The notes below the pieces were generated by a model that was not told where the DNA came from, did not search any database, and was given only the letters and a program-made list of their open reading frames with translations. Shown here one piece after another: positions 1-64,000 of a DNA stretch of 64,000 nt. Both the position numbers and the translations under genes were made by a program. How positions within the stretch are numbered: the first letter of the stretch is position 1; each line of letters opens with the position of its first letter. This DNA is from Novosphingobium sp. (GTDB lineage Bacteria > Pseudomonadota > Alphaproteobacteria > Sphingomonadales > Sphingomonadaceae), in contig JBDSIY010000102.1 of the NCBI GenBank assembly GCA_039917735.1, positions 3,888 to 67,887 of the forward strand, written 5' to 3'.

Positions 1-206
1 ACCGCTTCCTGCGCAAGGCCGCGCGTCGCGAACAGCTCGAGCATCCCTTCGCGAAGCAGGTAGATCGAGCAGACCTCGCTATTGAGTCCGGCGCCGATCA
101 CCTCGACCACCGTGTTGAGCTTGGCCTGGGCCGGACTGCGCGACGCCATCACGTCGTGCAGTCGGGTGAGGATCATGCGGGCGGCGGCGACGGCGGTGGT
201 GGTCAT
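1..206 (-). CDS. ptsP: Phosphoenolpyruvate-protein phosphotransferase EI-Ntr, 5' part (N-terminal GAF domain); runs off the window start
   Basis: Not in the ORF track. Manual reverse-strand translation from ATG at 206 gives MTTTAVAAARMILTRLHDVMASRSPAQAKLNTVVEVIGAGLNSEVCSIYLLREGMLELFATRGLAQEAV, the typical GAF N-terminus of alphaproteobacterial PtsP. Confidence 0.85.
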   Translation of the reverse strand, partial: MTTTAVAAARMILTRLHDVMASRSPAQAKLNTVVEVIGAGLNSEVCSIYLLREGMLELFATRGLAQEA

Positions 207-215
207 GGCCGGCGA

Positions 216-266
216 CTAGAGCACTTCCCGGGAAAGTTGCACCGCTTTTCGGATCGGATCGCGGCG
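216..266 (+). repeat. Degenerate alphaproteobacterial interspersed repeat (TAGAGCAyTTyCC...AAAGT...CG.TTTT.CG type, Bru-RS/RIME-like)
   Basis: CTAGAGCACTTCCCGGGAAAGTTGCACCGCTTTTCGGATCGGATCGCGGCG resembles, from recall, the short intergenic repeats of Rhizobiales and Sphingomonadales. Single copy in the window. Confidence 0.4.
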
Positions 267-460
267 GGGCAATGGGGCCGAAGCGGCGCCCGAACAGACG
301 CACGCCGCACGCTTGGTTTCAAATGCACTTGGTGGGAGCGCGCCGATTTGGTGGCCCCCACCCTCGCACTGAACCCGCAGGATCGTCCCGGCGCCCAAAT
401 CGCGCCCCGGGAGATCCGTACTTCGTGATCCGGACAGGTTTGGCCGTGCTGACGGACTGG

Positions 461-616
461 TCAGCAGCGTTGGAGCTCTTCTTTAATTCGCAGTTTGCGC
501 TTCTTGATGGTCTGGACAATGGCGATGTCGGGCAGGGGCCGGTTCATTTCTTGCTGGAGCTGGCGTTCAAGCCCTGCGTGCTTGTTGTGCAGTGCGCTGA
601 CATGCGAAGTGTCCAA
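461..616 (-). CDS. DUF465/YdcH family small coiled-coil protein (51 aa)
   Basis: Not in the ORF track. TTG start at 616 preceded by AGGAGG; MDTSHVSALHNKHAGLERQLQQEMNRPLPDIAIVQTIKKRKLRIKEELQRC carries the H..L......E..RP.PD....Q.IKKRKL.IKEE signature. Confidence 0.85.
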   Translation of the reverse strand: MDTSHVSALHNKHAGLERQLQQEMNRPLPDIAIVQTIKKRKLRIKEELQRC

Positions 617-814
617 AATCTGGTCCTCCTTCTAGCGGGCCGGCCCACACCATCCGACTCGGCAAGAGCGGGAGCGGCGCGATTGCCAAGGAACCACAAT
701 CGACCTATCTTGCGAAGGCAAAAAGTGTCCGTTTCGGCAGGGCGCATCGCCCACGCGTCGAACTGTCAACCATGAGCGGGAAAAATTCGTGACGAGTTTT
801 GCGGGGCCGGCGGC

Positions 815-1012
815 GTGACCGAAGAGGAATTGCGCAAGCGGCTCCAGGGCTTGAAGATCGAGCATGGCGACCTCGACGCGGCGATCGACGCACTGTCGGC
901 GGGCGGCGCCACCGATCAGCTACAGGTCGCCCGGCTGAAGAAGCGCAAGCTCAAGCTCAAGGACCGGATCGCGCAGATCGAGGATTATCTGATACCCGAT
1001 ATCATCGCCTGA
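815..1012 (+). CDS. DUF465/YdcH family protein
   Basis: EHGDLDAAIDAL...DQLQVARLKKRKLKLKDRI, C-terminal PDIIA. Confidence 0.9.
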   Translation: MTEEELRKRLQGLKIEHGDLDAAIDALSAGGATDQLQVARLKKRKLKLKDRIAQIEDYLIPDIIA

Positions 1013-1065
1013 TCGCGCATGGTTCGCGGTGGCGGATGGCGCCATGGCTTCCTGCCTCGAATCCG

Positions 1066-1094
1066 TTGACGGTTGGTCGGGTGAAACCTAGATG
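1066..1094 (+). promoter_or_regulatory. Sigma70-type promoter for tRNA-Gly
   Basis: TTGACG-N17-TAGATG, ending 11 nt before the tRNA 5' end. Confidence 0.55.
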
Positions 1095-1105
1095 TCCGGC
1101 CAGTC

Positions 1106-1179
1106 GCGGGTGTAGCTCAATGGCAGAGCAGAAGCTTCCCAAGCTTACGACGAGGGTTCGATTCCCTTCACCCGCTCCA
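1106..1179 (+). tRNA. tRNA-Gly(CCC)
   Basis: GCGGGTG acceptor stem pairs with CACCCGC; D arm TAGCTCAATGGCAGAGC; anticodon loop TTCCCAA; GGTTCGATTCC T arm; encoded CCA; 74 nt. Confidence 0.97.
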
Positions 1180-1249
1180 GCATTCGCCTCACACTTGCGG
1201 TATCGACTCGCCCTTGGCGACGGCGCGAAGCGGGGCCATACGGTCAGCC

Positions 1250-2131
1250 ATGAACGCAGTCGCGCAAGGTCCGCCCTACGGTTGTGCCGAAAAGCTTGAG
1301 CCGCTCGTGCGGCGCGTGCTGACCCGCAATCCCTCGCCGTTCACATACACGGGGACACAGACCTATCTGGTCGGCAGTGCGGGTGAAGTCGCGGTGATCG
1401 ATCCCGGTCCCGACGATCCCGAGCATATTGCCGCGCTGCTGACCGGGATTGGCGGCGCCCGCGTCATCGCGATCTGCTGCACGCACACGCACCGCGATCA
1501 TTCGCCCGCCGCCGCGCCACTGGCCAAAGCCACGGGAGCCCCCGTGATCGGCTGCGCGCCGCTGTCGCTGGCGGACGAGGGTCCGCGCTCGGACGCGGCA
1601 TTCGACACCTCCTATCATCCCGACCATGTGCTCGAAGAAAGCGGAAGGGTGCGGGGGCAAGGCTTCACCCTGACCGCCGTCGCCACTCCCGGGCACACCT
1701 CCAACCACCTGTGCTATGCGCTGGACGAGAGCGGCGCGTTGTTCACCGGCGATCATGTGATGGGCTGGTCGACCACCGTCGTCTCGCCGCCGGACGGCGA
1801 TATGGGCGACTATATGGCCTCGCTGCAAAAGCTGCAGGAGCGCGAGGACAGTATCTATTACCCCGCCCACGGAGCGGCGGTCGAAAAGCCACACCAGCTG
1901 GTGCGCGGCATGCTCGGCCACCGCCGCCAGCGCGAGAAACAGATCCTGCGGCTGCTCGGCGAAGGGGTGGGCGCTATCTCCGACATGGTTCCGCGCATGT
2001 ACGCCGGACTGGATGAGCGGCTCCATCCGGCGGCCGGCCGCTCGGTGCTCGCACATCTGATCGAGCTGGAACGCCGCCATGTCGTTGCCCGCGCGCCCGA
2101 TGCTGGCGAGCCTTGGGTGATCGCGGCGTAG
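1250..2131 (+). CDS. MBL-fold metallo-hydrolase (LACTB2-like)
   Basis: NPSPFTYTGTQTY, THTHRDHS, TPGHTSNH, FTGDHVMGWST and YPAHG motifs. Confidence 0.92.
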   Translation: MNAVAQGPPYGCAEKLEPLVRRVLTRNPSPFTYTGTQTYLVGSAGEVAVIDPGPDDPEHIAALLTGIGGARVIAICCTHTHRDHSPAAAPLAKATGAPVIGCAPLSLADEGPRSDAAFDTSYHPDHVLEESGRVRGQGFTLTAVATPGHTSNHLCYALDESGALFTGDHVMGWSTTVVSPPDGDMGDYMASLQKLQEREDSIYYPAHGAAVEKPHQLVRGMLGHRRQREKQILRLLGEGVGAISDMVPRMYAGLDERLHPAAGRSVLAHLIELERRHVVARAPDAGEPWVIAA

Positions 2132-2151
2132 GGCGGGGCCGGCCGCGTTCC

Positions 2152-2670
2152 TCAGTCGATCGTCACCGTCACCGCGCGGCGGTTCCTGCTCCACGATCCC
2201 TCGTCCGAGCCGGGCGCGGCGGGGCGTTCCTTGCCGTAGCTGACGGTGGTCAGCCGCGCCGGTCCCACGCCGAGGCTCGACAGGTAGTTCTTGGCCGCGT
2301 TGGCGCGGCGTTCGCCGAGCGCCAGGTTGTATTCGCGCGTGCCGCGCTCGTCGCAATGGCCCTCGATCGTCGCCCGCTTGTCCGGATATCGCAGCAGCCA
2401 CTGCGCCTGCTTCTGCAGCGCCGCCGAATCCTCGCCGTCGATGTTATATTGGTCGGTGTCGAAATAGATCGTGTCGGCGCCTTGGGTGACCGCGACGAAG
2501 TCCGCCTGGCTGCCGGGCGCGGCGCCGATCGTGCTCGCGCCGGTGTCGGTCGAGGTCGCCGCGCCAGGCTCGGGTGGCAGCATCTTGGGCGCCTTCTTCG
2601 CGCATCCGGACATCGCCAGCGTGCCTGCCAGCATCAAGGCGACCGGGACGATTCGAAACGGGGTTGCCAT
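2152..2670 (-). CDS. pal: Peptidoglycan-associated lipoprotein Pal (OmpA family)
   Basis: Lipobox MSGC; IEGHCDERGTREYNLALGERRA; downstream of tolB. Confidence 0.96.
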   Translation of the reverse strand: MATPFRIVPVALMLAGTLAMSGCAKKAPKMLPPEPGAATSTDTGASTIGAAPGSQADFVAVTQGADTIYFDTDQYNIDGEDSAALQKQAQWLLRYPDKRATIEGHCDERGTREYNLALGERRANAAKNYLSSLGVGPARLTTVSYGKERPAAPGSDEGSWSRNRRAVTVTID

Positions 2671-2718
2671 CAAAATTCTCCTTTAAGGGTCAAAACGAAG
2701 TCCATCGTCGCCTGTGCC

Positions 2719-4092
2719 TCAGGGCCGGATCGGACCCCAGGCGGGATCGGACGCGTCGACCGGCGTCGGCAGCCGGCGCTCGTTGCGGCCCGTCAGGTCG
2801 ACTTGCCACAGCGAGGCCTTGCCACTGTTCTTCTCGGTGCGGAAGAACTGGATAATCCGGCCATTTGGCGCCCAGGTCGGCGCTTCGTCCTGCCAGCTGT
2901 CCGTGAGGTAGCGCATGCCGCCGCCGCTCGGGTTCATCACCGCGATCCGCAAGTTTCCGGCGATATGGGTGAACGCGATCTGGTCGCCGCGCGGGCTCCA
3001 TTCGGGCGTCGCCGCGCGGCCGCCGAAGAAGCTGATCCGCTGCTGGCCGCTGCCGTCCGCGTTCATCACATAGACCTGCTGGCTGCCCGAACGGTCACTC
3101 TCGAAGGTGATCTTGCTGCCATCGGGCGAGAAGCTGCCGCCGATGTCGATACCGGGGCTGTCGGTGAGCTTCTGCGGTGTGCCCCCGGTGGCCGGGATGC
3201 GGTAGATATCGGTGTTGCCGGCGATCGCCATCGAATAGAGAATCCAGCGCCCGTCCGGCGACCAGCGCGGTGCCATCGTCGGGTTGCCGCTGCGCGTCAC
3301 CAGCCGTTGCCGGTTGGTGGCGAGATCGTAGACGTAGATGCTCGGAACGCCGTTCAGATAAGACAGGTAGAGGATCGAGCGGTAATCGGGCGAGTAGCGC
3401 GGGGTAAGGGCCGTCGCCTGCCCGCTGGTCAGATAGCGGTGGTTGGCCCCGTCCGAATCCATCACCGCGAGCCGCTTGACCCGGCGCCCCTTCGGCCCGG
3501 TCTCGGCGATATAGGCGAGGCGGCTGTCGAAGAACGGGCTTTCTCCGGAGAGCCGAGAATAGACCATGTCGGCGCATTTATGCGCGGCCCGGCGCCAGTC
3601 CTCGGGGGGCACCACCCAGCCGGCGCGTCTGAGCTGCTGGCCGAGCGCAACATCGTAGAGATAGCAGCCGACGGTCAGCTGCCCGTCCGGATTGGCGCGC
3701 ACATAGCCCTGCACCAGCATGTCCGCGCCGCGACCGCGCCAACTTCCAAAATCCGGGGCGGAGATTTGTTCGTAAGCGGGTTGCGGTAGTCCATCGGGCC
3801 CAGAGGGCTTGAACAGCCCGTTGTTCCTGAGGTCGGCGGCGACAACCTCTGACAAGCCGCGGCCTAGCGCCGAGGTCGATCCCGCCGCGGTGCGGGTCGG
3901 CACGTCCTGGTCGGTGGCGAAGCTGGCGATGGCGATGCCGAGGTCCTGCCACTGGTTTTCGTCGGACACCGAGCCGCTGAGTCCGCCTCCCTCGCCGGGT
4001 GTCTGATCCGGCGCCGGCTGGGCGGCAGCCAGCGCGGGTGCTGCGAGGCCCAGCACGGCGGAGGAGAAAAGCGCGAACAAGCGAGAAATCAT
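2719..4092 (-). CDS. tolB: Tol-Pal beta-propeller protein TolB
   Basis: Signal peptide from MISRLFALF (ATG 4092); WRRAAHKCAD, FFDSRLAYIAETGP, PD40 repeats (P.WSPDG). Confidence 0.96.
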   Translation of the reverse strand: MISRLFALFSSAVLGLAAPALAAAQPAPDQTPGEGGGLSGSVSDENQWQDLGIAIASFATDQDVPTRTAAGSTSALGRGLSEVVAADLRNNGLFKPSGPDGLPQPAYEQISAPDFGSWRGRGADMLVQGYVRANPDGQLTVGCYLYDVALGQQLRRAGWVVPPEDWRRAAHKCADMVYSRLSGESPFFDSRLAYIAETGPKGRRVKRLAVMDSDGANHRYLTSGQATALTPRYSPDYRSILYLSYLNGVPSIYVYDLATNRQRLVTRSGNPTMAPRWSPDGRWILYSMAIAGNTDIYRIPATGGTPQKLTDSPGIDIGGSFSPDGSKITFESDRSGSQQVYVMNADGSGQQRISFFGGRAATPEWSPRGDQIAFTHIAGNLRIAVMNPSGGGMRYLTDSWQDEAPTWAPNGRIIQFFRTEKNSGKASLWQVDLTGRNERRLPTPVDASDPAWGPIRP

Positions 4093-4979
4093 TGTGAAAG
4101 TCTCTTGTCGAAGCGGAACGAGGAGACGTGCTTCCACGCGTCGAAATACTCGTCCGGCAGGTCGAAGGGAGCAGCCAGTTCGACCGCGCGAAGTGCCTGC
4201 TCGGCATGGCGGTCGGCTTGGGCGCGGTTGGCGTCGGTAATGCCGGACTGGCGGACAACGCGCGGACTGCCGTCGAGGCTGCCGTCGGGATTGAGGTTGA
4301 ATGCCAGCACCGTCACCAGCAGTTCGGCGTCCGCGCCTTGCGGCGCCGCCCAATAGGGCTTGAGCTGGCGCGAAATCGCCGATGCGAGCGATGCCCGCAC
4401 CGCCGGGCCGATCGCCGCCGCCGGAGGGTCACGGGAATCTCCCGCCTCGGCAGCCGGTACGCCCTTGAGGAAGTCCGTGCCGATCCGGCTCCCCCCGGCG
4501 GGTTTGTTCCGCGTGTCAACAGCCGGCTTGGCCCGGGTCGCAACCGTCTTGGTGGCGGCAGGCCGGCGCGGCGCGGGCGCGGGCTTGGCCTTCTGGGGTT
4601 GCGCAGCCCGTACTGGCGGCGCGGGAGCAGCCTTCGGCTGCGGTCGGGCCAGCGGCGGCGTAGGCGCGGGCCGAGCCAAGGGAGCGGGATCGGCCGGAGC
4701 AGGCGGCACTACCGGCGGGTTGACGATTGCGGGCTGCGGAGGTGCCGGCTGGGGCTCGCCGAGCTGTGGCGCGACATCCGGCGCGGCGCGCGCGGCCGGC
4801 TGGGGGGATGTGGAGGCCGGGCCGACCTCCTCGCTGATCGTCACTGTGACGCGATCGGGCAGCGCCGGTGGTGGCGGCGCAGGGCGGTGGAGCAGGAACA
4901 CGGCAGCGATCGCCACGTGCAGCGCAACGGCCGTGATCAGGCCGATCCGTTCGTCGTTGCGGAGCGCGGTTGCCGCCAT
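4089..4979 (-). CDS. tolA: TolA/TonB-like energy transducer
   Basis: N-terminal TM helix, long Pro/Ala-rich linker, TonB_C-like C-terminus; lies between tolR and tolB. Confidence 0.85.
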   Translation of the reverse strand: MAATALRNDERIGLITAVALHVAIAAVFLLHRPAPPPPALPDRVTVTISEEVGPASTSPQPAARAAPDVAPQLGEPQPAPPQPAIVNPPVVPPAPADPAPLARPAPTPPLARPQPKAAPAPPVRAAQPQKAKPAPAPRRPAATKTVATRAKPAVDTRNKPAGGSRIGTDFLKGVPAAEAGDSRDPPAAAIGPAVRASLASAISRQLKPYWAAPQGADAELLVTVLAFNLNPDGSLDGSPRVVRQSGITDANRAQADRHAEQALRAVELAAPFDLPDEYFDAWKHVSSFRFDKRLSQ

Positions 4980-5021
4980 GCCGTCCGGCTAGGTTCCGCC
5001 GCCTGAACGCGTCATGACCAC

Positions 5022-5486
5022 TTACAGGCCCTGGGGAGCGGTGGCGCCGGCGGTGGTGACCAGCGAGATCGCGTTGAATCCGGCGCGGTTGAGTTCACCC
5101 ATCACCGCCATCACTCGGCCATAATCGAGCGCCCGGTCGGCCCGCAGCGTCACCAGCGGCGGTTTGCCGTCCGGCCCCGCTGGCACGGCGCCCAGCCGCG
5201 CGGCGAGTTGCCCCGGCGCGAGGCGATCGCCGTCGAGATAGGCTGTGCCGTCCCGATCGAGGGTGAGCGTCAGCTGCCGCGCATCTTCCGATAGCGGCCG
5301 CGCGCGGCTTTCGGGAAGCTGCACCGGCACGCCGGCCTTGAGCAGCGGCGCCGTCACCATGAAGATGATCAGCAGCACCAGCATCACGTCGACAAGCGGC
5401 GTGACGTTGATCTCCGCCATCGGCGCGCGCTTGCCGCCGCGCCGGCTTCGGCGCGCTGCGGCGCCCGATCCGATCCGCATTGCCAT
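5022..5486 (-). CDS. tolR: TolR/ExbD family protein
   Basis: EINVTPLVDVMLVLLIIFMVTAP; LRADRALDYGRVM. Confidence 0.95.
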   Translation of the reverse strand: MAMRIGSGAAARRSRRGGKRAPMAEINVTPLVDVMLVLLIIFMVTAPLLKAGVPVQLPESRARPLSEDARQLTLTLDRDGTAYLDGDRLAPGQLAARLGAVPAGPDGKPPLVTLRADRALDYGRVMAVMGELNRAGFNAISLVTTAGATAPQGL

Positions 5487-5490
5487 CCCC

Positions 5491-6192
5491 TTAGCCGTCG
5501 AGCTGGCGGCTGAGCGACGCGTGGAACGCATCGGCGAAGCGCTGCATCCGCGCCTCGAAGGCGTTCACGGCATGCGAGAAGCGGTTGTAGGCGATCACCG
5601 CCGGGATCGCCGCGAACAAGCCGATTGCGGTGGCAAACAGCGCCTCGGAGATGCCCGGCGCGACCACGGCGAGCGACGAGTTCTGCTGTTGGCCGATCTG
5701 GAAGAAGCTGTTCATGATCCCCCACACCGTGCCGAACAGTCCGACGAAGGGCGCGACCGAACCCACCGTCGCCAGGAAGTTGAGCCTCCCGGCGAGCTTG
5801 TCGGCTTCGTTCGCGACCTCCGATTCGAGCACGATGGCGAGCCGCTGGCGCGTGCCGTCGCGATCGATCGCCTCGCCGGCCGTCGAGTGGTGCCACTCCG
5901 TCAGTCCCGCCGCCGCCACCCTTGCCGACGGCACTTCGCCGCGGCCGCGCCGCTGCTGGAACTCGTCGAAGTCGGCGGCCTGCCAGAACTCGGTCTCATA
6001 AATGGCGTTGCGCCGTCGCACTCCGCGCATCCGCATGGAAAAAGCGACGATGATCGTCCACACCCAGACACTGGCCAGCAGCAGCCCGACCATCACGATC
6101 TGGACGACGATATCTGCGTCAAGGAACAGTTTCACCGGGTTGAGGTGCGCGGGCGCCCCGGCGGCGGCGGCGAGGATCGGCAGGGAGGTCAT
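5491..6192 (-). CDS. tolQ: TolQ (MotA/TolQ/ExbB)
   Basis: LATVGSVAPFVGLFGTVWGIMNSF; APGISEALFATAIGLFAAIPA. Confidence 0.96.
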   Translation of the reverse strand: MTSLPILAAAAGAPAHLNPVKLFLDADIVVQIVMVGLLLASVWVWTIIVAFSMRMRGVRRRNAIYETEFWQAADFDEFQQRRGRGEVPSARVAAAGLTEWHHSTAGEAIDRDGTRQRLAIVLESEVANEADKLAGRLNFLATVGSVAPFVGLFGTVWGIMNSFFQIGQQQNSSLAVVAPGISEALFATAIGLFAAIPAVIAYNRFSHAVNAFEARMQRFADAFHASLSRQLDG

Positions 6193-6194
6193 CG

Positions 6195-6662
6195 TTATCC
6201 TTCAGGACCGGAAACGAGCGAGGCGAAGGCGCGGCGCCACGGCTCGGGCTGGCGGCGCGGCCGGCCGTCGCGCCCAATGAAACCCACCCGCACCAACGCT
6301 TCCGCCAATAGTGTATTGGGCGGCGTGCCGGCCCGGAGGGCTCGCTGGCGCAGGCGGCAGCTGGCGGCGCGCACCTCCTCGGCGCGGCTTTCTATCAGCA
6401 CCGCGTCATCAAGGCGCGCCGGCGCGAGGTAGCGGATCGAAAGATCGGCAACCGCATAGGAACCCTCGCCGGACTCGAAAGCCGTGCGCTGGTCGATGCC
6501 GAGCAACCGCAGCATGTCCGATCGCGCGCGCTCGAACCAGCGCAGGTAATTGGCGTGATAGACCGCGCCGCTGAGGTCGGTGTCCTCATAGTAGACGCGA
6601 AGCGCGAAGCGATGGAGCGAGCCATCGAAACTGCCGCCTGAGGGTTCGGGGAGCAGGGCCAT
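6195..6662 (-). CDS. ybgC: YbgC/FadM family acyl-CoA thioesterase
   Basis: RVYYEDTDLSGAVYHANYLRWFERAR; first gene of the tol-pal operon; ATG at 6662. Confidence 0.92.
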   Translation of the reverse strand: MALLPEPSGGSFDGSLHRFALRVYYEDTDLSGAVYHANYLRWFERARSDMLRLLGIDQRTAFESGEGSYAVADLSIRYLAPARLDDAVLIESRAEEVRAASCRLRQRALRAGTPPNTLLAEALVRVGFIGRDGRPRRQPEPWRRAFASLVSGPEG

Positions 6663-6772
6663 GGCGCGGCTGTTAGCCTTCCGCCGAGTCGCTCGGCAAG
6701 CGGGGGTGGCGCGATTCGGGCGTTTTCTCCCCGGCTCGTCACGCTGGCGCGGCGCTTGGCCGCGCGGACGGT

Positions 6773-7150
6773 TCAATCGGCGATCATCTGGAAGAGCTGG
6801 CGGCCGCCGAAGATGTGGACATGGAGGTGCGGCACCTCTTGATGGCCGTGCCCGCCGTGGTTGACCATTAGCCGATAGCCGGGTTCGTCGAGCCCAAGCT
6901 GCCGCGTCACCGTGCCAACCGCGCGGATGAACCCGGCAATCTCGGCATCGGCGGCCTGCGCGGTGAAATCGTCCCACCCGACGTAGCGTCCCCTGGGGAT
7001 GACCAGCACATGCACTGGCGCCTGTGGCCGGATATCGCGAAAGGCGATCGCGTGATCGTCCTCATAGACCTTGTCGCAGGGCAGCTCGCCGCGCAGGATG
7101 CGGGCGAAAATGTTGGTATCGTCGTAGGGCTGGCGCGGGTCGATCGGCAT
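6773..7150 (-). CDS. Histidine triad (HIT) nucleotide-binding protein
   Basis: NIFARILRGELPC; QEVPHLHVHIFGG. Confidence 0.95.
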   Translation of the reverse strand: MPIDPRQPYDDTNIFARILRGELPCDKVYEDDHAIAFRDIRPQAPVHVLVIPRGRYVGWDDFTAQAADAEIAGFIRAVGTVTRQLGLDEPGYRLMVNHGGHGHQEVPHLHVHIFGGRQLFQMIAD

Positions 7151-7153
7151 CCG

Positions 7154-7480
7154 TCATCCTTGCTTGCGGTGGGCCTTCTCGGCCAGCCCCGAGGTGCCCT
7201 CACGACGGTTCAGTTCGGCGAGCACCTCGGCCAGCGGCACCCCCTTGGCGGCGAGCAGCACCATCAGGTGGAACAGCAGGTCGGCCACCTCACCGACCAG
7301 CGCCTCGCGGTCTTCGGCGAGAGCGGCTACGATCGTCTCGACCGCCTCCTCGCCGAATTTCTGGGTGATCTTTGGCAGCCCCTTGGCATGGAGCTTTGCG
7401 ACATAGCTCGAGCTGGGATCGGCTGTGCGCCGCGACGCGATCGTCGCTTCCAGGCGGTCCAGCGTCATGGGCTCGGTCAT
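7154..7480 (-). CDS. hisE: Phosphoribosyl-ATP diphosphatase
   Basis: SYVAKLHAKG...QKFGEEAVE...EVADLLFHL. Confidence 0.96.
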   Translation of the reverse strand: MTEPMTLDRLEATIASRRTADPSSSYVAKLHAKGLPKITQKFGEEAVETIVAALAEDREALVGEVADLLFHLMVLLAAKGVPLAEVLAELNRREGTSGLAEKAHRKQG

Positions 7481-7519
7481 CGCCCGGCCATGCGGAAGCG
7501 CGGCTTTGCGGTCAAGCCA

Positions 7520-8278
7520 TCAGCCCCGTGCCGGCAGCCCGGCCGCACGCAAGGCGGCGTGCGCATCGGCGATCGAATGCCTGCCGAAATGGAAGATCGA
7601 CGCCGCGAGCACCGCGCTGGCATGGCCCTCGATCACGCCCTCGACGAGATGATCGAGCGTGCCGACACCGCCGCTGGCGATCACCGGCACCGTCACCGCA
7701 TCGGCGATGGCGCGGGTCAGGGCGAGGTCGTACCCCGCCTGGGTGCCGTCGCCATCCATCGAGGTGACCAGCAATTCGCCGGCGCCAAGTTCGGCGAGGC
7801 GCACCGCATGCGCTACCGCGTCGATGCCGGTGGCGCGCCGTCCGCCGTGGATGAAAATCTCCCAGCCGCGATCGCTCTTCCGCGCATCGACCGAGGCGAC
7901 GACGCACTGGCTGCCGAACTTCGCGGCGATCTCGCCGACCAGCTCCGGCCGCGCCACCGCAGCCGAATTGACCGCCACCTTGTCGGCCCCGGCGAGCAGC
8001 AGCGCCCGCGCATCCTCGACTGTGCGGACGCCGCCGCCGACGGTGAGCGGCATGAAGCAGACCTCGGCGGTGCGCCGCACCACATCGAGCAGCGTGCCGC
8101 GCCCCTCGTGACTGGCGGAAATGTCGAGGAAGCACAATTCGTCGGCGCCCGCCAGATCATACGCCCGCGCCTGCTCGACCGGATCCCCCGCGTCGGCGAG
8201 GTCCACGAAGTTCACCCCCTTGACCACGCGTCCCTCGGCGACATCGAGGCAGGGGATGACGCGGACGCGGACGGTCAT
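7520..8278 (-). CDS. hisF: Imidazole glycerol phosphate synthase cyclase subunit
   Basis: RVIPCLDV...VVKGVNF; [16 protein letters not shown]; ATG 8278 overlaps the hisA stop. Confidence 0.97.
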
Positions 8279-9006
8279 TTTTCGGCCTCGGCCACCGCCA
8301 TCGCCTCGGCCAGATCGAGCCGGCCGTCGTACAGCGCCCGCCCCGTGATCACGCCTTCGATGCCTTGGTCCGCGTGCCCTGCCAGTTCGCGGATGTCGTC
8401 GATGCCGGCGACGCCGCCGCTGGCGATCACCGGCAGCGTGGTCTCTCGGGCGAGTCCGACGGTGGCGGCGACGTTGCAGCCCTTGAGCAGCCCGTCGCGG
8501 CCGATGTCGGTAAACAGCAGCGCGGCGACGCCAGCGTCCTCGAAGCGGCGCGCCATCTCGGCCACCAGAACGTCGGAGACCTCGGCCCAACCCGCCGTCG
8601 CGACCCGGCCGTCGCGCGCGTCCACCGCGACGACGATACGCCCCGCCCAAGCCGTCGCCATCTCACGAACGAAGCCCGGATCGGTCAGCGCTGCCGTTCC
8701 GATGACGATCCGGGCGACGCCGAGCGCGAACCAGCCCTCGACCGCCGCCGGGGTGCGGATGCCGCCGCCGAGCTGGACCTGGCCGGGGAAGACCGCGAGG
8801 ATTCCCTCGACCGCTTCGCGGTTGCGCGCCGCGCCGGCGAACGCCCCGTCGAGATCGACGACATGGAGGAACCGCGCCCCCGCCTTGGCGAAGGCCTTGG
8901 CCTGCGCGGCGGGATCGTCGCCGTAGATGGTCGCCCGGTCCATGTCGCCCTCGGCAAGGCGGACGACCTGGCCCTGCTTGAGGTCGATGGCGGGAAAGAC
9001 GATCAT
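8275..9006 (-). CDS. hisA: ProFAR isomerase HisA
   Basis: [17 protein letters not shown]; [10 protein letters not shown]; QLGGGIRT; TDIGRDG; VITGRALY. Confidence 0.97.
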
Positions 9007-9099
9007 CCGATGCGCCTAATTCGCCGAGGCACCCATTGCAAACGCCGCGTCTCAACGGGCGCACGGAGACAGAGCGATGCTGGCAAGCGCGAGAGGCGT

Positions 9100-11499
9100 T
9101 TACTGCCGCGCTCGAAGGGTCACTCCGATCGTGCGCGGGTCACTTGGCGTGGCGAGGATGAGGCCAGAGTTGCCGGCCTGGATGGTGACGTTCTGGATAT
9201 AATCCCGACCGAACAGGTTTCGGGCGAACACGGCGATCTCCCAGCCCTTGGCATTGCGAAACCCGACGCTGCCGTTGACGACAGTGTAGCCGCCGATCGT
9301 CGTGAAGCGCGAGCCGGTGGGGTCACCGAGCTGCCGGCTGCGATAGTTGGCGTCGGCGTGCGCGAAGAGGCTTCCCCCGAGCGCTCCCAAAGGGCGGAGA
9401 TAGTCTCCGCCTACCGTCCATGACCATCTCGGCAGGCCCGGAAGACCCACGCCGCTCAAGTCGCAGGCCGCCGCCGAATTGCCGATCCGCTCGATCGGGC
9501 ACGGCCCGGCGGGATAGCGGTCGTACTTGCCGTCGGCATAGGCAACCGACGCTCGCAGCGATAAGTCGCCCTTGACCGCCGCAACGGCGTCGGCCTCGAA
9601 CCCCTTCACCGTCACCTTGGGGATGTTGGCGAGGTAGGTGCGCAACGCGGCCGCCGCGCGGGTGTCGCTGACGTTGGTCTGGAAGTCCGTCACGCGAGTG
9701 TAGAAGGCGTCGATGTTGAAGGTCAGGCGGTTGCCGAACAGGCGGGTCTTCAAGCCCACCTCGTAGGCCGTGTTCTTCTCGGGCCGCACCGTTGCGGTCC
9801 CGATCGCCGGCAGGTTCTGATCGTTGAGCGGCAGTCCGGACATGTTGATGCCGCCAGACTTCTCGCCGCGCGCATAGCTCGCATAGCCGAGCACGTAGTC
9901 GGTCACTGCCCATGCGATATTGGCGCGGCCGGTGAGCGCGCCGTCGTTGACCCTCGCGGCGTAGGTCTGGCCGCGCAGGATCGACAGCCTGGCGTTGATG
10001 AGCGCGGCGTTGGCGATTGGCGGACCGCCGGACACGAACGTGTCATAGGTGCCGGTCTTGTGCTCGTAAGTATAACGAAGGCCGCCGGTCAGCGTGACCC
10101 GCTCGACCGGGCGCCAGTTGACCTCACCGAACGCGGCATAGCTGTTCGACTGGAAATCGGTGCGGCCATCGGTGCCATAGCCGTCCAGCAGATTGGCTGG
10201 GACCGGAGTGGCATTCACGCCGGTGGTCGCGCCGATCAAATAGCGGGACGCCGCTGGACCGTAGATCGAGATCGGCCGCCCCCCCACGCGCTGACGGACG
10301 AAATACAGCCCTCCGACATAGCTGATCGCCCGCTCGCCGTTGGAGGCGATGCGCAGCTCCTGGCTATACTGATCCTGCCGTGACGGGATGTGCTGCTCGA
10401 TCTGGATGGGGATGCCGGTATAGTCGCGGTCGTTGGCGGCGTCCCAGTTCCAGAAGCGCCACGCACTGACCGAGGTCAGCACCGCCGCGCCGATGTCCCA
10501 ATCGGCAATCGCGGCGACACCGCCTTCGTTGGTGTCCACGCCCAGCGGCGCATCGATATCGGTCACGCGGTCATAGGGATTGGTGCTGGGCGGCGTGTAG
10601 TTGAACTGAGCGGCAAGGCCGGTCGGTCCGCCAAACTGGCGGGTGGCGGTGCGCGGCACGTCTCGAGTGGCGACACGGTAGAAGACCTGGGTGCAGCAGT
10701 TGCTCTGGAAGTTGGTGAAATCGGCGCTCAGCTTGAGCTGAAACACCTCGGACGGCTTGAACAGCAATTGCCCGCGCACCGCCTGGTTGCCGATCTGGTT
10801 GTGATCCTGTCCCGTGCGGACATTGTCGATCACACCGTCTCGGCGCGTAGAAACGCCCGATAGGCGAAAAGCGATGGTCTCGCTGATCGGGCCGGAGGCG
10901 GCAGCCTTGGCCTGGACGAAGTGGAAGCTCCCGAGCGATATTTCCTCGGTGGCTTCCGGCGTGGCGGTTGGCGCCCGCGTCGTGATGTTGATCGCACCGG
11001 CCGTACTGTTCTTGCCGAACAACGTGCCCTGCGGACCGCGCAACACCTCCACCTGGGCAATGTCGCTGAAGTCGAACGCGGCGGTCGCCGGGCGGGCATG
11101 ATAGACCTGATCGACGTAGTAGCCGACGCCTGGCTCCAGCCCGTCATTTGCCTGGCTGACCGCAACGACGCTGCTGCCGAGCCCTCGAATCGTGAAGGCG
11201 GTGTTTCGCGGATTGGCCGAACTGTAGTTGAGCGCGGGCACCAACTGTGACAGTTGCTGCGTGTTGACCGTGTAGGAACGGTCGAGCCGCTCGCCGCCAA
11301 CCACGGACAGCGAGCCGGGGATGCGCTGTGCATCCTCAGGGCGGCGGCGCGCCGTGACGGTGATCTGCGGCACGCCCACTCGATCGTCGGCGTCGTTCGT
11401 GGCCGCCGCATCGCCTACTTCCCGTGCATCAGCGCCCGCCGGCCCCGGACACAGACATAACATCACGCCCAACACGAGCGATCCCCGAAAATCGTGCAC
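9100..11499 (-). CDS. TonB-dependent receptor (799 aa)
   Basis: Signal peptide, ITVTARRR TonB-box region, plug VEVLRGPQGTLFGKNSTAGAINI, beta-barrel C-terminus. Confidence 0.93.
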   Translation of the reverse strand: MHDFRGSLVLGVMLCLCPGPAGADAREVGDAAATNDADDRVGVPQITVTARRRPEDAQRIPGSLSVVGGERLDRSYTVNTQQLSQLVPALNYSSANPRNTAFTIRGLGSSVVAVSQANDGLEPGVGYYVDQVYHARPATAAFDFSDIAQVEVLRGPQGTLFGKNSTAGAINITTRAPTATPEATEEISLGSFHFVQAKAAASGPISETIAFRLSGVSTRRDGVIDNVRTGQDHNQIGNQAVRGQLLFKPSEVFQLKLSADFTNFQSNCCTQVFYRVATRDVPRTATRQFGGPTGLAAQFNYTPPSTNPYDRVTDIDAPLGVDTNEGGVAAIADWDIGAAVLTSVSAWRFWNWDAANDRDYTGIPIQIEQHIPSRQDQYSQELRIASNGERAISYVGGLYFVRQRVGGRPISIYGPAASRYLIGATTGVNATPVPANLLDGYGTDGRTDFQSNSYAAFGEVNWRPVERVTLTGGLRYTYEHKTGTYDTFVSGGPPIANAALINARLSILRGQTYAARVNDGALTGRANIAWAVTDYVLGYASYARGEKSGGINMSGLPLNDQNLPAIGTATVRPEKNTAYEVGLKTRLFGNRLTFNIDAFYTRVTDFQTNVSDTRAAAALRTYLANIPKVTVKGFEADAVAAVKGDLSLRASVAYADGKYDRYPAGPCPIERIGNSAAACDLSGVGLPGLPRWSWTVGGDYLRPLGALGGSLFAHADANYRSRQLGDPTGSRFTTIGGYTVVNGSVGFRNAKGWEIAVFARNLFGRDYIQNVTIQAGNSGLILATPSDPRTIGVTLRARQ

Positions 11500-11536
11500 G
11501 CTTCGCCCCCTCGTTCACCGAACGCAGCCGGCGATT

Positions 11537-11560
11537 CACTATATTCGGACATATATAGCG
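11537..11560. promoter_or_regulatory. ModE-box-like operator upstream of the TonB-dependent receptor
   Basis: CACTATATT-CGGACA-TATATAGCG matches the ModE consensus CGTTATATA-N6-TATATAACG at 6/9 and 8/9; it lies between modE and the receptor start. Confidence 0.75.
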
Positions 11561-11601
11561 AAAGGTGCTGGAACGAAGCGGCATATTCTGGCGTGGCCGT
11601 G

Positions 11602-11988
11602 TCAGGCGGAAAGGTCGGCCTTCGCGGGTAGGGGCTCCTCGCGGATCAAACCCATCAGCCGCTGATAGGAGACGCTGTTGGCAATGGTCGCGGATTGTGC
11701 CTCCAGGTTTCTGAAGGCGGCGAGTGCGGCATGCCCGGTGTCCGTCAGATGGGCCCCCCGGTCGCGACTTCCTCCGGCGATCGTATCGACCAGTCGATCG
11801 TGGAAACACCGGTTCATCTCGTCCACCAGCAGCCAGATGCGGCGGTAGCTCATGCCCAGTGCCCTGCCTGCGGCAGAGATCGAGCCTTCGCGCTCGATCG
11901 CGGCGAGCACATCCGCCTTGCCGGGACCGATTGCGTAGGTGTCACCGCAGACAAGTTGCAGCTTCAGCTTCAGTGCACCGACACGCAC
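11602..11988 (-). CDS. modE: ModE-family regulator, winged-helix domain only (no Mop domains)
   Basis: IGPGKADVLAAIEREGSISAAGRALGMSYRRIWLLVDEMN; 128 aa. Confidence 0.88.
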   Translation of the reverse strand: MRVGALKLKLQLVCGDTYAIGPGKADVLAAIEREGSISAAGRALGMSYRRIWLLVDEMNRCFHDRLVDTIAGGSRDRGAHLTDTGHAALAAFRNLEAQSATIANSVSYQRLMGLIREEPLPAKADLSA

Positions 11989-11989
11989 C

Positions 11990-12196
11990 TCACTTCCCGA
12001 TCAGAACGTCGCTGGCTTTGACAAGGACGGTGACTTGATCGCCCTCGCTGAGGCCCAAATCGGCGATCGCCTCCTCGGTGATGTTGGCGGTGACGACGAT
12101 GCCGTTGCCGATATCCACTTTGACCGAGCCATTCACGGCGCCGCGATGGATGCTGGCCACACGGCCTGAGATCTGGTTGCGGGCGCTGATCTTCAT
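11990..12196 (-). CDS. Stand-alone Mop/molbindin (TOBE) molybdate/tungstate-binding protein
   Basis: MKISARNQISG...TANIT..AI.DLGL..G..V.VLVKASDV; the stop is 1 nt before the modE start. Confidence 0.92.
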   Translation of the reverse strand: MKISARNQISGRVASIHRGAVNGSVKVDIGNGIVVTANITEEAIADLGLSEGDQVTVLVKASDVLIGK

Positions 12197-12349
12197 AGCG
12201 TGTCCTCAGGGTACGAGAGTACGGCGAGACCGCCGGATAACACCTTTGAGTTCCGACGGCGAGCTGCCCCCGTCCGTTTAGGGTGACTACACCCGCCACT
12301 CCACAAACTCTGCCCGCAGTGCCAGCCCGTAAGCCTCACTTCCCGCCGA

Positions 12350-13123
12350 TCAGAACGGATCGCGGAATGGCCCGGCGATGTGGCCGCCATCCACCACCAG
12401 CGACGCACCGGTGCAAAACGAACTTTCATCCGACGCGAAGAACAGCACGGCGTTGGCGATCTCCTCGGGCCGGCCCATGCGGGCAATCGGCTGACGAGCC
12501 ACGGCTTTTTGCAGCCGTTCCATTGATTTGCCGGTGTTCTTGGCAACCATCGGCGTCTCGATGATGCCGGGATGGACGCTGTTGACGCGGATGTTGCGTG
12601 GGCCGAGCTCGAGGGCAAGCGAGCGGGTCATCCCGGTGACGGCGAACTTGCTGGCAACATAGGTGCTGAGCCCTTCGACGCCGACGAGCCCGTCGATCGA
12701 CGAGATGTTGATGATCGATCCGCCGCCGCGCGCGTCCATCGCCTTGAGGGCGCTGCGGACTCCAGCCCAGACGCCGGTGACGTTGATATCGAGAACGCGG
12801 CGATGGCCTTCGATCGTCTCGCGTTCGATCCCGCCGCCGATGCCCGCGCCGGCGTTGTTGACGAGAACGTCGAGGCCGCCGTTGCGGCCGCGGACCTCGG
12901 CGATGGTCCGGTCCCACTGCGCAAGGTCGGTGACGTCGAGGTCGAGAAAGCTGGCGGATGGACCGATGTCTTGGGCGACCGCCAGCCCGGCGTCGTGCCT
13001 GACATCGCTGACGATCACCGTAGCACCGTGTGCGGCGAAGCTGCGGGCGCAAGCCTCGCCGATGCCGCTCCCGGCGCCGGTGACCAGGGCGATCTTGCCG
13101 GCAAGTCGGGCGGCCATGGTCAT
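12350..13123 (-). CDS. SDR family oxidoreductase (3-alpha/20-beta-HSD-like)
   Basis: TGAGSGIG, NNAG, YVASK, NSVHPG; ATGA-coupled to the upstream SDR. Confidence 0.92.
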   Translation of the reverse strand: MTMAARLAGKIALVTGAGSGIGEACARSFAAHGATVIVSDVRHDAGLAVAQDIGPSASFLDLDVTDLAQWDRTIAEVRGRNGGLDVLVNNAGAGIGGGIERETIEGHRRVLDINVTGVWAGVRSALKAMDARGGGSIINISSIDGLVGVEGLSTYVASKFAVTGMTRSLALELGPRNIRVNSVHPGIIETPMVAKNTGKSMERLQKAVARQPIARMGRPEEIANAVLFFASDESSFCTGASLVVDGGHIAGPFRDPF

Positions 13124-13923
13124 GGCATCGATACTCCACCGTTGATCCGCAGATTCTGGCCGGTGACGAAACGGCTGGCGTCGGAGGCGAGGTAGAGCAC
13201 CCCCAGGGCGATGTCGCGCGGGGTGCCGACGATGCCGAGCGGCGATGTCTCGGCGCGTTGGCGGATGCCCTCCGCGCGCCTGGCCGGATCGATCGCGCCG
13301 CCTTCGTCGCGGAAGCGGTGCGTGCCCATTGGCGTCTCGACCCAGCCGGGCGCGATGGCGTTGACCCGGATGCCCCACGCGCCGAATTCCTTGGCGGCGG
13401 TTCGGGTTACCATGTTCACGCCCGCCTTGGTCATCGCATAGAGCGAAAGGCCTGGCACGACGCTGTCGGCGCCGCTCGACGAGAAGTTGACGATCGAGCC
13501 CTTGCCCGCCGGGCGCATGACGCGGGCGGCGGCAGCGCAGCCCCAGTAGATGCCCTTGAGGTTGATCGCGATCATCCGGTCGACCTCGTCCTCGCGGGCC
13601 TCGATGATGGTGCGGTTGACCAGAATTCCGGCGACGTTGACCCAGATATCGACACGACCGGTGACGGCGGCCGCCCGATCGGCGAGCGCTTCCAGCTGCG
13701 CCCGTTGCGCAACATCGACGGTGTGGGTTTGCGGCCGCCCTCCGGCATCGGCGACCATCGCGGCGGTTTGCTCCAGCCCCGCCGCGTCGATGTCGCCCAA
13801 CACCGGCGTCGCCCCGGCTTCGGCCAGGACGACCGCGGCCTCGCGGCCGAGTCCCGACGCTGCACCCGTGACGACCGCCACCCGCCCGTGCAACGAGAAC
13901 GCTTCCGCAATGACTTCATGCAT
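13120..13923 (-). CDS. SDR family oxidoreductase
   Basis: TGAASGLG, YAMTK, NAIAPG. Confidence 0.92.
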   Translation of the reverse strand: MHEVIAEAFSLHGRVAVVTGAASGLGREAAVVLAEAGATPVLGDIDAAGLEQTAAMVADAGGRPQTHTVDVAQRAQLEALADRAAAVTGRVDIWVNVAGILVNRTIIEAREDEVDRMIAINLKGIYWGCAAAARVMRPAGKGSIVNFSSSGADSVVPGLSLYAMTKAGVNMVTRTAAKEFGAWGIRVNAIAPGWVETPMGTHRFRDEGGAIDPARRAEGIRQRAETSPLGIVGTPRDIALGVLYLASDASRFVTGQNLRINGGVSMP

Positions 13924-14211
13924 CTGCCTGCTCCGGTATCTTCAAGACTATGTTGTGTAATATGCTTTTCAAGCAGACAGGCGTTCAAGCATGAGGCGCT
14001 GTTTATCTACAAGGCCCAAATATCGTTGCCAATTATTATGGCGCAAAACTGCATGGTTGATAAGCTTTCCGGGCAGATTCGGAATGAATCCATATTTGCG
14101 CATCTCACAATATGTAATTACGGAAGTCTATATAAAATCACTTGAGCCTTGAACAGATCGACCTTTCGGCACTATCCCAACGGCATAAGCACACGTGAGA
14201 GGATGACAATC

Positions 14212-15429
14212 ATGGACCTTGGCCTGCTCTACGAGTTCGACGTGCCCCAGCCCTGGGCCGGAGAACACCCCTGGGGTCAGCGGACGGCGGAGCGCGCGGT
14301 CTATCGCAATTGCATCGAGCAGATCGTCCTCGCCGACAAGGTCGGCTTCGAGGCGGTCTGGCTGGTCGAGCACCACTTTCGGGAGAACCGCTCGCACATG
14401 CCCTCGAACGAGGTCGTGCTCGGCGCGCTCTCCCAGATCACCAAGGACATCAAGCTCGGCTTCGGGGTGTCGCTGATGCCGCACGAGTTCATCCACCCGG
14501 CGCGGATCGCCGAAAAGATCGCGACGGTCGACGTCCTGTCTGGCGGCCGCGCGATCTGGGGCATGGGCCGCTCGACGCCGATGGAGCAGATCGCGTTCGG
14601 CGTGGATATCCCGGCGAGCAAGGACAAGTTGAAGGCCGCCGCGCGCACCGTCGTCGGCATGTGGCGCGAGCAATATTACGAGGAGCATTCCGAGTATCTC
14701 GACTTTCCCAAGCGGATGGTCACGCCCAAACCCTACCAGTTCCCGCATCCGCCCGCGTGGATGGCCGCCTCCACCGAGTCGAGCGCGATCATGGCCGGCG
14801 AGAACGGCTGCGGCTTGCTGTGCTTCAGCATCATGCAACCGCTCGACAAGCTCAAGCTGGTCATCGACGCTTACAAGAAGGCGCAGCAAACCGCGGTTCC
14901 GCTGACCGAGGTCCACACCAACAAGGTCGGCGTCTACACGCTGGTGCATTGTACCGACACTCGCGAGACTTTCGACACCGACCGCGTGTGGGACTCGATG
15001 TGGTGGTGGTACAAGGGCCTCGCCGAGTTCCACCTCAAGTGGGAAATGGCGCACTTGACCGACGAGCAGAAGGCCAAGGCGTTCCCTCTGCTCGAATCGC
15101 AGGCCCGGGGCGAATTCGACATCACCGCGTTCGATCGTGAAGACATGGTCATCGTCGGAACCCCCGACGAGGTTCTAAGAAAGCTCCGGCGTTACGAGGA
15201 AGCGGGGGTCGACCAACTGCTGTGCTACCTCAACTTCGGCTACCTGCCGCACGAGGCGGTGATGCGTTCGATCGAACTGCTTGGAACGCAGGTCATCCCC
15301 GAGCTCAAGCGGCGCGGCGCGGCGCGGCTGGCGAAAGGCCTTGAGGGGCAAATCCGCAAAGCTCAGTTCGAGACCGACCCTAGCCAAGTATGGGCGGAAG
15401 ACGCCAAGATCGGTATCCCCCCCACCTAG
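14212..15429 (+). CDS. LLM-class (luciferase-like) flavin-dependent oxidoreductase
   Basis: WLVEHHF, HPARIAEKIATVDVLSGGR, VIVGTPDEV; GAGAGG RBS before ATG 14212. Confidence 0.9.
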   Translation: MDLGLLYEFDVPQPWAGEHPWGQRTAERAVYRNCIEQIVLADKVGFEAVWLVEHHFRENRSHMPSNEVVLGALSQITKDIKLGFGVSLMPHEFIHPARIAEKIATVDVLSGGRAIWGMGRSTPMEQIAFGVDIPASKDKLKAAARTVVGMWREQYYEEHSEYLDFPKRMVTPKPYQFPHPPAWMAASTESSAIMAGENGCGLLCFSIMQPLDKLKLVIDAYKKAQQTAVPLTEVHTNKVGVYTLVHCTDTRETFDTDRVWDSMWWWYKGLAEFHLKWEMAHLTDEQKAKAFPLLESQARGEFDITAFDREDMVIVGTPDEVLRKLRRYEEAGVDQLLCYLNFGYLPHEAVMRSIELLGTQVIPELKRRGAARLAKGLEGQIRKAQFETDPSQVWAEDAKIGIPPT

Positions 15430-15438
15430 GAACAGAGA

Positions 15439-16263
15439 ATGGAAAACGCATTGTTCGGCCTGCACGGCAAACGCTTCCTCGTCATCGGCGGCGGGCAGGG
15501 CATGGGTGAGGCGTCGGCACGCCTGCTCGCCCGGCTCGGCGCCGGGGTGGCGGCGCTCGATCTTGAACCGGCGCGGGCAGAGGCGGTGGCCGCCAGCCTG
15601 CGCGACAGCGGCGCGGCGGCCTTTGCGATCGCCGCCGACGTCACCGACGAAGCCTCGCTGGTGACGGCGATCGCTACCACCGAGCGCGATTTCGGCCCGC
15701 TGGACGGGATGGTGTCGGTGGTGGGCATGGCCGGCTGGAGTCCGCTGGTCGAGATGACCGCGGAGACCTGGGACCGCGACCAGGCACGCAATTTGCGTTA
15801 TTTCTTCATCGCCGGCCGCGAGGTGGCGCGCAGCCTCCTGGCGCGCGGCGCGCCGGGGGCAATGGTCGCGGTGGCGTCGGTCGACGGAATCCGTTCGGCG
15901 CGCAACCATGGCGCTTATGGGGCGGCCAAGGCGGGGCTCATCAACCTGGTCAAGTCGATGGCCGCCGAGTGGACGCCTTCCGGCATCCGCGTCAATTGCG
16001 TCGCTCCCGGCGCGATCGTCACGCCGCGCGTCCCGCTTGGCGAGCCGGAGCGAGAGCGCGAAGCCATGGCGCTGGTGCCGATGCAGCGGCGCGGCGCGGT
16101 CGATGACATCGCCAAGGCGGTGGCGTTCTTTCTTTCGGACATGTCGCCCTATGTCAGCGGCCAGACGCTGGCGGTGGACGGCGGCTATCTGGCGGCTGGC
16201 GGCTTCAGCATGAAAGCGGCGGTTCCCGCTGGCGGAACCCTTGGCATGCCCGCACCCACATGA
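15439..16263 (+). CDS. SDR family oxidoreductase
   Basis: GGGQGMG, YGAAK, NCVAPG. Confidence 0.9.
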   Translation: MENALFGLHGKRFLVIGGGQGMGEASARLLARLGAGVAALDLEPARAEAVAASLRDSGAAAFAIAADVTDEASLVTAIATTERDFGPLDGMVSVVGMAGWSPLVEMTAETWDRDQARNLRYFFIAGREVARSLLARGAPGAMVAVASVDGIRSARNHGAYGAAKAGLINLVKSMAAEWTPSGIRVNCVAPGAIVTPRVPLGEPEREREAMALVPMQRRGAVDDIAKAVAFFLSDMSPYVSGQTLAVDGGYLAAGGFSMKAAVPAGGTLGMPAPT

Positions 16264-17150
16264 GGACAATCGGCCACCTCTCCCGGCTACCGGACGAACG
16301 TCCGGGCATCGGCGCGCCTCCCCGGCTGGCAGCGCTGCGCCAAGCGGTGGCGCAGGCGGTCGGCGCGGGGACCTGGCGGACCGATCCGCCGGCGCGCGAG
16401 ATGAAACTGGGCGGCACCCGCGCGCTCGCCTTCGCGCCTCACGGCACCGCCAAGGCAACGCTCGTGCATTTTCACGGCGGGGGCTATGGTCTGGGCGCAC
16501 CTGAGATGGCCGGACCTTATGCGGCTGCACTGGCGGAACGCTGCGGCGTCGAGGTTATCTGCCCGCAGTACCGGCTGGCTCCTGACTATCCGCTGCCGGC
16601 GGGGCTCAATGACGGGTTGAAGGTTGTCGAGGCGCTGCGCGACGCTGGGTGCGGGCAGCTGATCCTGTCGGGCGATTCCGCTGGCGGCGGCCTTGCCGCC
16701 AGTCTGACCGCATTGTGCGTCGCGGACGGGATCAAGGTCGCGGGCCTGGTATTGCTCTCGGCTTGGCTCGACCTCACCGTGTCGAGCGACTGCTACGATG
16801 CGAATGCCGCCAGCGACCCCCTATTCTCGCGTGCCAGCGCCCAGGATTCGTCGGGACTGTACCTGCAAGGCTGGCCGGCCGACGACCCGCTCGCCTCGCC
16901 GCTGTTCGCGAATTTGGCCGGTTTCCCCCCGACACTGGTCAGCGCAGGCGCCGGCGAGGTGCTGTTCGAAGACTCCCGTCGCTTCCATGCCGCCCTGGAG
17001 GCCGCCGGAGTTCCCGCCGAGCTGAGCGTGATTCCCGATATGGAGCACACCGCCGTCATTCGCGACAAGTCCTTGGTCGGCGCGGCCGAAACGTTCGACA
17101 TCGTGGCTCGCTTCATCGATCGATTGCTGGCTGACCGGTCCAGTCGGTAA
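16260..17150 (+). CDS. Alpha/beta hydrolase (HSL-family esterase)
   Basis: HGGGY oxyanion motif, YRLAP, GDSAGG nucleophile elbow; ATGA-coupled. Confidence 0.92.
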   Translation: MRTIGHLSRLPDERPGIGAPPRLAALRQAVAQAVGAGTWRTDPPAREMKLGGTRALAFAPHGTAKATLVHFHGGGYGLGAPEMAGPYAAALAERCGVEVICPQYRLAPDYPLPAGLNDGLKVVEALRDAGCGQLILSGDSAGGGLAASLTALCVADGIKVAGLVLLSAWLDLTVSSDCYDANAASDPLFSRASAQDSSGLYLQGWPADDPLASPLFANLAGFPPTLVSAGAGEVLFEDSRRFHAALEAAGVPAELSVIPDMEHTAVIRDKSLVGAAETFDIVARFIDRLLADRSSR

Positions 17151-17907
17151 TCGCCTCGCGCATGCGTTGGGACAGTTCGCCAAGGCGGGCGACCACCTCG
17201 TCGGCGGGGCCCGCCAGCCCGAGGACCGTTGGCACCAACAATCCCTGCACCGGCAGCGGCATTGCCACCGACCAGTAGGGCGACCCTTCGAGCGCGCCAT
17301 CGGCATGGCCTTCCCGACGAATCTGCGCGACCTCATCGAACAGCTTTGGAATACGCGGGGCGGGAATGCGGGCGCGGCTGGCGAGCCGTGCGATCTCAGA
17401 ATCCTCGAGCATCGACAGATACGCGCTTCCCACCGCCGAGCCGAACAGCGACACTTGCAATCCGCGCTGAGCGCTCATGCCGTCCGGAACCGCGAGATCG
17501 ACCACCTGCATGAACAGGTCGTTCGGCGTGGAAACCGTCACCACCATCCCGGTCCGCGCCTGCAGCTGCAAAATGAGATCGCGCAGCCGAACGCCGGTGC
17601 CATACGCCTCCCCGATCCACGCGGCGAACTCGGTCAGGCGCTGCGATGGAAGATAGCTCTTGTCGCGGGCATTGAACACGAGATGGCCCGAGTCGACCAT
17701 CGTCTTGAGCAACTGGTTCGTCGTCGACGGATGCATCTCCAGTTCGCGGGCGATCTCCATTGCCCTGATCGGGCTGCGCCGCCTGCCGAACAGCTCGAGC
17801 ACGTCTAGCGCGCGGGTCGCCGAGCGCGATAGGCTTCGCCGGTCGCCGGCGCGCTTGATCCTGACCGCGAGATGACCCCCGGCGGAACTGGGTTCGATGA
17901 GCGTCAT
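17113..17907 (-). CDS. IclR-family transcriptional regulator
   Basis: RSATRALDVLELF...HPSTTNQLLKTMVDSGHL HTH; SAVGSAYL effector-domain motif; 38-bp convergent overlap with the esterase. Confidence 0.85.
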   Translation of the reverse strand: MTLIEPSSAGGHLAVRIKRAGDRRSLSRSATRALDVLELFGRRRSPIRAMEIARELEMHPSTTNQLLKTMVDSGHLVFNARDKSYLPSQRLTEFAAWIGEAYGTGVRLRDLILQLQARTGMVVTVSTPNDLFMQVVDLAVPDGMSAQRGLQVSLFGSAVGSAYLSMLEDSEIARLASRARIPAPRIPKLFDEVAQIRREGHADGALEGSPYWSVAMPLPVQGLLVPTVLGLAGPADEVVARLGELSQRMREAITDWTGQPAIDR

Positions 17908-18254
17908 GGGTCATCTCCAAACGTGCGCCCAAGGGCGACGAGTAACCCGCCGCACGGTGCTGTCATCTGGACGGCAACGCTTCGGTTGGCGCGGCAACTC
18001 CGGAACAGCACGATTTGGCCTTGAGTAGGCCACTTGTTGGCGCGGCGAAACGGATTGGAACATCTGGTGGGTGGGAAGGTGCCGGGTGCCGTGCCCGGCT
18101 TCAACCTGCCTTGCCCGCTATTGGACTGATCCCGCCGAAGGTGTAGGCCGACTTTCTCCGCTGACCGTGCGGCGCCGAAGGGCGTGTGCCCCGCTTCGCT
18201 CAGCGCGGGCTCGTGATGGCCGAGAAAAAGGCGGACGAGGTCAAGGTGAGTGAC

Positions 18255-19055
18255 ATGAACCAAATCAGCCTCGACTTTCTCAGCGGCCTGGGCATGGCTC
18301 CCGTCGAGTTCGTCGAGCTTGCGGCCACAATCGGCTGCGGGTCGATCACCCTGGGGATCCAGCCTTTGGGCTCGATCGGCCGCTATCCGACATGGTCGTT
18401 TCGGGGCGCTCCGGCGCTGGTGAGGGAAACGCGCAAGGCGCTGGTGGAGCGAGGCATTACCCTCGCAGCAGGCGAAGGGTGGTTTGTCGTGCCGCGCCAT
18501 GACTTTGGCGACACCGGCGGCGATCTGGATATCATGGCGGAACTTGGGGCCGCTTCGATCTCGACTTGCGGGCTCGATCCGGACCTTGCGCGCAGCTTTG
18601 ATCAGATCGCCGTCCTTACCGAGATGGCCGCAGCCAGAGGGATGGGCACCAACATCGAGTTTGTCGCGACGATGCCTATCGGAAGCTTGGAGACCGCGCT
18701 CGAAGCCGTCGCCCACGTCGGGCGGCCGGAGTCCGGGTTGGTGATCGACGCGATGCACTTGTTCCGCTCCGGGGCAAGCGCCGCCGACGTCGCTGCCGTT
18801 GGTCCCGGGCTCATCCGCCACGTTCAGGTCTGCGATGCGCCAATGACAGGGACCGGCGACTACGGGTATGAAGCAACGTTCGAGCGGCTGCCGCCGGGTC
18901 ACGGCGAGTTCCCGCTGGCAGAGCTCCTTGCGGCGGTGCCGAGAGGTGTCACGCTTGGACTCGAGATTCCGATGAGGGCGCGCGCCGAAGCCGGCGACGA
19001 TCCCGTGGAACGCCTGCGACCATGCGTAGAGGCCACCCGCAAGCTGATGGCCTGA
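18255..19055 (+). CDS. Sugar-phosphate isomerase/epimerase (AP endonuclease 2 / xylose isomerase-like TIM barrel)
   Basis: NIEF, IDAMHL, HVQVCDAP, RLPPGHG, LGLEIP; alternative start at 18216. Confidence 0.85.
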   Translation: MNQISLDFLSGLGMAPVEFVELAATIGCGSITLGIQPLGSIGRYPTWSFRGAPALVRETRKALVERGITLAAGEGWFVVPRHDFGDTGGDLDIMAELGAASISTCGLDPDLARSFDQIAVLTEMAAARGMGTNIEFVATMPIGSLETALEAVAHVGRPESGLVIDAMHLFRSGASAADVAAVGPGLIRHVQVCDAPMTGTGDYGYEATFERLPPGHGEFPLAELLAAVPRGVTLGLEIPMRARAEAGDDPVERLRPCVEATRKLMA

Positions 19056-19118
19056 CAGAGCGCTCGGCATCTTCGGAGCCTGCCGGCATATCGACGACGG
19101 CCACGAAGAGCCCGCGGC

Positions 19119-19673
19119 CTACCAGCGTGCGCCGGGGCCGCCGACGACGTAGGGCCGCTGATAGGACAGATCCTGGCGGTCGCGCGTACCTTTCAGGAAT
19201 CCCTTCACGGGGGGCGTGTGCAGCCAGCTGGCGTCGCCCTCCATCGCCGTTTCGACGGTCGAACGGCGCCACAGGATGCGCCATTCGCCTTCGCGCTTCT
19301 CGAGCTGGTCCATGTAACGACCGGCCGCCATCGTGCAGGTGAGGCCGTCGTGCGAGAGCATCGTGCCGACGACGTAGGTCTCGCAATAGGCGGTGTCGCC
19401 ATCGATCTCGCAGAGGTGGTTCGCGAGATTGTGCTGATTCACCGAGAAAGCGCGGACATGTCCCTTGTTGGCGATTTCCGGGTACTCGGTGGCGGGAATG
19501 GGGACCGCGCCATGCTCGTCGGCGCCCTCGGGCCAATAGCAGCTCGCCGTAACTTCAGCGTCGTGCCGGTCGCGTCCCCGCGATTCGCGGACGATCACGT
19601 CGAGGATATCCTGCCGGTCCTGCAATCGTTGCAGAGCGGTTTTCAGCTGCGTCAGTTCGTTTTCGAGATCCAT
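19119..19673 (-). CDS. SnoaL/NTF2-like family protein (SnoaL_4, LinA/BaiE-like)
   Basis: DRQDILDVIVRESRGRDRHD...QHNLANH..EIDGDTAYCETY...GRYMDQLEKREGEWRI. Confidence 0.85.
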   Translation of the reverse strand: MDLENELTQLKTALQRLQDRQDILDVIVRESRGRDRHDAEVTASCYWPEGADEHGAVPIPATEYPEIANKGHVRAFSVNQHNLANHLCEIDGDTAYCETYVVGTMLSHDGLTCTMAAGRYMDQLEKREGEWRILWRRSTVETAMEGDASWLHTPPVKGFLKGTRDRQDLSYQRPYVVGGPGARW

Positions 19674-19789
19674 GCCAGGTTCCTTTCCCAATCAGTTGGG
19701 ATAGCGCCCAAGATCGCTCGTGTCGACGACGGGCGGCCGTTGCTGACCGTGCCGGTCTCGACATCATCGCGGGGCCGGTAGCGCAGCGG

Positions 19790-20089
19790 TCCGCTTTCAT
19801 TGCGGTCATTTCCCCTCCGCCGCCCGGCACCACGACTACGGCGTGCCGTTCGCTTTGCCGGCGCGGGGAAGCAATGGATAGAGCGCTGGGCTCGCGACGT
19901 TCCGCACGTTGCTCCGGTCGAACATCCGCTTCCATTGCTCGGCCGGGCCGCTGGCGGCCGCGCCCAGCGGAATGCTCTCGCGAATGCTGGGGCGAACCGG
20001 CTCGAGCTGGGTTCGCGGTGCGTTCGGCGGGGCTACCGCAAGATGCGCGGGAGCAAACAACAAGGCGAGGTCAAGGATAAGGCATTCAT
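19790..20089 (-). pseudogene. Frameshifted, truncated alpha/beta-hydrolase (paralog of the 27121-28029 esterase)
   Basis: Joining three frames gives MNALSLT/LALLFAPAHLAVA...EQWKRMFDRSNVRNVASPALYPLLPRAGKANGT/AVVVVPGGGG. This aligns by eye with VRNVSGATLTPFLPPAGAGTGAAVIVAPGG of the intact esterase. Two 1-nt losses; similarity ends after PGGG. Confidence 0.72.
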
Positions 20090-20138
20090 CGCGTTCGTTC
20101 CCAGTAAATGACTGGTGATCGCAACATGGAATGGCCGT

Positions 20139-21608
20139 TCAAGCCAGGCCTCGCTCTCGCGTCCGGACAGCGGCGAGTTTGGCCTGATCGATCCGGAAGG
20201 TGCCGACCAGGAAGGCCATCGCGCTGCCCGCGACGAGGATCAACGTCAGCACGAACCAGGCCAGTGCGTTCACCTTGTCGGCCGGCATCTGCTCGACCGA
20301 CAGGCCCGCAGGAAAGTGGATCAGGCCGAGGAACGAGCCGGCGAGCAGCGCCACCGCGCCGCTGCCAAGCTGCAGGCCGATGAACATGAAGCTGGCGACC
20401 AGGCCCTGCGCCGGCCGGCCGGTGTCTGCCTCGTGCTCGTCACCGATGTCATAGGTTACGACGTTGAACGGGACCACGTAGAGCCCGTAGGCAACACCGC
20501 CAAGGAAGCGGATGGCGAAGATGAAAGCGCCAATCGCCGCGGTCCCGGGCGGCGGCGAGAGGCCGGCGAGCGGCAGTAGCACCGCGCATGCCTGAATCAT
20601 GAAGAACGCGCTCAAGCCAAGCATCATGGCCCGCCGGCTGCCAACCGCACGGAGGAACGCGGGCGCCACGATCATTGCCGCGAGCGTGCCGAACACCCCC
20701 GCCATCAACAGCCGCGGCGTCCAGGTGCCGTCGAGCTGCCAGAAGTAGGTCGCGAGATGCAGCGACAGCTGGTTGATCACCGAGTTGGTGAACAGGACCA
20801 GGAAGGCCACCAGCAGCAGCCGACCGATGTTCGGCGTGGTCCTTACCGCTACCGCGAACCTTTTGAAGATCGCGACGATTCCCGTGTCTCCGCTTTCCGA
20901 CGGCGTTGCCGCCATCGCCTCGATTGCCCGCGCACGTCGATAGGTCCCGACTGCCCCGATCAGCATCAACACGCCGCCGAGCAGGGCCACGAACAGGCCG
21001 AAGCCGGGGTAGGGGGCGGGATTGAGCTGCGGCTTGGGGAAAGCAGCGGTGTGGACGAAGAACACACCGAAGGCGATCGCAGGGACCGAGAGGATGACCA
21101 GCTGGTTGCCAAGATTGCGCAGCACGGCGATGATCCGCCGCTCGGCCTGCAGTTGCGACAGCTCGCCGCCGAGCGCGTAGGCGGGCACCGTCCAGAACGA
21201 TATGCCGCATCGCGCCAGCAGCCCGAATCCGAGCAGCCAGGCGAGGATTGACGGCTGGCTCATCCCTTCTGGGGGCGAGAAGACCCCGGCGATGCCGATC
21301 ATGAACGGAATGATCGCCGCGAACATCAGCGTGTGGCGACGGCCGAACCGCGCGCCGGTTAGCCGGTCGGACAATCCACCGATCCACGGATCGACGATCG
21401 TGTCGAAGGCGATGATCACCGCGATGGCAGTGCCGATCAGCAACCCGTCGAGGCCGACCACCTGGGCATAGAAGAACAGCACGAAGGCGTCCCAGGCGAA
21501 GGCCTTGAGCAGCTCGGGCATGGCGCAGACCATCCACGCCAGCCGCTCTGGCCATGACAGCCTGTCGCTTATGGCGGGCGCAGTTGCGCCTGCTCCAACA
21601 ATCGCCAC
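20139..21608 (-). CDS. MFS transporter (GPH/MFS_2-like)
   Basis: DTIVDPWIGGLSDR, RFGRRH, about 12 hydrophobic segments; GTG 21608 has a GGGAGAG RBS (track start 21635). Confidence 0.88.
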   Translation of the reverse strand: MAIVGAGATAPAISDRLSWPERLAWMVCAMPELLKAFAWDAFVLFFYAQVVGLDGLLIGTAIAVIIAFDTIVDPWIGGLSDRLTGARFGRRHTLMFAAIIPFMIGIAGVFSPPEGMSQPSILAWLLGFGLLARCGISFWTVPAYALGGELSQLQAERRIIAVLRNLGNQLVILSVPAIAFGVFFVHTAAFPKPQLNPAPYPGFGLFVALLGGVLMLIGAVGTYRRARAIEAMAATPSESGDTGIVAIFKRFAVAVRTTPNIGRLLLVAFLVLFTNSVINQLSLHLATYFWQLDGTWTPRLLMAGVFGTLAAMIVAPAFLRAVGSRRAMMLGLSAFFMIQACAVLLPLAGLSPPPGTAAIGAFIFAIRFLGGVAYGLYVVPFNVVTYDIGDEHEADTGRPAQGLVASFMFIGLQLGSGAVALLAGSFLGLIHFPAGLSVEQMPADKVNALAWFVLTLILVAGSAMAFLVGTFRIDQAKLAAVRTRERGLA

Positions 21609-21655
21609 AGCCGCTCTCCCGATTTTGCACGCCACGGCGGGGCGGGCGCGTCAAT

Positions 21656-21671
21656 TAGAATATATATTCTA
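21656..21671. promoter_or_regulatory. Palindromic operator, copy 1 (TAGAA-N6-TTCTA)
   Basis: TAGAATATATATTCTA, a perfect palindrome upstream of the MFS gene. Confidence 0.8.
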
Positions 21672-21700
21672 TATTGAAAACCGGAGTCAACCGTCCGTGG

Positions 21701-22381
21701 TTAGAAGGTCGCTTTCAGATAGGCGAGGCACATCCGGCCGAGTTCGCGCTTGAGCAACGTCCAGTCGGTGCTCTGCGCCGATTCACCGGTCGAACCGAGG
21801 CTGAGTTCGCGTGCGAGTGTCGCAAAAATGATCTGGTGGGTGGCCCGTGCCTTGGTCTCGTGATCATCGCCGCCAAACTCGTCACTATAAGCCAGCATCG
21901 CGCCTGCCCCGAGCCGCGCCGACCGAAAGGCGCTCTCCTTTCCCGGCCCCGAAACGAGCGGATCGAACGACGCGCGCTCCATCGACAAGCGTAGCAGCGG
22001 CGCGTTCAGCTTGAGCACCTCGGCATAGGCTTCGACATAACGCGGCACGAAGTCGGCCAGCGAGGTTGACGATGCGCGCAGCTCCGCCAGCATCCGATCC
22101 TCGTCGACGACAATTCCTTCAAGCGCATTGGCGATCACGGCGCGGACGAGGTTCTCCTTGCTTTCGAAGCGGAGGTAGATCGATCCGATCGATACCTTGC
22201 CCCGCTGGCTGACGTCCTGGAGGGTAAAATCCTCACTTCGCAGTTCAAGCATAAGTTCCCGCGCCGCGCCGAGCATGCGTTCAAATGAGGCCTGGCTGCG
22301 GCCTTGCCGCGGCTTGCGGCTGACGGTCTCAACCGCGAAGGCTGGAGCTGGGGACGGTTTCTTTTTCGAAGCTGTTGACAT
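21701..22381 (-). CDS. TetR/AcrR family transcriptional regulator
   Basis: PRQGRSQASFERMLGAAREL...FTLQDVSQRGKVSIGSIYLRFESKE HTH. Confidence 0.92.
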   Translation of the reverse strand: MSTASKKKPSPAPAFAVETVSRKPRQGRSQASFERMLGAARELMLELRSEDFTLQDVSQRGKVSIGSIYLRFESKENLVRAVIANALEGIVVDEDRMLAELRASSTSLADFVPRYVEAYAEVLKLNAPLLRLSMERASFDPLVSGPGKESAFRSARLGAGAMLAYSDEFGGDDHETKARATHQIIFATLARELSLGSTGESAQSTDWTLLKRELGRMCLAYLKATF

Positions 22382-22407
22382 CGCTGCCAGCCAGAGATTA
22401 TCAAAAC

Positions 22408-22423
22408 AAGAACGTCAATTCTA
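22408..22423. promoter_or_regulatory. Palindromic operator, copy 2
   Basis: AAGAACGTCAATTCTA in the divergent tetR / LLM intergenic region. Confidence 0.65.
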
Positions 22424-22467
22424 ATTTGAACGCGGGCAGCGAAAATGTGCCGCAAGGGAGAAAATGG

Positions 22468-23565
22468 ATGCGTTTCTCGGTGTTCCTCAATGCCCGTTCG
22501 CTCGGCCCGGACGAAGATCGGCAGTTGATGAAATCGCTCGAGCGCCACGCGCTACGCGCCAGTGAGGGCGGGTTCCAGGCCATCTTCATGCCCGACCACC
22601 ACTTCAACGGCTATATGCCGATGGCCAGCGACAGCTTCATCTACGCGGCCTACCTGGCGGCGAAGATGCCGCACATGCATTTCGGCTTCTCGGTCGTCTC
22701 CGTGCCGCTGCATCATCCGGTGCGCTTCACCGAGCGGGTCAGCATCCTCGACCAGCTGACCGACGGCAAGCTGCTGGTGGGGATCGGTTCGGGCACCACG
22801 CCCGAGGAGATGATCGGCTTCTCGGTCAACTACAAGGAAGCCAGCGCCCTAGCCGAGAAGAACCTGGCCACAGCCGAAGAGCTGTGGGCCAAGCGGATGG
22901 AAGACCCGGCGGTGGTGATCGACAACGGGCCGTACCAGGGCCGCGTGCTGCAGCGGATCACCCCGGCGCCCTATACACCTGGGCACGCCCGGCTGATGCC
23001 GGTAGCGATGAAAGAATCGAGCGCCCGCCGTGCGGCGGTCAACGGCTGGCCGGCGTTCATCCCCGCGTTCACCCCCCCGCAGATATTCGGCAACGAACCG
23101 TACAAGCACGTCAAGAAGTTCTTCGACATCTACAAGGGCATGCTGCTCGAGGCCGGGCATAGCGATGCGGTCGTCGCCGAGGCGCTGGGATGGACCACGC
23201 ACACCTACCAATGTGTCCATGTCGCCGAGAGCGAGGACCAGGCGCGCGAGGAGCTGGAGGTGATCCTGCGCGGCTATCAGGATGCGATCGACCGCGAAAA
23301 CGAGTTCAACGCCCGCGCCGAGAGTGATTCGCCAAACAAGAAGAGCGACGTCAATGTCACCGCGCTCGACGAGGGCTGGATCGGGACCTGGTGCCTTTAC
23401 GGCACGCCTGAGAAGCTGGTCGAGGAGCTGCGGCCCTACGCCGAGCTCGGTATCGGCAACGTCCTGTGCGGAACCACCACCGGTCCGCTCACCGAAAAGC
23501 GGCTCGCCTACGCCGACCAGACGCTCGACCTGCTGTCGCGCAAGGTCATTCCGGCGTTTTCATAA
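22468..23565 (+). CDS. LLM-class flavin-dependent oxidoreductase
   Basis: MPDHHF, HHPVRFTERVSILDQLTDGK, CLYGTPEK. Confidence 0.88.
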   Translation: MRFSVFLNARSLGPDEDRQLMKSLERHALRASEGGFQAIFMPDHHFNGYMPMASDSFIYAAYLAAKMPHMHFGFSVVSVPLHHPVRFTERVSILDQLTDGKLLVGIGSGTTPEEMIGFSVNYKEASALAEKNLATAEELWAKRMEDPAVVIDNGPYQGRVLQRITPAPYTPGHARLMPVAMKESSARRAAVNGWPAFIPAFTPPQIFGNEPYKHVKKFFDIYKGMLLEAGHSDAVVAEALGWTTHTYQCVHVAESEDQAREELEVILRGYQDAIDRENEFNARAESDSPNKKSDVNVTALDEGWIGTWCLYGTPEKLVEELRPYAELGIGNVLCGTTTGPLTEKRLAYADQTLDLLSRKVIPAFS

Positions 23566-23576
23566 GCGAGGTAGCC

Positions 23577-24746
23577 GTGCTCAACGTCGGGATTGTCGGG
23601 GCAGGGGCGATCGCTCCGCCCTATTACATGGCGGTAGCGGCTTGGCCGCAGCTGCGCTTCCTCGCCTGCACCTCGCGCCGGATGGAGAGCGCGAGGAGGA
23701 TGGCGGCGCAGCACGGGGTTGCCGCCGTTCCGTTGGCGACGATGCTCGCGGACCCCGCGATCGACACGATCGTCAACTTGACGCCGATCCAGGCTCATTA
23801 CGCGACGAGCAAGGCGATCCTCGAGGCCGGCAAGCACCTGTATTCGGAGAAACCGCTGGCGGCGACCGTCGCCCAGGCGCGCGAGCTGCTGGTGCTGGCT
23901 GAGGCGCGCGGGCTGCGCGTCGGCTGCGCACCCGACACATTCTTCGGCTCTGCGCATCAGGAGGCGCGCGCTGCAGTTGACAGCGGTGCGATCGGCACGC
24001 CGGTCGGCGCCGCGCTGTTCCTCGGCACAAGCGGCTGCGAGGCCTGGCATCCCTATCCCGAACCGTTCTACCAGACTGGGGCGGGCCCGGTCGCCGACCA
24101 TGCGCCCTACTACTTGACCCAGCTGGTCAATCTGCTCGGCCCCGTCGCGGCGGTCACGGCGATGAGCACCCTCCCGGCGAAAGTGCGCACGCTCGGCAAC
24201 AAGGCGCGTGCGGGCGAGACCATCGTCAGCGAGGTCGATACAACTGCCTCTGGCGTAATCGAGATGGAAGGCGGTCAACTCGTCACATTGACGATGTCCT
24301 GGGACATGGGGCCGCACGGGCGCAATCCGATCGAGGTCTATGGCACCGGGGGATCGCTGCACAACCCGGACCCGAACTGGTCGGACGGACCGGTGCGGGT
24401 GGTATCGGCAGAGGGCACGGTACGCGACCTTGATCACACCGACCGCGCATTCTCGCGGCCGACGATGATCACCTTTCAGGGCAATCCCGTCGCCTATTAC
24501 CGGCTTTGCGGGCTTGCCGACATGGCAGATGCGATTGCACAGGGCAGGCCGCATCGGGCCAGCGGCGGGCTCGCGTTCCACGTCCTTGAAGTAATCGAGG
24601 CGGTGCGGTTGAGCAGTGAGCTAGGTCGGCGAATTGAAATCGCCTCGCGTTGCGAGCGGCCCGCGCCGATCGGCGACGACATCTCTGATGCGGCAACCAT
24701 CAAACCCTTCGGCGAGGAGCTGCTCGATGCGCGAACCCTCTTTTGA
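23577..24746 (+). CDS. Gfo/Idh/MocA family NAD(P)-dependent oxidoreductase
   Basis: NVGIVGAGAIA Rossmann motif, GKHLYSEKPLA, RVGCAPDTFFG, GPVADHAPYY; GTG start. Confidence 0.92.
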   Translation: MLNVGIVGAGAIAPPYYMAVAAWPQLRFLACTSRRMESARRMAAQHGVAAVPLATMLADPAIDTIVNLTPIQAHYATSKAILEAGKHLYSEKPLAATVAQARELLVLAEARGLRVGCAPDTFFGSAHQEARAAVDSGAIGTPVGAALFLGTSGCEAWHPYPEPFYQTGAGPVADHAPYYLTQLVNLLGPVAAVTAMSTLPAKVRTLGNKARAGETIVSEVDTTASGVIEMEGGQLVTLTMSWDMGPHGRNPIEVYGTGGSLHNPDPNWSDGPVRVVSAEGTVRDLDHTDRAFSRPTMITFQGNPVAYYRLCGLADMADAIAQGRPHRASGGLAFHVLEVIEAVRLSSELGRRIEIASRCERPAPIGDDISDAATIKPFGEELLDARTLF

Positions 24747-27096
24747 CGAATGCTGCGCGCTGACCGCGGGCGCGGCGATGTGGGCGAGCGTTGCGGTGCC
24801 GGACGCCGGCATCCCCTCGTTCACCATGGCAGACGGCCCGATGGGCATTGCCAGCGGCAACGTCGACGAGCGCGAAATCTCGTTGCTCACGCCATGCCCG
24901 ACAGCGCTTGGCGCCACCTGGGACGTGGAGATCGTGCGCAAGATCGGCGGGGCGGTCGGCAGCGACGCGGTGGCACGGGGGATTGACGCCGTGCTCGCGC
25001 CGAATCTCAACCTCGCGCGCAGCCCGCTCGCCGGCCGGGCATTCGAGTATTTCTCGGAGGATCCGCTGCTCGCCGGCGTGCTCGGCGCAGCGTGGATTGG
25101 GGGTTTGCAGGATACCGGGACCGGCGCCGTCGCGAAGCATTTGGTCTGCAACGACAGCGAAACCGAGCGCGATCGGATCGACGTGCAGATCGATGAGCGA
25201 ACGCTGCGTGAAGTGTATCTGCTGCCGTTCGAGCTGGCGGCGGAGGCTGGCTGCGCGGGGATGCTCGCCGCTTACAACAAGGTCAACGGCAGCTGGTGTT
25301 CCGAACAAAACCACATCCTCACCACCATCCTCAAAGGCGAGTGGAACTTCCAGAACCTGGTGATGAGCGACTGGTTCGGCACCCATTCGACCGAGGGCAC
25401 GATCGCCAGCGGGCTCGACCTGGAAATGCCAGGTCCCGGCCGGTTCTGCGGCTCCAAGGTCGCCGAAGCTGTCCGATCCGGCGCCGTGACTCGCGAGCGG
25501 GTGGAAGACGCGGCGCGCCGGGTGGCTGCTACCGCGCGACAGGTTACGAGTCGGAAGAGCGATCCCCTGCCGCCCGCCGAGGCTCAAGCCGTCCTTGAGG
25601 AAGCGGCGGGCGAAGGCTTCGTGCTGCTGCGCAACCAAGGGGACATGCTGCCGCTGGTCCCGGGGGCGGTGAAGCGGATCGCGGTAATCGGTCCAAACGC
25701 GGCGGCGCCCTGCTACCAAGGCGGAACCTTCGCCAAAATAGCCGTTGCGCCCAACACGCCTACCCCGATCGACGCCATCCGTGCTCGCTATGGGGAACTG
25801 ACCGGGATCGTCTTCGAGCCCGGCGTCGATCCTCAGCCGCGGCTGCCGGCAATGCCGGCGCGCCCGGCGCGCGACCTGGGTGACGGCTGCCGCGCGGGGA
25901 TGACGATCGACTATTTCCCCAGCACCGATTGCTCGGGTGAGCCGCTGTTCAGTGAGACGCGCAGCACCAATTCGCTGGTCTGGTTCACCGGCCAGCATAC
26001 CCAGGGACGGTTCGATCAGCCCGGCTCGATCCGCGCCAGCGGTCGATTTGCCGTGGCCCAATCGGGTACCCACCGACTTTATCTTGGCGCCACGGGTCCG
26101 GCCCGGATGCTCGTCGACGGGTGCGACGTGTTGAAGGCCGGACGAGAACTCCCCGCGAGCGACGTCATGGGAGTGCTGAAAAGCGGCGACGCCGAAATGA
26201 TTGGGATCGAGTTCGAGGCAGGACGCGAGGTGCTGATCACCGTCGAATTCCGTTACGACGCGGCCCGGGTTCACGGGCTGTGGTACGGTATCCGCGCGCC
26301 GGACAGCGCCGAGGCAATGCTCGCGCGCGCGATCGAGGCGGCGAAGTCGGCCGACGCCGTGTTCCTGATCGTCGGCGAAACTTCCGATTCGAGCGTCGAG
26401 AGCAAGGACCGTCCCGACACCAAATTGCCGCCCGAGCAACTACGGCTGATCGAAGAGGTCTGTGCCGCCAACTCCCGCACCGCCGTGGTCGTCAATGTCG
26501 GACATGCCTTCGATGCGGAATGGGGCGAGCAGGCCGCGGCGTTGATGGTCGCCTGGTATCCGGGGCAAGGCTTTGCCACGGCGCTCGCCAGCGTGCTTGC
26601 CGGAGAACGCGAGCCCGGCGGGCGGATGCCGGTCAGCATCGCCCGGCGCGAGGCCGACTATTGCGGCTACGCGCTACAGCCGGACGCGGATGGCCGGCTT
26701 GCCTACGCTGAAGGAACGCTGCTCGGCTATCGCGGTCTGATCGCCAACCACACACCGGCGCGGCACGCCTTGGGCAGCGGTTTCGGCTATGCGCGTTTCG
26801 GGCTGGCCGGCGTCGCGGCGGGGGATGGCGAAATTTCGGTCACGGTCCGCAATGTTTCCGATCGTGCGGGCGCCGAAGTGATCCAGCTTTATCGCGATGC
26901 GCCTGAGTGCGCTCTCGTCGGCTTCAAGAAGGTACGGCTCGCTGCTGGCGAGCAGCGCCGGGTGACGATCCCGGTCGAGCGCCGCGCGCTGCGGAGCTGG
27001 CGGGACGGCTGGAGGATGCCCGATGCGCCGGTCGCAATACGCGTCGCGCGCTCGGCCGAAGATGTAGGAACCACGGTGGAAGTGACGGTGGCGTGA
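24727..27096 (+). CDS. GH3 beta-glucosidase with PA14 insertion, no signal peptide
   Basis: ADGPMG, LAPNLNLARSPLAGRAFEYFSEDP, KHLVCND, VMSDW nucleophile motif, FN3-like C-terminus. Confidence 0.92.
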   Translation: MREPSFDECCALTAGAAMWASVAVPDAGIPSFTMADGPMGIASGNVDEREISLLTPCPTALGATWDVEIVRKIGGAVGSDAVARGIDAVLAPNLNLARSPLAGRAFEYFSEDPLLAGVLGAAWIGGLQDTGTGAVAKHLVCNDSETERDRIDVQIDERTLREVYLLPFELAAEAGCAGMLAAYNKVNGSWCSEQNHILTTILKGEWNFQNLVMSDWFGTHSTEGTIASGLDLEMPGPGRFCGSKVAEAVRSGAVTRERVEDAARRVAATARQVTSRKSDPLPPAEAQAVLEEAAGEGFVLLRNQGDMLPLVPGAVKRIAVIGPNAAAPCYQGGTFAKIAVAPNTPTPIDAIRARYGELTGIVFEPGVDPQPRLPAMPARPARDLGDGCRAGMTIDYFPSTDCSGEPLFSETRSTNSLVWFTGQHTQGRFDQPGSIRASGRFAVAQSGTHRLYLGATGPARMLVDGCDVLKAGRELPASDVMGVLKSGDAEMIGIEFEAGREVLITVEFRYDAARVHGLWYGIRAPDSAEAMLARAIEAAKSADAVFLIVGETSDSSVESKDRPDTKLPPEQLRLIEEVCAANSRTAVVVNVGHAFDAEWGEQAAALMVAWYPGQGFATALASVLAGEREPGGRMPVSIARREADYCGYALQPDADGRLAYAEGTLLGYRGLIANHTPARHALGSGFGYARFGLAGVAAGDGEISVTVRNVSDRAGAEVIQLYRDAPECALVGFKKVRLAAGEQRRVTIPVERRALRSWRDGWRMPDAPVAIRVARSAEDVGTTVEVTVA

Positions 27097-27120
27097 TCCG
27101 CGCCTGATCCGGCTGGCCGG

Positions 27121-28029
27121 CTATGGTTTTGCCTTCAGAAACCCGTTGGTCTGCAGCCAGCGGCGAAAGCCTTCGATCCAGTCGACCGTTGTCGTGCCCG
27201 CCTTGCCCAGGCCGAAGCCGTGGCCGCCCGACTGGTAGAGGTGGAATTCGGCCGGGATGCCCGCGCGCAGCCAGCTTTCGACAAGACCGAAGCCCTGTTT
27301 GGCGAACAGGGGGTCGTCTGCCGCCAGTACCGCGTAAAGCGGAGGCGCTTTCGCCGGCACTGGACCAGCGGCGAACCTGCCGTAGATCGGCGCGATGAAC
27401 GCCGGCATCGCATCCGGCGCCGCGGCCCGGGCGACGCTCAGCGTGGTGAAGGCGCCGGCCGAGAAGCCCATCATGCCGACGCGGTTCGGATCGATGCCCC
27501 AATCGCGCGCTCTGACGCGCACCAACCGCATCGCCGCGAGGCCGTCCGCGAGCGCCTCGGGCGGCGTGTCCGCCGGGGGGCGGAAGCTCGCGGGCCCCCT
27601 GCCGTTTCGCATCGCGATCACTTCGCGGCGGAATGCCGCCGGGTCGGCGGGCGTGGGTAGCACGCGGTATTTGAGCACGAACGCGGCAACGCCGTGGTCC
27701 GCCAGCCACTGGGCGATGCGGAAACCCTCCTCCTCGATTGCCAGGCCGAGGAAGGCGCCGCCGGGCGCGACGATCACCGCCGCGCCTGTGCCGGCTCCCG
27801 CAGGCGGCAGGAACGGCGTAAGCGTGGCTCCCGACACATTGCGGACCTGGAGAGACCCGTTTTGCCGAAACCAGTCCTCGCGCGGCTGACCCCGGCCGGT
27901 GCCGAGCGGGATAACGCCGGGGTAATCGGCCGGCGCGGCATCGCTGAACTGCATGATGACGGATTCCTGCGCGATGGCTGGACCGATGCCCGTCAGGGCG
28001 AATGCAAGCGCGGTCAGGAGGAGCTTCAT
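27121..28029 (-). CDS. Secreted alpha/beta hydrolase (BD-FAE/acetylxylan esterase-like)
   Basis: Signal peptide MKLLLTALAFALTGIGPAIA; VAPGGAF, GFSAG, DDP, GGHGFG. Confidence 0.85.
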   Translation of the reverse strand: MKLLLTALAFALTGIGPAIAQESVIMQFSDAAPADYPGVIPLGTGRGQPREDWFRQNGSLQVRNVSGATLTPFLPPAGAGTGAAVIVAPGGAFLGLAIEEEGFRIAQWLADHGVAAFVLKYRVLPTPADPAAFRREVIAMRNGRGPASFRPPADTPPEALADGLAAMRLVRVRARDWGIDPNRVGMMGFSAGAFTTLSVARAAAPDAMPAFIAPIYGRFAAGPVPAKAPPLYAVLAADDPLFAKQGFGLVESWLRAGIPAEFHLYQSGGHGFGLGKAGTTTVDWIEGFRRWLQTNGFLKAKP

Positions 28030-29231
28030 GCCATGGCCTTCCGGGCGATAACGGCGTTCCCCGCCAGTGCTACGCAACCGGCGGCCAGACCGGCGACGCC
28101 GGCGAACAGGAACGCGCCCTGCATCGAGCCCGAATACCCTTCGATAACGTGCACCAATCGCGGCGATTGCGATTGTCCAAGGAAGAACGCCCCCGTCCAC
28201 AAGCCTATGCCGCGCCCGCGATGCTCGAAGTCGAACTTGGTCTGGGCCCACGAGATCAGCGTCGGGACCGCCATGCCCGCCGCGGTTTGCTGAACGACCA
28301 GCGCCGCCAGCATCGCGGTGACGCTTTGGGCGAGGCCCATCCCCGCCAGCCCGGCGCCCATCAGCGTCAGGAACACGCCGAGCTGCAGGGTGTTGGGCCG
28401 GTTGGCCAGCAACCGGAATAGCCCCGAGCCGATCAGGATGCACAGGCTCGGCACGAAGATTAGCCGTCCATAGCGGTCGGGCTCGGTCACGCCGACTTCA
28501 ACGAAGGCAAGCGCGCCGTTGATGATGAACACGTAGTAGAGCATCGACGCGAAGAGGGTGATTGCGGCGATCAGCACTGCGCTGCCCCAGGGAAAGGGCG
28601 TGGCCGGCGCCGCCCGCGGCCCCGGCTCATCGAGCGCCTCGGTGCGGTGCGGTTCGAACAGCCAGACGAACATCGCCGCCCAGATCGGAAAGGCGACGAG
28701 GTACACGAAGAACACCCCGTTCCATTGCAGCTCGCTGGCATAGCCGACGATCAGCGAGAAGATCGCGGCAATGAAAGGTCCGAGCAGGCCCTGAAGGAAC
28801 AGCCAGTTCTTCCTACCGAGATCGTCCCAATAGTCGCCGATCAGCGTGTTGACCACGGTCAGGATGCCCGCCTCGGACACCCCGAGGAGCAGCCGCGAGA
28901 TATAGATGTGGTCAAGATTGTCGAGCAGCAGCGGCGCCGATCCGAACACGCCGTACATCGCCGTTGCGAGGAGCAATAACGGGCGGCGGCCGAAGCGATC
29001 GACGAGCAAGCCGGCGAACGGAGCCAGCAGCGCCATCGCCAGGCCGGGCGCGCCGATCATCGCCGGCACTTTGGCTCGTGCTTCGGGATCCTGCGCGAAA
29101 TGCCCGATCATCGTCGGCACCGCAGGGCCCATCGCAACGATGGCGATGATCGGCAGGAATGCGGCGATGACGACGGTCAACCCCTGCGGCTTCAGCGTCA
29201 GTTCGCGAAAGAATGTGCGGATCGCGTCCAT
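28026..29231 (-). CDS. MFS transporter
   Basis: AGLLVDRFGRRPLL motif A; about 12 TM segments. Confidence 0.9.
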   Translation of the reverse strand: MDAIRTFFRELTLKPQGLTVVIAAFLPIIAIVAMGPAVPTMIGHFAQDPEARAKVPAMIGAPGLAMALLAPFAGLLVDRFGRRPLLLLATAMYGVFGSAPLLLDNLDHIYISRLLLGVSEAGILTVVNTLIGDYWDDLGRKNWLFLQGLLGPFIAAIFSLIVGYASELQWNGVFFVYLVAFPIWAAMFVWLFEPHRTEALDEPGPRAAPATPFPWGSAVLIAAITLFASMLYYVFIINGALAFVEVGVTEPDRYGRLIFVPSLCILIGSGLFRLLANRPNTLQLGVFLTLMGAGLAGMGLAQSVTAMLAALVVQQTAAGMAVPTLISWAQTKFDFEHRGRGIGLWTGAFFLGQSQSPRLVHVIEGYSGSMQGAFLFAGVAGLAAGCVALAGNAVIARKAMA

Positions 29232-29305
29232 TGCCTCTCCCAACCGACGCTCGATTCGTCGTCGTGCCTGCTGCTTGCGTCAATTAACCCTGGAATCGCG
29301 TTGAG

Positions 29306-30130
29306 CTACTGCCCGGCCTTGATCCCGGCAATCTCAGTTGCGTCAATAGGACGGATCGCGACGTTGCGGAACCAGACCTCGGCAGCTTCGAACTCCAGCG
29401 CGATGCGGCCTTTCTTCAGTGGCGCGGCTCCGCGGTCGATCATCGCGAAGAGCGTCGTCACAATCCGTCCATTGACCAAGTGCGCGGCCTGATCGTCGAA
29501 GGCGTAAAGATCGAGCGTATTCCAACCATCGAGCTTCTCGTAAACACCCGAATGCCGTAACCACTGGCGAGCGAAGCCGCCGGCGACCAGCGGCTCCTGG
29601 TAGCTGCGTGGCAGGCCGGGGAAGTAGGTGGGCCAAAGCGGCGTTCCCCCCAACAGCGGTCCCTGGAGCGCCTTCGTGTTGACCATCACCGCGTCCCCAA
29701 CATCCCCTTCCTCAACTTGGAACTCGACGCAGTCGGGAAACAGCCGGTCTATTTCAGGGGCCATATGATAGAGGACGCCGCTGTTGCGCCGTTGCAGCCC
29801 GCGCGGCGCAAAGCGGCGCTCGCCCCATCGGAACTCGAGCCGCAGGTGGAAGTCGTGCCATTCCTGCACCGTGGCGATATGGCCGAACGTCGCGCTGGCC
29901 GGTCCGTCGAAATCGGGGCCGAGAAAGTGCAGCATGCCTTGATCGATCGCGATCGCCTGGTGAGCATCACGATTGCCAACGCCCTGCTGAAAGATCGTCC
30001 AGCCATCCAGATCCCGGCCGTTGAACAACTTGCGCCAATTGGGCTCGGTCGGCGCCGCTGCGAGCAGCCGGGCCGGAGCAAGAGCAAGCGCAGCGGCCGC
30101 GGAACCGATTGCATGGCGGCGGTCGAGCAT
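29306..30130 (-). CDS. DUF1080 (3-keto-disaccharide hydrolase family) protein with twin-arginine-type signal
   Basis: MLDRRHAIGSAAAALALA; LFNGRDLDGW, DFHLRLEFRWG, NSGVLYH, EFQVEEGDVGD, GRIALEFEAAEVWFRNV. Confidence 0.88.
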   Translation of the reverse strand: MLDRRHAIGSAAAALALAPARLLAAAPTEPNWRKLFNGRDLDGWTIFQQGVGNRDAHQAIAIDQGMLHFLGPDFDGPASATFGHIATVQEWHDFHLRLEFRWGERRFAPRGLQRRNSGVLYHMAPEIDRLFPDCVEFQVEEGDVGDAVMVNTKALQGPLLGGTPLWPTYFPGLPRSYQEPLVAGGFARQWLRHSGVYEKLDGWNTLDLYAFDDQAAHLVNGRIVTTLFAMIDRGAAPLKKGRIALEFEAAEVWFRNVAIRPIDATEIAGIKAGQ

Positions 30131-30136
30131 CCCGAC

Positions 30137-30529
30137 TTACGCCGCCAAAGCCAGTTCCTTGGTGTCCTTGGTGGTGGGCACGAACGGCAGGTAGGACACC
30201 CGCATCCGCACCGCGAAGGTGATGCTGTGCTTGCCGGGCGCCAACCCACCCGGCTTCAGCGCGACAATCCGCGCCTTCTCGCCGAAATTCCAGCGGTCGT
30301 CCAAGACGGTTTCCATCTCGTCGAGCGTATAGGTCTTACCGCGGACCGAGAATCGCACGTCCTCGCGCGCGATCGCGTCGCCGTCGACGGTGACGGCGAT
30401 GTCCTCGACCATCGAGAGACCGAGGCCGCGATAGTAGGGCAGCCGGCCCAGAAAGGCGAAGCCGATGGTCTCGCCGTTCTCGACGACGTTCTCGAACAGC
30501 TCGGTGCAGATCATTTTGTTGTCCATCAT
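30137..30529 (-). CDS. DUF6379 protein, C-glycoside deglycosidase beta-subunit-like
   Basis: RLPYYRGLGLSMVEDIAVTVDG, GKTYTLDEM, W.FGE.A, GGLAPGKH, R.SYLP; directly downstream of the TIM-barrel alpha-like gene. Confidence 0.82.
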   Translation of the reverse strand: MMDNKMICTELFENVVENGETIGFAFLGRLPYYRGLGLSMVEDIAVTVDGDAIAREDVRFSVRGKTYTLDEMETVLDDRWNFGEKARIVALKPGGLAPGKHSITFAVRMRVSYLPFVPTTKDTKELALAA

Positions 30530-30584
30530 GGGATGGCACTCCGATTGGGGCCGGCGTTGATCGTTCGGCCAGCGAAATGGGATC

Positions 30585-30672
30585 GTCATGCTGAACCCGG
30601 TTCAGGATCCATCGCGCGCGCCGGGGAAAACGGCGAAAGGGTAAATGGACCCGGATCCAAGTTCAGCGTGAC
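30585..30672. other. Intercistronic imperfect inverted repeat (stem-loop)
   Basis: GTCATGCTGAAC (30585-30596) pairs with GTTCAGCGTGAC (30661-30672) at 11/12; the inner GGATCCAT pairs with ATGGACCC or GGATCC. Confidence 0.55.
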
Positions 30673-30689
30673 AAGGGAAAACGGGTGGG

Positions 30690-31700
30690 TCAGGCCGCCT
30701 TGAGGGCCGGAACCTCCGGTTCACCGAGCAGCTGCGCCAGCATCACCTGCTGGCGCCGGACCTGCTCGACCGAATCCGGCTCCTCGGCGTCTTCGATCCA
30801 GCGATTGCCTTCGTATTCGGAGCATATGTAGCCCTGATAACCACCCTGCTTGAGCACCGACACGATCTCGTCGTAGGGGATAGACGGCTCGACATAGTCG
30901 GCGGTCATCTCATAGAACTTGCCGTGGACGTTGTGGATGCGCGGCATGTAGTCGAGCATCCGCTTCGGCTCGAACGCGGCGTTGTGGCGCATCACCTCGG
31001 CCATTGCGATGGCCGGGCCGACGCCGCCCATTTGCTGAACGTCAAGGATCACATATTCGGACAGCACCCGGTCCTCGTATGCCTTGACGATATAGTCTGC
31101 GATGTTCTTCGGCACGCCGAGCCGTTCGAACTTCGCCCGCCAGACGGGTGGGTAGGCATGGAGGAACATGCCCATGTCGGGGAGGAAGCCGAGCGCCGGG
31201 GAGCCCGACTTGTCGAAAGCCTCGGCGAGGCGGATGATCCAGGGATGGTCGAAGTGCAGCGGAGCGTGGACTTCGGTGAGCAGCATGATGCCCTTTTCTT
31301 CGGCATAAGGCGCGGCGGCGACCAGCACGTCCGGCGAGATCGAGACCAGCGAACGCAGATATTTCATGCCGAGCCGGACGCCGAAATCGATGTCCTTGCG
31401 CACGCTGGCGACCTGTTCGTCGAACGGCATCAGCCGCCCCTTGTAGCGCTTGTAGTCGAGCATGTAGTCGTGGCTGACCGGAACCGTGCCGTACTTCTGC
31501 ATTAGCCCATGCCAGTTGGCGATGGCGGCGTCCTCGACGCCGACCTCGGGCCAACCCCAGAAGCTCTGCTCGCCGATGATCTCGATGCCATAGGCGCCCA
31601 TTTCGGCGCAAGTCCGGACGCAATCCTCCAGGTTCATCTTTCCCTGAAAGGTCTCGTTCTGGAAGCTGTAAAGGCTCACGCCCCGCTTGATGTCCGCCAT
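30690..31700 (-). CDS. Metal-dependent TIM-barrel, C-glycoside deglycosidase alpha-subunit-like
   Basis: GVSLYSF N-terminus; candidate metal/catalytic motifs EVHAP, PDMG, HGKFY, SEYEG; paired with DUF6379. Confidence 0.82.
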   Translation of the reverse strand: MADIKRGVSLYSFQNETFQGKMNLEDCVRTCAEMGAYGIEIIGEQSFWGWPEVGVEDAAIANWHGLMQKYGTVPVSHDYMLDYKRYKGRLMPFDEQVASVRKDIDFGVRLGMKYLRSLVSISPDVLVAAAPYAEEKGIMLLTEVHAPLHFDHPWIIRLAEAFDKSGSPALGFLPDMGMFLHAYPPVWRAKFERLGVPKNIADYIVKAYEDRVLSEYVILDVQQMGGVGPAIAMAEVMRHNAAFEPKRMLDYMPRIHNVHGKFYEMTADYVEPSIPYDEIVSVLKQGGYQGYICSEYEGNRWIEDAEEPDSVEQVRRQQVMLAQLLGEPEVPALKAA

Positions 31701-31760
31701 AAATCCTCTCTCGTGAAGGCATCCACCCTGAGCGGGCTTGCGCCGCCCGGTGATGCAAAC

Positions 31761-31776
31761 TAGAATCTATATTCTA
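31761..31776. promoter_or_regulatory. Palindromic operator, copy 3
   Basis: TAGAATCTATATTCTA followed by TATTG; 20/21 identical to copy 1 with its flank; upstream of the alpha-subunit gene. Confidence 0.8.
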
Positions 31777-31861
31777 TATTGCGCGCCCACCGTCAAGAGT
31801 GAAAGTTCCCTGAGAGAGAAATTAACACGCTTGTGGCGCGTGGCCGGGTTGTTTCCTGCCG

Positions 31862-33202
31862 TTAAGCGGTCGCCAGTCCCCGGGCGGTGATGTCGTCCCG
31901 GATGCGCTGATGCTTGCCGTCCATCGGCCAGAACATCACGACGAGGATCTGGAGGCCGATCAGGACCACCGCCCCGCCATAATAGGACCATCGTATCGCC
32001 TCGCGCGCAGCGTCGCTGACCGAACCGGGCGCATAATCGTAGAATCCGAGCATGAACGCGATCCCGGCGGTGCCGATCGCCATGCCGATCTTGGTGGCGA
32101 GGCTGACGCCGGCGGACAGCAGCCCCTCCTTACGGGTGGCGAACAGCCACTCGTGGTAGTCGACGGTCTCTGCGATCATCGTGAAGGCGGCGGTGATCGT
32201 GATCGAGGTCGCGAAACTGGCGAGGAAATAGATCGCCAGAAACAGCGGCGGGTTCGTTTCGGTGAGCGGCAATAGCAGGAACAGGATCATCGCCGCGAAG
32301 AGTACGGCGACGCAGCCCCGGCGGATGCCGGTGCGGGCGAGGATCGCCGGTGCGACAAAAGACGACAGTAGTAGCATCCCGGCGACGGCCGGCAGCATCA
32401 CCGAGATCATCCAGGGCTCGCGCAGCACTTCGATCGCGAAATAGGTCGTCACCGACATCATCGCGCCGAAGCGGATGAAGTAGAGCAGGCAGAAGCCGAA
32501 GCTGACGATCCAGGCGCGGTTGTGCAGCATCTCGCCGACGGCGGGGAGGATGGCGAATTTTGCCGATCCGGCATCCTCGTAGCGCTCGCGGCAATTGCGG
32601 AACAGATTGATCAACGCGGCCAAAGACAACCCGGCGAACAGCACCGCCACGGCCAGGAAGCCGCGTTGCTCATCGCCCCTGCCGAAAAGGCCGACCAGCG
32701 GCATCGTTGCCGCCGTGCCGAGCACCACCGCCACAGAGGTCCCGATCGAGCGCATGCCGCTCAGGCGCAGCCGATCCGACGTATCCTCGGTCATCATCGG
32801 CATCAGCGCGGTATAAGGGATCGACCCGAACGACATGACAATGCCCAGCGCCTTGAAGGTCAGGAAGGCATAGACGAGTTGACCCCATTGCGACCATCCC
32901 GGCACGCTGAACACCAGCACGAACAGGACCGCATAGGGAACCGCGGTGACCAGGAAATAGGGCCGCGTCCGGCCCCAGCGGCTGCGCGTCTTGTCGACGG
33001 CGATGCCAACCAGGAAGTCGATCACCGCGTCGAGCAGCCGGGCGGTCAGGAAGATCGTCCCCACCGCAGCGGCGGGCAGCTTCACCACGCTGACGTAGTA
33101 GTAGAGCAGGAACCCGCTCGCCATATTGTAGGGCAGGCTGTAGCCGAGGTCGCCGAAGCCGTAGCTCAGCCGCTCTGACAAGCGTAGTCTGGGTTGTTCC
33201 AC
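31862..33202 (-). CDS. GPH (glycoside-pentoside-hexuronide):cation symporter
   Basis: ERLSYGFGDLG, ARLLDAVIDFLVGIAVDKTRSRWGRTRPY, ETVDYHEW; GTG 33202 with a GGAG RBS. Confidence 0.92.
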   Translation of the reverse strand: MEQPRLRLSERLSYGFGDLGYSLPYNMASGFLLYYYVSVVKLPAAAVGTIFLTARLLDAVIDFLVGIAVDKTRSRWGRTRPYFLVTAVPYAVLFVLVFSVPGWSQWGQLVYAFLTFKALGIVMSFGSIPYTALMPMMTEDTSDRLRLSGMRSIGTSVAVVLGTAATMPLVGLFGRGDEQRGFLAVAVLFAGLSLAALINLFRNCRERYEDAGSAKFAILPAVGEMLHNRAWIVSFGFCLLYFIRFGAMMSVTTYFAIEVLREPWMISVMLPAVAGMLLLSSFVAPAILARTGIRRGCVAVLFAAMILFLLLPLTETNPPLFLAIYFLASFATSITITAAFTMIAETVDYHEWLFATRKEGLLSAGVSLATKIGMAIGTAGIAFMLGFYDYAPGSVSDAAREAIRWSYYGGAVVLIGLQILVVMFWPMDGKHQRIRDDITARGLATA

Positions 33203-33227
33203 CGGATCGTCTCCAGTCTGGTTCGGA

Positions 33228-33566
33228 TCAGAGGCCGAGCGCGGCGCGGGTCTTGGCCAGGGACTCGGCGGCGGGAAGCGTCGGCTTGTATTCCAGCCCG
33301 ATGCCGCCGTCATAGCCAAGCTCGAGCGGCATCGCGATCACCACCGGCCATTCGACCAGGCTGCGGCGCGGCTCAACGACAATCCCGGTTAGCTGAACGC
33401 CGGTCTCAGCGAGCACGGGGCCAATCGTGGCGACATCCTTGTCGCGCCAGAAATGGAACTCGACGGCGTCAAAGCCAGCGGCGCGGGCGGCACGGATGCG
33501 TTCGGGGGTTTCGGGGTGCTCAGACGCAAACAGCCTTTCGATGCACGGCGATAGGTACACGGGCAA
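33228..33566 (-). pseudogene. Hydroxypyruvate isomerase (Hyi)-like TIM barrel with a large in-frame internal deletion
   Basis: The N-terminus (LSPCIERLF...RIRAARAAGFDAVEF) joins directly to the C-terminus (LGYDGGIGLEYKP). It is 112 aa versus ~250 aa for the family, and the central EPLN / D.YH / H.AD.PGR motifs are absent. Confidence 0.78.
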
Positions 33567-33624
33567 TCTCTCCCATCGCGCCGCACCCGTTGTTCGGGCG
33601 TCGAGCTGGCGTGTCGCCGTTTAT

Positions 33625-33640
33625 TAGAATAGCAGTTCTA
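33625..33640. promoter_or_regulatory. Palindromic operator, copy 4
   Basis: TAGAATAGCAGTTCTA in the divergent hyi*/TonB receptor intergenic region. Confidence 0.78.
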
Positions 33641-34020
33641 GTTACCGGGTGAGCGGGGTTTGCGCAAGCCCTTTTCCCAACGCAGGCGCCGTCGCCATGG
33701 CCTCGGCGCAATCCGGATGGCGGGGCACGGCGCCTGCTGCCAGGCGGGGCATGCGATTGCTGTTATACATAGCCCCCAGCTATGAAACATCGATAAAACA
33801 TTATTTTACGCGACCGGGGCGGTGGGGCAGGAGTTGCGCGGCAAGGCATCGCTTCATGCGCAAAAGTTGAACGCAGCAATTCCAGTTGTGGTCTGCTATT
33901 GAAACAAAAAATTCGACCGATGGATTAGCCGGTGGCAGAGGCAACGCGGTGTCCGCGGTACGTCTTTAGCGTGAATCGTAGGCGCCCGAAGCGGCGTCGA
34001 ATTTGGGGAGAGTGATCATC

Positions 34021-36441
34021 ATGTCCAAGCGAACGTACCTGCGCGCCTTGCTGACTGGCGCCGCCATCTTGGCGCCGGTCACACCGGCGCTGGCACAGCC
34101 GAGCGCGGCTGACGACAGCAACATTATCATCGTCACCGCGCAGAACCGCGCGCAGGCGGTGAACGATGTGCCGATCGCGATTGACGTGGTGACCGGCGAG
34201 AAGCTGCAGCAGGCTGGCTTTTCGAACATGAACGACATCGACAAAATCGCCCCCGCCGTCCAGCTCAACCAAGACCAGGGCACGGTGAAAGTCACCGTGC
34301 GCGGTGTCGGCACCAACTCCAATGATGAAGCGCAGGACACCTCAGTCGTCATCAATATCGACGGGGAGTATCTGAACCGCCCTAATGCGCTTGGCGTTTC
34401 GCTGTTCGACCTGGACCGGGTCGAAGTCCTGCGCGGGCCGCAAGGCACGCTCTACGGACGCAACTCAACGGGCGGCGCGATCAACTTCATCACCCGCAAG
34501 CCGGGTACGGAATTCGGCGCCAACGCTTCGGCGAGCTACGGCAACTACAATGCAGTTCGGGTCGATGGTGGGATCGATCTGCCGTTCGGCACCATCGGCG
34601 GACTGCGCCTCGCCGGGTTCTACGATGAGCATGACGGCTACACGCGCCATCCTGCGAGACCGGGGTTCTTCGTATTCCCGGCGTTCGCCGGCGGTCGTTC
34701 GGACGACAACCAGGCCTACGGTGGCCGGGTGTCCTTGCAGCTCGAACCAATCGACCACCTGACCATCAACGTCGCCGGTGAATACGCCGAGCGCCACTTC
34801 ATTCCATCTACGTTTGCCTACACCGATCTCAACGGCGCCGGCAACGGCCCCGGCCCGAACTGCACGCTCAATGGGTACAGCCGAGTCGCACCGGCGTACC
34901 CCCAGACCTTGTGCGTACCGTCTAATACCAACTTCCTCTCCACCATCGACCGCTCCAATTTCCCCACGCCGTTCTTCGGCTTGGGCAACATCGACCAGAA
35001 AACCTACGCATTCCGGGGACGAGTGGCTTATGAATTCAGCGAGGCAGCGACTCTAACCTACACGGGCGGCTACCGCAACTTCAAGGAGAACTCCTACCGG
35101 CCGTTGCCGATCGTCTACCAGTCGTTCGGCTTCGGCAACGAGACGAAGACCCAGAGCCACGAATTACGGCTCAACGGCGTGGTGGGCGGCATCACCTATC
35201 AGCTGGGCGGGTTCTACTTCAAAGAAAAGATCGCCAGTGAAAGCGGCTTCTTCGTCGCTCCGATCGGGTTGCCTGGGGGTTCGTTCCTGACCTACTTCGG
35301 CCGCTTCATCAGCAGCGACAGCAAATCGGTCTTCGGCCAGGTCGAGGTGCCGCTCGGCAGTACCCTGACCGCAGTCGGAGGTCTGCGCTACACGAAGAAC
35401 TCCCGTGACGCGACCTACATCCAGGGCAACCCGTTCACTGCCTATAACACCGTTGCGATACCGGCCGGCCCGGGGTGCTCGGGCGCGATTGGCTCGTGTA
35501 TAGTCGGTAGCCCGAACTTCGCGCTGCTCGGCACAGGACCGGCCCGGAAAGACGTGTTCAACATCGCCGCCAACATCCAGCCTCTTTCGACCAGCGAGGA
35601 CAAGATCACCTGGCTCGCGGGTCTAAACTACAAGCCCAACCCCAACACGCTGATCTACGGGAAGGTCGCGACGGGCTTCAAGGGTGGCGGGTTCGATGCG
35701 ATCGGCAACTACAAGCCAGAAAGCAACACCGCCTACGAAGGCGGCTGGAAGCAGACCTTTGGCGATCACCGCCAGCACCAGTTCAACCTCAGCGCGTTCT
35801 ACTACGATTATAAGGATCTGCAGGTCTCCGTCCTGCTCGATACGACAAAGGGTGGCCAGACGTTCAACGCCGGTAAGGCGAAGATCTATGGCTTCGAGGC
35901 CACAGCCGACATCGCGTTGGACGACAATGACCGGTTCAATGCTTCGTTCAATTACCTACACGCGAAGTATGGAGAGCTGTTCGCCCAGTTCAATGTGTTC
36001 ACTGTTCCGGGCACGGGCCCGGACATCAACGGCGTGGGCGATCTCGATCCGAACACTCCGGGAATCCAGCAGCCGAACTTCAAGGGCAATACCCCTCCGT
36101 TCTCGCCTAAATTCATCATCACAATGGGCTATGAGCACGTTTTCGACCTAGGGGGCGCGGGCCATCTGACCGCTCGGGTCGATACCTTGTTCAAGAGCGC
36201 CTATTTCACCGACTTCTACAACTATCGCGACGGTCGCCAGAGCGCCTACACCCAGACCGGCGCCAGCCTGGAGTACAAGCCTGAGAACCGGCGCTTCACC
36301 GTCGCGGTGTTCGCCCGCAACCTCGAGAACGAGCGGACGCTGACTTATGGCAGCTTCGTCTCCGCAGGTCCGGACGACATCTACAATTGGCAATTCGGCA
36401 CGCCGCGGACTTACGGCGTACGCGTCGGCGTCGACTTCTGA
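34021..36441 (+). CDS. TonB-dependent receptor (~806 aa)
   Basis: Signal peptide, IIVTAQNRAQ, DRVEVLRGPQGTLYGRNSTGGAINF, C-terminal PRTYGVRVGVDF. Confidence 0.95.
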   Translation: MSKRTYLRALLTGAAILAPVTPALAQPSAADDSNIIIVTAQNRAQAVNDVPIAIDVVTGEKLQQAGFSNMNDIDKIAPAVQLNQDQGTVKVTVRGVGTNSNDEAQDTSVVINIDGEYLNRPNALGVSLFDLDRVEVLRGPQGTLYGRNSTGGAINFITRKPGTEFGANASASYGNYNAVRVDGGIDLPFGTIGGLRLAGFYDEHDGYTRHPARPGFFVFPAFAGGRSDDNQAYGGRVSLQLEPIDHLTINVAGEYAERHFIPSTFAYTDLNGAGNGPGPNCTLNGYSRVAPAYPQTLCVPSNTNFLSTIDRSNFPTPFFGLGNIDQKTYAFRGRVAYEFSEAATLTYTGGYRNFKENSYRPLPIVYQSFGFGNETKTQSHELRLNGVVGGITYQLGGFYFKEKIASESGFFVAPIGLPGGSFLTYFGRFISSDSKSVFGQVEVPLGSTLTAVGGLRYTKNSRDATYIQGNPFTAYNTVAIPAGPGCSGAIGSCIVGSPNFALLGTGPARKDVFNIAANIQPLSTSEDKITWLAGLNYKPNPNTLIYGKVATGFKGGGFDAIGNYKPESNTAYEGGWKQTFGDHRQHQFNLSAFYYDYKDLQVSVLLDTTKGGQTFNAGKAKIYGFEATADIALDDNDRFNASFNYLHAKYGELFAQFNVFTVPGTGPDINGVGDLDPNTPGIQQPNFKGNTPPFSPKFIITMGYEHVFDLGGAGHLTARVDTLFKSAYFTDFYNYRDGRQSAYTQTGASLEYKPENRRFTVAVFARNLENERTLTYGSFVSAGPDDIYNWQFGTPRTYGVRVGVDF

Positions 36442-36481
36442 GATCAGGCTCTTAAATCTGCAGCCGCGCTTTACCTACCAG

Positions 36482-36835
36482 ATGTACGGCATGCAGGAGA
36501 TCAACAGCTCGTTTCCGCGATGCCAGGGAGGCAACCGCTATCACGTACCGCCGTGGGTCGCCGTGCTGCCACTCGACAAGGAAGGGGACGCGCTGGTGCC
36601 GGGGTTTGGCGAGGGTGCGGTCGAAGGCCGCGCCGGCCTGTTCGACCTGTCGCTTGTCGCGCGCTGGGTCGGAGTGATTTCCGGTGATCACATTCACGTC
36701 GATTTCCGCGCCTGCGCGAGCGGCGCCAAGTCGCCTTCGATCCGCGATGACATCTATCGCTATTCGGACATCGAAGGTGACGACAAGATCGGCTGTGCTG
36801 GCACCGTCGACGCCTATGTGCCCGGCCTCAGTTAG
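36482..36835 (+). CDS. Hypothetical protein or gene remnant (117 aa)
   Basis: Open frame fills the gap after the receptor; no motif recognised. Confidence 0.3.
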   Translation: MYGMQEINSSFPRCQGGNRYHVPPWVAVLPLDKEGDALVPGFGEGAVEGRAGLFDLSLVARWVGVISGDHIHVDFRACASGAKSPSIRDDIYRYSDIEGDDKIGCAGTVDAYVPGLS

Positions 36836-36963
36836 CAGGGCAAAATATAGCTCTTAACCCGGTATCGAGCATTGATTGATCACCGGAACGCGGGGGGCGC
36901 CGAGGTGGCGGCGTACCTCAAGTCTGATCGCGCGAAGTTCCTCGGACGCCTGTCATCCCGAGA

Positions 36964-37428
36964 CTATGCCTCCGCCTCGCAGATGGCGATGAGTTGATCG
37001 GCGCAGGCGCCCCAGCCATCGGCGAAGCCCATCTCCGCGTGCTGCTTCATCGCCTCCTCGGTCCAGTGCCGCGCCCGGGCGGTGTAGCGCGTGCCCGAAC
37101 CTTCCGGCGCGATCTCCCAGGAGCCGATCATGAAAGGGCCGGCCGGGGTGAAATCGCCGTCAACGATCACCGCCGCGTCGGTGGTGACGAAGCGGCGGCC
37201 CTCGTCATAGGCGAGGTAAATGCCGTTCTGCGGTTCGCGCTCGCCGTCTGGGCCGTAAAAGGTCATATCGCACCGGCCGCCGGGACGGCGATCCTGATGG
37301 TCGATCTTGGCGTGCCACGGGGTGGGGCACCACCAATCCTCCTGGCGCGCCGTCATCACTTCCCAAACTTTCTCGGGCGTGGCGGCGATGAAGCGGGTCA
37401 GGCTCAGTTCGTAGGGAGCGACGGTCAT
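36964..37428 (-). CDS. SRPBCC/Aha1-like domain protein
   Basis: ELSLTRFIAATPEKVW...DRRPGGR...GFADGWGACADQL. Confidence 0.9.
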   Translation of the reverse strand: MTVAPYELSLTRFIAATPEKVWEVMTARQEDWWCPTPWHAKIDHQDRRPGGRCDMTFYGPDGEREPQNGIYLAYDEGRRFVTTDAAVIVDGDFTPAGPFMIGSWEIAPEGSGTRYTARARHWTEEAMKQHAEMGFADGWGACADQLIAICEAEA

Positions 37429-37814
37429 GCGGTCTTCTCCGTACCGTAGGGCGTGGTGATCAGTTCGAGCAAATGGCCGTCGGGATCGGGGAAATAGACG
37501 CCGCGGCCGCCGTCGTTGTGGTTGATCTCGCCGGGGCGGCTTCTCGCCGGGTCTGCCCAGAAGGGCAGGGCGCGCGCCTCGATCAGCGCCATCGCCGCAT
37601 CGAAGCGCACGTCGTCGACGAGGAACGCATAGTGCTGCGGCGCAACCGCGCCTTCCTTCCGCATGAAGTCGAGCGAGACGCCGTTCGCCAGTTGCACGAC
37701 CATGAAGTGGTAGAACGGCTTGGGGGACGGCAGTCCGAGCATCTCGGCGAGGAAGGCCGAGGAGCGCTGGTTGTCGGCGCACCAGATGATCGTGTGGTTG
37801 AGCTCGGCCGCCAT
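37425..37814 (-). CDS. VOC (glyoxalase/bleomycin resistance) family protein
   Basis: LNHTII, QHYAFLV, GRGVYFPDPDGHLLELIT. Confidence 0.92.
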   Translation of the reverse strand: MAAELNHTIIWCADNQRSSAFLAEMLGLPSPKPFYHFMVVQLANGVSLDFMRKEGAVAPQHYAFLVDDVRFDAAMALIEARALPFWADPARSRPGEINHNDGGRGVYFPDPDGHLLELITTPYGTEKTA

Positions 37815-37823
37815 TGCGCGTTC

Positions 37824-38495
37824 TCAGTCCCGATCCGGTGCGCCAAGCGGGAAGCCGGAGCGATAGGGCCGCGCCGCCTCGACGCAGCGGGATACCGGCG
37901 GCAGCGCCAGCAGATGCTCGCGCCACGCCTTCAGGCGCGGGAAGGCGTCGGCAATCGGCTCCACCCAGTCGGCGTAGAACAACGAGGGCGCGGCAGCGCA
38001 TTCGATCAACGTCACCCGATCGGGCGCCTGATGATAGGACGGTAGCCAGCCTTCAAGCCACGCGTAGCTCTTGCGCAGCTTGGCCCGCGATTCCGCCACG
38101 CGCGTCGCGTCGGGATGGACGCGATCGCGCAGATATTCGTTCACCACGGCCTGCATCGGAGCCATCACGTAATTGTCGAATACGCGGTCGAGCATCCGCG
38201 CGCACAGCGCCGCGTCGGGATCGCTGGGGAGCAGCGACACCTGCGGCGACAGTCGAACATGGGCATATTCGATGATCGAAGTCGCCTCGAAGATAACCTC
38301 GCCGCCGTCGACCAGCACCGGGAACAGGCCGAAGGGCCCGCCTTGCGTCGTCACGAAGGCGTAATTTTCCGGGTGGTTGGGGTCGATGATCCGGAACTCG
38401 GGTTCGATCCCCGCCGCGTCGAGCGCGATTTGCGCCTTCCAGGTATAGGACGAGAACGGGTGCCCGTAGAGCGCGAGAGCCGGCGCGGCCGTCAT
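37824..38495 (-). CDS. Glutathione S-transferase family protein
   Basis: LYGHPFSSYTWK, FPVLVD, EATSIIEY, AAPSLFYADW. Confidence 0.9.
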   Translation of the reverse strand: MTAAPALALYGHPFSSYTWKAQIALDAAGIEPEFRIIDPNHPENYAFVTTQGGPFGLFPVLVDGGEVIFEATSIIEYAHVRLSPQVSLLPSDPDAALCARMLDRVFDNYVMAPMQAVVNEYLRDRVHPDATRVAESRAKLRKSYAWLEGWLPSYHQAPDRVTLIECAAAPSLFYADWVEPIADAFPRLKAWREHLLALPPVSRCVEAARPYRSGFPLGAPDRD

Positions 38496-38983
38496 GCCGG
38501 ATCGCCGCGCCGCGCTGCTTCGATCGCGGCGATGTCGATCCGCTTCATCGTCATCATCGCCTCGAACACGCGCTTGGCGACGGCCGGGTCGGGATCCGTG
38601 GTGCCCTCGCTCAGCACGCGCGGGGTGATTTGCCAGGAGAGGCCCCAACGGTCCTTGCACCAGCCGCAGTTGCTCTCCTCGCCGCCGTTGCCGACGATCG
38701 CGTCCCAATAGCGGTCTGTTTCCGCCTGGTCCTCGGTCGTCACCTGGAAGGAAAAGGCCCAGCTGTGCGGGAACTGCGGCCCGCCGTTTAGGCCGATGCA
38801 GGGGATGCCCATCACCGTGAACTCGACGACCAGCACATTGCCCTGCTTCCCCTCGGGGTAGTCACCGGGCGCGCGCTGGACGCTCTCCACATTCGTGTCC
38901 GGGAACGTCGAGGCGTAGAAATTCGCCGCGTCCTCGGCGGTGCCGTCGTACCACAGGCAGATGCGGTTCTTGGGGAGGCTCAT
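38492..38983 (-). CDS. VOC family PhnB / 3-demethylubiquinone-9 3-methyltransferase-like protein
   Basis: ICLWYD.TAEDAANFY, LNGGPQF, CGWCKDRWGLSWQITP, MKRIDIAAIE. Confidence 0.92.
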   Translation of the reverse strand: MSLPKNRICLWYDGTAEDAANFYASTFPDTNVESVQRAPGDYPEGKQGNVLVVEFTVMGIPCIGLNGGPQFPHSWAFSFQVTTEDQAETDRYWDAIVGNGGEESNCGWCKDRWGLSWQITPRVLSEGTTDPDPAVAKRVFEAMMTMKRIDIAAIEAARRGDPA

Positions 38984-39606
38984 TGCTTCATCTCCGCGAT
39001 CAGGGCGTTATCGACTGCCTTGGCGGCCTGGTAGGCAGGCCGCGCCTGCAGCCGCTCGGCATAGGCGACGAAGGACTCGCTCGGCGGCACCGTGCCGAAG
39101 TTGAGTCCCCAATCGACCGCGCTGCCGACATAGACGTCCGCCATGGTGAAGCGCTCGCCGCAGACCCAGCTCCGGCCTTTGAGGTGGCTTTCGAGCGCGG
39201 CCATGGTGCGATCGAAGCTGCCCCAACCAGCCATCGTCTGCTGTTCGGGCTTGGGCTCGAAGCCGAAGTTGCGGGCGGTAATCGCCTGCTCAACGGGCCC
39301 GGCGGCGAAGAAGGTCCAGCGCAGATAGTCGGCCCACTCGGCCGCGGCCGGCAGCAGTCCTGCCGCCGGATGCGTCTGCGCCAGATAAAGGCAGATCGCC
39401 GCCGCCTCGGTGATGGTGCGGTCGCCGCCCGGTGCATGGTGGACGATGGCCGGCACCTTGCCCATCGGGTTGACCGCGAGCAGCGCCTCGCGCCTGCCCT
39501 CCCGGGTGACGATCGCCTGCTCGTAATCGGCGCCGGCTTCGTGCAGTGCCCAGCGGGCGATCTGGCCGCGCGACATCGGATGAGTGAAAAAGGTGAATTC
39601 GGCCAT
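38980..39606 (-). CDS. Glutathione S-transferase family protein
   Basis: HPMSRGQIARWALHE, NPMGKVPAI, EAAAICLYLA, FTMADVYVG. Confidence 0.92.
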   Translation of the reverse strand: MAEFTFFTHPMSRGQIARWALHEAGADYEQAIVTREGRREALLAVNPMGKVPAIVHHAPGGDRTITEAAAICLYLAQTHPAAGLLPAAAEWADYLRWTFFAAGPVEQAITARNFGFEPKPEQQTMAGWGSFDRTMAALESHLKGRSWVCGERFTMADVYVGSAVDWGLNFGTVPPSESFVAYAERLQARPAYQAAKAVDNALIAEMKQ

Positions 39607-39623
39607 CGTCGATCTCCCTGGGC

Positions 39624-40424
39624 TTACTCTCCCTTCGGCCCGACCAGTCCGAAGCTCGCCCCCTGTGGATCGATGGCGACGATGACCCAGTCGCCGCCGG
39701 GAACCTCCATCGGCCCCCGCAGCACCGTGCCGCCCTTGTCCTCGACAACCTGTTTGGCAGCGGCGATCGAGGGCACGCCGAAGTAGAATAGCCACAGCGC
39801 CGGCTGACCTTCGCTCTGGCGCTGCATGATCGCGCCGAGGGTTTGGCCATGGTGACTGATGAAGCAATACTCGCCCATCTCGCCCATCGGCATCTTGTCG
39901 TTGAACTCAAAGCCGAAATGCTTGTGGTAGAACTTCATCGACCCGGCCTGGTCAGGGCTGGAAAGCTCGTTCCAGCGGACGTGCTGTGGCTTGACGGGAT
40001 CGAACACGTCGCTCGCCATGTCCTCGCTGCCCGCCGGGGGCTTGGGCCGCATGATGTAGATCGGGATGCTCTGGGGATCGAGCACCATGGCGATCTTGCC
40101 GACGTCGATTTCGACCGTCGGCATCAGCGCCCGTCCGCCCTCCGCCTCGATCGCGGCGACCTCGGCATCGACGTTGTTCACGTTGAAGTATGGCATCCAG
40201 CACGGCCGCGATCCGCTGTTGGTCATCTCTTGGGTCAGCCGCAGCACGCCGCCGAGGTGTCCGCCATCGGAACGGAGGATGTGGCGGTAGTCGAGCGCGG
40301 CGGCGCCGGGATCGGACTCGCGGGTGATCGTCCAGCCGACGACCGTGCCGTAGAATTCGGCGGCGGAGTCGGGATCGGGGGTCATCAATTCGTACCAGAT
40401 GAAGCTGCCGACGGGGTTGGCCAT
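39624..40424 (-). CDS. Two-domain VOC/glyoxalase protein
   Basis: FIWYELMTPD, WMPYFNV, WNELSSPD, DPQGASFGLVG. Confidence 0.9.
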   Translation of the reverse strand: MANPVGSFIWYELMTPDPDSAAEFYGTVVGWTITRESDPGAAALDYRHILRSDGGHLGGVLRLTQEMTNSGSRPCWMPYFNVNNVDAEVAAIEAEGGRALMPTVEIDVGKIAMVLDPQSIPIYIMRPKPPAGSEDMASDVFDPVKPQHVRWNELSSPDQAGSMKFYHKHFGFEFNDKMPMGEMGEYCFISHHGQTLGAIMQRQSEGQPALWLFYFGVPSIAAAKQVVEDKGGTVLRGPMEVPGGDWVIVAIDPQGASFGLVGPKGE

Positions 40425-40428
40425 GAAT

Positions 40429-41151
40429 TCAGTCTCCTAGGGTGACGACAGGCTGGAAGCCGCCGAAGATCATCCGCGTGCCGTCGAAGGGTATAATCTC
40501 GGGCGCGGCGGACTGCATCTGCTCGGCAGCCGTATCGCAGACCTCGCGCGATGGCCACTCGACAAAGGCGAATACGATGCGCTCATCGCCCTCGGCTTTC
40601 ACCGTGCGGAAAAAGTCGGTCTGCTTGCCCTGAGGCACGTCGTCCTGCCACGCTTCGACCACCCGCAGCGCACCATGTGTCGCGAACGAGTCCCAAACCT
40701 CTTCCGCCATTTTGCGATAGGCTTCCTTGTTAGCCTCCGGAACTGGAACGACGAAGCCCTGGATATAGCTGCCCCTGGTAGGCTTGCCCTGCTCGACGAT
40801 CGGCTCGAACCCGCCGTGAATCATCCGCGCGCCGTCGAAAGGCATCGGATTCTTCTCGGGACTGAAGCGTTCGTCCGACGCCATGATCTCACCCATACGT
40901 TCACTGAACGCCTGGCGGGTCGGCTTGTCCGGCCACTCGATCCAGCTGAACACCATCGATTCGTCATCCCGGGCCTGGACGGCGCCGAAGAAATCGGTGG
41001 TCTTGCCCCTGGGCACGTCCTCCTGCCAGCATTCCACGATCCGGGTCGCGCCGTGATCGATGAACACACCGTCGCCCAGGTTGGCGTGGTCGATGAACTT
41101 CTGCTTGTTGGCGGTCGGTACCGCGATCACGAAGCCTTCAATATAGCTCAC
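40429..41151 (-). CDS. Tandem DUF1428 (YbaA) protein
   Basis: Two repeats of YI.GFV..VP.ANK..............GA.R.VE.WQ.DVP.GK.TDF...V....DE..VF...EWP...PFDG.RMI.GGF; GTG start. Confidence 0.9.
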   Translation of the reverse strand: MSYIEGFVIAVPTANKQKFIDHANLGDGVFIDHGATRIVECWQEDVPRGKTTDFFGAVQARDDESMVFSWIEWPDKPTRQAFSERMGEIMASDERFSPEKNPMPFDGARMIHGGFEPIVEQGKPTRGSYIQGFVVPVPEANKEAYRKMAEEVWDSFATHGALRVVEAWQDDVPQGKQTDFFRTVKAEGDERIVFAFVEWPSREVCDTAAEQMQSAAPEIIPFDGTRMIFGGFQPVVTLGD

Positions 41152-41828
41152 GCCGGTTCTCCCTGAGTCTGTGCGGAGCCAAAGCCGGCGAGTTGATCGG
41201 CGAGCGCCTGCTGAAACGCGGGACGCGCTTCGCCGCGTGCCTGATAAGCCGCGAGCCCGGGGAAGCCGGCGACGATGTCGGTGTGCCGCAAATTGCGCAG
41301 CACCGTCACCATGATGATGTCGGCGACGGTGAATTGCCCGGCCAGCCACGCGCGGTCGCCGAACGCGTCTGAAAGGCTCTTCAGCCGCTGCTCAGCCAGC
41401 GCCACGGCGGCGGGGCGGGCGGCGGCGGCCCAGTCCTTGCCGCGGTAGAAGAAGTCATAGGCGACGATCTGCATCAGGATCGGCTCGACGCTGTTGAGCC
41501 CGGCGATCAGCCATTCGATCGCCTGCCAGCGGGTGTCGGGATCGCGCGGCAACAGCCGTTCGTCCTGCTCGCCCAGGTAAAGCAGGATCGCGCCGCTCTC
41601 GAACAGCCGGCGCTCGCCATCGTTGAACGCCGGAACCTGGCCGAACGGCTGCCACTGCCGATAGGAGTCGGGTCTGGGACTCATCGCATCGAACAGCTCC
41701 GTGCGATAGGGCCGGCCGATCTCTTCGCAGGCCCAGCGCACGCGGATGTCGCGGACGATCCCGTGCGCCATCTCGGGGGCGTTGGCGAAACCGGTGACGA
41801 TGGTGGCTGCGTTACTGTCGAGCGGCAT
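41148..41828 (-). CDS. Glutathione S-transferase family protein
   Basis: VRDIRVRWACEE, QPFGQVP, LFESGAILLYL, FTVADI. Confidence 0.92.
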   Translation of the reverse strand: MPLDSNAATIVTGFANAPEMAHGIVRDIRVRWACEEIGRPYRTELFDAMSPRPDSYRQWQPFGQVPAFNDGERRLFESGAILLYLGEQDERLLPRDPDTRWQAIEWLIAGLNSVEPILMQIVAYDFFYRGKDWAAAARPAAVALAEQRLKSLSDAFGDRAWLAGQFTVADIIMVTVLRNLRHTDIVAGFPGLAAYQARGEARPAFQQALADQLAGFGSAQTQGEPA

Positions 41829-41851
41829 TGTGGGTCTCCTTCTCGCCGGGA

Positions 41852-42280
41852 TCAGGCCACTTGCGGCAACTCGGCATCGCCGCTGGCTACTGAGGGGTCC
41901 ATCCACATCGGCTCCCAGACATGGCCGTCGGGGTCAGCGAAGGTGCGGCTCATCATGAAGCCGTGATCCTGCGCCGGATTGATGTCCGCCGTGCCGCCGT
42001 TCGCGCCCGCCGCGTCGGCGAGGCGGTTGACCTCGTCGCGATCTTCGCAACTGATGCAGAGCATGACCTCGCTCGATCCATTGTCGGGGATCGGCCGGGT
42101 CGTGAACGTGCGCCACTTTTCATGCGTCAACAGCATCACGAAGATCGCGTCGCTGCACACCATGCAGGCGGCGGTCGCGTCGGTGAAGCGCGGCTCGTTG
42201 GTGAAGCCGAGGGCCTGGTAGAACCGCATCGCACCCGGCAGGTCGGCGACGGGAAGGTTTATGAAGATCATGCGGGGCAT
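41852..42280 (-). CDS. VOC family (lactoylglutathione lyase-like) protein
   Basis: MIFINLPVADL, FYQALGF, DHGFMMSRTFADPDGHVWE. Confidence 0.92.
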   Translation of the reverse strand: MPRMIFINLPVADLPGAMRFYQALGFTNEPRFTDATAACMVCSDAIFVMLLTHEKWRTFTTRPIPDNGSSEVMLCISCEDRDEVNRLADAAGANGGTADINPAQDHGFMMSRTFADPDGHVWEPMWMDPSVASGDAELPQVA

Positions 42281-42341
42281 GGCGTTTCTCCTTTGCGGGG
42301 GACGGGCGATGCGAATCAGCTTGCGCCACCGTGGCCGTCGG

Positions 42342-42379
42342 AGTTACAAAAGGCAACCATGAAGTTACGGAAGGAAACC
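42342..42379. promoter_or_regulatory. Tandem imperfect palindromes overlapping the HxlR start (candidate operator)
   Basis: AGTTAC-AAAAG-GCAACC (42342-42358) and AGTTAC-GGAAG-GAAACC (42363-42379), 21-bp period. Confidence 0.5.
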
Positions 42380-43042
42380 GAGAATCGCCGCCACGGCAGG
42401 TGGTACGATGACGCCTGCGGCACGGCCTTCGCACTGGAGTTGATCGGCGAACGCTGGTCGCTGCTGATTGTCCGCGAGTTGATGCTCGGTGGCCGGAGAT
42501 TCACAGAGCTTCGCGCCGGGCTGCCCGGTATCAGCGCCAAGGTGCTGACCGAGCGGCTGGCAGGCCTGGAAGGCGCAGGGATCCTGCGTCGCCGCAAGCT
42601 TGCACCGCCGGCCGCTTCGCAAATCTACGAATTGACGCCTTGGGGCTATGCCGCCGAGGAGCCGGTCAAGCTGCTCGGCGCGTGGGCGGCGAAGTCGCCG
42701 AAACATGATCCGACGCTACCGCTTTCGCCCGCCTCTTTCATGATCAGCCTGCGGACGATGTTCGATCCGGCGTTGGCCGAGGGGTTGTTGGTGTCGGGAG
42801 CATTGAACATCGGCGACGAGTCATTCTTGGTCGCAGTCGCGAGTAGCGCGCTCCGCGCTGAGCGGGGGGACATTGACGCGCCAGATTTCACCTTGTCGGC
42901 GCCGACTGCCACGCCGCTGGCTGCAGCGGTCTACGGCAAGGTCCCCGTCGAGGCCCTCGCCGGAGCCGGCGTTCGCTTGGCGGGCGACCCGGCCGCAATC
43001 GGGCGCTTTATCGACCTCTTCCACCTGCCTGCAAAGGTTTAG
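42359..43042 (+). CDS. HxlR-family winged-helix regulator with C-terminal SCP2-like domain
   Basis: YDDACGTAFALELIGERWSLLIVREL..G.RRF..LR..LPGIS.KVLTERL...YELTPWG. Confidence 0.92.
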   Translation: MKLRKETENRRHGRWYDDACGTAFALELIGERWSLLIVRELMLGGRRFTELRAGLPGISAKVLTERLAGLEGAGILRRRKLAPPAASQIYELTPWGYAAEEPVKLLGAWAAKSPKHDPTLPLSPASFMISLRTMFDPALAEGLLVSGALNIGDESFLVAVASSALRAERGDIDAPDFTLSAPTATPLAAAVYGKVPVEALAGAGVRLAGDPAAIGRFIDLFHLPAKV

Positions 43043-43274
43043 AACCTCGCGCCGTGCGTGCGGCCTGCCTCCGAATCCAAGCTCGATCCCCAGCAATTTT
43101 GCTGGAACCCCCGTTTGTAGCCAAAGGGCGGCGGCGCCCCCTTGCCGGTTTACACGTAAATACGCACGTAAACATATGTTAACAACAACTTGCCGTTGAC
43201 GACCCCTCCCCTTGCAACGTAATTGTCGGTCTCACGCAACTTCGGCTTGAAAACCGAAGGTCTGGGGGCAGACT

Positions 43275-44144
43275 ATGAACAAAAATACGCTTTTGGCGGC
43301 GGCCGTCGCTGTGACTTCGATCTTCTCCAATCCCGCGAACGCCGCCACGGTGGTGACAAGTGGCGCTTATGCCGCCTCCGCGAGCATCAGTGCCGCAGGA
43401 GTGGTTAAGGCCTCTGCGCTCTTTGCGCCTGCTTTCGGCACCGCGCTTCCCAATTACGACGACCTCGCCACGCTCCTGACGATCAACCAGAGCGCCCTTC
43501 TCGTGGCGCCTGTCCTGGCCAACGGGTTTACCTCCGCAACCGAGTCGCTGAAAACCGATGCGGTGTCCGCGCACGCTTACTCGTCGTTTCCCACAGCGAC
43601 CGGCATAGCCAACATCGACAACGCCAAATTCTCGTTGGGTACCAGCACGACGGTGGGGCTGCCTTTGACTGCCCTGGGCATTTCCGCCAGCGCGATCTCG
43701 TCGACCACCTCTGCCGGTGTGACCGGCTCCACCCAGTTTGCCACGGGGAACTCGGCGCTCGCCGGTCTGAGTGTCACCGGTTCGGTGCTCGGACTGCTGA
43801 CGATCGACGGATCACTCTACAGCAATCCCAGCCCGAACACCGTCCTGTTCAACCTGCTCGGGGTCAAGGTCGTCCTGAATGAGCAGCAGACCGTCCAGAA
43901 CGCAACAAGCACTTCGATGTTCACGAACGCAATCCACGTTTTCCTGAGCGATTTTCTTCTGGACGGTAGGTTGCTCAATGGTGACGTCATCGTGGGCCAC
44001 TCCCAGGCTTCCGTCGTCGGCTTTGTTTCGCCGGTAGGCGGGGTGCCCGAGCCCGAGACCTGGGCCTTGATGATGCTCGGTTTCGGCCTTGTCGGCGGGT
44101 CGCTACGCGCCCGCCATCGCCAGGCCGCGTTATTGCGGGCCTGA
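43275..44144 (+). CDS. PEP-CTERM (PEPxxWA) sorted surface protein, choice-of-anchor P-like
   Basis: Signal peptide; Ser/Thr/Gly-rich beta region (PSPNTVL...KVVLNEQ...NAIHV); VPEPETWALMMLGFGLVGGSLRARHR. Confidence 0.9.
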   Translation: MNKNTLLAAAVAVTSIFSNPANAATVVTSGAYAASASISAAGVVKASALFAPAFGTALPNYDDLATLLTINQSALLVAPVLANGFTSATESLKTDAVSAHAYSSFPTATGIANIDNAKFSLGTSTTVGLPLTALGISASAISSTTSAGVTGSTQFATGNSALAGLSVTGSVLGLLTIDGSLYSNPSPNTVLFNLLGVKVVLNEQQTVQNATSTSMFTNAIHVFLSDFLLDGRLLNGDVIVGHSQASVVGFVSPVGGVPEPETWALMMLGFGLVGGSLRARHRQAALLRA

Positions 44145-44426
44145 GCTCTCGGGAGGCCAAGTCGCTCACGCGGTACAGGGATCGAGCGACGCAGCGTTGA
44201 TAAGCTGCACGCCTGTCGGCGCGGTTAATGGCCGCGCCGACGAGACGCATGGCCGGCCGTGTCTTCAGGGGCAATCGCAGCGCTCATGGGTTGTGCCGGC
44301 TAGCGAAGCAGATCACTTCGCCCGATTGAAGGCACGATATGCCGCAGCCGGACCGCGTCGGATTAACAAATCTATATGTTTACCGCTATATAATGAGGAA
44401 AAGTAAGGGTCGGAGGGTCGGGGCGC

Positions 44427-45035
44427 ATGGCTGGTATCGAGGTCTTCGATCACATTCTGGACGAGGTTTCCCACCACACCCTGTGGGACCTCCTCGCCGC
44501 GCCGGGATGGAAGTTTGGCGCATATTCCGACAGCGCCGCCGATGCCCCGCGCTATTACTACAAGCACTTCGCCGGATACAGCAGCAGCGGCATCGAGGCG
44601 CGCGATCCCGCAGGGATTGCCGGGGAGCTGCGCGCCAACTGCGCCCCGCTCCATCGGATGTGGCAGGGCATCGTGCAGGCCTTGCTGCCCGGCCAGTGGC
44701 TGAGCCGATGCTACGCGAATTCGATGCCCCCCGGCGTCGGTGGCGGCATCCACCGGGATTCGCTGGATCCCGCGCACCTGACGCTGATCTATTACCCACA
44801 GCTCGCCTGGTCGCCGGAAGAGGGCGGCGAGACGCTGTTCTTTGACGAGAGCGAGACGCGGGTGATCGGTCGGGTCGAGCCGCGGCCCAACCGGTTGGCG
44901 GTATTCCCGGGCGTGATTCCGCACCGGGCCGAGCCGATCGGCGTGGATGCGCCCGCCAACCGCATCACGCTAATGTTCAAGACGCTTGGGCGCTGCGGAG
45001 CGGGCCAGGCGGGGTCGGTCGGGCATGATCGCTGA
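44427..45035 (+). CDS. 2OG-Fe(II) oxygenase superfamily protein
   Basis: IHRD (HxD), [20 protein letters not shown] (distal His), R.TL.FK. Confidence 0.88.
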
Positions 45036-45079
45036 ATGAATGTTGCAGCACCCCGGCCGCGCGTATAGGCGCGGCCCCG

Positions 45080-46072
45080 ATGACCGACATTCCCAATTTC
45101 CACAGCGACAGCCGCGCCGCCACGATCCTTGCCGCGCCGGACCTGGAGCTCAATGTGCGCGACCTGTTCGGGATCGATACCGATATGAAGGTGCCGGCCT
45201 TCTCCGAGGCGGATGAGCGGGTCCCCGATCTCGACGAAAGCTATGTCTTCGATCCGGATACGACGCTGGCGATCGTCGCCGGCTTTGCCTTCAACCGGCG
45301 AGTGATGGTGCAGGGCTATCACGGCACCGGCAAGTCGACGCATATCGAGCAGGTCGCGGCCCGGCTCAAATGGCCGTGCATCCGCATCAACCTCGACGCG
45401 CACATCAGCCGCATCGACCTGATCGGCCGCGACGCGATCGTGCTGCGCGACGGCTTGCAGGTCACCGAATTCCGCGAGGGCCTGCTGCCCTGGGCGCTGC
45501 AGACGCCGACCGCGCTGGTGTTCGACGAGTACGACGCCGGCCGGCCCGATGTGATGTTCGTGATCCAGCGCGTGCTGGAAACCGAGGGCAAGCTGACGCT
45601 GCTCGACCAGAACCGGGTGATCCGCCCGAATCCGTCGTTCCGCCTGTTCGCCACCGCCAACACCGTCGGCCTGGGCGACACTTCTGGCCTCTATCACGGC
45701 ACCCAGGCGATCAACCAGGGCCAGATGGACCGCTGGAACATCGTCGTCGGCCTCAACTACCTGGCGCCGGCGGTGGAGTGCGAGATCGTCCGCAGCAAGG
45801 TGGACGGAATCGAGGACGCGATGATCGCCGACATGGTCAAGGTCGCCGACCTCACCCGCCAGGGGTTCATCAACGGCGACATCTCGACGGTGATGAGCCC
45901 GCGCACGGTGATCACCTGGGCGCAGAACACCCGCATCTTCAAGGACGCCGGCTTCGCCTTCCGCCTCTCCTTCCTTAACAAATGCGACGAGACCGAGCGG
46001 ATGCTGGTCGCAGAATATTACCAGCGGGTTTTCGGGACTGACCTGCCGGAAAGCGTGGTGGGGAAAAGCTGA
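45080..46072 (+). CDS. cobS: Cobaltochelatase subunit CobS (AAA+ ATPase)
   Basis: [35 protein letters not shown]-like [17 protein letters not shown]. Confidence 0.95.
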
Positions 46073-46185
46073 GCTTTCCTTAGCCGCATCGGTCCGCCGA
46101 CTCCACCGGGTGCGACACGCCGACGCAACCCCGGCGAACGAAAGGCAGTGGCCGAAAGTAAGGCCTAGGACTGGGCGGCCGCCGC

Positions 46186-46214
46186 TTGCGCGGGGGGAAA
46201 CAGAGGTTTACAAT
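46186..46214 (+). promoter_or_regulatory. Sigma70-type promoter
   Basis: TTGCGC-N17-TACAAT followed by a GGGAGAG RBS before ATG 46241. Confidence 0.55.
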
Positions 46215-46240
46215 CGGGACAAACAAGAAGGGAGAGAGTC

Positions 46241-46624
46241 ATGTACCGGATTTTGGCGGTGATTCCTTTGCTTGTCGTGGCGCAACCCGCGCACGCCAGG
46301 GTTCTCGAAAGTCTGACCGATCGCTGTTCCACCTCGGTCCGGATTGAGCCGTCGCTTATTTTCTCGCAAACTCATTCAGGGATGGTCCCCGGCAGTCAGG
46401 ATCCGATCAGGCTGCACCGTACCTCGCCGGCCGGCCCGCCGACGTTCTCGGCAAAGCGCACCGTCGGCCTCACCAGCGCGCATCATTTCAAATGGTTCTG
46501 TGGTCCGAACGCGCATAATAGTGGCGGGACGCAGGAGCAGTCGCGCTGCCCGCCGGGGACGAATGCACTGCGCGCGCGCCTTGGTAGCGACCGGCTGCTT
46601 CGTGTCGAGTGCCATTCGGATTAA
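46241..46624 (+). CDS. Hypothetical secreted protein with four cysteines
   Basis: Signal peptide ending AQPAHA; own promoter and RBS; no family recognised. Confidence 0.65.
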   Translation: MYRILAVIPLLVVAQPAHARVLESLTDRCSTSVRIEPSLIFSQTHSGMVPGSQDPIRLHRTSPAGPPTFSAKRTVGLTSAHHFKWFCGPNAHNSGGTQEQSRCPPGTNALRARLGSDRLLRVECHSD

Positions 46625-46725
46625 TCCTGAACCGCGCTGTCCTGCGGCGAAGTTGCTCCGGCGGGGATATTTCGCCGACGCGGCCCGCTTTCACGCGCTG
46701 ATGGCGCGGCTAGGGATTTCGCGGC

Positions 46726-47511
46726 TTATGCCGAGACAGTTCCGATAAGCACGGGCGGCGGTTTCGTTTCCTCGGGATAGCGTGCGCCAACGAAATACAG
46801 CCCTTCCGCCGGCGCATTAAGCCCGAGCGCCGCCCGAGCGCGCGCCGCCAGCGCGTCGGCGATCCGCTCCTCCGGCCACCGCCCCAGCCCGACCAGCGCC
46901 AGGCAGCCGACCATCGAGCGCACCTGGTGCTGGAGGAAGCTGCGCGCCTCTGCCTCGACCAGTACCACGTCTCCCTCGCGCCGCACCTCGAGCCGGTCGA
47001 GCGTCTTGACCGGGCTTGCGGCCTGGCAGTGCACCGAGCGGAAGGTGGTGAAATCGTGTAGCCCGACCAGCGCCTGCGCCCCACGCTGCATCGCCTCGGC
47101 GTCGAGCGGGGGGACGATGCGCCACGCCAGCCCCCGCTCCAGCGTCAGCGGCGCGCGGCGGTTGACGATGCGATACCGATAGGCGCGGCCAACGCAGGAG
47201 AAACGCGCGTGCCAGCCTTCGGGCACAACCTCGGCAGCCAGCACTGCGATCAGCGCGGGTCGCAGATGCGCGTTCAGCGCCTCCATCAGGCGGAACGGCT
47301 TGATTTCCCTGGCAATGTCGACATGTGCCCGCATCGCCAGCGCATGCACCCCGGCGTCGGTTCGCCCGGCCGCATGCATGGTCGCCACCTCGCCAGTCAC
47401 TGCCAGCACCGCCTCCTCGATCGCCTGCTGAACCGAGGGGCCTTGCGCCTGCCGCTGTAGCCCGTTGAACGGGGTGCCGTCATATTCGAGGGTGAGGGCG
47501 AAGCGGGTCAT
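46726..47511 (-). CDS. truA: tRNA pseudouridine(38-40) synthase
   Basis: [36 protein letters not shown]. Confidence 0.97.
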
Positions 47512-47527
47512 CTATCGGGGTGAGCCG

Positions 47528-48442
47528 TCATCGGCCCAACCGGGTCCACGACGGGATCGGAAATCCTCGCAGCAGTTCCGCCGTCGCCATCTCCGGCCTC
47601 CCGGCGCGCTGAATGAGCGTTGGACGGATCGCGCCTCGCGCGCAGCCGATGGCCAACCGATCGTCGAGCACGATACCCCCGTTCCCGCCTTCACCGGCGC
47701 CGACCTCTGCCGCCAGCACCTTGAACCTCTCTTCGCCCAACTCGAAGAAGGCGCCGGGCGCGGGGGAAAAGGCGCGCACCTGCCGCTCGACCGCCTCCGC
47801 GTCTTGCGTGAAATCCAGCCGAGCCTCGTCCTTTTCAATCTTCTTTGCGTAGGTGGCGCCGTCCTTCGGCTGTGCCCGCTCGGGAAAGGGGGTCCGGTCG
47901 CCCACCACTTCGACAATCAGCTCCGCCCCCATCCGTGCGAGTTCGGCGGTAAGCGCGCCCGCTGTCTTGCCGTCGATCGCGGTCCGCGCCTCGGTCAGCA
48001 CCGGCCCGGTGTCCAGGCCCGCCTCCATCCGCATGATGCACACGCCCGTCTCCTCGTCCCCCGCCAGGATCGCCCGCTGAATCGGCGCGGCGCCACGCCA
48101 GCGCGGCAACAGCGAGGCGTGGATGTTGAGGCAACCGAGCCGGGGCGCGTCGAGCACCGCCTGCGGCAGGATCAACCCGTAGGCGGCGACTACGGCGACA
48201 TCGGCGCCTAGCGCAGCGAAGCTCGCTTGCTCGTCCGCCCCCTTGAGCGACACCGGACAACGCACTTCGATGGCGCGCGACTCAGCCTCGCGCTGCACGG
48301 GGGAGGGGGTCAACGCTCGCCCGCGCCTTCCTCCGGGCCGGGGCGGCTGGGTGTAGGCAGCGACTACTTCATGCCCCGCCTCGATCAGGGCAACTAGCGC
48401 CGGCACCGCGAAATCGGGCGTACCCATGAAAACGATGCGCAT
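47528..48442 (-). CDS. fmt: Methionyl-tRNA formyltransferase
   Basis: [36 protein letters not shown]. Confidence 0.97.
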
Positions 48443-48448
48443 GGCCGA

Positions 48449-48474
48449 CGCTCATCCTGAGCCTGTCGAAGGAC
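48449..48474 (+). repeat. Sphingomonad REP-like element (half copy)
   Basis: CGCTCATCCTGAGCCTGTCGAAGGAC resembles the recurrent sphingomonad GTCCTGAGCTTGTCGAAGG repeat (from recall). Confidence 0.45.
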
Positions 48475-48514
48475 CGGCTTTCCGTTTTGTTCCGCGCGCC
48501 CTATCTGGGCCACC

Positions 48515-49111
48515 ATGGCATCGCAAGAGATCGAGGCGCTCACCTCCGCCCTGTCGCGGCTCCCCGGGCTCGGCCCGCGCTCGGCGCGGCGCGCGGTGAT
48601 CTGGCTGATCAAGCGCCGGGAAACAGCCCTGGTGCAGCTGGTCGAGGCGCTAGAGGCGGTGCGCGGCAGCCTCGTCGAATGCGCCACCTGCGGCAACGTC
48701 GATACGCGCGATCCTTGCGCGATCTGCGCCGATGCGCGCAGAGACGCCCGCGCGCTCTGCGTCGTCGAGGATGTCGCCGATCTCTGGGCGCTCGATCGCT
48801 CGCGGCTGTTTGCCGGGCGCTATCACGTGCTCGGCGGGCGGCTCTCAGCTTTGGAGGGGGTGCGGCCCGAAGATCTGACCATCGACCGGCTGCTCGCCCG
48901 CGTCGCCGCCGGCGGCATCGATGAGGTGGTGCTGGCGATGAACGCGACGCTGGAAGGGCAGACCACCGCCCATTACCTCGCCGAGCGGCTCGAAACATTT
49001 CCGCTCCGCATCACCCAGCTCGCGCATGGCCTGCCGGTCGGCGGCGAGCTCGATTATCTCGACGAGGGCACGCTCGCCCAGGCGATCCGCGCGAGGCGGC
49101 CGGTGGGCTAG
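48515..49111 (+). CDS. recR: Recombination mediator RecR
   Basis: [12 protein letters not shown]4 zinc finger CATCGN...[36 protein letters not shown]. Confidence 0.97.
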
Positions 49112-49120
49112 CGGCAGCGA

Positions 49121-49513
49121 CTAGCTGCTCGGCGGCGCGTCGGCGATGATCGACTCGGTGTGGAGCGAGCATTTCCAAGTGCCGTCGCTCCTGACCCAGG
49201 TGCTGGCATCGGCGCAGTGAAGGTCCATGTCCTTGTCGCCCATCGAGCCTTGCTGGTGAACCTTGTAGGCGATCACCGCGACATCGGGCGTGGGAAATAC
49301 CACCGCGACATCGCTGAATTCGAAGCGGTCGAGCGACCATTTCCCGTCGCGCGTCATTTCGCCATATTTGTCGGGATCGATCCTCATCGCGCCGTGCGGG
49401 CCGGTGACCAGACATTCCTCGGCGATCATGGCCATTGCGGCAGCCACGTCTTTCTCCACCATCGATTGCCAGAAGCGCGTCTCCAGCCCGACGATTTCGT
49501 CCGATGCGGCCAT
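49121..49513 (-). CDS. NTF2-like (DUF4440) protein
   Basis: EIVGLETRFWQSM.EKD, DVAVIAYKV, DASTWVR.DG.WKCSLHTE. Confidence 0.85.
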   Translation of the reverse strand: MAASDEIVGLETRFWQSMVEKDVAAAMAMIAEECLVTGPHGAMRIDPDKYGEMTRDGKWSLDRFEFSDVAVVFPTPDVAVIAYKVHQQGSMGDKDMDLHCADASTWVRSDGTWKCSLHTESIIADAPPSS

Positions 49514-49565
49514 GGTTGTTCTCCTACGTGCCCGCAACGCCGCCGCCGCCGCCGGGTTCCTGCTG

Positions 49566-49594
49566 TTGACCCGACGGGCCGCGATCCTTACCTT
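49566..49594 (+). promoter_or_regulatory. Sigma70-type promoter of def, probably giving a leaderless mRNA
   Basis: TTGACC-N17-TACCTT ends 6 nt before ATG 49601; no SD sequence. Confidence 0.45.
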
Positions 49595-49600
49595 CAAGCC

Positions 49601-50167
49601 ATGGCCATTCGTCACATCATCGCCATGCCGGACCCCCGGCTGAAGGTGAAATCCGCACCGGTCGAGCGCTTCGACGAGGCGTTGTGCGCGCTCGTTTCCG
49701 ACATGTTCGAGACGATGTACGACGCCCCCGGCATCGGCCTCGCCGCGATCCAGATCGGCGTGCCGCAGCGGGTGCTGGTGATCGACCTGCAGGAGCGCGA
49801 CGCCGACGCGGAGCCGGAACGGCGTGGCGACGAGGATAGCGGGGACGATCATGGCGCGGTGAGGCACGACCCGCTCGTCTTCATCAATCCCGAGATTTTC
49901 GACCCTTCCGAGGAACTGTCGATCTACAACGAGGGCTGCCTGTCGGTGCCCGAGATCTACGCCGAGGTCGAGCGCCCGGCACGAATCCATGCCCGCTGGC
50001 AGGACCTGGATGGCGCAGTGCACGAGGCTGAAATCGACGGCTTGCTGGCGACCTGTCTGCAGCATGAGATGGACCACCTCGAAGGCATATTGTTCGTGGA
50101 CCGGCTGTCGCGCCTCAAGCGGCAGATGGCTCTCAAGAAGCTGGGAAAGGCCCGCAAGGCGGCGTGA
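49601..50167 (+). CDS. def: Peptide deformylase
   Basis: GIGLAAIQIG, EGCLS, QHEMDHLEG. Confidence 0.97.
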   Translation: MAIRHIIAMPDPRLKVKSAPVERFDEALCALVSDMFETMYDAPGIGLAAIQIGVPQRVLVIDLQERDADAEPERRGDEDSGDDHGAVRHDPLVFINPEIFDPSEELSIYNEGCLSVPEIYAEVERPARIHARWQDLDGAVHEAEIDGLLATCLQHEMDHLEGILFVDRLSRLKRQMALKKLGKARKAA

Positions 50168-50263
50168 TCGGCCCAAGGATCGAGTCCAGCAGTTGTGGAC
50201 AACCTCTAAAGCCTCGGCCGGGTGCGCGGTAACGCACTTGCGCAGAAGCTGATGTCGAGCTAG

Positions 50264-50278
50264 GTTCCCTTTTCGTTC
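50264..50278 (+). promoter_or_regulatory. Alphaproteobacterial LexA (SOS) box
   Basis: GTTC-CCTTTTC-GTTC (GTTC-N7-GTTC), 15 nt before the rmuC start. Confidence 0.7.
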
Positions 50279-50293
50279 CAGAAGGGGCATCGC

Positions 50294-51727
50294 TTGTCAC
50301 TCGCAGCCGTAATCATCTTCGCGTTGCTTGTTGGGCTTGCCGTCGGCGGCGCGCTCGGCTGGCTGACGGGTTCGCGCCCGGCGTACGACTGGCGTGAGCG
50401 CTTCCAGGCGCGCGATGCCGAGGCGCGCGAGGGTGAGGCAAAGTTCCTGCGGACCTTCGCCGACCTGGAAGCGGCGCGCGAGCGTGCGGGGCGGGTGGAC
50501 GGCCTCGCTGGGGAGCTGGCCGAGGTTCGCGCGGCGCGCGAGGTGCTCGCCACCGAACTGGCGACGCTCAAGGCGAACGCCGCCAACTTCGACGAAAAGG
50601 AGCGGCTGCTGCTCGACGCGCAGGAAGCGCTGAAGAAGGAGTTCGAGGTCGCTGGCGCCAAGGTGCTCGAAGGCGCGCAAGAGGCGTTCCTGCGGCGCGC
50701 CAACCAGCGCTTCGAGGAGAGCGAAAAGGCGAGCGGAGAGCGGCTTGCCACGCTGCTCGCGCCGGTCGACCAGCGGCTCAAGCGCTATGAAGACCAGGTA
50801 ACGCTTCTGGAGAAGCAGCGCATCGAGGGATTCGGTCAGTTGGTCGGCGTGATCGAGGAAGTGCGCAAGGGCCAGGACGACGTCCGGCGCGAAGCGCAGC
50901 GCCTCGGTAATGCCCTGACCAACGCTCCCAAGGCGCGGGGCCGCTGGGGCGAGCGGGCGCTGCAGAATGTCCTCGAACAATGCGGGCTTGCCGAACACAC
51001 CGATTTTCACCTCGAACAATCGATCGAATCCGATGATGGACGGCTCCGGCCCGATGCCATCGTTCGAGTCCCTGGTCAGAAGAAGCTGGTGATCGATGCG
51101 AAGGTCTCTCTCAACGCTTACCAGGCCGCCTTCGAGTCGAACGACGACGCGGAACGAAAGCGCCACCTCGACCTCCACGCGCGCTCGATGCGCAACCATG
51201 TCCAGACACTCGGCGCGAAAAGCTATCAGAGCCAGTTCGAAGAGGCGCCCGACTACGTCGTGATGTTCGTGCCGGGCGAGCATTTCGTTGCTGCCGCGCT
51301 CGAACACGATCCTGAGTTGTGGGATTTCGCCTTCCGTAACCGGGTGCTGCTGGCAACGCCGACCAATCTCGTCGCCATCGCTCGGACCGTGGCGATGGTC
51401 TGGACGCAAGACAAGCTTGCGCGAGAAGCAGGGGAAATTGGCCGTTTGGGCGCCGAACTTTACGAACGCATGGCGACCGCCGGCGAGCACCTCAAGGGCG
51501 TGGGGGCGGGACTCGACCGGGCGGTCAGAAAATACAATGATTTCGTCGGCAGCTATGAACGAAACGTCCTGTCGTCGGGCCGCAGGCTGCGTGACAAGGG
51601 CATCGCAATCGGCAAGCGTGAAATCGAGGACATTTCGTTCGTGGATGCCAACGCGCGCTATGCTGAAGCCGGGGAAACGAAGGTGCTGCCTCTGGTCGGG
51701 GCGGCCAGTAACGCGGGAGCCGCCTGA
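50294..51727 (+). CDS. rmuC: DNA recombination protein RmuC
   Basis: N-terminal TM, coiled coil, RGRWGE, RPDAIV..PG.K.LVIDAKVS, DYVVMFVPGE, LATPTNL. Confidence 0.95.
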   Translation: MSLAAVIIFALLVGLAVGGALGWLTGSRPAYDWRERFQARDAEAREGEAKFLRTFADLEAARERAGRVDGLAGELAEVRAAREVLATELATLKANAANFDEKERLLLDAQEALKKEFEVAGAKVLEGAQEAFLRRANQRFEESEKASGERLATLLAPVDQRLKRYEDQVTLLEKQRIEGFGQLVGVIEEVRKGQDDVRREAQRLGNALTNAPKARGRWGERALQNVLEQCGLAEHTDFHLEQSIESDDGRLRPDAIVRVPGQKKLVIDAKVSLNAYQAAFESNDDAERKRHLDLHARSMRNHVQTLGAKSYQSQFEEAPDYVVMFVPGEHFVAAALEHDPELWDFAFRNRVLLATPTNLVAIARTVAMVWTQDKLAREAGEIGRLGAELYERMATAGEHLKGVGAGLDRAVRKYNDFVGSYERNVLSSGRRLRDKGIAIGKREIEDISFVDANARYAEAGETKVLPLVGAASNAGAA

Positions 51728-51734
51728 GACGCTT

Positions 51735-52541
51735 TCAGCGCTCTATCCCCGCCAGCGCCTCATAGGCCAGCACCGCCGCCGCCACCGCCGCGTTGAGGCT
51801 GTCGGCTCGGCCGCGCATCGGGATGGTGACGCGCAGGTCGCAGGCATCCTCGTAAGCTTCGGGCAGACCGCGCGATTCGTTGCCGACCATGAGGAAGCAC
51901 GGCGCCGCATAGGGAGCGCCGCGATAGGGCTGCGCGTCCCGCAACGATGCGGCGACGAGCTGGCCTTCGCCCGCGCGGAGCCAGGCGATGAACTCTTCCC
52001 AGCGCGCCGTCGCCACCTGTTGTGTAAAGATCGCGCCCATGCTCGCCCGCACCGCTTCGACCGAGAACGGGTCGGCGCAATCGTCGAGCAGGATCAGCCC
52101 GCCGGCGCCGACCGCGTCGCCGGTGCGCAGCATCGTGCCGAGGTTGCCCGGATCGCGCAGCGCCTGGGCGACCAGCCAGATCGGCGCGGCGGCGCGGTCG
52201 ATCGCCGTCAACTGCGTGTCGAACTCGGCGAACACGCCGGCGACGGCCTGTGGATTGTCCTTGCCGGTGACCTTGGCGAGGATATCCTCGTCCATCTCGA
52301 TCACCTCGCCGCCGGCCGCGGCAACCGCCTCCTCGATCGCGTCAAGCAGCGGATGCGGATCGCGCCCGGCCGCCATGATCAGCATTTTCGGAAGAATGCC
52401 GCACTCGCGCGCGTCGGCCAGCAGGCGCAGTCCCTCGGCGAGGAACCGCTTCTCGCGCCGCCGGTGCTTCTTGTCGCGCAAGGCCCGGAGCGACTTGACC
52501 AGCGGATTCGAGAAGCCGGTGATGACCCGCCGCACCGGCAC
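51735..52541 (-). CDS. TrmH/SpoU family RNA methyltransferase
   Basis: RDPGNLGTMLRT, GNESRGL, IPMRGRADSLNAAVA. Confidence 0.93.
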   Translation of the reverse strand: MPVRRVITGFSNPLVKSLRALRDKKHRRREKRFLAEGLRLLADARECGILPKMLIMAAGRDPHPLLDAIEEAVAAAGGEVIEMDEDILAKVTGKDNPQAVAGVFAEFDTQLTAIDRAAAPIWLVAQALRDPGNLGTMLRTGDAVGAGGLILLDDCADPFSVEAVRASMGAIFTQQVATARWEEFIAWLRAGEGQLVAASLRDAQPYRGAPYAAPCFLMVGNESRGLPEAYEDACDLRVTIPMRGRADSLNAAVAAAVLAYEALAGIER

Positions 52542-52820
52542 CTATTCCTCTCCGAAGCCGTCCCTGACCAGCCCGGCGAGCTGCGCCATGGCCTGCTCGG
52601 CGCCATTGCCGGACACGCGAATCTCGATGTGCTCGCCCTTCGCCGCGCCCAGCATCATCAGTCCCAGGATCGAGCCGCCGGCGGCCTCCGAGCCGTCCTT
52701 GTGCACCGACACATCAACCCCTGAGGGCAGTTCGGCGACGATGTTGACGAATTTGGCGCTGGCCCGGGCGTGGAGCCCGCGCTTGTTGACGATCAACACC
52801 GTCTCGCAAAGCCCGCTCAC
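52542..52820 (-). CDS. HPr/NPr phosphocarrier
   Basis: NKRGLHARASAKFV, SILGLMMLGA. Confidence 0.95.
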   Translation of the reverse strand: MSGLCETVLIVNKRGLHARASAKFVNIVAELPSGVDVSVHKDGSEAAGGSILGLMMLGAAKGEHIEIRVSGNGAEQAMAQLAGLVRDGFGEE

Positions 52821-53221
52821 GCGATCTGCCCGAGGTATTCGGAAGCGACGGTGATATAATTGCGGCCCGCCTCACGCGCGGCCGCGACGGCATCGCTCAC
52901 CGTCATGCAGCGCCGCGCCTTGGCGAGCCGGATCAGCATCGGCAGGTTGATGCCGGCGATCACCTCGACCGCGCCTGCCCGCATCAGCGAAATCGCCAGG
53001 TTCGAAGGGGTGCCGCCGAACAGATCGGTGAGAATGATCGTGCCTTCGCCGGTATCCACCTCGGCGATCGCGTCGGCGATCTCGCGTCTGCGCCGCTCCA
53101 TGTCGTCGTTCGGACCGATGCAGACCGTGACCACCCCATCCTGATGGCCGACGACATGCTGCATGGCAGCGACGAACTCTTCGGCGAGGTTGCCGTGGGT
53201 GACGAGGATCAACCCGATCAT
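52817..53221 (-). CDS. PTS EIIA (mannose/fructose-type)
   Basis: LVTHG.LA, LTDLFGGTPSN, GINLPML. Confidence 0.95.
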   Translation of the reverse strand: MIGLILVTHGNLAEEFVAAMQHVVGHQDGVVTVCIGPNDDMERRRREIADAIAEVDTGEGTIILTDLFGGTPSNLAISLMRAGAVEVIAGINLPMLIRLAKARRCMTVSDAVAAAREAGRNYITVASEYLGQIA

Positions 53222-53263
53222 ATCAGCACGCGCCCCGCCGGCCGGAGAGCATCGACAGAATGT

Positions 53264-54202
53264 TCATTGCGCCGCCCCTCGTTCCAGAAGATCCACCGTT
53301 CGCGAACTCAAGTTGCGGTGCAGCAATGTGAGCGCGAATCCCGCGCCGCGCAAGGTCGCCGCGATTTGTTCGGCAGTAAACACCGAGCGATGCCGGCCGC
53401 CGGTGCAGCCGAAGGCGATATGCACATAGGCCTTGCCCTGCGCCTGATAGCGGGGGATCAGCAGCAGCAGCAGGTCGCGGATTCGCGCGAATGCTTCGGT
53501 GAAGCTCGGGTCCTTGCGGATATGGTCGCCCACCGCTGCGTCTTGCCCGGTCAGCGGGCGCAGCTCGGGGTCCCAGTGCGGATTGTCGAGAAAACGCATG
53601 TCGAAAACCAGGTCCGGGGCAGGGGGCGTACCCCGCGCAAAGCCGAAACTCGAAATGGTGATCGTCATCGTCTGGCTGCCCGTCGGAGAGAATCGCTCCC
53701 GAACGACCTGCTGCAGTTCGTTGGCGGTGAACTCCGATGTGTCAATGACGGCATCGGCGCGGAGGCGCAGCGGTTCGAGCAGTTCGCGTTCCGCCGCCAC
53801 GCCAGCGGCAACCGGCATGTCGCCCGCCAAGGGATGGCGATGCCGCGTCTCGTTGTAGCGCCGCTCCAGTTCCCTTCCCGAGCAGTCCAGGAACAGCATT
53901 GTCGAATCCAGTTCGGACCGGGCGGCCAGACGCGTGACCAACGCCATGATGGCGTGCGGGTTGAAGCCGCGCGTCCGCGAATCGAAGCCGAGCGCCAGCG
54001 GCGGGCGCGGGGCGCCGTCTTCCTGCTCGGCATGATCGATCACCCGTTCCAGCAAGCGGATCGGAAAGTTGTCGATGACTTCCCAGCCCAGGTCCTCAAG
54101 CTCGCGCAGCGCCGTGGTCTTGCCTGCGCCCAGCAGGCCGGTGACGAGCAGCACCGGCTGCCTGCCCTGGCTGGCGCTCCTGTCATCGGATCGGTCCGGC
54201 AT
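53264..54202 (-). CDS. rapZ: RNase adapter RapZ (P-loop)
   Basis: VTGLLGAGKT, DNFP, ETRHRHPL, SFGF, FDMRFLDNP, GCTGGRHRSV. Confidence 0.93.
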   Translation of the reverse strand: MPDRSDDRSASQGRQPVLLVTGLLGAGKTTALRELEDLGWEVIDNFPIRLLERVIDHAEQEDGAPRPPLALGFDSRTRGFNPHAIMALVTRLAARSELDSTMLFLDCSGRELERRYNETRHRHPLAGDMPVAAGVAAERELLEPLRLRADAVIDTSEFTANELQQVVRERFSPTGSQTMTITISSFGFARGTPPAPDLVFDMRFLDNPHWDPELRPLTGQDAAVGDHIRKDPSFTEAFARIRDLLLLLIPRYQAQGKAYVHIAFGCTGGRHRSVFTAEQIAATLRGAGFALTLLHRNLSSRTVDLLERGAAQ

Positions 54203-54293
54203 GGAACGATGGCTAGTGCGCGCAATTGCGGCGGATGGGAAGGGAATTGGCTGTTGCGCATGCGGACAGATTGTTCCGCGGCGGCACGATCGG

Positions 54294-54716
54294 TCAGCGC
54301 GGTGGGTCGGCGAAGCGTGCCCAGGCCAGCTCGGCCTTGATGGGGAGGATCGGCTCGTGCGGCGTCAGCCGGAGCATCGGCACGGCGACCCCCAGCAGCT
54401 CGATCCGCTCGGCGTTCTCGACATAGCGCGGCGCTTCGGGATCGAGCCGCAGGATCAGGCCAACCGGCGCGGGCGCGGCAGTGGGACGGCGGATGAGGCC
54501 GAGGTTGCGCACCTCGACCAGGCCGGCGGTGGCGGGATGCGGTGCAGCGAGCACGCGCCCCCCCCGCGCCTCGATCAGCACCCCATCGTCGCCGATCAGC
54601 ACCGCGCCCCGGTCGATCAGCGCCAACGCGAGGCTTGTCTTGCCGCTGCCCGGCGGACCCTCGATCACCAGCGCGCCGCCGCCAAGCGCGACGCAACTTG
54701 CCTGGTGCGGAATCAT
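54294..54716 (-). CDS. hprK: Short HPr kinase/phosphorylase
   Basis: HQASCV, GPPGSGKTSLAL, LIGDD, GLVEVRNLG. Confidence 0.9.
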   Translation of the reverse strand: MIPHQASCVALGGGALVIEGPPGSGKTSLALALIDRGAVLIGDDGVLIEARGGRVLAAPHPATAGLVEVRNLGLIRRPTAAPAPVGLILRLDPEAPRYVENAERIELLGVAVPMLRLTPHEPILPIKAELAWARFADPPR

Positions 54717-56281
54717 CAGGCGGGCTCCCAGGCGGGCAGGTCGATCATCATGCAGGCGCCCGGCTGGCCATCGCGCCGGTCGCTGGCCGTAAGCATACCG
54801 TAGTGCGCCTCGACGATGGTCCGGGCGATGGCGAGGCCGAGGCCGCTATGGCTGGCGAAATCCTCGCCAGCCGGCCGCAGCGAATGGAACCGCGCGAACA
54901 CCTTCTCGCGAGCGTCCGTCGCAATTCCGGGGCCATGATCGCTGATCGCGATCATCACCCGGTCCGGGGTGCGTCTGAGTTCCACCTCGATCGCAGCTCT
55001 CGCCGGCGAGAAGGAGACGGCGTTGTCGAGGAGGTTGTGCAGCACCCGTTCGAGCCGGAGCGCATCGCCGCCGACGTTCATCGCCGCATCTTCGGCGCGG
55101 ATGATACGGATCGGGCAGCCGCCGTTGGCGCCGCGCTGCTCGCGTTCGGCCACCAGCGCATTCGCCAGCTTCAGCATGTCGACCGGCTCGAAGGCGGTGC
55201 GGCTGAGTTCGGCGTCGATCCGGCTGGCGTCGGCGATCTCGGTCACCAGCCGGTCGATGCGGCGGACGTCGTGCGCGGCGATTTCGGCGAGCTGACGGCG
55301 CAGAACCGGATCCTCCACCCGGTCCAGCGCCTCGAGCGCGCTGCGCAGCGAGGTGAGCGGGTTTTTCAGTTCATGCGCGACATCGGCGGCGAAACTTTCG
55401 ACCGCGTCGATCCGCTGGCGCAGCGCCGCCGTCATGTCCGAGATCGCCCTCGCCAGAAGCCCGATCTCGTCGCGGCGATCGGGCAGGCGCGGCACTACGA
55501 CCTCGCGATCTCGGCCGAGGCGGACGCGGACCGCGGCGCGCACCAGCGTGCGCAGCGGGCGGACGATGGTCCTCGCGAGGAACAGCGACAGCAGCACGGA
55601 AACGGCCAGCGCGACCCCGACGACGATCGCGAGCGTACCACGCGCGTCGCGCACGCTCTGGGTGACATCGGTGGAATTTCGCGTCGTCAGCAAAACCTCG
55701 CCGCTGGGGCCGACCCTTGCCGCTGCAGTGATCACCGGCGTGCGGTCGGGCGCGAGTCGCTGCGCCGTCACCGTATGCCCGCTTTGCGCGGCGGCGCTGA
55801 TCTCTGGCCAGTCCGGTGCGTTGGACGCCTGCGGGTCCCGGTAGGCCGGGATAGACGGAGCTCCGAGCAGCAGATCCATGCCACGGTCGAGCAGCCGCGC
55901 GGCCTGCTGATACCACGGCTCTGTGGCCGGATCGATGAAGGCGAAGGAGGGCGGGGCGAGGCTGAAGCTGTCCGCGAGCAGTGTGCCGTCGGCGCTGAAC
56001 AGCTGCAGCCGCAGGTGTCGCCGCGTCCCGATCCGGCCGATCATCCGCGCGCGCTCGAACGGCGCGGCATCGCGCAGCGCATCGGCGGTGATCTGCGCCT
56101 CCGCGCGGGCGAGGCTGAAGCGTTCGGCCAGCAGCTGTTTGCGGTAGCTGTCGAGATAGAACAGGCTGCCGGCCATCAGCCCGAGCGCGATGATATTGAC
56201 GGCGAGGATGCGGGCGGTGAGCGAGACACGGGGGGTCCACCTACGCCGCTCTGTCCTTGCGCTCGGCCGCGCCTCAACCAT
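54716..56281 (-). CDS. chvG: Sensor histidine kinase ChvG/ExoS
   Basis: [51 protein letters not shown]. Confidence 0.92.
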
Positions 56282-57056
56282 CTGTGTAGGAATAGCCGGC
56301 GCCGTACAGCGTTTCGATCGCGCCAAACCCGCCGTCCACCTGTCGAAACTTGCGGCGCAGGCGCTTGATGTGGCTGTCGATCGTGCGGTCGTCGACGAAA
56401 ATGTCATCGCTGTAGGCGGCGTCCATCAGCTGGTTGCGGCTTTTTACCACCCCGGGGCGTAGCGCCATGGCTTCCAGGATCAGGAACTCGGTGACGGTCA
56501 GCGACACCGGTCGGTCTGCCCAGCTTACCTCGTGCCTCGCCGGGTCCATCACCAGCCGGCCACGTCGGATCGGATCGGGCAGGCTTTCGGCGGATTCGGC
56601 CCCGGGCACGATCCGCGCAAGCTCGCTTCGGCGCAGGATGGCGCGGATGCGCGCGACGAGCAGCCGCAGGCTGAATGGCTTGACGATGTAATCGTCGGCG
56701 CCGAGCGCCAGGCCTAGCGCTTCGTCGGGCTCGGCGTCCATCGAGGTTAGAAAGATGACTGGCAGCGCCGATCGCGCGCGCAGTCGTTCGAGCAGGCGCA
56801 GCCCGTCCAGGCGCGGCATCTTGATGTCGAAGATCGCCAGGTCCGGCGGATTGTCGAGCAGCGCCTTCAGCGCCGTCTCGCCGTCGCTATACACCCGGGT
56901 CGCAAATCCTTCGGCTTGCAGCGCGATCGACACCGTGGTCAGGATGTTGCGGTCATCATCGACGAGCGCGACGCATTGCTGCGGTCTTGGCTGAGGAGCC
57001 GGCGAAGCCGCCTCGGCCGTGTCGTCGATCGTGGCGGGAGAGGTCGGGTCGGCCAT
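56274..57056 (-). CDS. chvI: Response regulator ChvI (OmpR family)
   Basis: [51 protein letters not shown]; alternative start at 57080. Confidence 0.94.
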
Positions 57057-57180
57057 ATAAAGCCTGAAAGCATCATCCATTGAAGCAGGGGTACGGCCCT
57101 GCCTAGCGGCGGTGGCCACGGCTTACAACGCGCCTGCGGCAAGCGCGATAGGACTCGTGTTTTTCCGGGGACGGGTTAGT

Positions 57181-57209
57181 TTGACGGGCATTAGACGCTC
57201 GACTATGCG
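57181..57209 (+). promoter_or_regulatory. Sigma70-type promoter of pckA
   Basis: TTGACG-N17-TATGCG. Confidence 0.5.
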
Positions 57210-57284
57210 CCCGCCAAGGCAGGCGACAATGCGACCGCACTGATTTTGCGAACAAGCAGCACTGCCCGGCGCCGCCAAATGGAG

Positions 57285-58892
<1,608 letters not shown>

Positions 58893-58934
58893 TTGCTGCA
58901 ATCGCGCGGCGTCTCTAGCCAAGGAGCATCACCC

Positions 58935-59294
58935 ATGGGCCTTTTCGACGGAATCCTCAGCAGCGTCAGCGAGCACGCCGACGTCGGCAATCTCGCCACC
59001 CGTCTGGGTATCCCGCCCGAACTGGCGGAGAAGGCGATCGCCGCGCTCGGTGCGGCGCATCAGCAGCCGGGCGACACTGTGCAGGAGGCTTCAACGCAGA
59101 CCGGGATCGACCCCGGGATCCTCGGCCAGATCGTCCAGCAGATTGGCGGTGAGGGCTCATTGGGCGAATTTGCACGGATGATCGCCAGCAATCCGCAGGC
59201 TGCGGCATTGCTGGGCGGCCTCGACAAGGACGGCGACGGCAGCGCTGTCGATGATCTTGCGGGCATCGCCAAGGGCTTCTTCGGCAAGAGCTGA
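58935..59294 (+). CDS. Conserved hypothetical protein (MGLFDGIL..., C-terminal EF-hand-like DKDGDG)
   Basis: GGAG RBS; LDKDGDGSAVDDL.G.AKG.FG tail as in DUF937-like proteins. Confidence 0.7.
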   Translation: MGLFDGILSSVSEHADVGNLATRLGIPPELAEKAIAALGAAHQQPGDTVQEASTQTGIDPGILGQIVQQIGGEGSLGEFARMIASNPQAAALLGGLDKDGDGSAVDDLAGIAKGFFGKS

Positions 59295-59316
59295 CGGGGC
59301 GGGGTGGCCCGCTTCC

Positions 59317-59514
59317 ATGTCGACGGTGCTCTCGCTGCTGGTGCTGACCGCGATTGCGCTGCTGGGCGGCGCCATCTTGCTCTGGCGACGCGGAGGGTCG
59401 CGGCGGCAGGTCGGGCTGATGCTGGCGCTTTGCGCCATCATCGCCGCCAACGTTGTGATCTGGGTGCTGCCTACCGCCGGGAACGAAGCGCCCATCGCCC
59501 GCACGCCGGAATGA
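59317..59514 (+). CDS. Small two-TM membrane protein
   Basis: MSTVLSLLVLTAIALLGGAILLWRRGG.R.QV.LML....I..ANV.IW.LP. Confidence 0.7.
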   Translation: MSTVLSLLVLTAIALLGGAILLWRRGGSRRQVGLMLALCAIIAANVVIWVLPTAGNEAPIARTPE

Positions 59515-59532
59515 CCCGGCGCCGGCCACTCC

Positions 59533-60189
59533 TCACTTTATCAGGCAGTCCGGCGACAGGCGCATGTCGAGATAATTGTCGATCGAGCGCATCAGCTGAT
59601 CGAGCTCGTTCTCGTAGAAATGATTGGCGCGCGGAATTTCGTCGTGATGGATGGTGATGTGCTTCTGCGTGCGCAGCTTGTCGACCAGCTTTTGCACCGA
59701 ATTTGGCGTCACCACCGAGTCGCCCACTCCCTGGACGATGATCCCCGACGCCGGGCACGGGGCCAGGAAGGTGAAATCATACATGTTGGCGGGCGGCGAA
59801 ACCGAGATGAACCCGCGGATCTCCGGACGCCGCATCAGCAGCTGCATGCCGATCAGCGCGCCGAAGCTATAGCCGGCGATCCAGGTGGACGTCGCCTCGG
59901 GATGGATCGACTGCACCCAGTCGAGCGCCGAAGCGGCATCCGACAGCTCGCCGATGCCATTGTCGAAGCTCCCCTGGCTGCGACCGACTCCGCGAAAGTT
60001 GAAGCGCAGCGTCGCGAAGCCGCGCGCCGCGAAGTTCTTGTACAACGCCTGGGTGATCCGATCGTTCATCGTCCCGCCCGCCTGCGGGTGCGGGTGGAGG
60101 ATCATCGCCACCGGCGCCCGCGGGCGAGGGCCCGGCTGGAAGCGCCCTTCGAGGCGGCCGTCGGGACCGGGGAAGATTACTGAGGGCAT
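59533..60189 (-). CDS. Conserved alpha/beta hydrolase adjacent to iscS
   Basis: HPHPQAGGTMND, LRFNFRGVGRSQG, GYSFG, ANHFY. Confidence 0.92.
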   Translation of the reverse strand: MPSVIFPGPDGRLEGRFQPGPRPRAPVAMILHPHPQAGGTMNDRITQALYKNFAARGFATLRFNFRGVGRSQGSFDNGIGELSDAASALDWVQSIHPEATSTWIAGYSFGALIGMQLLMRRPEIRGFISVSPPANMYDFTFLAPCPASGIIVQGVGDSVVTPNSVQKLVDKLRTQKHITIHHDEIPRANHFYENELDQLMRSIDNYLDMRLSPDCLIK

Positions 60190-60306
60190 CGGGGCATACC
60201 TGGCGTGCTGCGGCGGCGGAACCGCACGCGGCGCCGCAACGGGAGTGTGAAACGAAGAAGAGCGCTATATAGAATCCTGTGGATCGAAAACAACATATCG
60301 GCCGAA

Positions 60307-61347
60307 ATGGATAATCCTCTCTATCTCGATCACGCGGCATCGGCGCCGCTCCACCCGGCGGCCCTGGATGCGCTGGTCGAGGGCCATGCGATCTGGGCCA
60401 ATCCATCGAGTCCGCATGCGCCGGGTCGAGCGGTCCGCGCCGCCCTGGAGGATGCACGCGAGCGGGTCAAAGCCGCGCTGGGTTGGGATGGCGAGCTGAT
60501 CTTCACCTCGGGCGCGACCGAGGCGCTGGCCATAGCGCTCGGCCGCTGCCGGTTGCCGCTCGTCGCGGTGTCGGCGGTCGAGCATGAGGCGGTGCTGCGG
60601 CTGGCGGGCGAGGCGGCGGTGCTTCCAGTCGATCGGGCCGGCCGCATCGATTCAGAGGCGGCCGCGCTCGCCGGATTAGTCACAATCCAGCAGGTCAACA
60701 GCGAGACCGGGGTGATCCAGCCCTTGGGCGAGATCGTCACGGCGGTGCGCGCTGCCGGCGGACTGCTGCTCGCCGATTGCGCGCAAGGCGCGGGCAAGCT
60801 CGATCTGCCGCCGGCGGACCTCATCGCTATCGCCGCGCACAAGTTTGGCGGCCCGATCGGCATCGGCGCATTGCTGCTGCGCGACTGGTCGCTGCTTTCG
60901 CCGTCTGGGGGCCAGGAGCACGGCTATCGTCCGGGCACCGAGGCGATGCCGCTCGCCCGCGCGATGGCGGCGGCGTTGGAGGCGGGGCACGGGTGGCTGG
61001 ACGAAGCCGCGCGGCTGCGGGCGCAGCTCGAGCACGGCATCGTCGCGGCGGGCGGATCGGTGATCGCCGCCGAGGCGGACCGGATCGCCACGATCGGTGC
61101 CTATGTGATGCCCGGCATGTCGTCGGCCGCGCAGCTGATCCGCTTCGATGGCATGGGCATCGCCGTGTCGGCGGGCAGCGCCTGCTCGTCGGGATCGATG
61201 AAGCCGAGCCATGTCGTCGCGGCAATGGGAATCGACGGCGGCGGCGAGATGATTCGTGTCAGCATCGGTCGTGACACCACGCAAGACCACATCGAGCGCT
61301 TTCTTGGCGCCTGGCGAGAAGTCGCCGGCAGCCGCCGCGCGGCGTGA
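60307..61347 (+). CDS. Cysteine desulfurase family protein
   Basis: YLDHAAS, NPSSPH, FTSGATEA, NSETGVIQP, AAHKFGGP, SAGSACSSG. Confidence 0.92.
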   Translation: MDNPLYLDHAASAPLHPAALDALVEGHAIWANPSSPHAPGRAVRAALEDARERVKAALGWDGELIFTSGATEALAIALGRCRLPLVAVSAVEHEAVLRLAGEAAVLPVDRAGRIDSEAAALAGLVTIQQVNSETGVIQPLGEIVTAVRAAGGLLLADCAQGAGKLDLPPADLIAIAAHKFGGPIGIGALLLRDWSLLSPSGGQEHGYRPGTEAMPLARAMAAALEAGHGWLDEAARLRAQLEHGIVAAGGSVIAAEADRIATIGAYVMPGMSSAAQLIRFDGMGIAVSAGSACSSGSMKPSHVVAAMGIDGGGEMIRVSIGRDTTQDHIERFLGAWREVAGSRRAA

Positions 61348-62432
61348 TCTATCTCGATTATCAGGCGACAACGCCGCTCGCTCCGGAAGCACTGGCGGCG
61401 ATGCTGCCATGGCTCTCAGGTCCCGAAGCGCCCGGATTCGCGAATCCGCACAGCCCGCACCGCTACGGTCGCGCCGCCGCCGCTGCAGTCGAAATCGCGC
61501 GCGACCAGGTGGCCGCGCTGCTGCCGCCGGGCGGGCGGATCGTCTTCACGGGAAGTGCGACCGAGGCAATCAACCTCGCGATACTTGGCAGAAGGTCGCG
61601 GCAAGTAGCTGTCACGCCAATCGAACATGCGGCGGTGCTCGATACAGCACAGGCCAGCGGAGCAACGCTCCACAGGCTGCCAATGCGCCCGGACGGGATC
61701 GTTCCTGCAGACGTGGCGATCCCAGAAGGCACCGATCTCGTCGCGGTAATGCAGGTCAACAACGAGATCGGCACAATCCAGCCAGTCGATGCGCTGGCCG
61801 ACGCCGCGCATCGCGCCGGCGCGCTGTTCCTGTGCGATGCGGTGCAGGGCGCGGGCAAACTGCCGCCGCACGCCGATGCCGACATGATCGCGCTTTCGGC
61901 CCATAAGCTGTACGGGCCGAAGGGTATCGGCGCCTTGTGGGTGCGCGACGGAGTCGAGCTCGCGCCCCTGATTCACGGCGGCGGGCAGGAGCACGGACTG
62001 CGCTCTGGCACCCTGAGTCCGGCACTATGCGCGGGGTTTGGCGCTGCGGCGGCGCTCGCGGCGGCGCGCATCGACGAGGACGCCGCGCACGTCGCCGTGC
62101 TGTGGACCCGTGCACGCGCGCTGCTGCCCGAGTGGACGCTCAATGGCTCAGCGGAAAAGCGCTGGCACGGCAATCTCAACGTTCGCCGCGAGGGGCTGGA
62201 CGCTGCCCGGCTGATCTCGGACCTGCGCGACATCGCCTTTTCCGCGGGCTCGGCCTGCGCGAGCGGTTCCGGCCGGCCGAGTCACGTGCTGCGCGCCATC
62301 GGCCTCACGGACGCCCAGGCGAAATCCTCTATCCGTATCGGATTTGGACGATATACTATGTTACGGGACTTGGAGGATGCCTGCGTGGGGATTGCGGCTG
62401 CTGCGGCCGCGCAGGGAGTATGCAGTGGTTAA
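61344..62432 (+). CDS. iscS: Cysteine desulfurase IscS-like
   Basis: YLDYQATTP, NNEIGTIQP, SAHKLYGPKGIGAL, RSGT, SAGSACASG. Confidence 0.9.
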   Translation: MIYLDYQATTPLAPEALAAMLPWLSGPEAPGFANPHSPHRYGRAAAAAVEIARDQVAALLPPGGRIVFTGSATEAINLAILGRRSRQVAVTPIEHAAVLDTAQASGATLHRLPMRPDGIVPADVAIPEGTDLVAVMQVNNEIGTIQPVDALADAAHRAGALFLCDAVQGAGKLPPHADADMIALSAHKLYGPKGIGALWVRDGVELAPLIHGGGQEHGLRSGTLSPALCAGFGAAAALAAARIDEDAAHVAVLWTRARALLPEWTLNGSAEKRWHGNLNVRREGLDAARLISDLRDIAFSAGSACASGSGRPSHVLRAIGLTDAQAKSSIRIGFGRYTMLRDLEDACVGIAAAAAAQGVCSG

Positions 62433-62757
62433 CGTCACCTTCGTCACCACCGATGGGGACCGGATCGACCGCCAGGCCGAGCCCGGCACGCCGCTGCTCG
62501 ATCTCGCCCAGTCCGCCGGGCTCCCGCTCGAAGGCACCTGCGAGGGTCAGATGGCGTGCTCGACATGCCATGTCATCATCGCCCGCGACTGGTTCATCAA
62601 GCTGCCAATGGCTTCCGCCGACGAGGAGGACATGCTCGATCTGGCAGCCGGCGTAACCGCGACCAGCCGGCTGGCCTGCCAAGTCAGGCTCGAGGCGCCA
62701 CTCGACGGGATCGAGGTACGGATACCGGCGGTATCGCATGATATGCAGCTGGGGTAA
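62425..62757 (+). CDS. fdx: [2Fe-2S] ferredoxin (adrenodoxin/Fdx type)
   Basis: EGTCEGQMACSTCHV, EEDMLDLA, SRLACQ. Confidence 0.93.
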   Translation: MVNVTFVTTDGDRIDRQAEPGTPLLDLAQSAGLPLEGTCEGQMACSTCHVIIARDWFIKLPMASADEEDMLDLAAGVTATSRLACQVRLEAPLDGIEVRIPAVSHDMQLG

Positions 62758-62786
62758 GGGCTCGGCAGGTTCCGCGCTTCCGGTGG

Positions 62787-63311
62787 TCAATCATGCAACG
62801 CGGCGATTAAGGCCTTCGAAAACGCCGGAATATCGTCGGGCTTGCGGCTGGTGATGAGATTGCCGTCGATCGCCACCTCCTGATCGACGACGTCGGCGCC
62901 GGCATTCTCGAGATCGGTGCGGATCGAAGGCCAGCCGGTGACGGTGCGACCGTCGATGACATCGGCTTCGACCAGCAGCCACGGTCCGTGGCAGATCGCG
63001 GCGACCGGCTTGCCCTCGTGGTAGAAGCGCTTCACCAGATCGATGGCCGCGCTCTCGAGCCGCAGCGCGTCCGGGTTCATCTGGCCACCCGGCAACATCA
63101 GCGCATCAAAATCATCGGCGGAGACGTCGTCGAGCGCCGCATCGACCGCTACTGTCTCTCCCCATTCGGTGTGGTTCCAGCCCTTGATCTCCCCGGACTT
63201 CGGGCTCGCCACGACGGTCTCGATCCCCGCCGCCTCAAGCAGCTTGCGCGGTTCGATCAGCTCGGACTGCTCGAAGCCGTCGGTAGCGAGGATGAGGACA
63301 CGCTTTGGCAT
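62787..63311 (-). CDS. PfpI/DJ-1 family type 1 glutamine amidotransferase-domain protein
   Basis: LATDGFEQSEL, LPGGQMNPD, AICHGPW, ITSRKPDDIPAF. Confidence 0.94.
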   Translation of the reverse strand: MPKRVLILATDGFEQSELIEPRKLLEAAGIETVVASPKSGEIKGWNHTEWGETVAVDAALDDVSADDFDALMLPGGQMNPDALRLESAAIDLVKRFYHEGKPVAAICHGPWLLVEADVIDGRTVTGWPSIRTDLENAGADVVDQEVAIDGNLITSRKPDDIPAFSKALIAALHD

Positions 63312-63411
63312 GGGATTCTCCGGTGGCGGGCTGCTTCAAGGAAAATGTCCGGCGGAAAAAGACGTTCCGGCGGTTCCGATCGGCCGGCCGCACCGCTAGG
63401 GCCACCGGGCC

Positions 63412-64000
63412 ATGGTGGTGACCCCTGCGGACGAGCGCGACCCCTTCGAGACGATTGTCGACTCTCCGCTCGATGCGGCGCTGTCGGAGCGCTACCTCGT
63501 CTATGCGCTGTCGACGATCACCGCGCGCTCGCTGCCGGACCTGCGCGACGGGCTGAAGCCCGTGCATCGCCGGCTGCTCTGGGCGATGCGCCAGCTGAAA
63601 CTGGACCCCGGCAGCGCCTTCAAGAAATCGGCGCGCGTCGTCGGCGACGTGATCGGCAAGTATCACCCGCACGGCGACGCCTCCGTCTATGACGCGATGG
63701 TGCGGTTGGCGCAGCCCTTCTCGCTGCGCTATCCGCTGGTCGAGGGGCAGGGGAACTTCGGCAATATCGACGGCGATAACGCCGCCGCCTACCGCTACAC
63801 CGAAGCGCGGCTGACCAAGACCGCGATCCAGCTGATGGCCGGGCTCGACGAAGGCACCGCCGAGTTCCACCCGACCTACAACGGTGAGGATGAGGAGCCG
63901 GAGATCTTTCCCGGCCTGTTCCCGAACCTGCTCGCCAACGGCGCGACCGGAATCGCTGTCGGGATGGCGACCTCGATCCCGAGCCACAATGTCGCCGAGG
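63412..64000 (+). CDS. parC: DNA topoisomerase IV subunit A, 5' part; runs off the window end
   Basis: Not in the ORF track. [60 protein letters not shown]. Confidence 0.95.

Follow-up and report, generated by a model that had tools for sequence, protein, structure and literature searches.

A predicted ModE-type operator precedes a TonB-dependent receptor gene in Novosphingobium and related genomes and points to a molybdenum-linked role for the receptor

The window analyzed here is a 64,000-nucleotide stretch of Novosphingobium sp. DNA in which a molbindin gene, a short modE gene, a palindrome and a TonB-dependent receptor (TBDR) gene follow one another. On the minus strand, mop (12196-11990) encodes a stand-alone molbindin of 68 aa with one Mop/TOBE domain, modE(S) (11988-11602; GTG start) encodes a 128-aa protein that consists of a winged-helix DNA-binding/dimerisation domain only, and the TBDR gene (9100-11499; GTG start) encodes a protein of 799 aa with a signal peptide, a plug and a 22-strand-type barrel. 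The modE(S) start lies 1 nt past the mop stop, and translational coupling of these two genes is likely. The 24-bp palindromic predicted operator (Mo-box; 11537-11560) reads CGCTATATATGTCCGAATATAGTG on the minus strand; a 102-nt gap with the Mo-box follows the end of modE(S), and 37 nt separate the Mo-box from the GTG of the TBDR gene, which is apparently monocistronic (hisA lies 93 nt downstream). Both the open reading frames and the sequence agree with the sequence-only reading of this DNA, i.e., that mop, a modE without Mop domains, the palindrome and the TBDR gene share the same orientation. A scan of positions 8900-12500 called no sigma-70 promoter or terminator, and no Moco riboswitch or other leader RNA was found, as Rfam at the gathering threshold gave only a tRNA (1106-1176).

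On the minus strand, the palindrome has the form CGCTATATA-TGTCCG-AATATAGTG (11560-11537); its plus-strand form is CACTATATT-N6-TATATAGCG. Nowhere else in the assembly (2.8 Mb, 96% complete, 112 contigs) does a site agree with CGNTATATA-N6-TATATANCG at 14 or more of the 16 positions. With a position weight matrix (PWM) trained on orthologue promoter sites, the palindrome scores 33.6 bits as compared to 17.6 bits for the runner-up site in this genome. Chance occurrence of the palindrome was excluded, with 0 matches in 100 shuffles and with 3 matches vs. 0.02 expected in a scan for TATATA-N8-TATATA. The 17.6-bit site (window positions 44372-44395), which precedes genes for a 2OG-Fe(II) oxygenase and CobS, was rejected as a second box, as it is a direct rather than an inverted repeat. 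The E. coli ModE operator at modABCD has the consensus ATCGNTATATA-N6-TATATANCGAT (PMC545781), which the window box matches at 14 of 16 positions; the consensus of the sphingomonad boxes (CTCTATATACGG/CCGTATATAGAG) differs from that of E. coli.

We identified 80 orthologues of the TBDR (63-89% identity). A ModE(S)-type box with a score of at least 20 bits was found in 64 of the 80, a count that is partly circular because the PWM was trained on the same orthologue sites, and a canonical, E. coli-type CGTTATGTA-N7-TATATAACG box was found in 13 of the 80; the boxes lie between -30 and -130 relative to the start. A full-length ModE (HTH and two TOBE domains) is encoded downstream of the TBDR gene in precisely these 13 canonical-box loci and in no others. 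In the aligned orthologue promoters, the Shine-Dalgarno sequence apart, the box is the sole conserved island. Two comparisons are independent of PWM training, i.e., the paralogue promoters, none of which carries the box (0/21; 36-46% identity; top score 6.5 bits), and the matches near modA. In three loci (L029, L044/G127 and L074), modCBA is divergent from the TBDR gene with the box in between. Intergenic regions between modE(S) and modA also contain PWM matches, with 32.4 bits in genome G015, 32.3 in G067, 28.5 in G094, 28.2 in G143, 27.7 in G111 and 25.8 in G146, and further matches in G052, G040, G066 and G105, while approx. 0.05 chance matches would be expected in that amount of DNA. The modE(S)-modABC box recurs in at least 10 other genera. 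Moreover, modA accompanies the TBDR orthologue in 47-48 of 50 and in 7 of 7 genomes. The modA promoters of 20 further TBDR-bearing genomes were mixed, with some clear boxes, some weaker GTATCCG-CGGATAC palindromes and some without either within 650 nt. Among 400 genomes sampled evenly from the class, no TBDR orthologue was found beyond the family.

The sequence-only reading had allowed that the motif might be a -10 element absent from orthologues. The TATAT-rich letters do look like a -10 hexamer, and any AT island is conspicuous in a GC-rich genome; however, both the half-sites and their spacing are kept in 77 of the 80 orthologues, loci L069 and L076 carry perfect 20-22-bp palindromes, the box type changes along with the regulator type, and the box is present in modA promoters and missing from all 21 paralogue promoters. 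That the palindrome is a mere AT-rich stretch of the promoter or arose by chance is thus extremely improbable, and these sequence comparisons effectively refute it; by the same comparisons, the palindrome is a conserved predicted operator. The synteny check that had been proposed across sphingomonads gave a similar picture, as the box accompanies about 77 of the 80 orthologues and modE(S) is found within 1.5 kb in 39 of the 80 TBDR loci (mop in 23). The proposal of a ModE-type operator controlling a TBDR is backed by comparative genomics (i.e., orthologue promoters, co-variation with the regulator and linkage to modABC), which establishes in silico the predicted operator, its tie to ModE-type regulators and its tie to modABC.

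The 128-aa regulator matched HTH_1 (29.7 bits, 6.3e-7, above the cut-off) and reached 64.6 bits (6.4e-18) with TIGR00637, under the cut-off of 98.5; it aligns to residues 17-89 of E. coli ModE (1.5e-5). Its top PDB match over residues 18-98 (2e-15) is the 135-aa Agrobacterium protein 2IJL, the A. tumefaciens ModE(S) Atu2564. A domain search found no TOBE domain in the protein, which, with only 128 aa, is therefore not a full ModE; it has the winged-helix N-domain and lacks the C-terminal di-Mop region (two TOBE domains). Like Atu2564, it is a ModE of approx. 120-135 aa with the DNA-binding domain only. ModE(S) orthologues adjoin modABC in many other genera, at least 10 of which share the box, as would be expected if ModE(S) proteins control molybdate uptake genes via palindromic Mo-boxes. 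In Agrobacterium, according to what Hoffmann et al. are said to have found in 2016, ModE(S) is co-transcribed with an upstream gene, binds Mo-boxes and targets modABC, and it reportedly responds to Moco status and not to molybdate, its activity requiring Moco genes while the upstream gene is dispensable. Unlike in Agrobacterium, the predicted target here is a TBDR, no modABC was found and the upstream gene encodes a Mop molbindin. By analogy with that case, Moco status rather than Mop-bound molybdate would most likely be the signal sensed by the window ModE(S). The split ModE is not new, given the top PDB match and the fact that modE genes with the DNA-binding domain only were already noted in 2004 (PMC545781).

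The protein encoded by mop matched TOBE (PF03459; 1.5e-16) and scored 71.6 bits with TIGR00638 (cut-off 55), as a molbindin should, and it contains the only TOBE domain in the assembly. Its top PDB matches are ModG 1H9J (2.4e-21) and the Mop hexamers 9BEM and 1GUG, and alignments to ModG and Mop show that it carries the SARN and KAS molybdate-binding motifs. It thus resembles the molbindins C. pasteurianum Mop (1GUG), S. ovata Mop (1FR3) and A. vinelandii ModG (1H9J), i.e., a single Mop domain of approx. 68 aa with both motifs and strong matches; unlike those molbindins, however, the window mop is genetically linked to genes for a regulator and for an outer-membrane receptor and not to nitrogenase or mod operons. 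An organosulfur role with an SsuF-type TOBE protein had also been raised. This alternative found no support, as Mop scores above the cut-off of its family model and resembles molbindins, and as the receptor is linked to modABC in relatives; an SsuF-type assignment was rejected, with no ssu genes found and a nearby luciferase-like enzyme scoring 34 bits vs. the SsuD cut-off of 518.

It was further suggested that Mop supplies the sensor in trans, i.e., that molybdate-loaded Mop docks on ModE(S), provides the missing sensor domain and so rebuilds a full ModE with it. The spacing between mop and modE(S) (1 nt here and 1-4 nt in approx. 17 related loci) and the retention of the ligand motifs would fit this arrangement, and R. 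capsulatus Mop reportedly interacts with the ModE-like MopB (a finding attributed to Wiethaus et al., 2009). However, any Mop is found in just 8 of the 54 ModE(S)-bearing genomes of the family and none anywhere in the other 46; closely related ModE(S) proteins are found with and without mop, and the ModE(S) tree calls for at least 8 gains or losses of a neighboring mop; and mop adjoins the TBDR gene without modE(S) in loci G112/L127, L055 and L072. The Agrobacterium regulator, with its reported dependence on Moco genes and its dispensable neighbor, also argues against a sensor in trans, which we regard as unlikely.

The statement that the window holds no modABC was right and extends to the whole assembly in both profile and tblastn searches. 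No ModA was detected with TIGR01256 or by tblastn with the ModA of a relative, and tblastn with the ModB of a relative gave only Pst permeases; the ModB-like matches on contig C74 belong to the Pst phosphate system and were rejected. MoeA is present in the assembly. Because the assembly is split into 112 contigs and is 96% complete, modABC may lie in a sequence gap.

The TBDR matched the Pfam domains Plug (4.7e-16) and TonB_dep_Rec_b-barrel (4.1e-43), has a typical PQITVTARR segment, a candidate TonB box, after the signal peptide, and matched no NCBIfam equivalog at its cut-off. Its AF2 model (pTM 0.75; low confidence for the plug part) matched FyuA with a TM of 0.84 normalised to the target, and the nearest folds were FyuA, Fiu, PqqU and PiuA at 13-19% identity. 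The fold search is silent on cargo because these matches are generic TBDRs with at most 19% identity. CC and Cys-pair motifs were considered as a Mo-specific signature and rejected, as a 38%-identical paralogue has the same motifs. The sequence-only reading knew of no characterised Mo-regulated TBDR, and a full-text search of the literature likewise found no paper on one; the putatively Mo-regulated TBDR represents the new element of this locus.

A Mo-linked role for this receptor is likely on the comparative evidence, and the same wiring in about 77 of 80 related genomes suggests that the receptor family probably moves Mo across the outer membrane. We favor, with some confidence, the view that the locus is a three-gene molybdenum-homeostasis module. 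In this module, a ModE(S) dimer would bind the 24-bp palindrome, which would overlap the TBDR promoter, and would silence the receptor gene under Mo sufficiency; when Mo is scarce, the receptor would be made and would use TonB energy to concentrate Mo (or W) in the periplasm, be it as the free oxyanion or in a small complex. Mop, encoded in the same module, may buffer or store molybdate in the cytoplasm, and in most genomes the receptor would act alongside ModABC. The direction of control, the cargo and the sensed signal are what we infer; repression rather than activation is suggested by the box position and the shared modABC divergons, as no promoter or transcription start site was called.

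One possible, if rather doubtful, stronger version is that the receptor family is dedicated to the TonB-dependent import of free molybdate/tungstate and here would be the sole ModE(S) target and act without ModABC. We know of no characterised TBDR for an oxyanion and found none, and this receptor would then be the first; a second inner-membrane molybdate transporter would also be implied, serving as well the approx. one third of Sphingomonadaceae genomes in which Moco is made and ModA is missing. Molybdate is small enough for porin passage in E. coli, which counts against the need for a TBDR. A chelate (i.e., a metallophore complex such as a Mo-catecholate) as the cargo instead of the free oxyanion would be in line with the siderophore and cofactor receptors among the nearest solved folds (FyuA, Fiu, PiuA and PqqU) and with the molybdate-binding catechol siderophores of Azotobacter. 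The siderophore receptors are, however, only 13-19% identical to the TBDR, neither the window nor the 80 loci have genes for metallophore biosynthesis, a periplasmic binding protein or FecCD-type proteins next to the TBDR gene, and the linked partner, where present, is ModABC, a free-molybdate importer; we consider chelate import to be fairly improbable. It is quite improbable that the receptor carries a cargo other than Mo that is needed according to Mo status, such as another metal for a Mo-independent isoenzyme or, if ModE(S) activates, a molybdoenzyme substrate. While ModE regulons elsewhere hold non-transporter genes (moa, dms and nap in E. coli, anfA in Rhodobacter) and no called promoter fixes the direction of control, no partner accompanies the box more constantly than the TBDR gene, which in several lineages is physically linked to modABC and to mop and which co-travels with no catabolic or alternative-enzyme gene.

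The proposed module resembles E. coli ModE/modABCD in the winged-helix N-domain, in a TATAT palindrome near the start of a putative Mo-uptake gene and in the inferred repression by Mo sufficiency; unlike E. coli ModE, the window regulator has no di-Mop molybdate-sensing domain, and its predicted target is an outer-membrane TBDR and not an ABC transporter. TonB-dependent transporters for metals other than iron include ZnuD (Zur), OprC/NosA (copper), FrpB4 (NikR, nickel) and the lanthanide receptors. The locus resembles this class in placing the predicted operator of a putative metal-sensing repressor on the promoter of a putative scarce-metal TBDR; however, its putative cargo is an oxyanion metal (Mo/W), and it shows no close sequence relation to these transporters (OprC ranked 41st in the fold search).

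Gram-negative bacteria are described as taking up Mo by diffusion through porins and then by ModABC. The soil and plant-surface habitats of these bacteria offer molybdate at nanomolar levels and often bound to minerals. That about 77 of 80 genomes wire this receptor family to a Mo regulator speaks for an active step at the outer membrane, which is backed by an operator type that follows the regulator type and by some receptor-modABC divergons. The other proposal for helped crossing of the outer membrane by molybdate is the H2-T6SS ModA-IcmP route of P. aeruginosa (cited in PMC11734730), which relies on secreted ModA and the IcmP protein and on no TonB-dependent receptor, unlike the route suggested here. 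An active step would be relevant to nitrate assimilation, nitrogen fixation and other Mo-dependent processes, and the locus offers a natural system for asking how a sensor-less ModE reads Mo status with and without Mop. The receptor is a concrete and readily testable candidate because culturable strains carry the locus, i.e., Sphingomonas echinoides ATCC 14820, Leaf21, Leaf22, Leaf208, Leaf230 and Novosphingobium sp. AP12.

All three genes lie on the minus strand: mop, a modE gene without Mop domains, a palindrome and a gene for a TonB-dependent receptor (TBDR) follow one another in the same orientation, as the sequence-only reading had described. The mop gene (12196-11990, minus strand) encodes a 68-aa protein that hit the TOBE model at 1.5e-16, scored 71.6 bits against the curated Mop model (cut-off 55), retains the SARN and KAS ligand motifs, has the molbindins ModG (1H9J), 9BEM and 1GUG as its nearest solved structures and represents the sole TOBE domain of the window's genome. 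One nt past the mop stop opens the GTG start codon of the short modE gene, modE(S) (11988-11602, minus strand), whose 128-aa product consists of the ModE winged-helix domain only; a domain search found no TOBE domain in this protein. Its top PDB match (2e-15) was 2IJL, a 135-aa Agrobacterium protein entitled "molybdenum-binding transcriptional repressor", which matched better than E. coli ModE. The TBDR gene (11499-9100, minus strand; 799 aa, with signal peptide, plug and barrel) follows after a gap of 102 nt. As the TBDR gene is followed by hisA and the module is preceded by unrelated SDR genes, the module comprises these three genes. Short ModE and stand-alone Mop proteins were already known (PMC545781).

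The palindrome (Mo-box; CGCTATATA-TGTCCG-AATATAGTG, 11560-11537, minus strand) is located 37 nt ahead of the TBDR start codon, shares 14 of the 16 positions specified by the E. coli-type consensus and is the only such consensus site in the whole assembly (2.8 Mb, 66.6% GC); shuffled sequence yielded no comparable palindromes. Receptor orthologues (80, at 63-89% identity) were fetched from Sphingomonas, Novosphingobium, Sphingobium and relatives; in a consensus scan most of them had a matching palindrome 30-130 nt before the start, with the shared consensus CTCTATATACGG/CCGTATATAGAG; in two loci (L069 and L076) the box is a perfect palindrome of 20-22 bp. Conservation in 24 aligned promoters was confined to two islands, the box and the Shine-Dalgarno sequence. 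A weight matrix (PWM) built from the orthologue promoter sites scored at least 20 bits in 64 of the 80 orthologue promoters, whereas 21 paralogue promoters (receptors at 36-46% identity) reached 6.5 bits at most. Only nine sites exceeded 10 bits in the window's genome, where the receptor site scored 33.6 bits and the runner-up 17.6 bits. The latter (44372-44395, CTATATGTTTACCGCTATATAATG), a direct rather than an inverted repeat, also lies in the window, 32 nt upstream of a gene for a 2OG-Fe(II) oxygenase, which is followed by CobS. The window holds a single box; six orthologue loci (L049, L050, L059, L067, L077, L084) carry two tandem boxes approx. 25 nt apart (about -40 to -90 relative to the TBDR start), which recall the two Mo-boxes reportedly present in the Agrobacterium modA promoter.

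In 52 of the 80 loci the receptor has a gene for a ModE-type regulator no more than 1.5 kb away, i.e., a short ModE, co-directional or divergent, in 39 and a full-length ModE (HTH and two TOBE domains), directly downstream of the receptor, in 13. In exactly those 13 loci a canonical box, CGTTATGTA-N7-TATATAACG, replaces the short-ModE box; operator type thus co-varies with regulator type. Short-ModE orthologues also adjoin modABC elsewhere in the family, in many other genera, and the PWM, trained on receptor promoters alone, scored 20.8-32.4 bits in the modE(S)-modA intergenic regions of ten genomes (G015, G067, G094, G143, G111, G146, G052, G040, G066, G105), where the chance rate of such scores, estimated from the window's genome, is < 1 per 2.8 Mb. 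Moreover, in three loci (L029, L044 [genome G127] and L074) modCBA and the receptor gene diverge from a common intergenic region that holds the box. These four independent lines (nearby regulator, operator co-variation, modE(S)-modA matches and modCBA divergons) argue that the box is a ModE site, and the in silico case that ModE would regulate the receptor through it is strong, making this link very probable.

Among 151 evenly sampled genomes of the family, 92 had ModA, 54 a short ModE and 137 MoeA. The receptor orthologue occurred in 8 of the 151, with a clean identity gap between orthologues (at least 63%) and paralogues (at most 46%); a further 400 genomes sampled evenly from the class, outside the family set, contained no such orthologue. 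ModA was present in 7/7 receptor-bearing genomes of the even sample and in 47-48 of 50 of the fetched set, which indicates that the receptor normally adds to ModABC and does not substitute for it. The window's genome, which has MoeA, is an exception: the lack of modABC noted in the window extends to the assembly, where neither ModA nor ModB was found (96% complete, 112 contigs, so that a gap is possible). The only ModB-like matches came from a phosphate uptake cluster (complete phoB-pstBACS-phoR, contig C74:55601-62235) and were rejected. Since approx. 45 of the 151 family genomes have MoeA without ModA, among them a congeneric genome that is 100% complete, true absence of ModABC is plausible. 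It would point to an inner-membrane molybdate route other than ModABC, which seems common in Sphingomonadaceae. Sphingomonad ModC proteins were approx. 211-215 aa long and had no counterpart of the C-terminal TOBE domain of E. coli ModC (L138:2303-2950, L128:1980-2615).

Mop had been proposed to provide the missing ModE sensor domain in trans, and the tight translational coupling of mop and modE(S), seen in the window and approx. 17 related loci, as well as the association of mop with 23 of the 80 receptor loci, in three of which (L127 of genome G112, L055 and L072) no modE(S) lies between mop and the receptor, would fit such a role. However, any Mop was found in only 8 of the 54 short-ModE genomes, and a tree built from 71 short ModE proteins called for at least 8 gains or losses of mop adjacency, of which well-supported branches force 5. 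Experimental work on a short ModE seems to be limited to Hoffmann et al. (2016), who reportedly found dependence on Moco biosynthesis genes, with the co-transcribed upstream gene not required. A sensor role in trans thus appears unlikely; given the rarity of Mop among short-ModE genomes, the tree and that study, we prefer to see Mop as a buffer or store of molybdate in the cytoplasm, co-inherited with the scavenging receptor.

TBDRs under metal control have been described for Zn, Cu, Ni and lanthanides. A full-text literature search found no description of a molybdenum-regulated TBDR, in agreement with the sequence-only reading. For outer-membrane crossing, a recent paper (PMC11734730) mentions ModABC and the T6SS ModA-IcmP route and no other means. 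The receptor's role is best explained as Mo/W acquisition across the outer membrane, which is probably the right reading, and the finding can be tested in culturable strains. No curated NCBIfam equivalog matched the receptor above its cut-off. An AlphaFold model based on 38 orthologues (pTM 0.75; barrel confident, plug poorly resolved) had FyuA, Fiu, enantio-pyochelin FetA, PqqU and PiuA as closest solved folds, and their identities of 13-19% indicate a generic TBDR fold with no hint of the cargo. Cysteine motifs, considered as a Mo-specific mark, were discarded as they also occur in a box-less paralogue. As no metallophore, binding-protein or FecCD genes were found near the receptor, and given the ModABC linkage, we lean towards a free oxyanion or simple complex as cargo, rather than a chelate. 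The suggested organosulfur cargo found no support, the luciferase-like monooxygenase beside 13924-14148 not being SsuD. That region, a markedly AT-rich divergent intergenic stretch of 225 nt between this gene and an SDR gene, contains TATA-rich stretches with a weak pattern match.

A conserved secreted protein (approx. 150-175 aa, no Pfam match) is encoded at several orthologue loci (L008:3237-3764, minus strand, also in L005, L007, L010, L011 and L065; L052:7378-7890, L064:7387-7881, L025:7175-7597) and is absent from the window's genome. In the closest relatives its gene is divergent from the Mo-box receptor, with the box common to both; in L052 and L064 it adjoins a second TBDR (692 aa), also with a box-like site. 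The protein has an invariant C-P close to the N-terminus and an H-x-H-G-P-x-C-x3-RK-x-VDF motif, and its AF2 model (pLDDT 74) shows a beta-sandwich that resembles collagenase PPC/collagen-binding domains.

Follow-up and report, generated by a model that had tools for sequence, protein, structure and literature searches.

An apparent palindrome-linked uptake and deglycosylation system for C-glycosides in Novosphingobium

Introduction

Sugar removal from C-glycosides by oxidation followed by elimination is an already known pathway. CGE is described as β-eliminating both 3-keto O- and C-glucosides (PMC10628242), and a GlycDH co-expressed with a TAT-signal protein has served, in combination with PuCGE, for C-glycoside deglycosylation (PMC10628242). 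The oxidoreductases of the Gfo/Idh/MocA family (Gfo) play different parts in the described systems. A second report names 3-oxo-glucose as the hydride acceptor of DgpA (PMC11239390), and the Gfo of the A. tumefaciens operon is a 3-keto-glucose reductase, not a glycoside oxidase (PMC10628242). DUF1080 proteins are now described as 3-keto-α-glucoside lyases and glucal hydratases (bioRxiv 10.1101/2024.03.25.586180).

Here we analyze a 64,000-nucleotide stretch of a Novosphingobium sp. contig (the window), part of which had been read, from the letters alone, as a complete C-glycoside uptake and cleavage pathway. Conservation was scored over 80 related loci (81 for the count of sites upstream of the α-subunit gene) and over 251 family genomes, of which 17 are CGDB-positive and 234 CGDB-negative; common descent and the joint transfer of linked genes as blocks inflate the resulting co-occurrence counts.

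Results

A predicted C-glycoside deglycosidase and its neighborhood

The TIM-barrel/DUF6379 pair (Table 1) is, judged by its sequence, a genuine member of the C-glycoside deglycosidase (CGD) family with a predicted deglycosidase activity. The β subunit scores 142.7 bits against its Pfam profile (cut-off 27.6) and aligns with 8QVC_B at 42% identity over 106 residues (E = 1e-20), and the α subunit matches 8QVC_A at 53% identity (E = 4e-110) and PuCGD (7BVR_A) at E = 1e-36. The closest characterized CGD, PDB 8QVC, which we take to be the enzyme from Deinococcus aerius, comes from neither gut Firmicutes nor Actinobacteria, the groups to which the original prediction had mainly assigned the known examples. 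All seven metal-binding and catalytic residues of the α subunit (E143, H145, D175, H259, K261, E295, and E297) are in register, with the same spacing as their AgCGD2 counterparts E147, H149, D179, H269, K271, E305, and E307 (PMC8563793). The motifs EVHAP, PDMG, HGKF, and EYEG, already recognized in the first reading, lie at residues 143, 174, 259, and 295. Profile and structure searches of both subunits thus group them with the CGD family, as had been proposed. A second CGD locus is present elsewhere in the genome.

Table 1 Features of the CGD cluster and of the oxidase operon beyond it (window positions, except where the contig, C102, is named)
Feature	Position	Strand	Remarks
MFS2a, distant GPH-like MFS transporter	20139..21635	-	MFS_2, PF13347 139 bits
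O1, TAGAATATATATTCTA	21656..21671		Perfect palindrome between TetR and MFS2a, 21 nt upstream of MFS2a ORF start
TetR-family regulator	21701..22381	-	PF00440 27.7 bits
O2, AAGAACGTCAATTCTA	22408..22423		2 mismatches; divergent TetR/LLM promoter region
Luciferase-like (LLM) flavoenzyme	22468..23565	+	PF00296 107 bits
Gfo/Idh/MocA oxidoreductase, predicted cytoplasmic	23577..24746	+	Pfam; lineage-specific addition
GH3, β-glucosidase-like, predicted cytoplasmic	24727..27096	+	Pfam/NCBIfam; PA14 insert
α/β-Hydrolase, acetyl/feruloyl-esterase-like, predicted secreted	27121..28032	-	PF07859, DLH, BD-FAE matches; signal peptide MKLLLTALAFALTGIGPAIAQ
MFS_1 transporter, DHA1/aromatic-acid-symporter-like	28026..29231	-	PF07690 111 bits
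DUF1080/3-keto-disaccharide-hydrolase-family protein, predicted periplasmic	29306..30130	-	PF06439 107 bits; N-terminus MLDRRHAIGSAAAALALAPARLLAAAP, RR (Tat-type) signal
CGD β subunit	30137..30529	-	DUF6379, now Pfam CGDB PF19906
α-β spacer	30530..30689		Unusually long; REP-like repeat inside
CGD α subunit	30690..31700	-	Mn2+ TIM barrel (xylose-isomerase-like)
O3, TAGAATCTATATTCTA	31761..31776		61 nt upstream of CGD-α gene
Terminator-like hairpin after GPH gene	31825..31841	-	Consensus match only; separates two transcription units
MFS2b, GPH:cation symporter	31862..33202	-	TIGR00792 283 bits (cut-off 231)
TIM4 remnant, 112-aa ORF	33228..33566	-	In-frame internal deletion of ~145 codons
O4, TAGAATAGCAGTTCTA	33625..33640		59 nt upstream of TIM4 remnant
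TonB-dependent outer-membrane receptor (TBDR)	34021..36441	+	Plug and barrel domains, signal peptide
GMC large subunit and Gluconate_2-dh3 small subunit (FAD dehydrogenase)	C102:70868-73188		Behind O5, beyond window end

A Pfam profile search recovered every gene that had been named before; two features had been overlooked, the 112-aa ORF left over from TIM4, a conserved TIM-barrel gene, and a fifth palindrome ~2.9 kb beyond the window end. MFS2b is the conserved candidate importer adjoining the CGD, its import activity being predicted from sequence, with an ortholog upstream of the CGD-α gene in 57–60 of the 80 loci. The MFS_1 transporter has orthologs in 30–32 loci and MFS2a in 15, mostly after TetR; MFS2a reaches only 68 bits against TIGR00792, below the cut-off. 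The TBDR recurs in 50–55 loci, where the palindrome precedes 24 of 49 copies, and GH3, in which no signal peptide was found, in 30–33 (palindrome before 24 of 29). In NCBIfam, the α/β-hydrolase weakly matches acetylxylan and pectin acetylesterases. As originally read, the DUF1080 gene encodes a Tat-type protein; that reading was incomplete in that members of the family are now described as 3-keto-α-glucoside lyases and glucal hydratases. Its ortholog adjoins the CGD-β gene in ~10 loci, including that of N. aromaticivorans pNL2. The LLM enzyme falls below every NCBIfam cut-off and is specific to CGD-carrying genomes: orthologs with at least 70% identity occur in 10/17 CGDB-positive and 0/234 CGDB-negative genomes.

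A palindrome shared by five intergenic sites

Four promoter regions had been said to share one palindrome, and they do. With up to two mismatches allowed, the 64 kb window contains exactly four copies of TAGAAT-N4-ATTCTA, at positions 21656, 22408, 31761, and 33625, all of them between genes; shuffled windows give 0.22 expected copies, and four or more arose in 0 of 100 shuffles. Sites with at most one mismatch are confined, in the whole 2.8 Mb genome, to three in the cluster and one at C102:70798. This fifth palindrome, O5, separates a peroxiredoxin gene from an operon of Tat small-subunit, GMC, and MFS genes. The palindrome has 203 sites in the 80 related loci, where two control patterns have only 2 and 6, and a site lies no more than 400 nt upstream of the CGD-α gene in 69 of 81 loci (median 104 nt).

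The TetR-family regulator, whose ortholog is found in 41–47 of the 80 loci, is presumed to be the repressor that binds the palindrome, and the five operators probably form one regulon under its control. The distance from O2 to the start of TetR is 27 nt, and to that of LLM 45 nt. Among relatives the TetR-proximal operator is degenerate, with a palindrome within two mismatches in only 2 of 25 TetR/LLM promoters. These data bear out the earlier view that the CGD pair is part of a gene set for uptake and glycoside processing that spans both membranes, is linked by the palindrome, and is probably controlled by TetR. Co-regulation of the TBDR, also claimed, is unsupported in this genome, since the nearest operator, O4, lies ~380 nt from the gene start.

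Candidate sugar oxidase and hydratase outside the window

The operon behind O5, located ~35 kb from the CGD genes on the same contig, encodes a GMC large subunit resembling those of fructose and FAD-glucose dehydrogenases (8e-44 and 3.5e-37, respectively) and a PF13618 small subunit that has the motif NRRDFFGG and carries a Tat signal. We typed this enzyme as a putative glycoside 3-dehydrogenase, the class of the characterized Rhizobium sp. GIN611 GlycDH. Neither a cytochrome c gene nor one for another electron-acceptor subunit adjoins it. The oxidase family is found inside 36 of 80 CGD loci, and orthologs with at least 71% identity occur in 15/17 CGDB-positive and 0/234 CGDB-negative genomes (Fisher p = 3e-22). 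From these comparisons, the conserved sugar-oxidizing partner of the CGD appears to be a periplasmic, Tat-exported GMC flavoenzyme and not the Gfo of the window. A further family, TIM8, lies inside 32 of 80 loci and matches the 2-hydroxy-3-keto-glucal hydratase 8RO4 at 4e-177; in this genome its copy sits beside a Gfo gene on contig C65, in a generic GlycDH/hydratase/Gfo locus. The cluster as first delimited is therefore incomplete, because the conserved GMC oxidase candidate lies outside the window, and the hydratase is on C65.

Discussion

We consider it fairly probable that the locus belongs to a repressor-controlled regulon for the uptake of aromatic C-glucosides and the removal of their sugar by an oxidize-then-eliminate route, which probably handles related O-glucosides also. 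The TBDR would carry the glycoside through the outer membrane, and the Tat-exported FAD dehydrogenase would oxidize the sugar at C3 in the periplasm. The secreted esterase may work in that compartment too, as may the Tat-DUF1080 protein (of the 3-keto-glucoside lyase/glucal hydratase type). The GPH symporter would take the keto-glycoside into the cytoplasm, where the Mn2+-dependent CGD would split the C-C bond to yield the aglycone and 2-hydroxy-3-keto-glucal. The hydratase from C65 could convert the glucal to 3-keto-glucose, which a Gfo reductase, either that of the window or that of C65, may reduce to glucose. GH3 would trim O-linked glucose.

The original prediction had instead cast the window Gfo as a DgpA-type oxidase. 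All steps after import would then be cytoplasmic, with this enzyme as the C3 oxidoreductase feeding the CGD, perhaps in a redox-neutral cycle with 3-keto-glucose as hydride acceptor, for which DgpA offers a precedent; periplasmic oxidation would therefore be unnecessary, and the GMC dehydrogenase irrelevant or needed only to prime the cycle. The gene is part of the LLM-Gfo-GH3 operon, presumably under O2 control, no signal peptide was found in its product, DgpA1 (9M3D, residues 2-353, E = 1e-13) gives the best PDB alignment over the full length, and a separate Gfo family, F7 (Gfo7), occurs inside 35 of 80 related CGD loci, so that either Gfo could carry out such an oxidation. However, PDB matches are weak throughout, and the unrelated family member 3EVN scores better (2e-15); an NCBIfam search returned no specific match, and identity to the F7 Gfo is 38% over 79 residues only. 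An ortholog is found in one of the 80 loci (L005, from S. tabacisoli), in 2/17 CGD-positive genomes, and in 2/251 family genomes, and the A. tumefaciens counterpart reduces 3-keto-glucose. We rejected a specifically DgpA-like assignment on the weak PDB matches and the rarity of orthologs beside the CGD, and regard this cytoplasmic scheme as unlikely.

3-Keto-O-glucosides, too, are eliminated by CGD-type enzymes (PMC10628242), so that the chief substrate need not be a C-glycoside. A regulon serving mainly O-glucosides or disaccharides through 3-keto intermediates, as in the 'alternative glycosidase' pathway of Agrobacterium or Bacteroides, would make the α/β pair a 3-keto-β-O-glucoside eliminase with C-glycosides as side substrates at most. 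The DUF1080, GH3, and esterase genes fit such a role, as do ThuA and the hydratase in related loci and the breadth of GlycDH-type enzymes as glycoside 3-dehydrogenases. Against it, the subunits are specifically of the CGD family with a complete catalytic set, C65 already holds a generic locus for such chemistry, and O-glycoside lyases do not need a β subunit (PMC10628242); we think it quite improbable. The locus does look reduced. The TIM4 remnant retains a weak, N-terminal AP_endonuc_2 match, full-length TIM4 (~257 aa) is present in 46 of 80 loci, and DNA alignment with the closest relative, L005, shows a 435-nt gap whose junction is covered by a 100%-identical metagenome contig. The α-β spacer, ~15 nt in L005, here holds a segment of ~31–35 nt with seven other copies in the genome, and several genes of L005 are missing from this locus, namely ThuA, Gfo7, the hydratase gene, and one for an NTF2-like protein. 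These losses, the REP-like insertion, and the distance of the GMC operon would suit a decaying remnant whose working pathway was lost in a small genome, yet the remaining ORFs are all intact with high GC3, the CGD catalytic residues are unbroken, all five operators are kept, and the genome has another CGD locus and a hydratase outside this region, so that decay seems very unlikely.

The locus represents one form of a module that ~7% of Sphingomonadaceae genomes carry, and its sequence is found in rhizosphere metagenomes. It is an uncharacterized, Gram-negative version of an already known pathway.

A C-glycoside deglycosidase pair at the core of the locus

ORF listing together with Pfam and NCBIfam scans recovered all the genes that the original prediction had placed in 20139–36441. 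Among them are a xylose-isomerase-like TIM barrel and a DUF6379 protein, which had been proposed as subunits of a C-glycoside deglycosidase (CGD), and a PDB sequence search matched both to the α- and β-chains of known CGDs. The TIM barrel aligns with 8QVC_A at 53% identity over 329 aa (E = 4e-110), followed by 9M3B_A (DgpC1, 6e-38), 7BVR_A (PuCGD, 1e-36), 7BVS_A (EuCGD, 5e-31), and 7DNM_A (AgCGD2, 2e-30). The DUF6379 protein covers the full Pfam model (positions 1–112) and matches 8QVC_B (E = 1e-20, 42% identity over 106 aa), then DgpB, DfgB, and AgCarC2. In AgCGD2-α, Mn2+ is coordinated by E147, D179, H269, K271, and E305, and H149/E307 form the catalytic pair (Mori et al., PMC8563793). The counterparts in the window protein are E143, D175, H259, K261, and E295 with H145/E297, and the intervals of 32 and 36 residues are the same; the assignment follows the motifs, their spacing, and the alignment with 8QVC, not a direct alignment to AgCGD2. 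Of 76 CGD-α orthologs, 75–76 keep these metal and catalytic motifs. Given the PDB matches of both subunits and the conserved Mn2+ and catalytic residues, membership of the pair in the CGD family is well supported at the sequence level, and the pair is predicted to be an active CGD.

Both subunits lack a signal peptide. Their genes are adjacent on the same strand, as they are in 72–79 of the best 80 related loci, and are separated by a spacer of 160 nt (30530–30689) versus ~15 nt in S. tabacisoli. The spacer holds a GC-rich, partly palindromic segment of 31–35 nt that recurs at seven other places in the genome, resembling a REP element. The DUF1080 protein encoded next to the β-subunit gave no informative relative in the PDB sequence search.

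Features of the locus, of the region past the window end, and of related regions. Plain numbers are window coordinates; C102 (the window's contig, in its own coordinates), C65, and C41 are contigs of the same genome; O1–O5 are putative operators; LLM, luciferase-like enzyme; TBDR, TonB-dependent receptor.
Feature	Coordinates	Strand	Basis or remark
Distant GPH-like MFS	20139–21635	-	Pfam/NCBIfam
O1	21656		Ahead of first MFS gene
TetR	21701–22381	-	PF00440, 27.7 bits (cut-off 24); N-terminal HTH
O2	22408		Divergent TetR/LLM promoter; 2 mismatches; 27 nt upstream of tetR start
LLM	22468–23565	+	Pfam/NCBIfam scan
Gfo/Idh/MocA	23577–24746	+	No signal peptide
GH3 with PA14 insert	24727–27096	+	No signal peptide
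α/β-hydrolase	27121–28032	-	Signal peptide present
MFS_1	28026–29231	-	Pfam
DUF1080 (PF06439)	29306–30130	-	106.9 bits (cut-off 26.8); N-terminus MLDRRHAIG...AAAP (export signal)
DUF6379 (CGD-β; Pfam CGDB, PF19906)	30137–30529	-	142.7 bits (gathering cut-off 27.6)
Xylose-isomerase-like TIM barrel (CGD-α)	30690–31700	-	Pfam and PDB homology
O3	31761		61 nt before CGD-α gene
True GPH symporter	31862–33202	-	TIGR00792, 283 bits (cut-off 231)
TIM4 remnant	33228–33566	-	112-aa ORF
O4	33625		Intergenic
TBDR	34021–36441	+	Pfam
AhpC/TSA peroxiredoxin to LysR region	C102:70170–74615 (window ~66283–70728)		Past window end; LysR gene follows MFS
O5	C102:70798–70813 (window 66911)		~2.9 kb past window end
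Tat small subunit, Gluconate_2-dh3	C102:70868–71500		PF13618, 85.6 bits; motif NRRDFFGG
GMC flavoprotein	C102:71500–73188		PF00732 and PF05199; no signal of its own
MFS, 14-TMS-type, DHA2-like			Third gene of fifth-site operon, after GMC
Second CGD locus	C41:16985–29787		Secreted GH1, esterase, two further TIM barrels, intact TIM4-like gene, MFS_1, TetR
Generic 3-keto-glycoside locus	C65:12170–25001		F7-type Gfo, hydratase ortholog, MFS, ketose-3-epimerase-like TIM barrel, Tat-signal TIM barrel, ThuA-like protein
Hydratase	C65:15433–16485		Adjoins F7-type Gfo
pNL2 module (L085)	NC_009427.1 179047–198048		N. aromaticivorans DSM 12444

A shared palindrome and its putative regulon

The palindrome said to recur in four promoter regions was confirmed: TAGAAT-N4-ATTCTA, with at most two mismatches, occurs exactly four times in the 64-kb window, always between genes, against an expected 0.22, and none of 100 shuffles reaches four. 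In 1.43 Mb of related loci the same threshold yields 203 sites, compared with 2 and 6 for two control patterns. A site lies at most 400 nt upstream of CGD-α in 69 of 81 loci (median 104 nt), with the consensus aTAGAAT-N4-rTTCTAAT. The palindrome thus reads as a conserved operator, and since O2 lies in the promoter of tetR itself, the TetR protein is its likely binder.

Across the genome (2.8 Mb, 112 contigs), sites with at most one mismatch comprise three in the cluster and a single further copy, TAGAATATCCATTCTG, designated O5. This fifth site separates divergent units, an AhpC/TSA peroxiredoxin gene on one side and an operon for the Tat small subunit, the GMC flavoprotein, and an MFS transporter on the other. 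Counting it with the four window sites, the regulon would include at least five putative operators over ~49 kb. A sigma-70 promoter scan found no promoter in the relevant intergenic regions.

Which enzyme oxidizes the sugar

The Gfo/Idh/MocA protein, originally taken as the main sugar oxidase, looks less likely in that role, given its unspecific matches and its rarity. All its PDB matches are weak (3EVN, 2e-15; DgpA1 9M3D, 1e-13 over the full length; AFR 2GLX, 4e-13; DgpA 7XR9, 3e-10), and nothing exceeds the NCBIfam cut-offs, with the best models, IolG and levoglucosan dehydrogenase, both scoring far below. Orthologs occur in 2 of 251 genomes of the family, both among the 17 that carry CGDB, and the protein shares just 38% identity over 79 aa with F7, a distinct Gfo family of the related loci. 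A DgpA-like cytoplasmic role for it is possible. The GMC flavoprotein of the O5 operon matches 7W2J_A (8e-44) and 6A2U_B (3.5e-37) in the PDB search, resembling the large subunits of membrane-associated fructose dehydrogenase and FAD-glucose dehydrogenase. It contains a C-x5-C-x3-C motif, which fits the 3Fe-4S site known from this group, and with the Tat small subunit it appears to have the make-up of a periplasmic FAD sugar dehydrogenase complex of the GlycDH/G3DH/FAD-GDH/FDH type. Orthologs of at least 71% identity are found in 15 of 17 CGDB-positive genomes versus 0 of 234 CGDB-negative ones (Fisher p = 3e-22, uncorrected for phylogeny or linkage); paralogs in the same sample reach at most 59%. 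The gene lies 2–13 kb from the CGD genes in most genomes with an ortholog.

An alphaproteobacterial GlycDH has been co-expressed with a ‘TAT-pathway signal protein’, and GlycDH, the oxidase of an oxidize/eliminate/hydrate/reduce operon of A. tumefaciens, has been combined with PuCGE in vitro (Bitter et al., PMC10628242). The best reading is that the Tat-exported GMC dehydrogenase would be the conserved C3-oxidizing partner of CGD. Gfo-type enzymes, by analogy with Agrobacterium, are best read as mainly reducing 3-keto-glucose.

Conservation and distribution of the module

Scanning one genome per species with the α-subunit returned 195 relatives, the best 80 of which were used for locus counts. 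These are 78–88% identical and almost all from Sphingomonadales, including Sphingomonas, Novosphingobium, Erythrobacter, Blastomonas, Sphingobium, and Sphingopyxis. The related loci were annotated by our own ORF calling, clustering, and Pfam searches with family representatives. The F8 representative matches PDB 8RO4, a ‘2-hydroxy-3-keto-glucal hydratase’, at E = 4e-177; the substrate of that enzyme is the sugar product of CGDs.

Gene families in the best 80 of 195 related loci, and copies in relatives that lie behind a palindrome site, operon position counted. F6, F7, F8, and F17 are families clustered from these loci.
Family	Related loci	Copies behind site
Conserved core: GPH symporter, CGD-α, CGD-β	57–79/80	CGD-α, 64/75
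TBDR	50–55/80	24/49
TIM4 (257-aa TIM barrel)	46/80	
TetR	41–47/80	
GMC flavoprotein (F6)	36/80	
Second GMC type		9/10
Gluconate_2-dh3 Tat small subunit (F17)	21/80	13/21
Gfo/Idh/MocA F7, distinct from window's Gfo	35/80	21/35
Second TIM barrel (F8); hydratase	32/80	16/32
GH3	30–33/80	24/29
LLM	26–29/80	
DUF1080	~10/80	
Window's own Gfo	1/80 (S. tabacisoli)	

In an even sample of the family, PF19906 is present in only 17 of 251 genomes and 12 of 112 genera, so it is a patchy accessory trait. The module probably moves between genomes or is often lost.

Of four genomes sampled from the genus of the window, only two carry CGDB, and several close homologs reside on megaplasmids. RefSeq labels the proteins of the copy on pNL2 of N. 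aromaticivorans DSM 12444 only as ‘TIM barrel protein’, ‘DUF6379 domain-containing protein’, and ‘DUF1080 domain-containing protein’. This module contains two CGD pairs, DUF1080, a GMC oxidoreductase, TetR, and a TBDR, adjoins a catalase gene, and has a ParDE toxin–antitoxin pair inserted in its middle.

Signs of reduction and other loci of the genome

The 112-aa ORF near the GPH gene is a remnant of TIM4, a conserved xylose-isomerase-like TIM barrel; in an alignment with S. tabacisoli it shows an in-frame internal deletion of ~435 nt that removes the middle of the barrel. An assembly artefact was considered as the cause; a 265-nt, 100%-identical rhizosphere metagenome contig spans the junction (~33352–33374), though it may share the genome's sample. 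Also absent from the window locus are ThuA, an NTF2-like gene, the hydratase, and the F7 Gfo.

Two TIM barrels were considered as equivalents of the Agrobacterium O-glycoside eliminase and rejected: TIM4 has no match to 8BVK and resembles hydroxypyruvate-isomerase/YgbM-like proteins (3NGF, 2e-23), and a 285-aa TIM barrel on C65, likewise without an 8BVK match, resembles ketose 3-epimerases. The hydratase on C65 is 72% identical to the F8 representative that matches 8RO4, and close to it is a second pair of Tat small subunit and GMC protein, the latter 49% identical to the one on C102. The second CGD locus, on C41, encodes a β-subunit scoring 129 bits against PF19906, an α-subunit 43% identical to the main family, and a choline-dehydrogenase-like GMC oxidoreductase; the window's palindrome was not found there.

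Sequence from 29300–33600 occurs in four rhizosphere metagenome runs of a single study (26–68% of sampled words), which suggests a root-associated source organism. Such an origin would fit plant C-glycosylflavones as substrate, though it is no proof.

A predicted two-membrane pathway

In the proposed pathway, the TBDR would take up the glycoside, and in the periplasm the esterase would strip acyl groups while the GMC enzyme oxidizes the sugar at C3. The DUF1080 protein could act there as a 3-keto-α-glucoside lyase and/or glucal hydratase, as suggested by the work of Nasseri et al. (bioRxiv 10.1101/2024.03.25.586180). The GPH symporter would then import the keto-glycoside for cleavage by CGD-α/β into the aglycone and 2-hydroxy-3-keto-glucal; the 8RO4-type hydratase encoded on C65 would hydrate the glucal, and a Gfo enzyme would reduce the hydration product to glucose. 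GH3 is predicted to remove O-linked glucose, and aglycones may be the cargo of the MFS_1 and DHA2-like transporters. The peroxiredoxin gene adjoining O5 and the pNL2 catalase could be a sign of stress from peroxide or quinones.

The LLM falls below all NCBIfam cut-offs; in the PDB search an ‘alkanal monooxygenase alpha chain’ (8CBB, 8e-23) ranks first. Of the 17 CGD-positive genomes, 10 encode an ortholog with at least 70% identity, against 0 of 234 CGD-negative ones (p = 9e-14), and the locus contains no flavin reductase gene. A more far-reaching reading, tentative and in our estimate somewhat short of an even chance, is that Gram-negative sphingomonads use a third oxidizing class as the physiological partner of CGD, a Tat-exported and probably respiratory-linked dehydrogenase of the GlycDH/FAD-GDH type, combined with periplasmic C3 oxidation, GPH import, and cytoplasmic cleavage, under one TetR operator code (aTAGAAT-N4-rTTCTAAT), with the LLM catalyzing an as yet undescribed step in the metabolism of C-glycosides or their aglycones.

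Comparison with known systems

The closest known relative, 8QVC/8QVD/8UMC, whose chains carry the names ‘xylose isomerase-like TIM barrel’ and ‘DUF6379’, is, like the window enzyme, a two-subunit α/β protein; the EVH, PDMG, HxK, and EYE motifs are common to both. We take it to be the C-glucosyl deglycosidase of Deinococcus aerius. The Deinococcus CGD cluster encodes a pyranose-oxidase-like GMC oxidase; a TBDR, a Tat small subunit, a TetR palindrome regulon, and an LLM are not known from it. PDB entry 8QVE matches the C102 GMC protein at just 8e-10.

DgpB–DgpC (PuCGD, strain PUE), DfgA–DfgB (EuCGD), CarB–CarC, and AgCGD belong to the same family, share the metal and catalytic residues with the window enzyme, and follow an oxidize-then-eliminate logic as well; DgpA/B–C and DfgA–B come from gut Firmicutes, and CarA/B–C and AgCGD from soil Actinobacteria (PMC8563793). 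The window CGD is only ~25–30% identical to these enzymes, whose partners are either a cytoplasmic NAD-bound Gfo/Idh/MocA protein (DgpA) or an O2-dependent POx-like oxidase (CarA). What sets the sphingomonad system apart, as predicted from its genes, is a Tat-exported dehydrogenase made up of a GMC protein and a small subunit, together with outer-membrane uptake.

A parallel to the oxidation step is the A. tumefaciens operon of GlycDH with a TAT-signal protein, AtOGE, AtHYD, and a Gfo reductase (PMC10628242), which is likewise alphaproteobacterial and pairs a GMC-type dehydrogenase with a Tat-signal partner. Its hydratase and Gfo reductase have counterparts in the related loci and on C65. The lyases differ: AtOGE is a single-chain O-glycoside eliminase without sequence similarity to CGEs (PMC10628242), whereas the window encodes a CGD α/β pair. 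The AL/BT1-4 ‘alternative glycosidase’ cluster of Bacteroides/Alistipes also combines periplasmic C3 oxidation, a DUF1080 lyase/hydratase, a TIM-barrel lyase, and a cytosolic Gfo reductase, but its oxidase is a Tat-exported Gfo/Idh/MocA protein, in contrast to the candidate GMC flavoprotein of sphingomonads, and its lyases do not cleave 3-keto-C-glycosides (bioRxiv 10.1101/2024.03.25.586180).

Implications

The CGD family is already known, its β-subunit is named in Pfam, and homologs in Proteobacteria were noted by Mori et al. (PMC8563793). In the literature covered, our searches found no sphingomonad or TonB-linked C-glycoside system, nor a description of the Gram-negative combination of a TBDR, a GlycDH-type periplasmic dehydrogenase tightly co-occurring with CGD, GPH import, a TetR operator code, and a CGD-specific LLM. 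Cereals and other plants are rich in C-glycosylflavones and C-glycosylxanthones, which ordinary glycosidases do not readily attack. To our knowledge, their soil and rhizosphere degraders and the routes they use are barely known beyond gut Firmicutes, a few Actinobacteria, and Deinococcus.

The enzymes may be useful for C-glycoside biocatalysis, and the operator sequence can be used to find further regulon members. N. aromaticivorans DSM 12444 is genetically tractable and carries the module on pNL2, so the predictions can be tested quickly. Together with the 80 related loci, the window locus defines a Gram-negative form of the CGD pathway, whose directly testable parts are a receptor in the outer membrane, a predicted periplasmic oxidase found almost wherever the lyase is and nowhere else in the sampled genomes, an exact operator sequence, and a CGD-specific flavoenzyme.

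Follow-up and report, generated by a model that had tools for sequence, protein, structure and literature searches.

A palindrome upstream of glycoside genes as the predicted operator of a TetR-type regulator in Novosphingobium sp.

Classical TetR systems, such as TetR-tetO, QacR and EthR, control a single efflux or resistance gene from a short dyad-symmetric operator at the promoter, with the regulator gene divergent from its target and the site between them. The Novosphingobium locus described here shows the same layout, and its TetR shares with these proteins an N-terminal HTH (PF00440) and a modelled all-helical ligand domain; sequence alignment to solved TetRs is limited to the HTH region. 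The targets differ, as the predicted regulon is catabolic and dispersed, with five predicted operators. A TetR-family repressor likewise controls uptake and cleavage of glycoside conjugates in the gus operon of Enterobacteriaceae, where GusR (UidR) senses glucuronides and the enzyme is a GH2 hydrolase, whereas the present genes point to oxidative beta-elimination. GusR is also a fold match of our TetR (6ayh, rank 38, about 21% identity), and we know of no operator sequence common to the two. In Bacillus subtilis, LmrA and QdoR (YxaF) are TetR repressors released by plant polyphenol aglycones. They offer a precedent for the aglycone, not the sugar part, as inducer, while their targets are efflux and dioxygenase genes and not glycoside cleavage.

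The enzymology of oxidative C- and O-glycoside cleavage was worked out only in about 2021-2023. In this pathway, C3 oxidation is followed by beta-elimination, which a Mn-dependent TIM-barrel enzyme catalyses; hydration and reduction by Gfo are the other steps (PMC8563793, PMC10628242). The PUE dgp, Microbacterium carABC and Agrobacterium GlycDH-OGE-HYD-Gfo clusters follow the same enzyme logic as our locus, which also has homologues of C-glycoside deglycosidase (CGD) alpha and beta, and the GlycDH and TAT protein of the Agrobacterium cluster (PMC10628242) parallel a GMC dehydrogenase and Tat small subunit pair found here. Unlike in those clusters, the genes are split over several promoters, are accompanied by TonB-dependent uptake and share one common operator motif. 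A text search of the key papers on oxidative deglycosylation (PMC8563793, PMC10628242) found neither a regulator nor an operator, and no regulator turned up in the further literature searched.

The analysed window consists of 64,000 nt of Novosphingobium sp. (GCA_039917735.1, contig JBDSIY010000102.1, positions 3,888-67,887, forward strand). Its relevant features, with the scores of operator sites taken from the weight matrix described below, are as follows.

20139..21635, minus strand: MFS_2/GPH-type glycoside transporter MFS2_A, predicted target of site 1 (PF13347, 2e-40)
21656..21671, no strand: predicted operator site 1, TAGAATATATATTCTA, 38.6 bits
21701..22381, minus strand: tetR, 226 aa, proposed repressor (PF00440 TetR_N, 27.7 bits, cut-off 24)
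22408..22423, no strand: predicted operator site 2, AAGAACGTCAATTCTA, 32.2 bits, one mismatch
22468..23565, plus strand: luciferase-like monooxygenase (LLM), first in the LLM-Gfo-GH3 unit, predicted target of site 2 (PF00296, 1e-30)
23577..24746 (start approximate), plus strand: Gfo/Idh/MocA oxidoreductase (PF01408, PF22725, PF02894)
24634..27096, plus strand: GH3 beta-glycosidase with PA14 and Fn3-like domains (PF00933, PF01915, PF14310, PF07691)
27121..28443, minus strand: alpha/beta hydrolase, last in the CGD unit (PF07859/PF01738 matches, residues 221-411 only); the true start is probably downstream of that of the longest ORF
28026..29243, minus strand: MFS_1 transporter within the CGD unit (PF07690)
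29306..30130, minus strand: 3-keto-disaccharide-hydrolase-like protein (PF06439, 2e-30)
30137..30589, minus strand: CGD beta subunit (PF19906 CGDB, 5e-42)
30690..31700, minus strand: CGD alpha subunit homologue, first in the site 3 unit (PDB matches)
31761..31776, no strand: predicted operator site 3, TAGAATCTATATTCTA, 34.8 bits; CGD alpha begins 60 nt downstream
31862..33319, minus strand: MFS_2/GPH transporter MFS2_B, in the site 4 unit (PF13347, 7e-80)
33228..33566, minus strand: TIM-barrel remnant, 112 aa, of a xylose-isomerase-like gene of about 255 aa (profile positions 16-57 and 209-247)
33625..33640, no strand: predicted operator site 4, TAGAATAGCAGTTCTA, 34.2 bits
34003..36441, plus strand: TonB-dependent receptor (TBDR), a predicted regulon member in relatives

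Judged by homology, this gene set (CGD alpha and beta, the 3-keto-disaccharide-hydrolase-like protein, Gfo, GH3, LLM, three MFS transporters and the TonB receptor) is a C-glycoside/3-keto-glycoside pathway for the breakdown of plant glycosides. CGD alpha is homologous to solved CGDs (8qvc, 4e-110; the PuCGD 7EXZ group, 1e-36; AgCGD2 7DNM, 2e-30; the PuCGD and AgCGD2 codes are from PMC8563793), and the PF19906 beta subunit is adjacent, which assigns the predicted pair to the CGD family. The TIM-barrel remnant consists of joined N- and C-terminal pieces, and related loci have full-length copies of about 255 aa.

A first-pass annotation had described the palindrome TAGAA-N6-TTCTA as marking a four-promoter TetR regulon. 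The four copies are indeed present, exact at 21656, 31761 and 33625 and with one mismatch at 22408; all four are intergenic and stand ahead of units of the glycoside locus, and copies 1 and 3 agree at 20 of 21 nt, the TATTG flank included. The 16-bp element reads TAGAAT-N4-ATTCTA, with the core TAGAAY-N4-RTTCTA and an extended 22-bp form AAnTAGAAY-N4-RTTCTAnTT. Chance is excluded as its origin because four matches were seen against 0.04 expected, a number reached in none of 100 dinucleotide-preserving shuffles. When the whole assembly was scanned (2,807,855 bp, 112 contigs), the exact palindrome occurred only three times, always within the locus, while the other spacer lengths from N0 to N12 gave zero to two scattered exact copies each. 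The nine one-mismatch copies comprised site 2, seven GC-rich and apparently coding sequences elsewhere, and a fifth AT-rich intergenic site (contig C102:70798, TAGAATATCCATTCTG), 2.9 kb past the window end. The earlier statement that no copy lies outside the locus thus holds except for this site, as all exact copies are inside, and the operator count becomes five, not four, because the fifth site belongs to the same pathway. The predicted regulon of glycoside genes itself is supported, with five sites.

The fifth site fronts an operon of Tat small subunit, GMC dehydrogenase and MFS genes, with a redoxin gene divergent. The GMC dehydrogenase has GMC domains, with large subunits of fructose and glucose dehydrogenases as best PDB matches, and the small subunit carries PF13618 and a twin-arginine RRDFFGG motif. 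This combination of an FAD/GMC catalytic subunit with a twin-arginine small subunit is that of a predicted GlycDH-type dehydrogenase, and a periplasmic glycoside 3-dehydrogenase is the probable product. About 33 kb separate the fifth site from the others and include an unrelated housekeeping ORF, topoisomerase IV/gyrase subunit A-like; such a separation fits a factor acting in trans. Genome-wide, the five sites scored 31-39 bits with a 22-bp weight matrix, and the runners-up (22.9, 16.0 and 13.5) adjoin unrelated genes; these scores are partly circular because the matrix was trained on sites found by the pattern itself. Each of the five sites stands before genes of a single pathway. The motif is therefore enriched in this genome and confined to promoters whose genes are functionally linked, exclusive to the glycoside set and not common in unrelated promoters.

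Conservation upstream of orthologous genes was seen in two sets of related loci, 41 selected by TetR (710 kb, at least eight named genera) and 80 metagenome loci selected by CGD alpha alone (959 kb), which share phylogeny and hence are not independent samples. The first set contained 35 exact and 24 one-mismatch sites, all at promoter positions, and most of the remaining loci carried weaker variants. The second contained 143 sites of at least 25 bits, of which a single one falls within a recognised gene; they precede CGD alpha (37), TBDR (22), tetR (17), LLM (14), MFS1 (14), TIM-barrel (12), Tat small subunit (11) and other genes. Free of the circularity of the matrix are the flank conservation and two unbiased analyses. 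At positions outside the pattern, A is conserved at -1 (81%) and -2 (62%) and a pyrimidine at position 6 (91%). In a 6-mer count over 69 CGD-alpha upstream regions, TTCTAA ranked first (40 of 69 against 1.8 expected), and an alignment anchored on TTGAC alone recovered the palindrome. As these comparisons indicate, the motif marks glycoside-gene promoters in relatives across Sphingomonadales. The MFS_1 transporter, which has no site of its own in this genome, has one in other loci. In orthologues of the TonB receptor, the site precedes the gene by a median of 53 nt; here its membership is uncertain, because the nearest site (site 4) is 362-381 nt upstream.

The sites overlap or abut a conserved promoter anchored by TTGAC. 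Of 49 distinct CGD-alpha promoters, 40 have this box 14-16 nt ahead of the site; it stands 16 nt ahead in 13 of 33 TBDR and three of four MFS2_A promoters, while LLM promoters read TTGACA-N16-18-TATCAA-N3-site; in this genome we infer TTGACA(N18)TATCAA with the site 3 nt downstream. Site 1, located 29 nt past the tetR stop and 20 nt ahead of the MFS/GPH GTG start, has a TTGACT box 13 nt upstream in the orientation of that gene, and the order tetR-site-MFS2_A is kept in five related loci (L066, L068, L072, L087 and L099). Site 3 has a TTGACG box 14 nt upstream in CGD alpha orientation, and site 4 lies 58 nt upstream of the unit formed by the TIM-barrel remnant and MFS2_B. In a strict sigma-70 search, neither site 1 nor site 2 had a canonical promoter, so the promoter overlap rests on the conserved TTGAC boxes and non-consensus -10 hexamers. 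From the likeness of TAGAAT to TATAAT and the 16-nt spacing to TTGAC in the TBDR and MFS2_A promoters just given, one might take the motif for a -10-like element of a housekeeping or alternative sigma factor, incidentally symmetric and serving no repressor. We regard this as highly improbable: the TTCTA arm is as conserved as TAGAA and the flanks are symmetric too, the spacing to TTGAC differs between promoter classes (14-16, 16 or about 25 nt), the motif occurs in 2.8 Mb at just five promoters, all belonging to one pathway, and a promoter element needs neither dyad symmetry nor a fixed N4 spacer.

The palindrome is instead very likely the operator of a TetR-type repressor encoded at 21701-22381, with autoregulation. 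Site 2 occupies the autoregulatory position between the divergent tetR and LLM genes, with the tetR ATG 26 nt away on one side and the LLM ATG 44 nt away on the other, and its sequence (reverse complement TAGAATTGACGTTCTT) recurs in loci of Erythrobacter, Aurantiacibacter, Sphingopyxis and Novosphingobium; over 40 distinct tetR promoters, the median distance between site and tetR start is 24 nt. The HTH of the predicted TetR covers residues 38-82, to which its PDB sequence matches are confined. The AF2 model (pLDDT 89.8, pTM 0.83) is all-helical with nine helices, and the best fold matches are the full-length TetR regulators EthR, NalC, FadR and GusR. The best 50 Foldseek matches in the PDB were all TetR-family or TetR-fold (186-210 columns, target-normalised TM 0.61-0.79), and the model shows the full TetR fold, all-alpha and in two domains, the C-terminal one for ligand and dimerisation; identity to solved TetRs is 13-21%, and no NCBIfam subfamily matched. 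The recognition helix VSIGSIYxRF does not change across 48 relatives, even at 37% identity. TetR would most likely bind as a homodimer, which agrees with the 6-4-6 dyad and the autoregulatory position.

The motif tracks TetR, not enzyme type. When the CGD-selected loci of at least 12 kb were compared, those with TetR tended to have two or more sites (26/1 against 7/6; Fisher p = 0.003, at locus level). The motif is also present at L011/L033, where the TetR orthologue is accompanied by a paralogous CGD, and no N6-spaced site was found in this genome's second CGD locus, whose TetR paralogue is 50% identical. Seven CGD-selected loci have sites and no TetR in the 10-kb flanks searched, and the local context is compatible with a trans factor, as would be expected if the palindrome served another dimeric regulator encoded elsewhere (the IclR at 17113-17907, or a distant LacI or GntR) and TetR were a mere neighbour. 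Such an origin is improbable, since among the seven exceptions at least three (L060, L064 and L092) end beside LLM or TBDR, the usual place of tetR, the IclR gene has a counterpart in none of the related loci, and clustering all ORFs of 40 long loci gave no second conserved regulator family, leaving TetR as the sole conserved regulator. Moreover, no feature is more constant than a site immediately ahead of tetR, and the recognition helix does not vary. Exclusivity, conservation, position and association with TetR thus support the earlier assignment of the palindrome as the predicted operator of this protein.

In the proposed mechanism, TetR would bind the five operators, four in the window and one at C102:70798, and, by overlapping the -10/+1 part of the promoters, would shut off i) tetR itself together with the divergent LLM-Gfo-GH3 operon, ii) the MFS/GPH transporter, iii) the operon of CGD alpha, CGD beta, 3-keto-hydrolase-like, MFS and hydrolase genes, iv) the other MFS/GPH unit, perhaps along with the divergent TonB receptor, and v) the Tat small subunit/GMC dehydrogenase/MFS operon with the divergent redoxin gene. 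There is a slim chance that TetR works at these sites as an activator or dual regulator, not as a simple repressor, as might be read from the distance to the start codon at site 4 and the TonB receptor, and from the two sites 60-85 bp apart in some related promoters. At the best-defined promoters (CGD alpha, TBDR, LLM and MFS2_A), however, the site covers the -10/+1 region, and, to our knowledge, repression is the function of nearly all TetR-family proteins so far characterised. Under repression by TetR, a small molecule related to the pathway would release it. The first-pass annotation had named the substrate or a 3-keto intermediate as ligand; the candidates are the glycoside, its 3-keto derivative and the aglycone, the last being equally possible.

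A TetR repressor acting on a palindrome is a textbook mechanism already, and the regulon prediction is a solid one of a familiar type. More tentatively, TetR and TAGAAT-N4-ATTCTA might together form a master switch, conserved across Sphingomonadales, for the oxidative deglycosylation of plant C- and O-glycosides, a switch that couples TonB-dependent uptake, periplasmic C3 oxidation, MFS import and cytoplasmic beta-elimination, with the 3-keto-glycoside from the first, periplasmic step as inducer. If this is true, the pathway would gain its first known regulator and operator, and with them a ready-made biosensor part, a candidate for sensing plant C-glycosides or their 3-keto forms. A compound that releases the repressor would give a direct route to the natural substrate. 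In sphingomonads, the conserved operator may serve as a sequence tag that lists the transporters, TonB receptors and accessory enzymes of the pathway, among the latter luciferase-like monooxygenase, Gfo, ThuA, DoxX, SnoaL and GMC dehydrogenase.

The window was scanned for TAGAA-N6-TTCTA with at most one mismatch, and the four copies described in the first-pass annotation were recovered at 21656, 22408, 31761 and 33625 with the sequences reported (sites 1 to 4), against 0.04 matches expected; none of 100 dinucleotide-preserving shuffles reached four. Sites 1 and 3 are indeed alike at 20 of 21 positions, TATTG included. The annotation had also seen no copy in the intergenic regions it checked outside the locus. 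In the entire assembly (2.81 Mb in 112 contigs, 66.6% G+C, the window being C102:3888-67887), this held for exact copies, of which there are three, all within the locus, but not for copies with one mismatch. Of the nine such copies, seven are GC-rich and lie elsewhere in apparently coding sequence, one is site 2, and the last, AT-rich and intergenic, makes a fifth copy, TAGAATATCCATTCTG (site 5; C102:70798-70813, equivalent to window position 66911, 2.9 kb past the window end; 31.1 bits). Spacers from N0 to N12 other than N6 yielded nothing comparable to the N6 set.

Using a 22-bp weight matrix derived from these sites and those of relatives, so that scores are partly circular, the five sites reached 31-39 bits in the 2.8 Mb scanned, and the next-best matches 22.9, 16.0 and 13.5 bits. 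The 16.0-bit match is at C20:18527. The two matches inspected, at C77:20171 and C44:1417 (22.9 and 13.5 bits), were rejected as regulon members, their neighbours being a SUF-type ATPase and ruvA/toxin-antitoxin genes. The genome-wide scan proposed by the annotation thus returned high-scoring sites in five places only, all fronting the pathway genes listed here.

Gene units associated with the five sites (window coordinates unless marked C102)
20139-21635, minus: site 1 unit, MFS_2/GPH transporter (MFS2_A); the site lies 29 nt past the tetR stop
21701-22381, minus: tetR
22468-27096, divergent from tetR across the intergenic region holding site 2: luciferase-like monooxygenase (LLM, 22468-23565), Gfo/Idh/MocA oxidoreductase (~23577-24746), GH3 glycosidase (to 27096)
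Site 3 unit, minus: C-glycoside deglycosidase (CGD) alpha (30690-31700), CGD beta (PF19906, 30137-30589), 3-keto-disaccharide-hydrolase-like protein, MFS_1 transporter, alpha/beta hydrolase
Site 4 unit: 112-aa apparent TIM-barrel remnant and a second MFS_2/GPH transporter (31862-33319)
34003-36441, divergent from the site 4 unit: TonB receptor, start 362-381 nt from site 4
C102:70170-70781, minus: redoxin of AhpC/TSA type, on one side of site 5
C102:70844-74615, divergent from the redoxin: site 5 unit, Gluconate_2-dh3 Tat small subunit, GMC flavoprotein, MFS transporter

Among solved structures, CGD alpha matches C-glycoside deglycosidases (8qvc, 4e-110; also PuCGD, EuCGD and AgCGD2, whose PDB codes were identified from PMC8563793). 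The GMC flavoprotein (562 aa) matches the large subunits of fructose dehydrogenase and FAD-glucose dehydrogenase and, together with the small subunit, which bears the twin-arginine motif RRDFFGG, resembles the GlycDH/TAT glycoside 3-dehydrogenase of Rhizobium (PMC10628242). No specific NCBIfam family was returned for TetR, CGD alpha, CGD beta or the 3-keto-hydrolase-like protein. From these matches and the gene families behind the sites, it can be inferred that the five sites span uptake, C3 oxidation, import, beta-elimination and later steps of an oxidative deglycosylation pathway. Sites 1-4 and site 5 are about 33 kb apart, with an unrelated housekeeping ORF, topoisomerase IV/gyrase subunit A-like (C102:67299-69587), in between; the redoxin/small-subunit pair with its intervening site also occurs in Erythrobacter and metagenome loci.

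Conservation upstream of orthologous operons was then evident in two sets of loci, which are phylogenetically kin and not independent samples. TetR homologues were present in six of 61 same-genus genomes, this one counted. A scan of a species-representative genome collection gave 41 TetR-selected loci (710 kb) from Novosphingobium, Sphingomonas, Sphingobium, Sphingopyxis, Erythrobacter, Aurantiacibacter, Alteraurantiacibacter and Croceicoccus, with 35 exact and 24 one-mismatch sites in front of CGD alpha, the TonB receptor, the tetR/LLM pair, the redoxin/Tat-small-subunit pair and MFS_1. Most loci lacking a strict match carried degenerate versions in equivalent positions, and the tetR-proximal sequence TAGAATTGACGTTCTT is identical across several genera. 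Positions outside the search pattern are conserved as well (81% of sites have A at -1, 62% have A at -2 and 91% a pyrimidine at position 6), extending the motif to AAnTAGAAY-N4-RTTCTAnTT. The second set, 80 metagenome loci (959 kb), was fetched by CGD alpha alone (74-87% identity) with no use of TetR. It contained 143 sites of at least 25 bits, only one of them inside a recognised gene. By downstream gene, these sites preceded CGD alpha (37), the TonB receptor (22), tetR (17), LLM (14), MFS_1 (14), the TIM-barrel gene (12), the Tat small subunit (11), MFS_C (11) and the redoxin (8), a tally that leaves out MFS2_A, the second MFS_2 transporter (MFS2_B), GMC and the 3-keto-hydrolase-like gene, as well as 26 sites without a recognised gene start within 350 nt.

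Two motif-independent analyses both retrieve the palindrome. Counted over 69 distinct regions upstream of CGD alpha, TTCTAA was the most frequent 6-mer (in 40 against 1.8 expected), with CTTGAC next (34), and 42 TTGAC-bearing regions aligned on TTGAC alone gave the consensus cTTGACs-N~13-TTATAnGAATAT..ATTCTAATTAGGG. On a metagenome contig of only 50% G+C (CERD01048761.1), which encodes CGD alpha/beta, GMC with its small subunit, MFS_1 and a TetR of 37% identity, the TAGAAT-N4-ATTCTA sites are unchanged; from this, the regulon may extend beyond high-GC sphingomonads. A repeat or mobile-element origin of the palindrome was rejected, as transposase genes are lacking and promoter positions are fixed across genera. 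Likewise, a role of the sites as terminators or RNA hairpins was rejected, the stems consisting of 5-6 AT-rich pairs without a T-run; Rfam returned no family over 19000-37000.

As for the regulator, several observations point to the TetR encoded at 21701-22381, as the first-pass annotation had proposed. In the CGD-selected loci that are 12 kb or longer, presence of a TetR homologue is associated with that of at least two sites (26/1 vs 7/6, Fisher p = 0.003, the loci not being independent). Seven loci had sites but no TetR within the 10-kb flanks fetched, and at least three of these (L060, L064 and L092) stop beside LLM or the TonB receptor, the usual place of tetR. The distance from tetR start to site has a median of 24 nt (40 distinct promoters). 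Clustering of all ORFs in 40 long loci revealed no other conserved regulator family; the extra conserved families were ThuA, Gfo, TIM barrel, SnoaL, DoxX, FMN reductase and a second CGD pair. With no counterpart in related loci, the IclR encoded at 17113-17907 was dismissed as the regulator. The TetR protein carries a Pfam TetR_N domain, and its confident model (pLDDT 89.8) adopts the complete TetR fold, with EthR, NalC, FadR and GusR as the nearest matches. All 48 relatives, down to 37% identity, keep the helix VSIGSIYxRF, which fits the unchanged operator. Taken together, the palindrome is very probably the operator of this TetR, and the TetR regulon it defines is a well-supported prediction.

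A paralogous locus in the same genome (C41:~19600-29800) encodes a TetR of 50% identity, whose helix has YHRF in place of YLRF, beside CGD alpha (45% identity), MFS_1, a TonB receptor and a full-length TIM barrel. No N6-spaced site was found there; a single related site, TAGAATATGGTTCTG, with a spacer one base shorter, occurs at C41:28074 between the TonB-receptor and TIM-barrel genes, so the operator of this paralogue may differ in spacing. In L011/L033, where an orthologous TetR adjoins a paralogous CGD, the site is present. Compared with the C41 locus, this indicates that the motif follows TetR.

The promoter layout is suggestive of repression. TTGAC precedes the palindrome by 14-16 nt in 40 of 49 distinct CGD alpha promoters (14 nt in the window), by 16 nt in 13 of 33 TonB-receptor promoters and by 16-17 nt in all four MFS2_A promoters (13 nt in the window); with a spacing of about 16 nt, TAGAAT would fall at about -10 in the latter two groups. 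LLM promoters read TTGACA-N16-18-TATCAA, with the site 3 nt further downstream. On the opposite strand, the presumed LLM -35 TTGACA corresponds to the tetR start ATGTCAA (Met-Ser-Thr; region 22376-22408), and this sharing of bases between the tetR start codon and the divergent -35 is conserved across genera. Judging from these spacings, the predicted operator would span the -10 region or transcription start, and TetR bound there would exclude RNA polymerase, the position expected of a repressor. A strict sigma-70/terminator scan near sites 1 and 2 gave no canonical promoter, its terminator-like matches falling within tetR, so the promoters at these two sites are putative. In Sphingomonas/Sphingobium loci L041-L049, a second conserved element, GCGAAAATTCTGATTCGCG, an imperfect inverted repeat with AGAAT-like half-sites, is located in the LLM leader between site 2 and the LLM start; it is absent from the window.

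Around site 4, the 112-aa ORF (33228-33566, minus) aligns to a hydroxypyruvate-isomerase-type TIM-barrel profile over the first ~45 and last ~40 positions only, and in related loci its place is taken by a full-length gene of ~255 aa; for these reasons it appears to be an internally deleted remnant. Site 4 and the TonB receptor gene are separated by an unusually long non-coding stretch (33641-34002) with no Rfam match. Since this gap is 362-381 nt, whereas the operator lies a median of 53 nt upstream of orthologous receptors, the receptor is only a putative member of the regulon in this genome.

Elsewhere, an NADPH-dependent FMN reductase gene (PF03358), absent from the window, lies between GH3 and LLM in L065 (13395-13961) and about nine other metagenome loci. 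Just left of the locus, 17113-19691 encodes the IclR-type regulator, a xylose-isomerase-like TIM barrel (18186-19055) and a SnoaL-like protein, and contains no TAGAAT-type site. SnoaL-like proteins often occur in related loci, so some of this segment may be part of the pathway, though controlled differently.

By analogy, the system would work as autoregulated TetR-family repressors with dyad operators generally do, and its mechanism would be unsurprising. The closest known functional analogue is GusR, a glucuronide-sensing TetR; the protein itself falls in no curated subfamily by sequence. The inducer could plausibly be the glycoside, its 3-keto form or the aglycone. A literature search for TetR with C-glycosides or 3-keto-glycosides retrieved nothing relevant, and the papers establishing the pathway enzymes (PMC8563793, PMC10628242) describe no regulator or operator. 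The predicted regulon is useful for delimiting the gene content of the pathway and for the inducer search.
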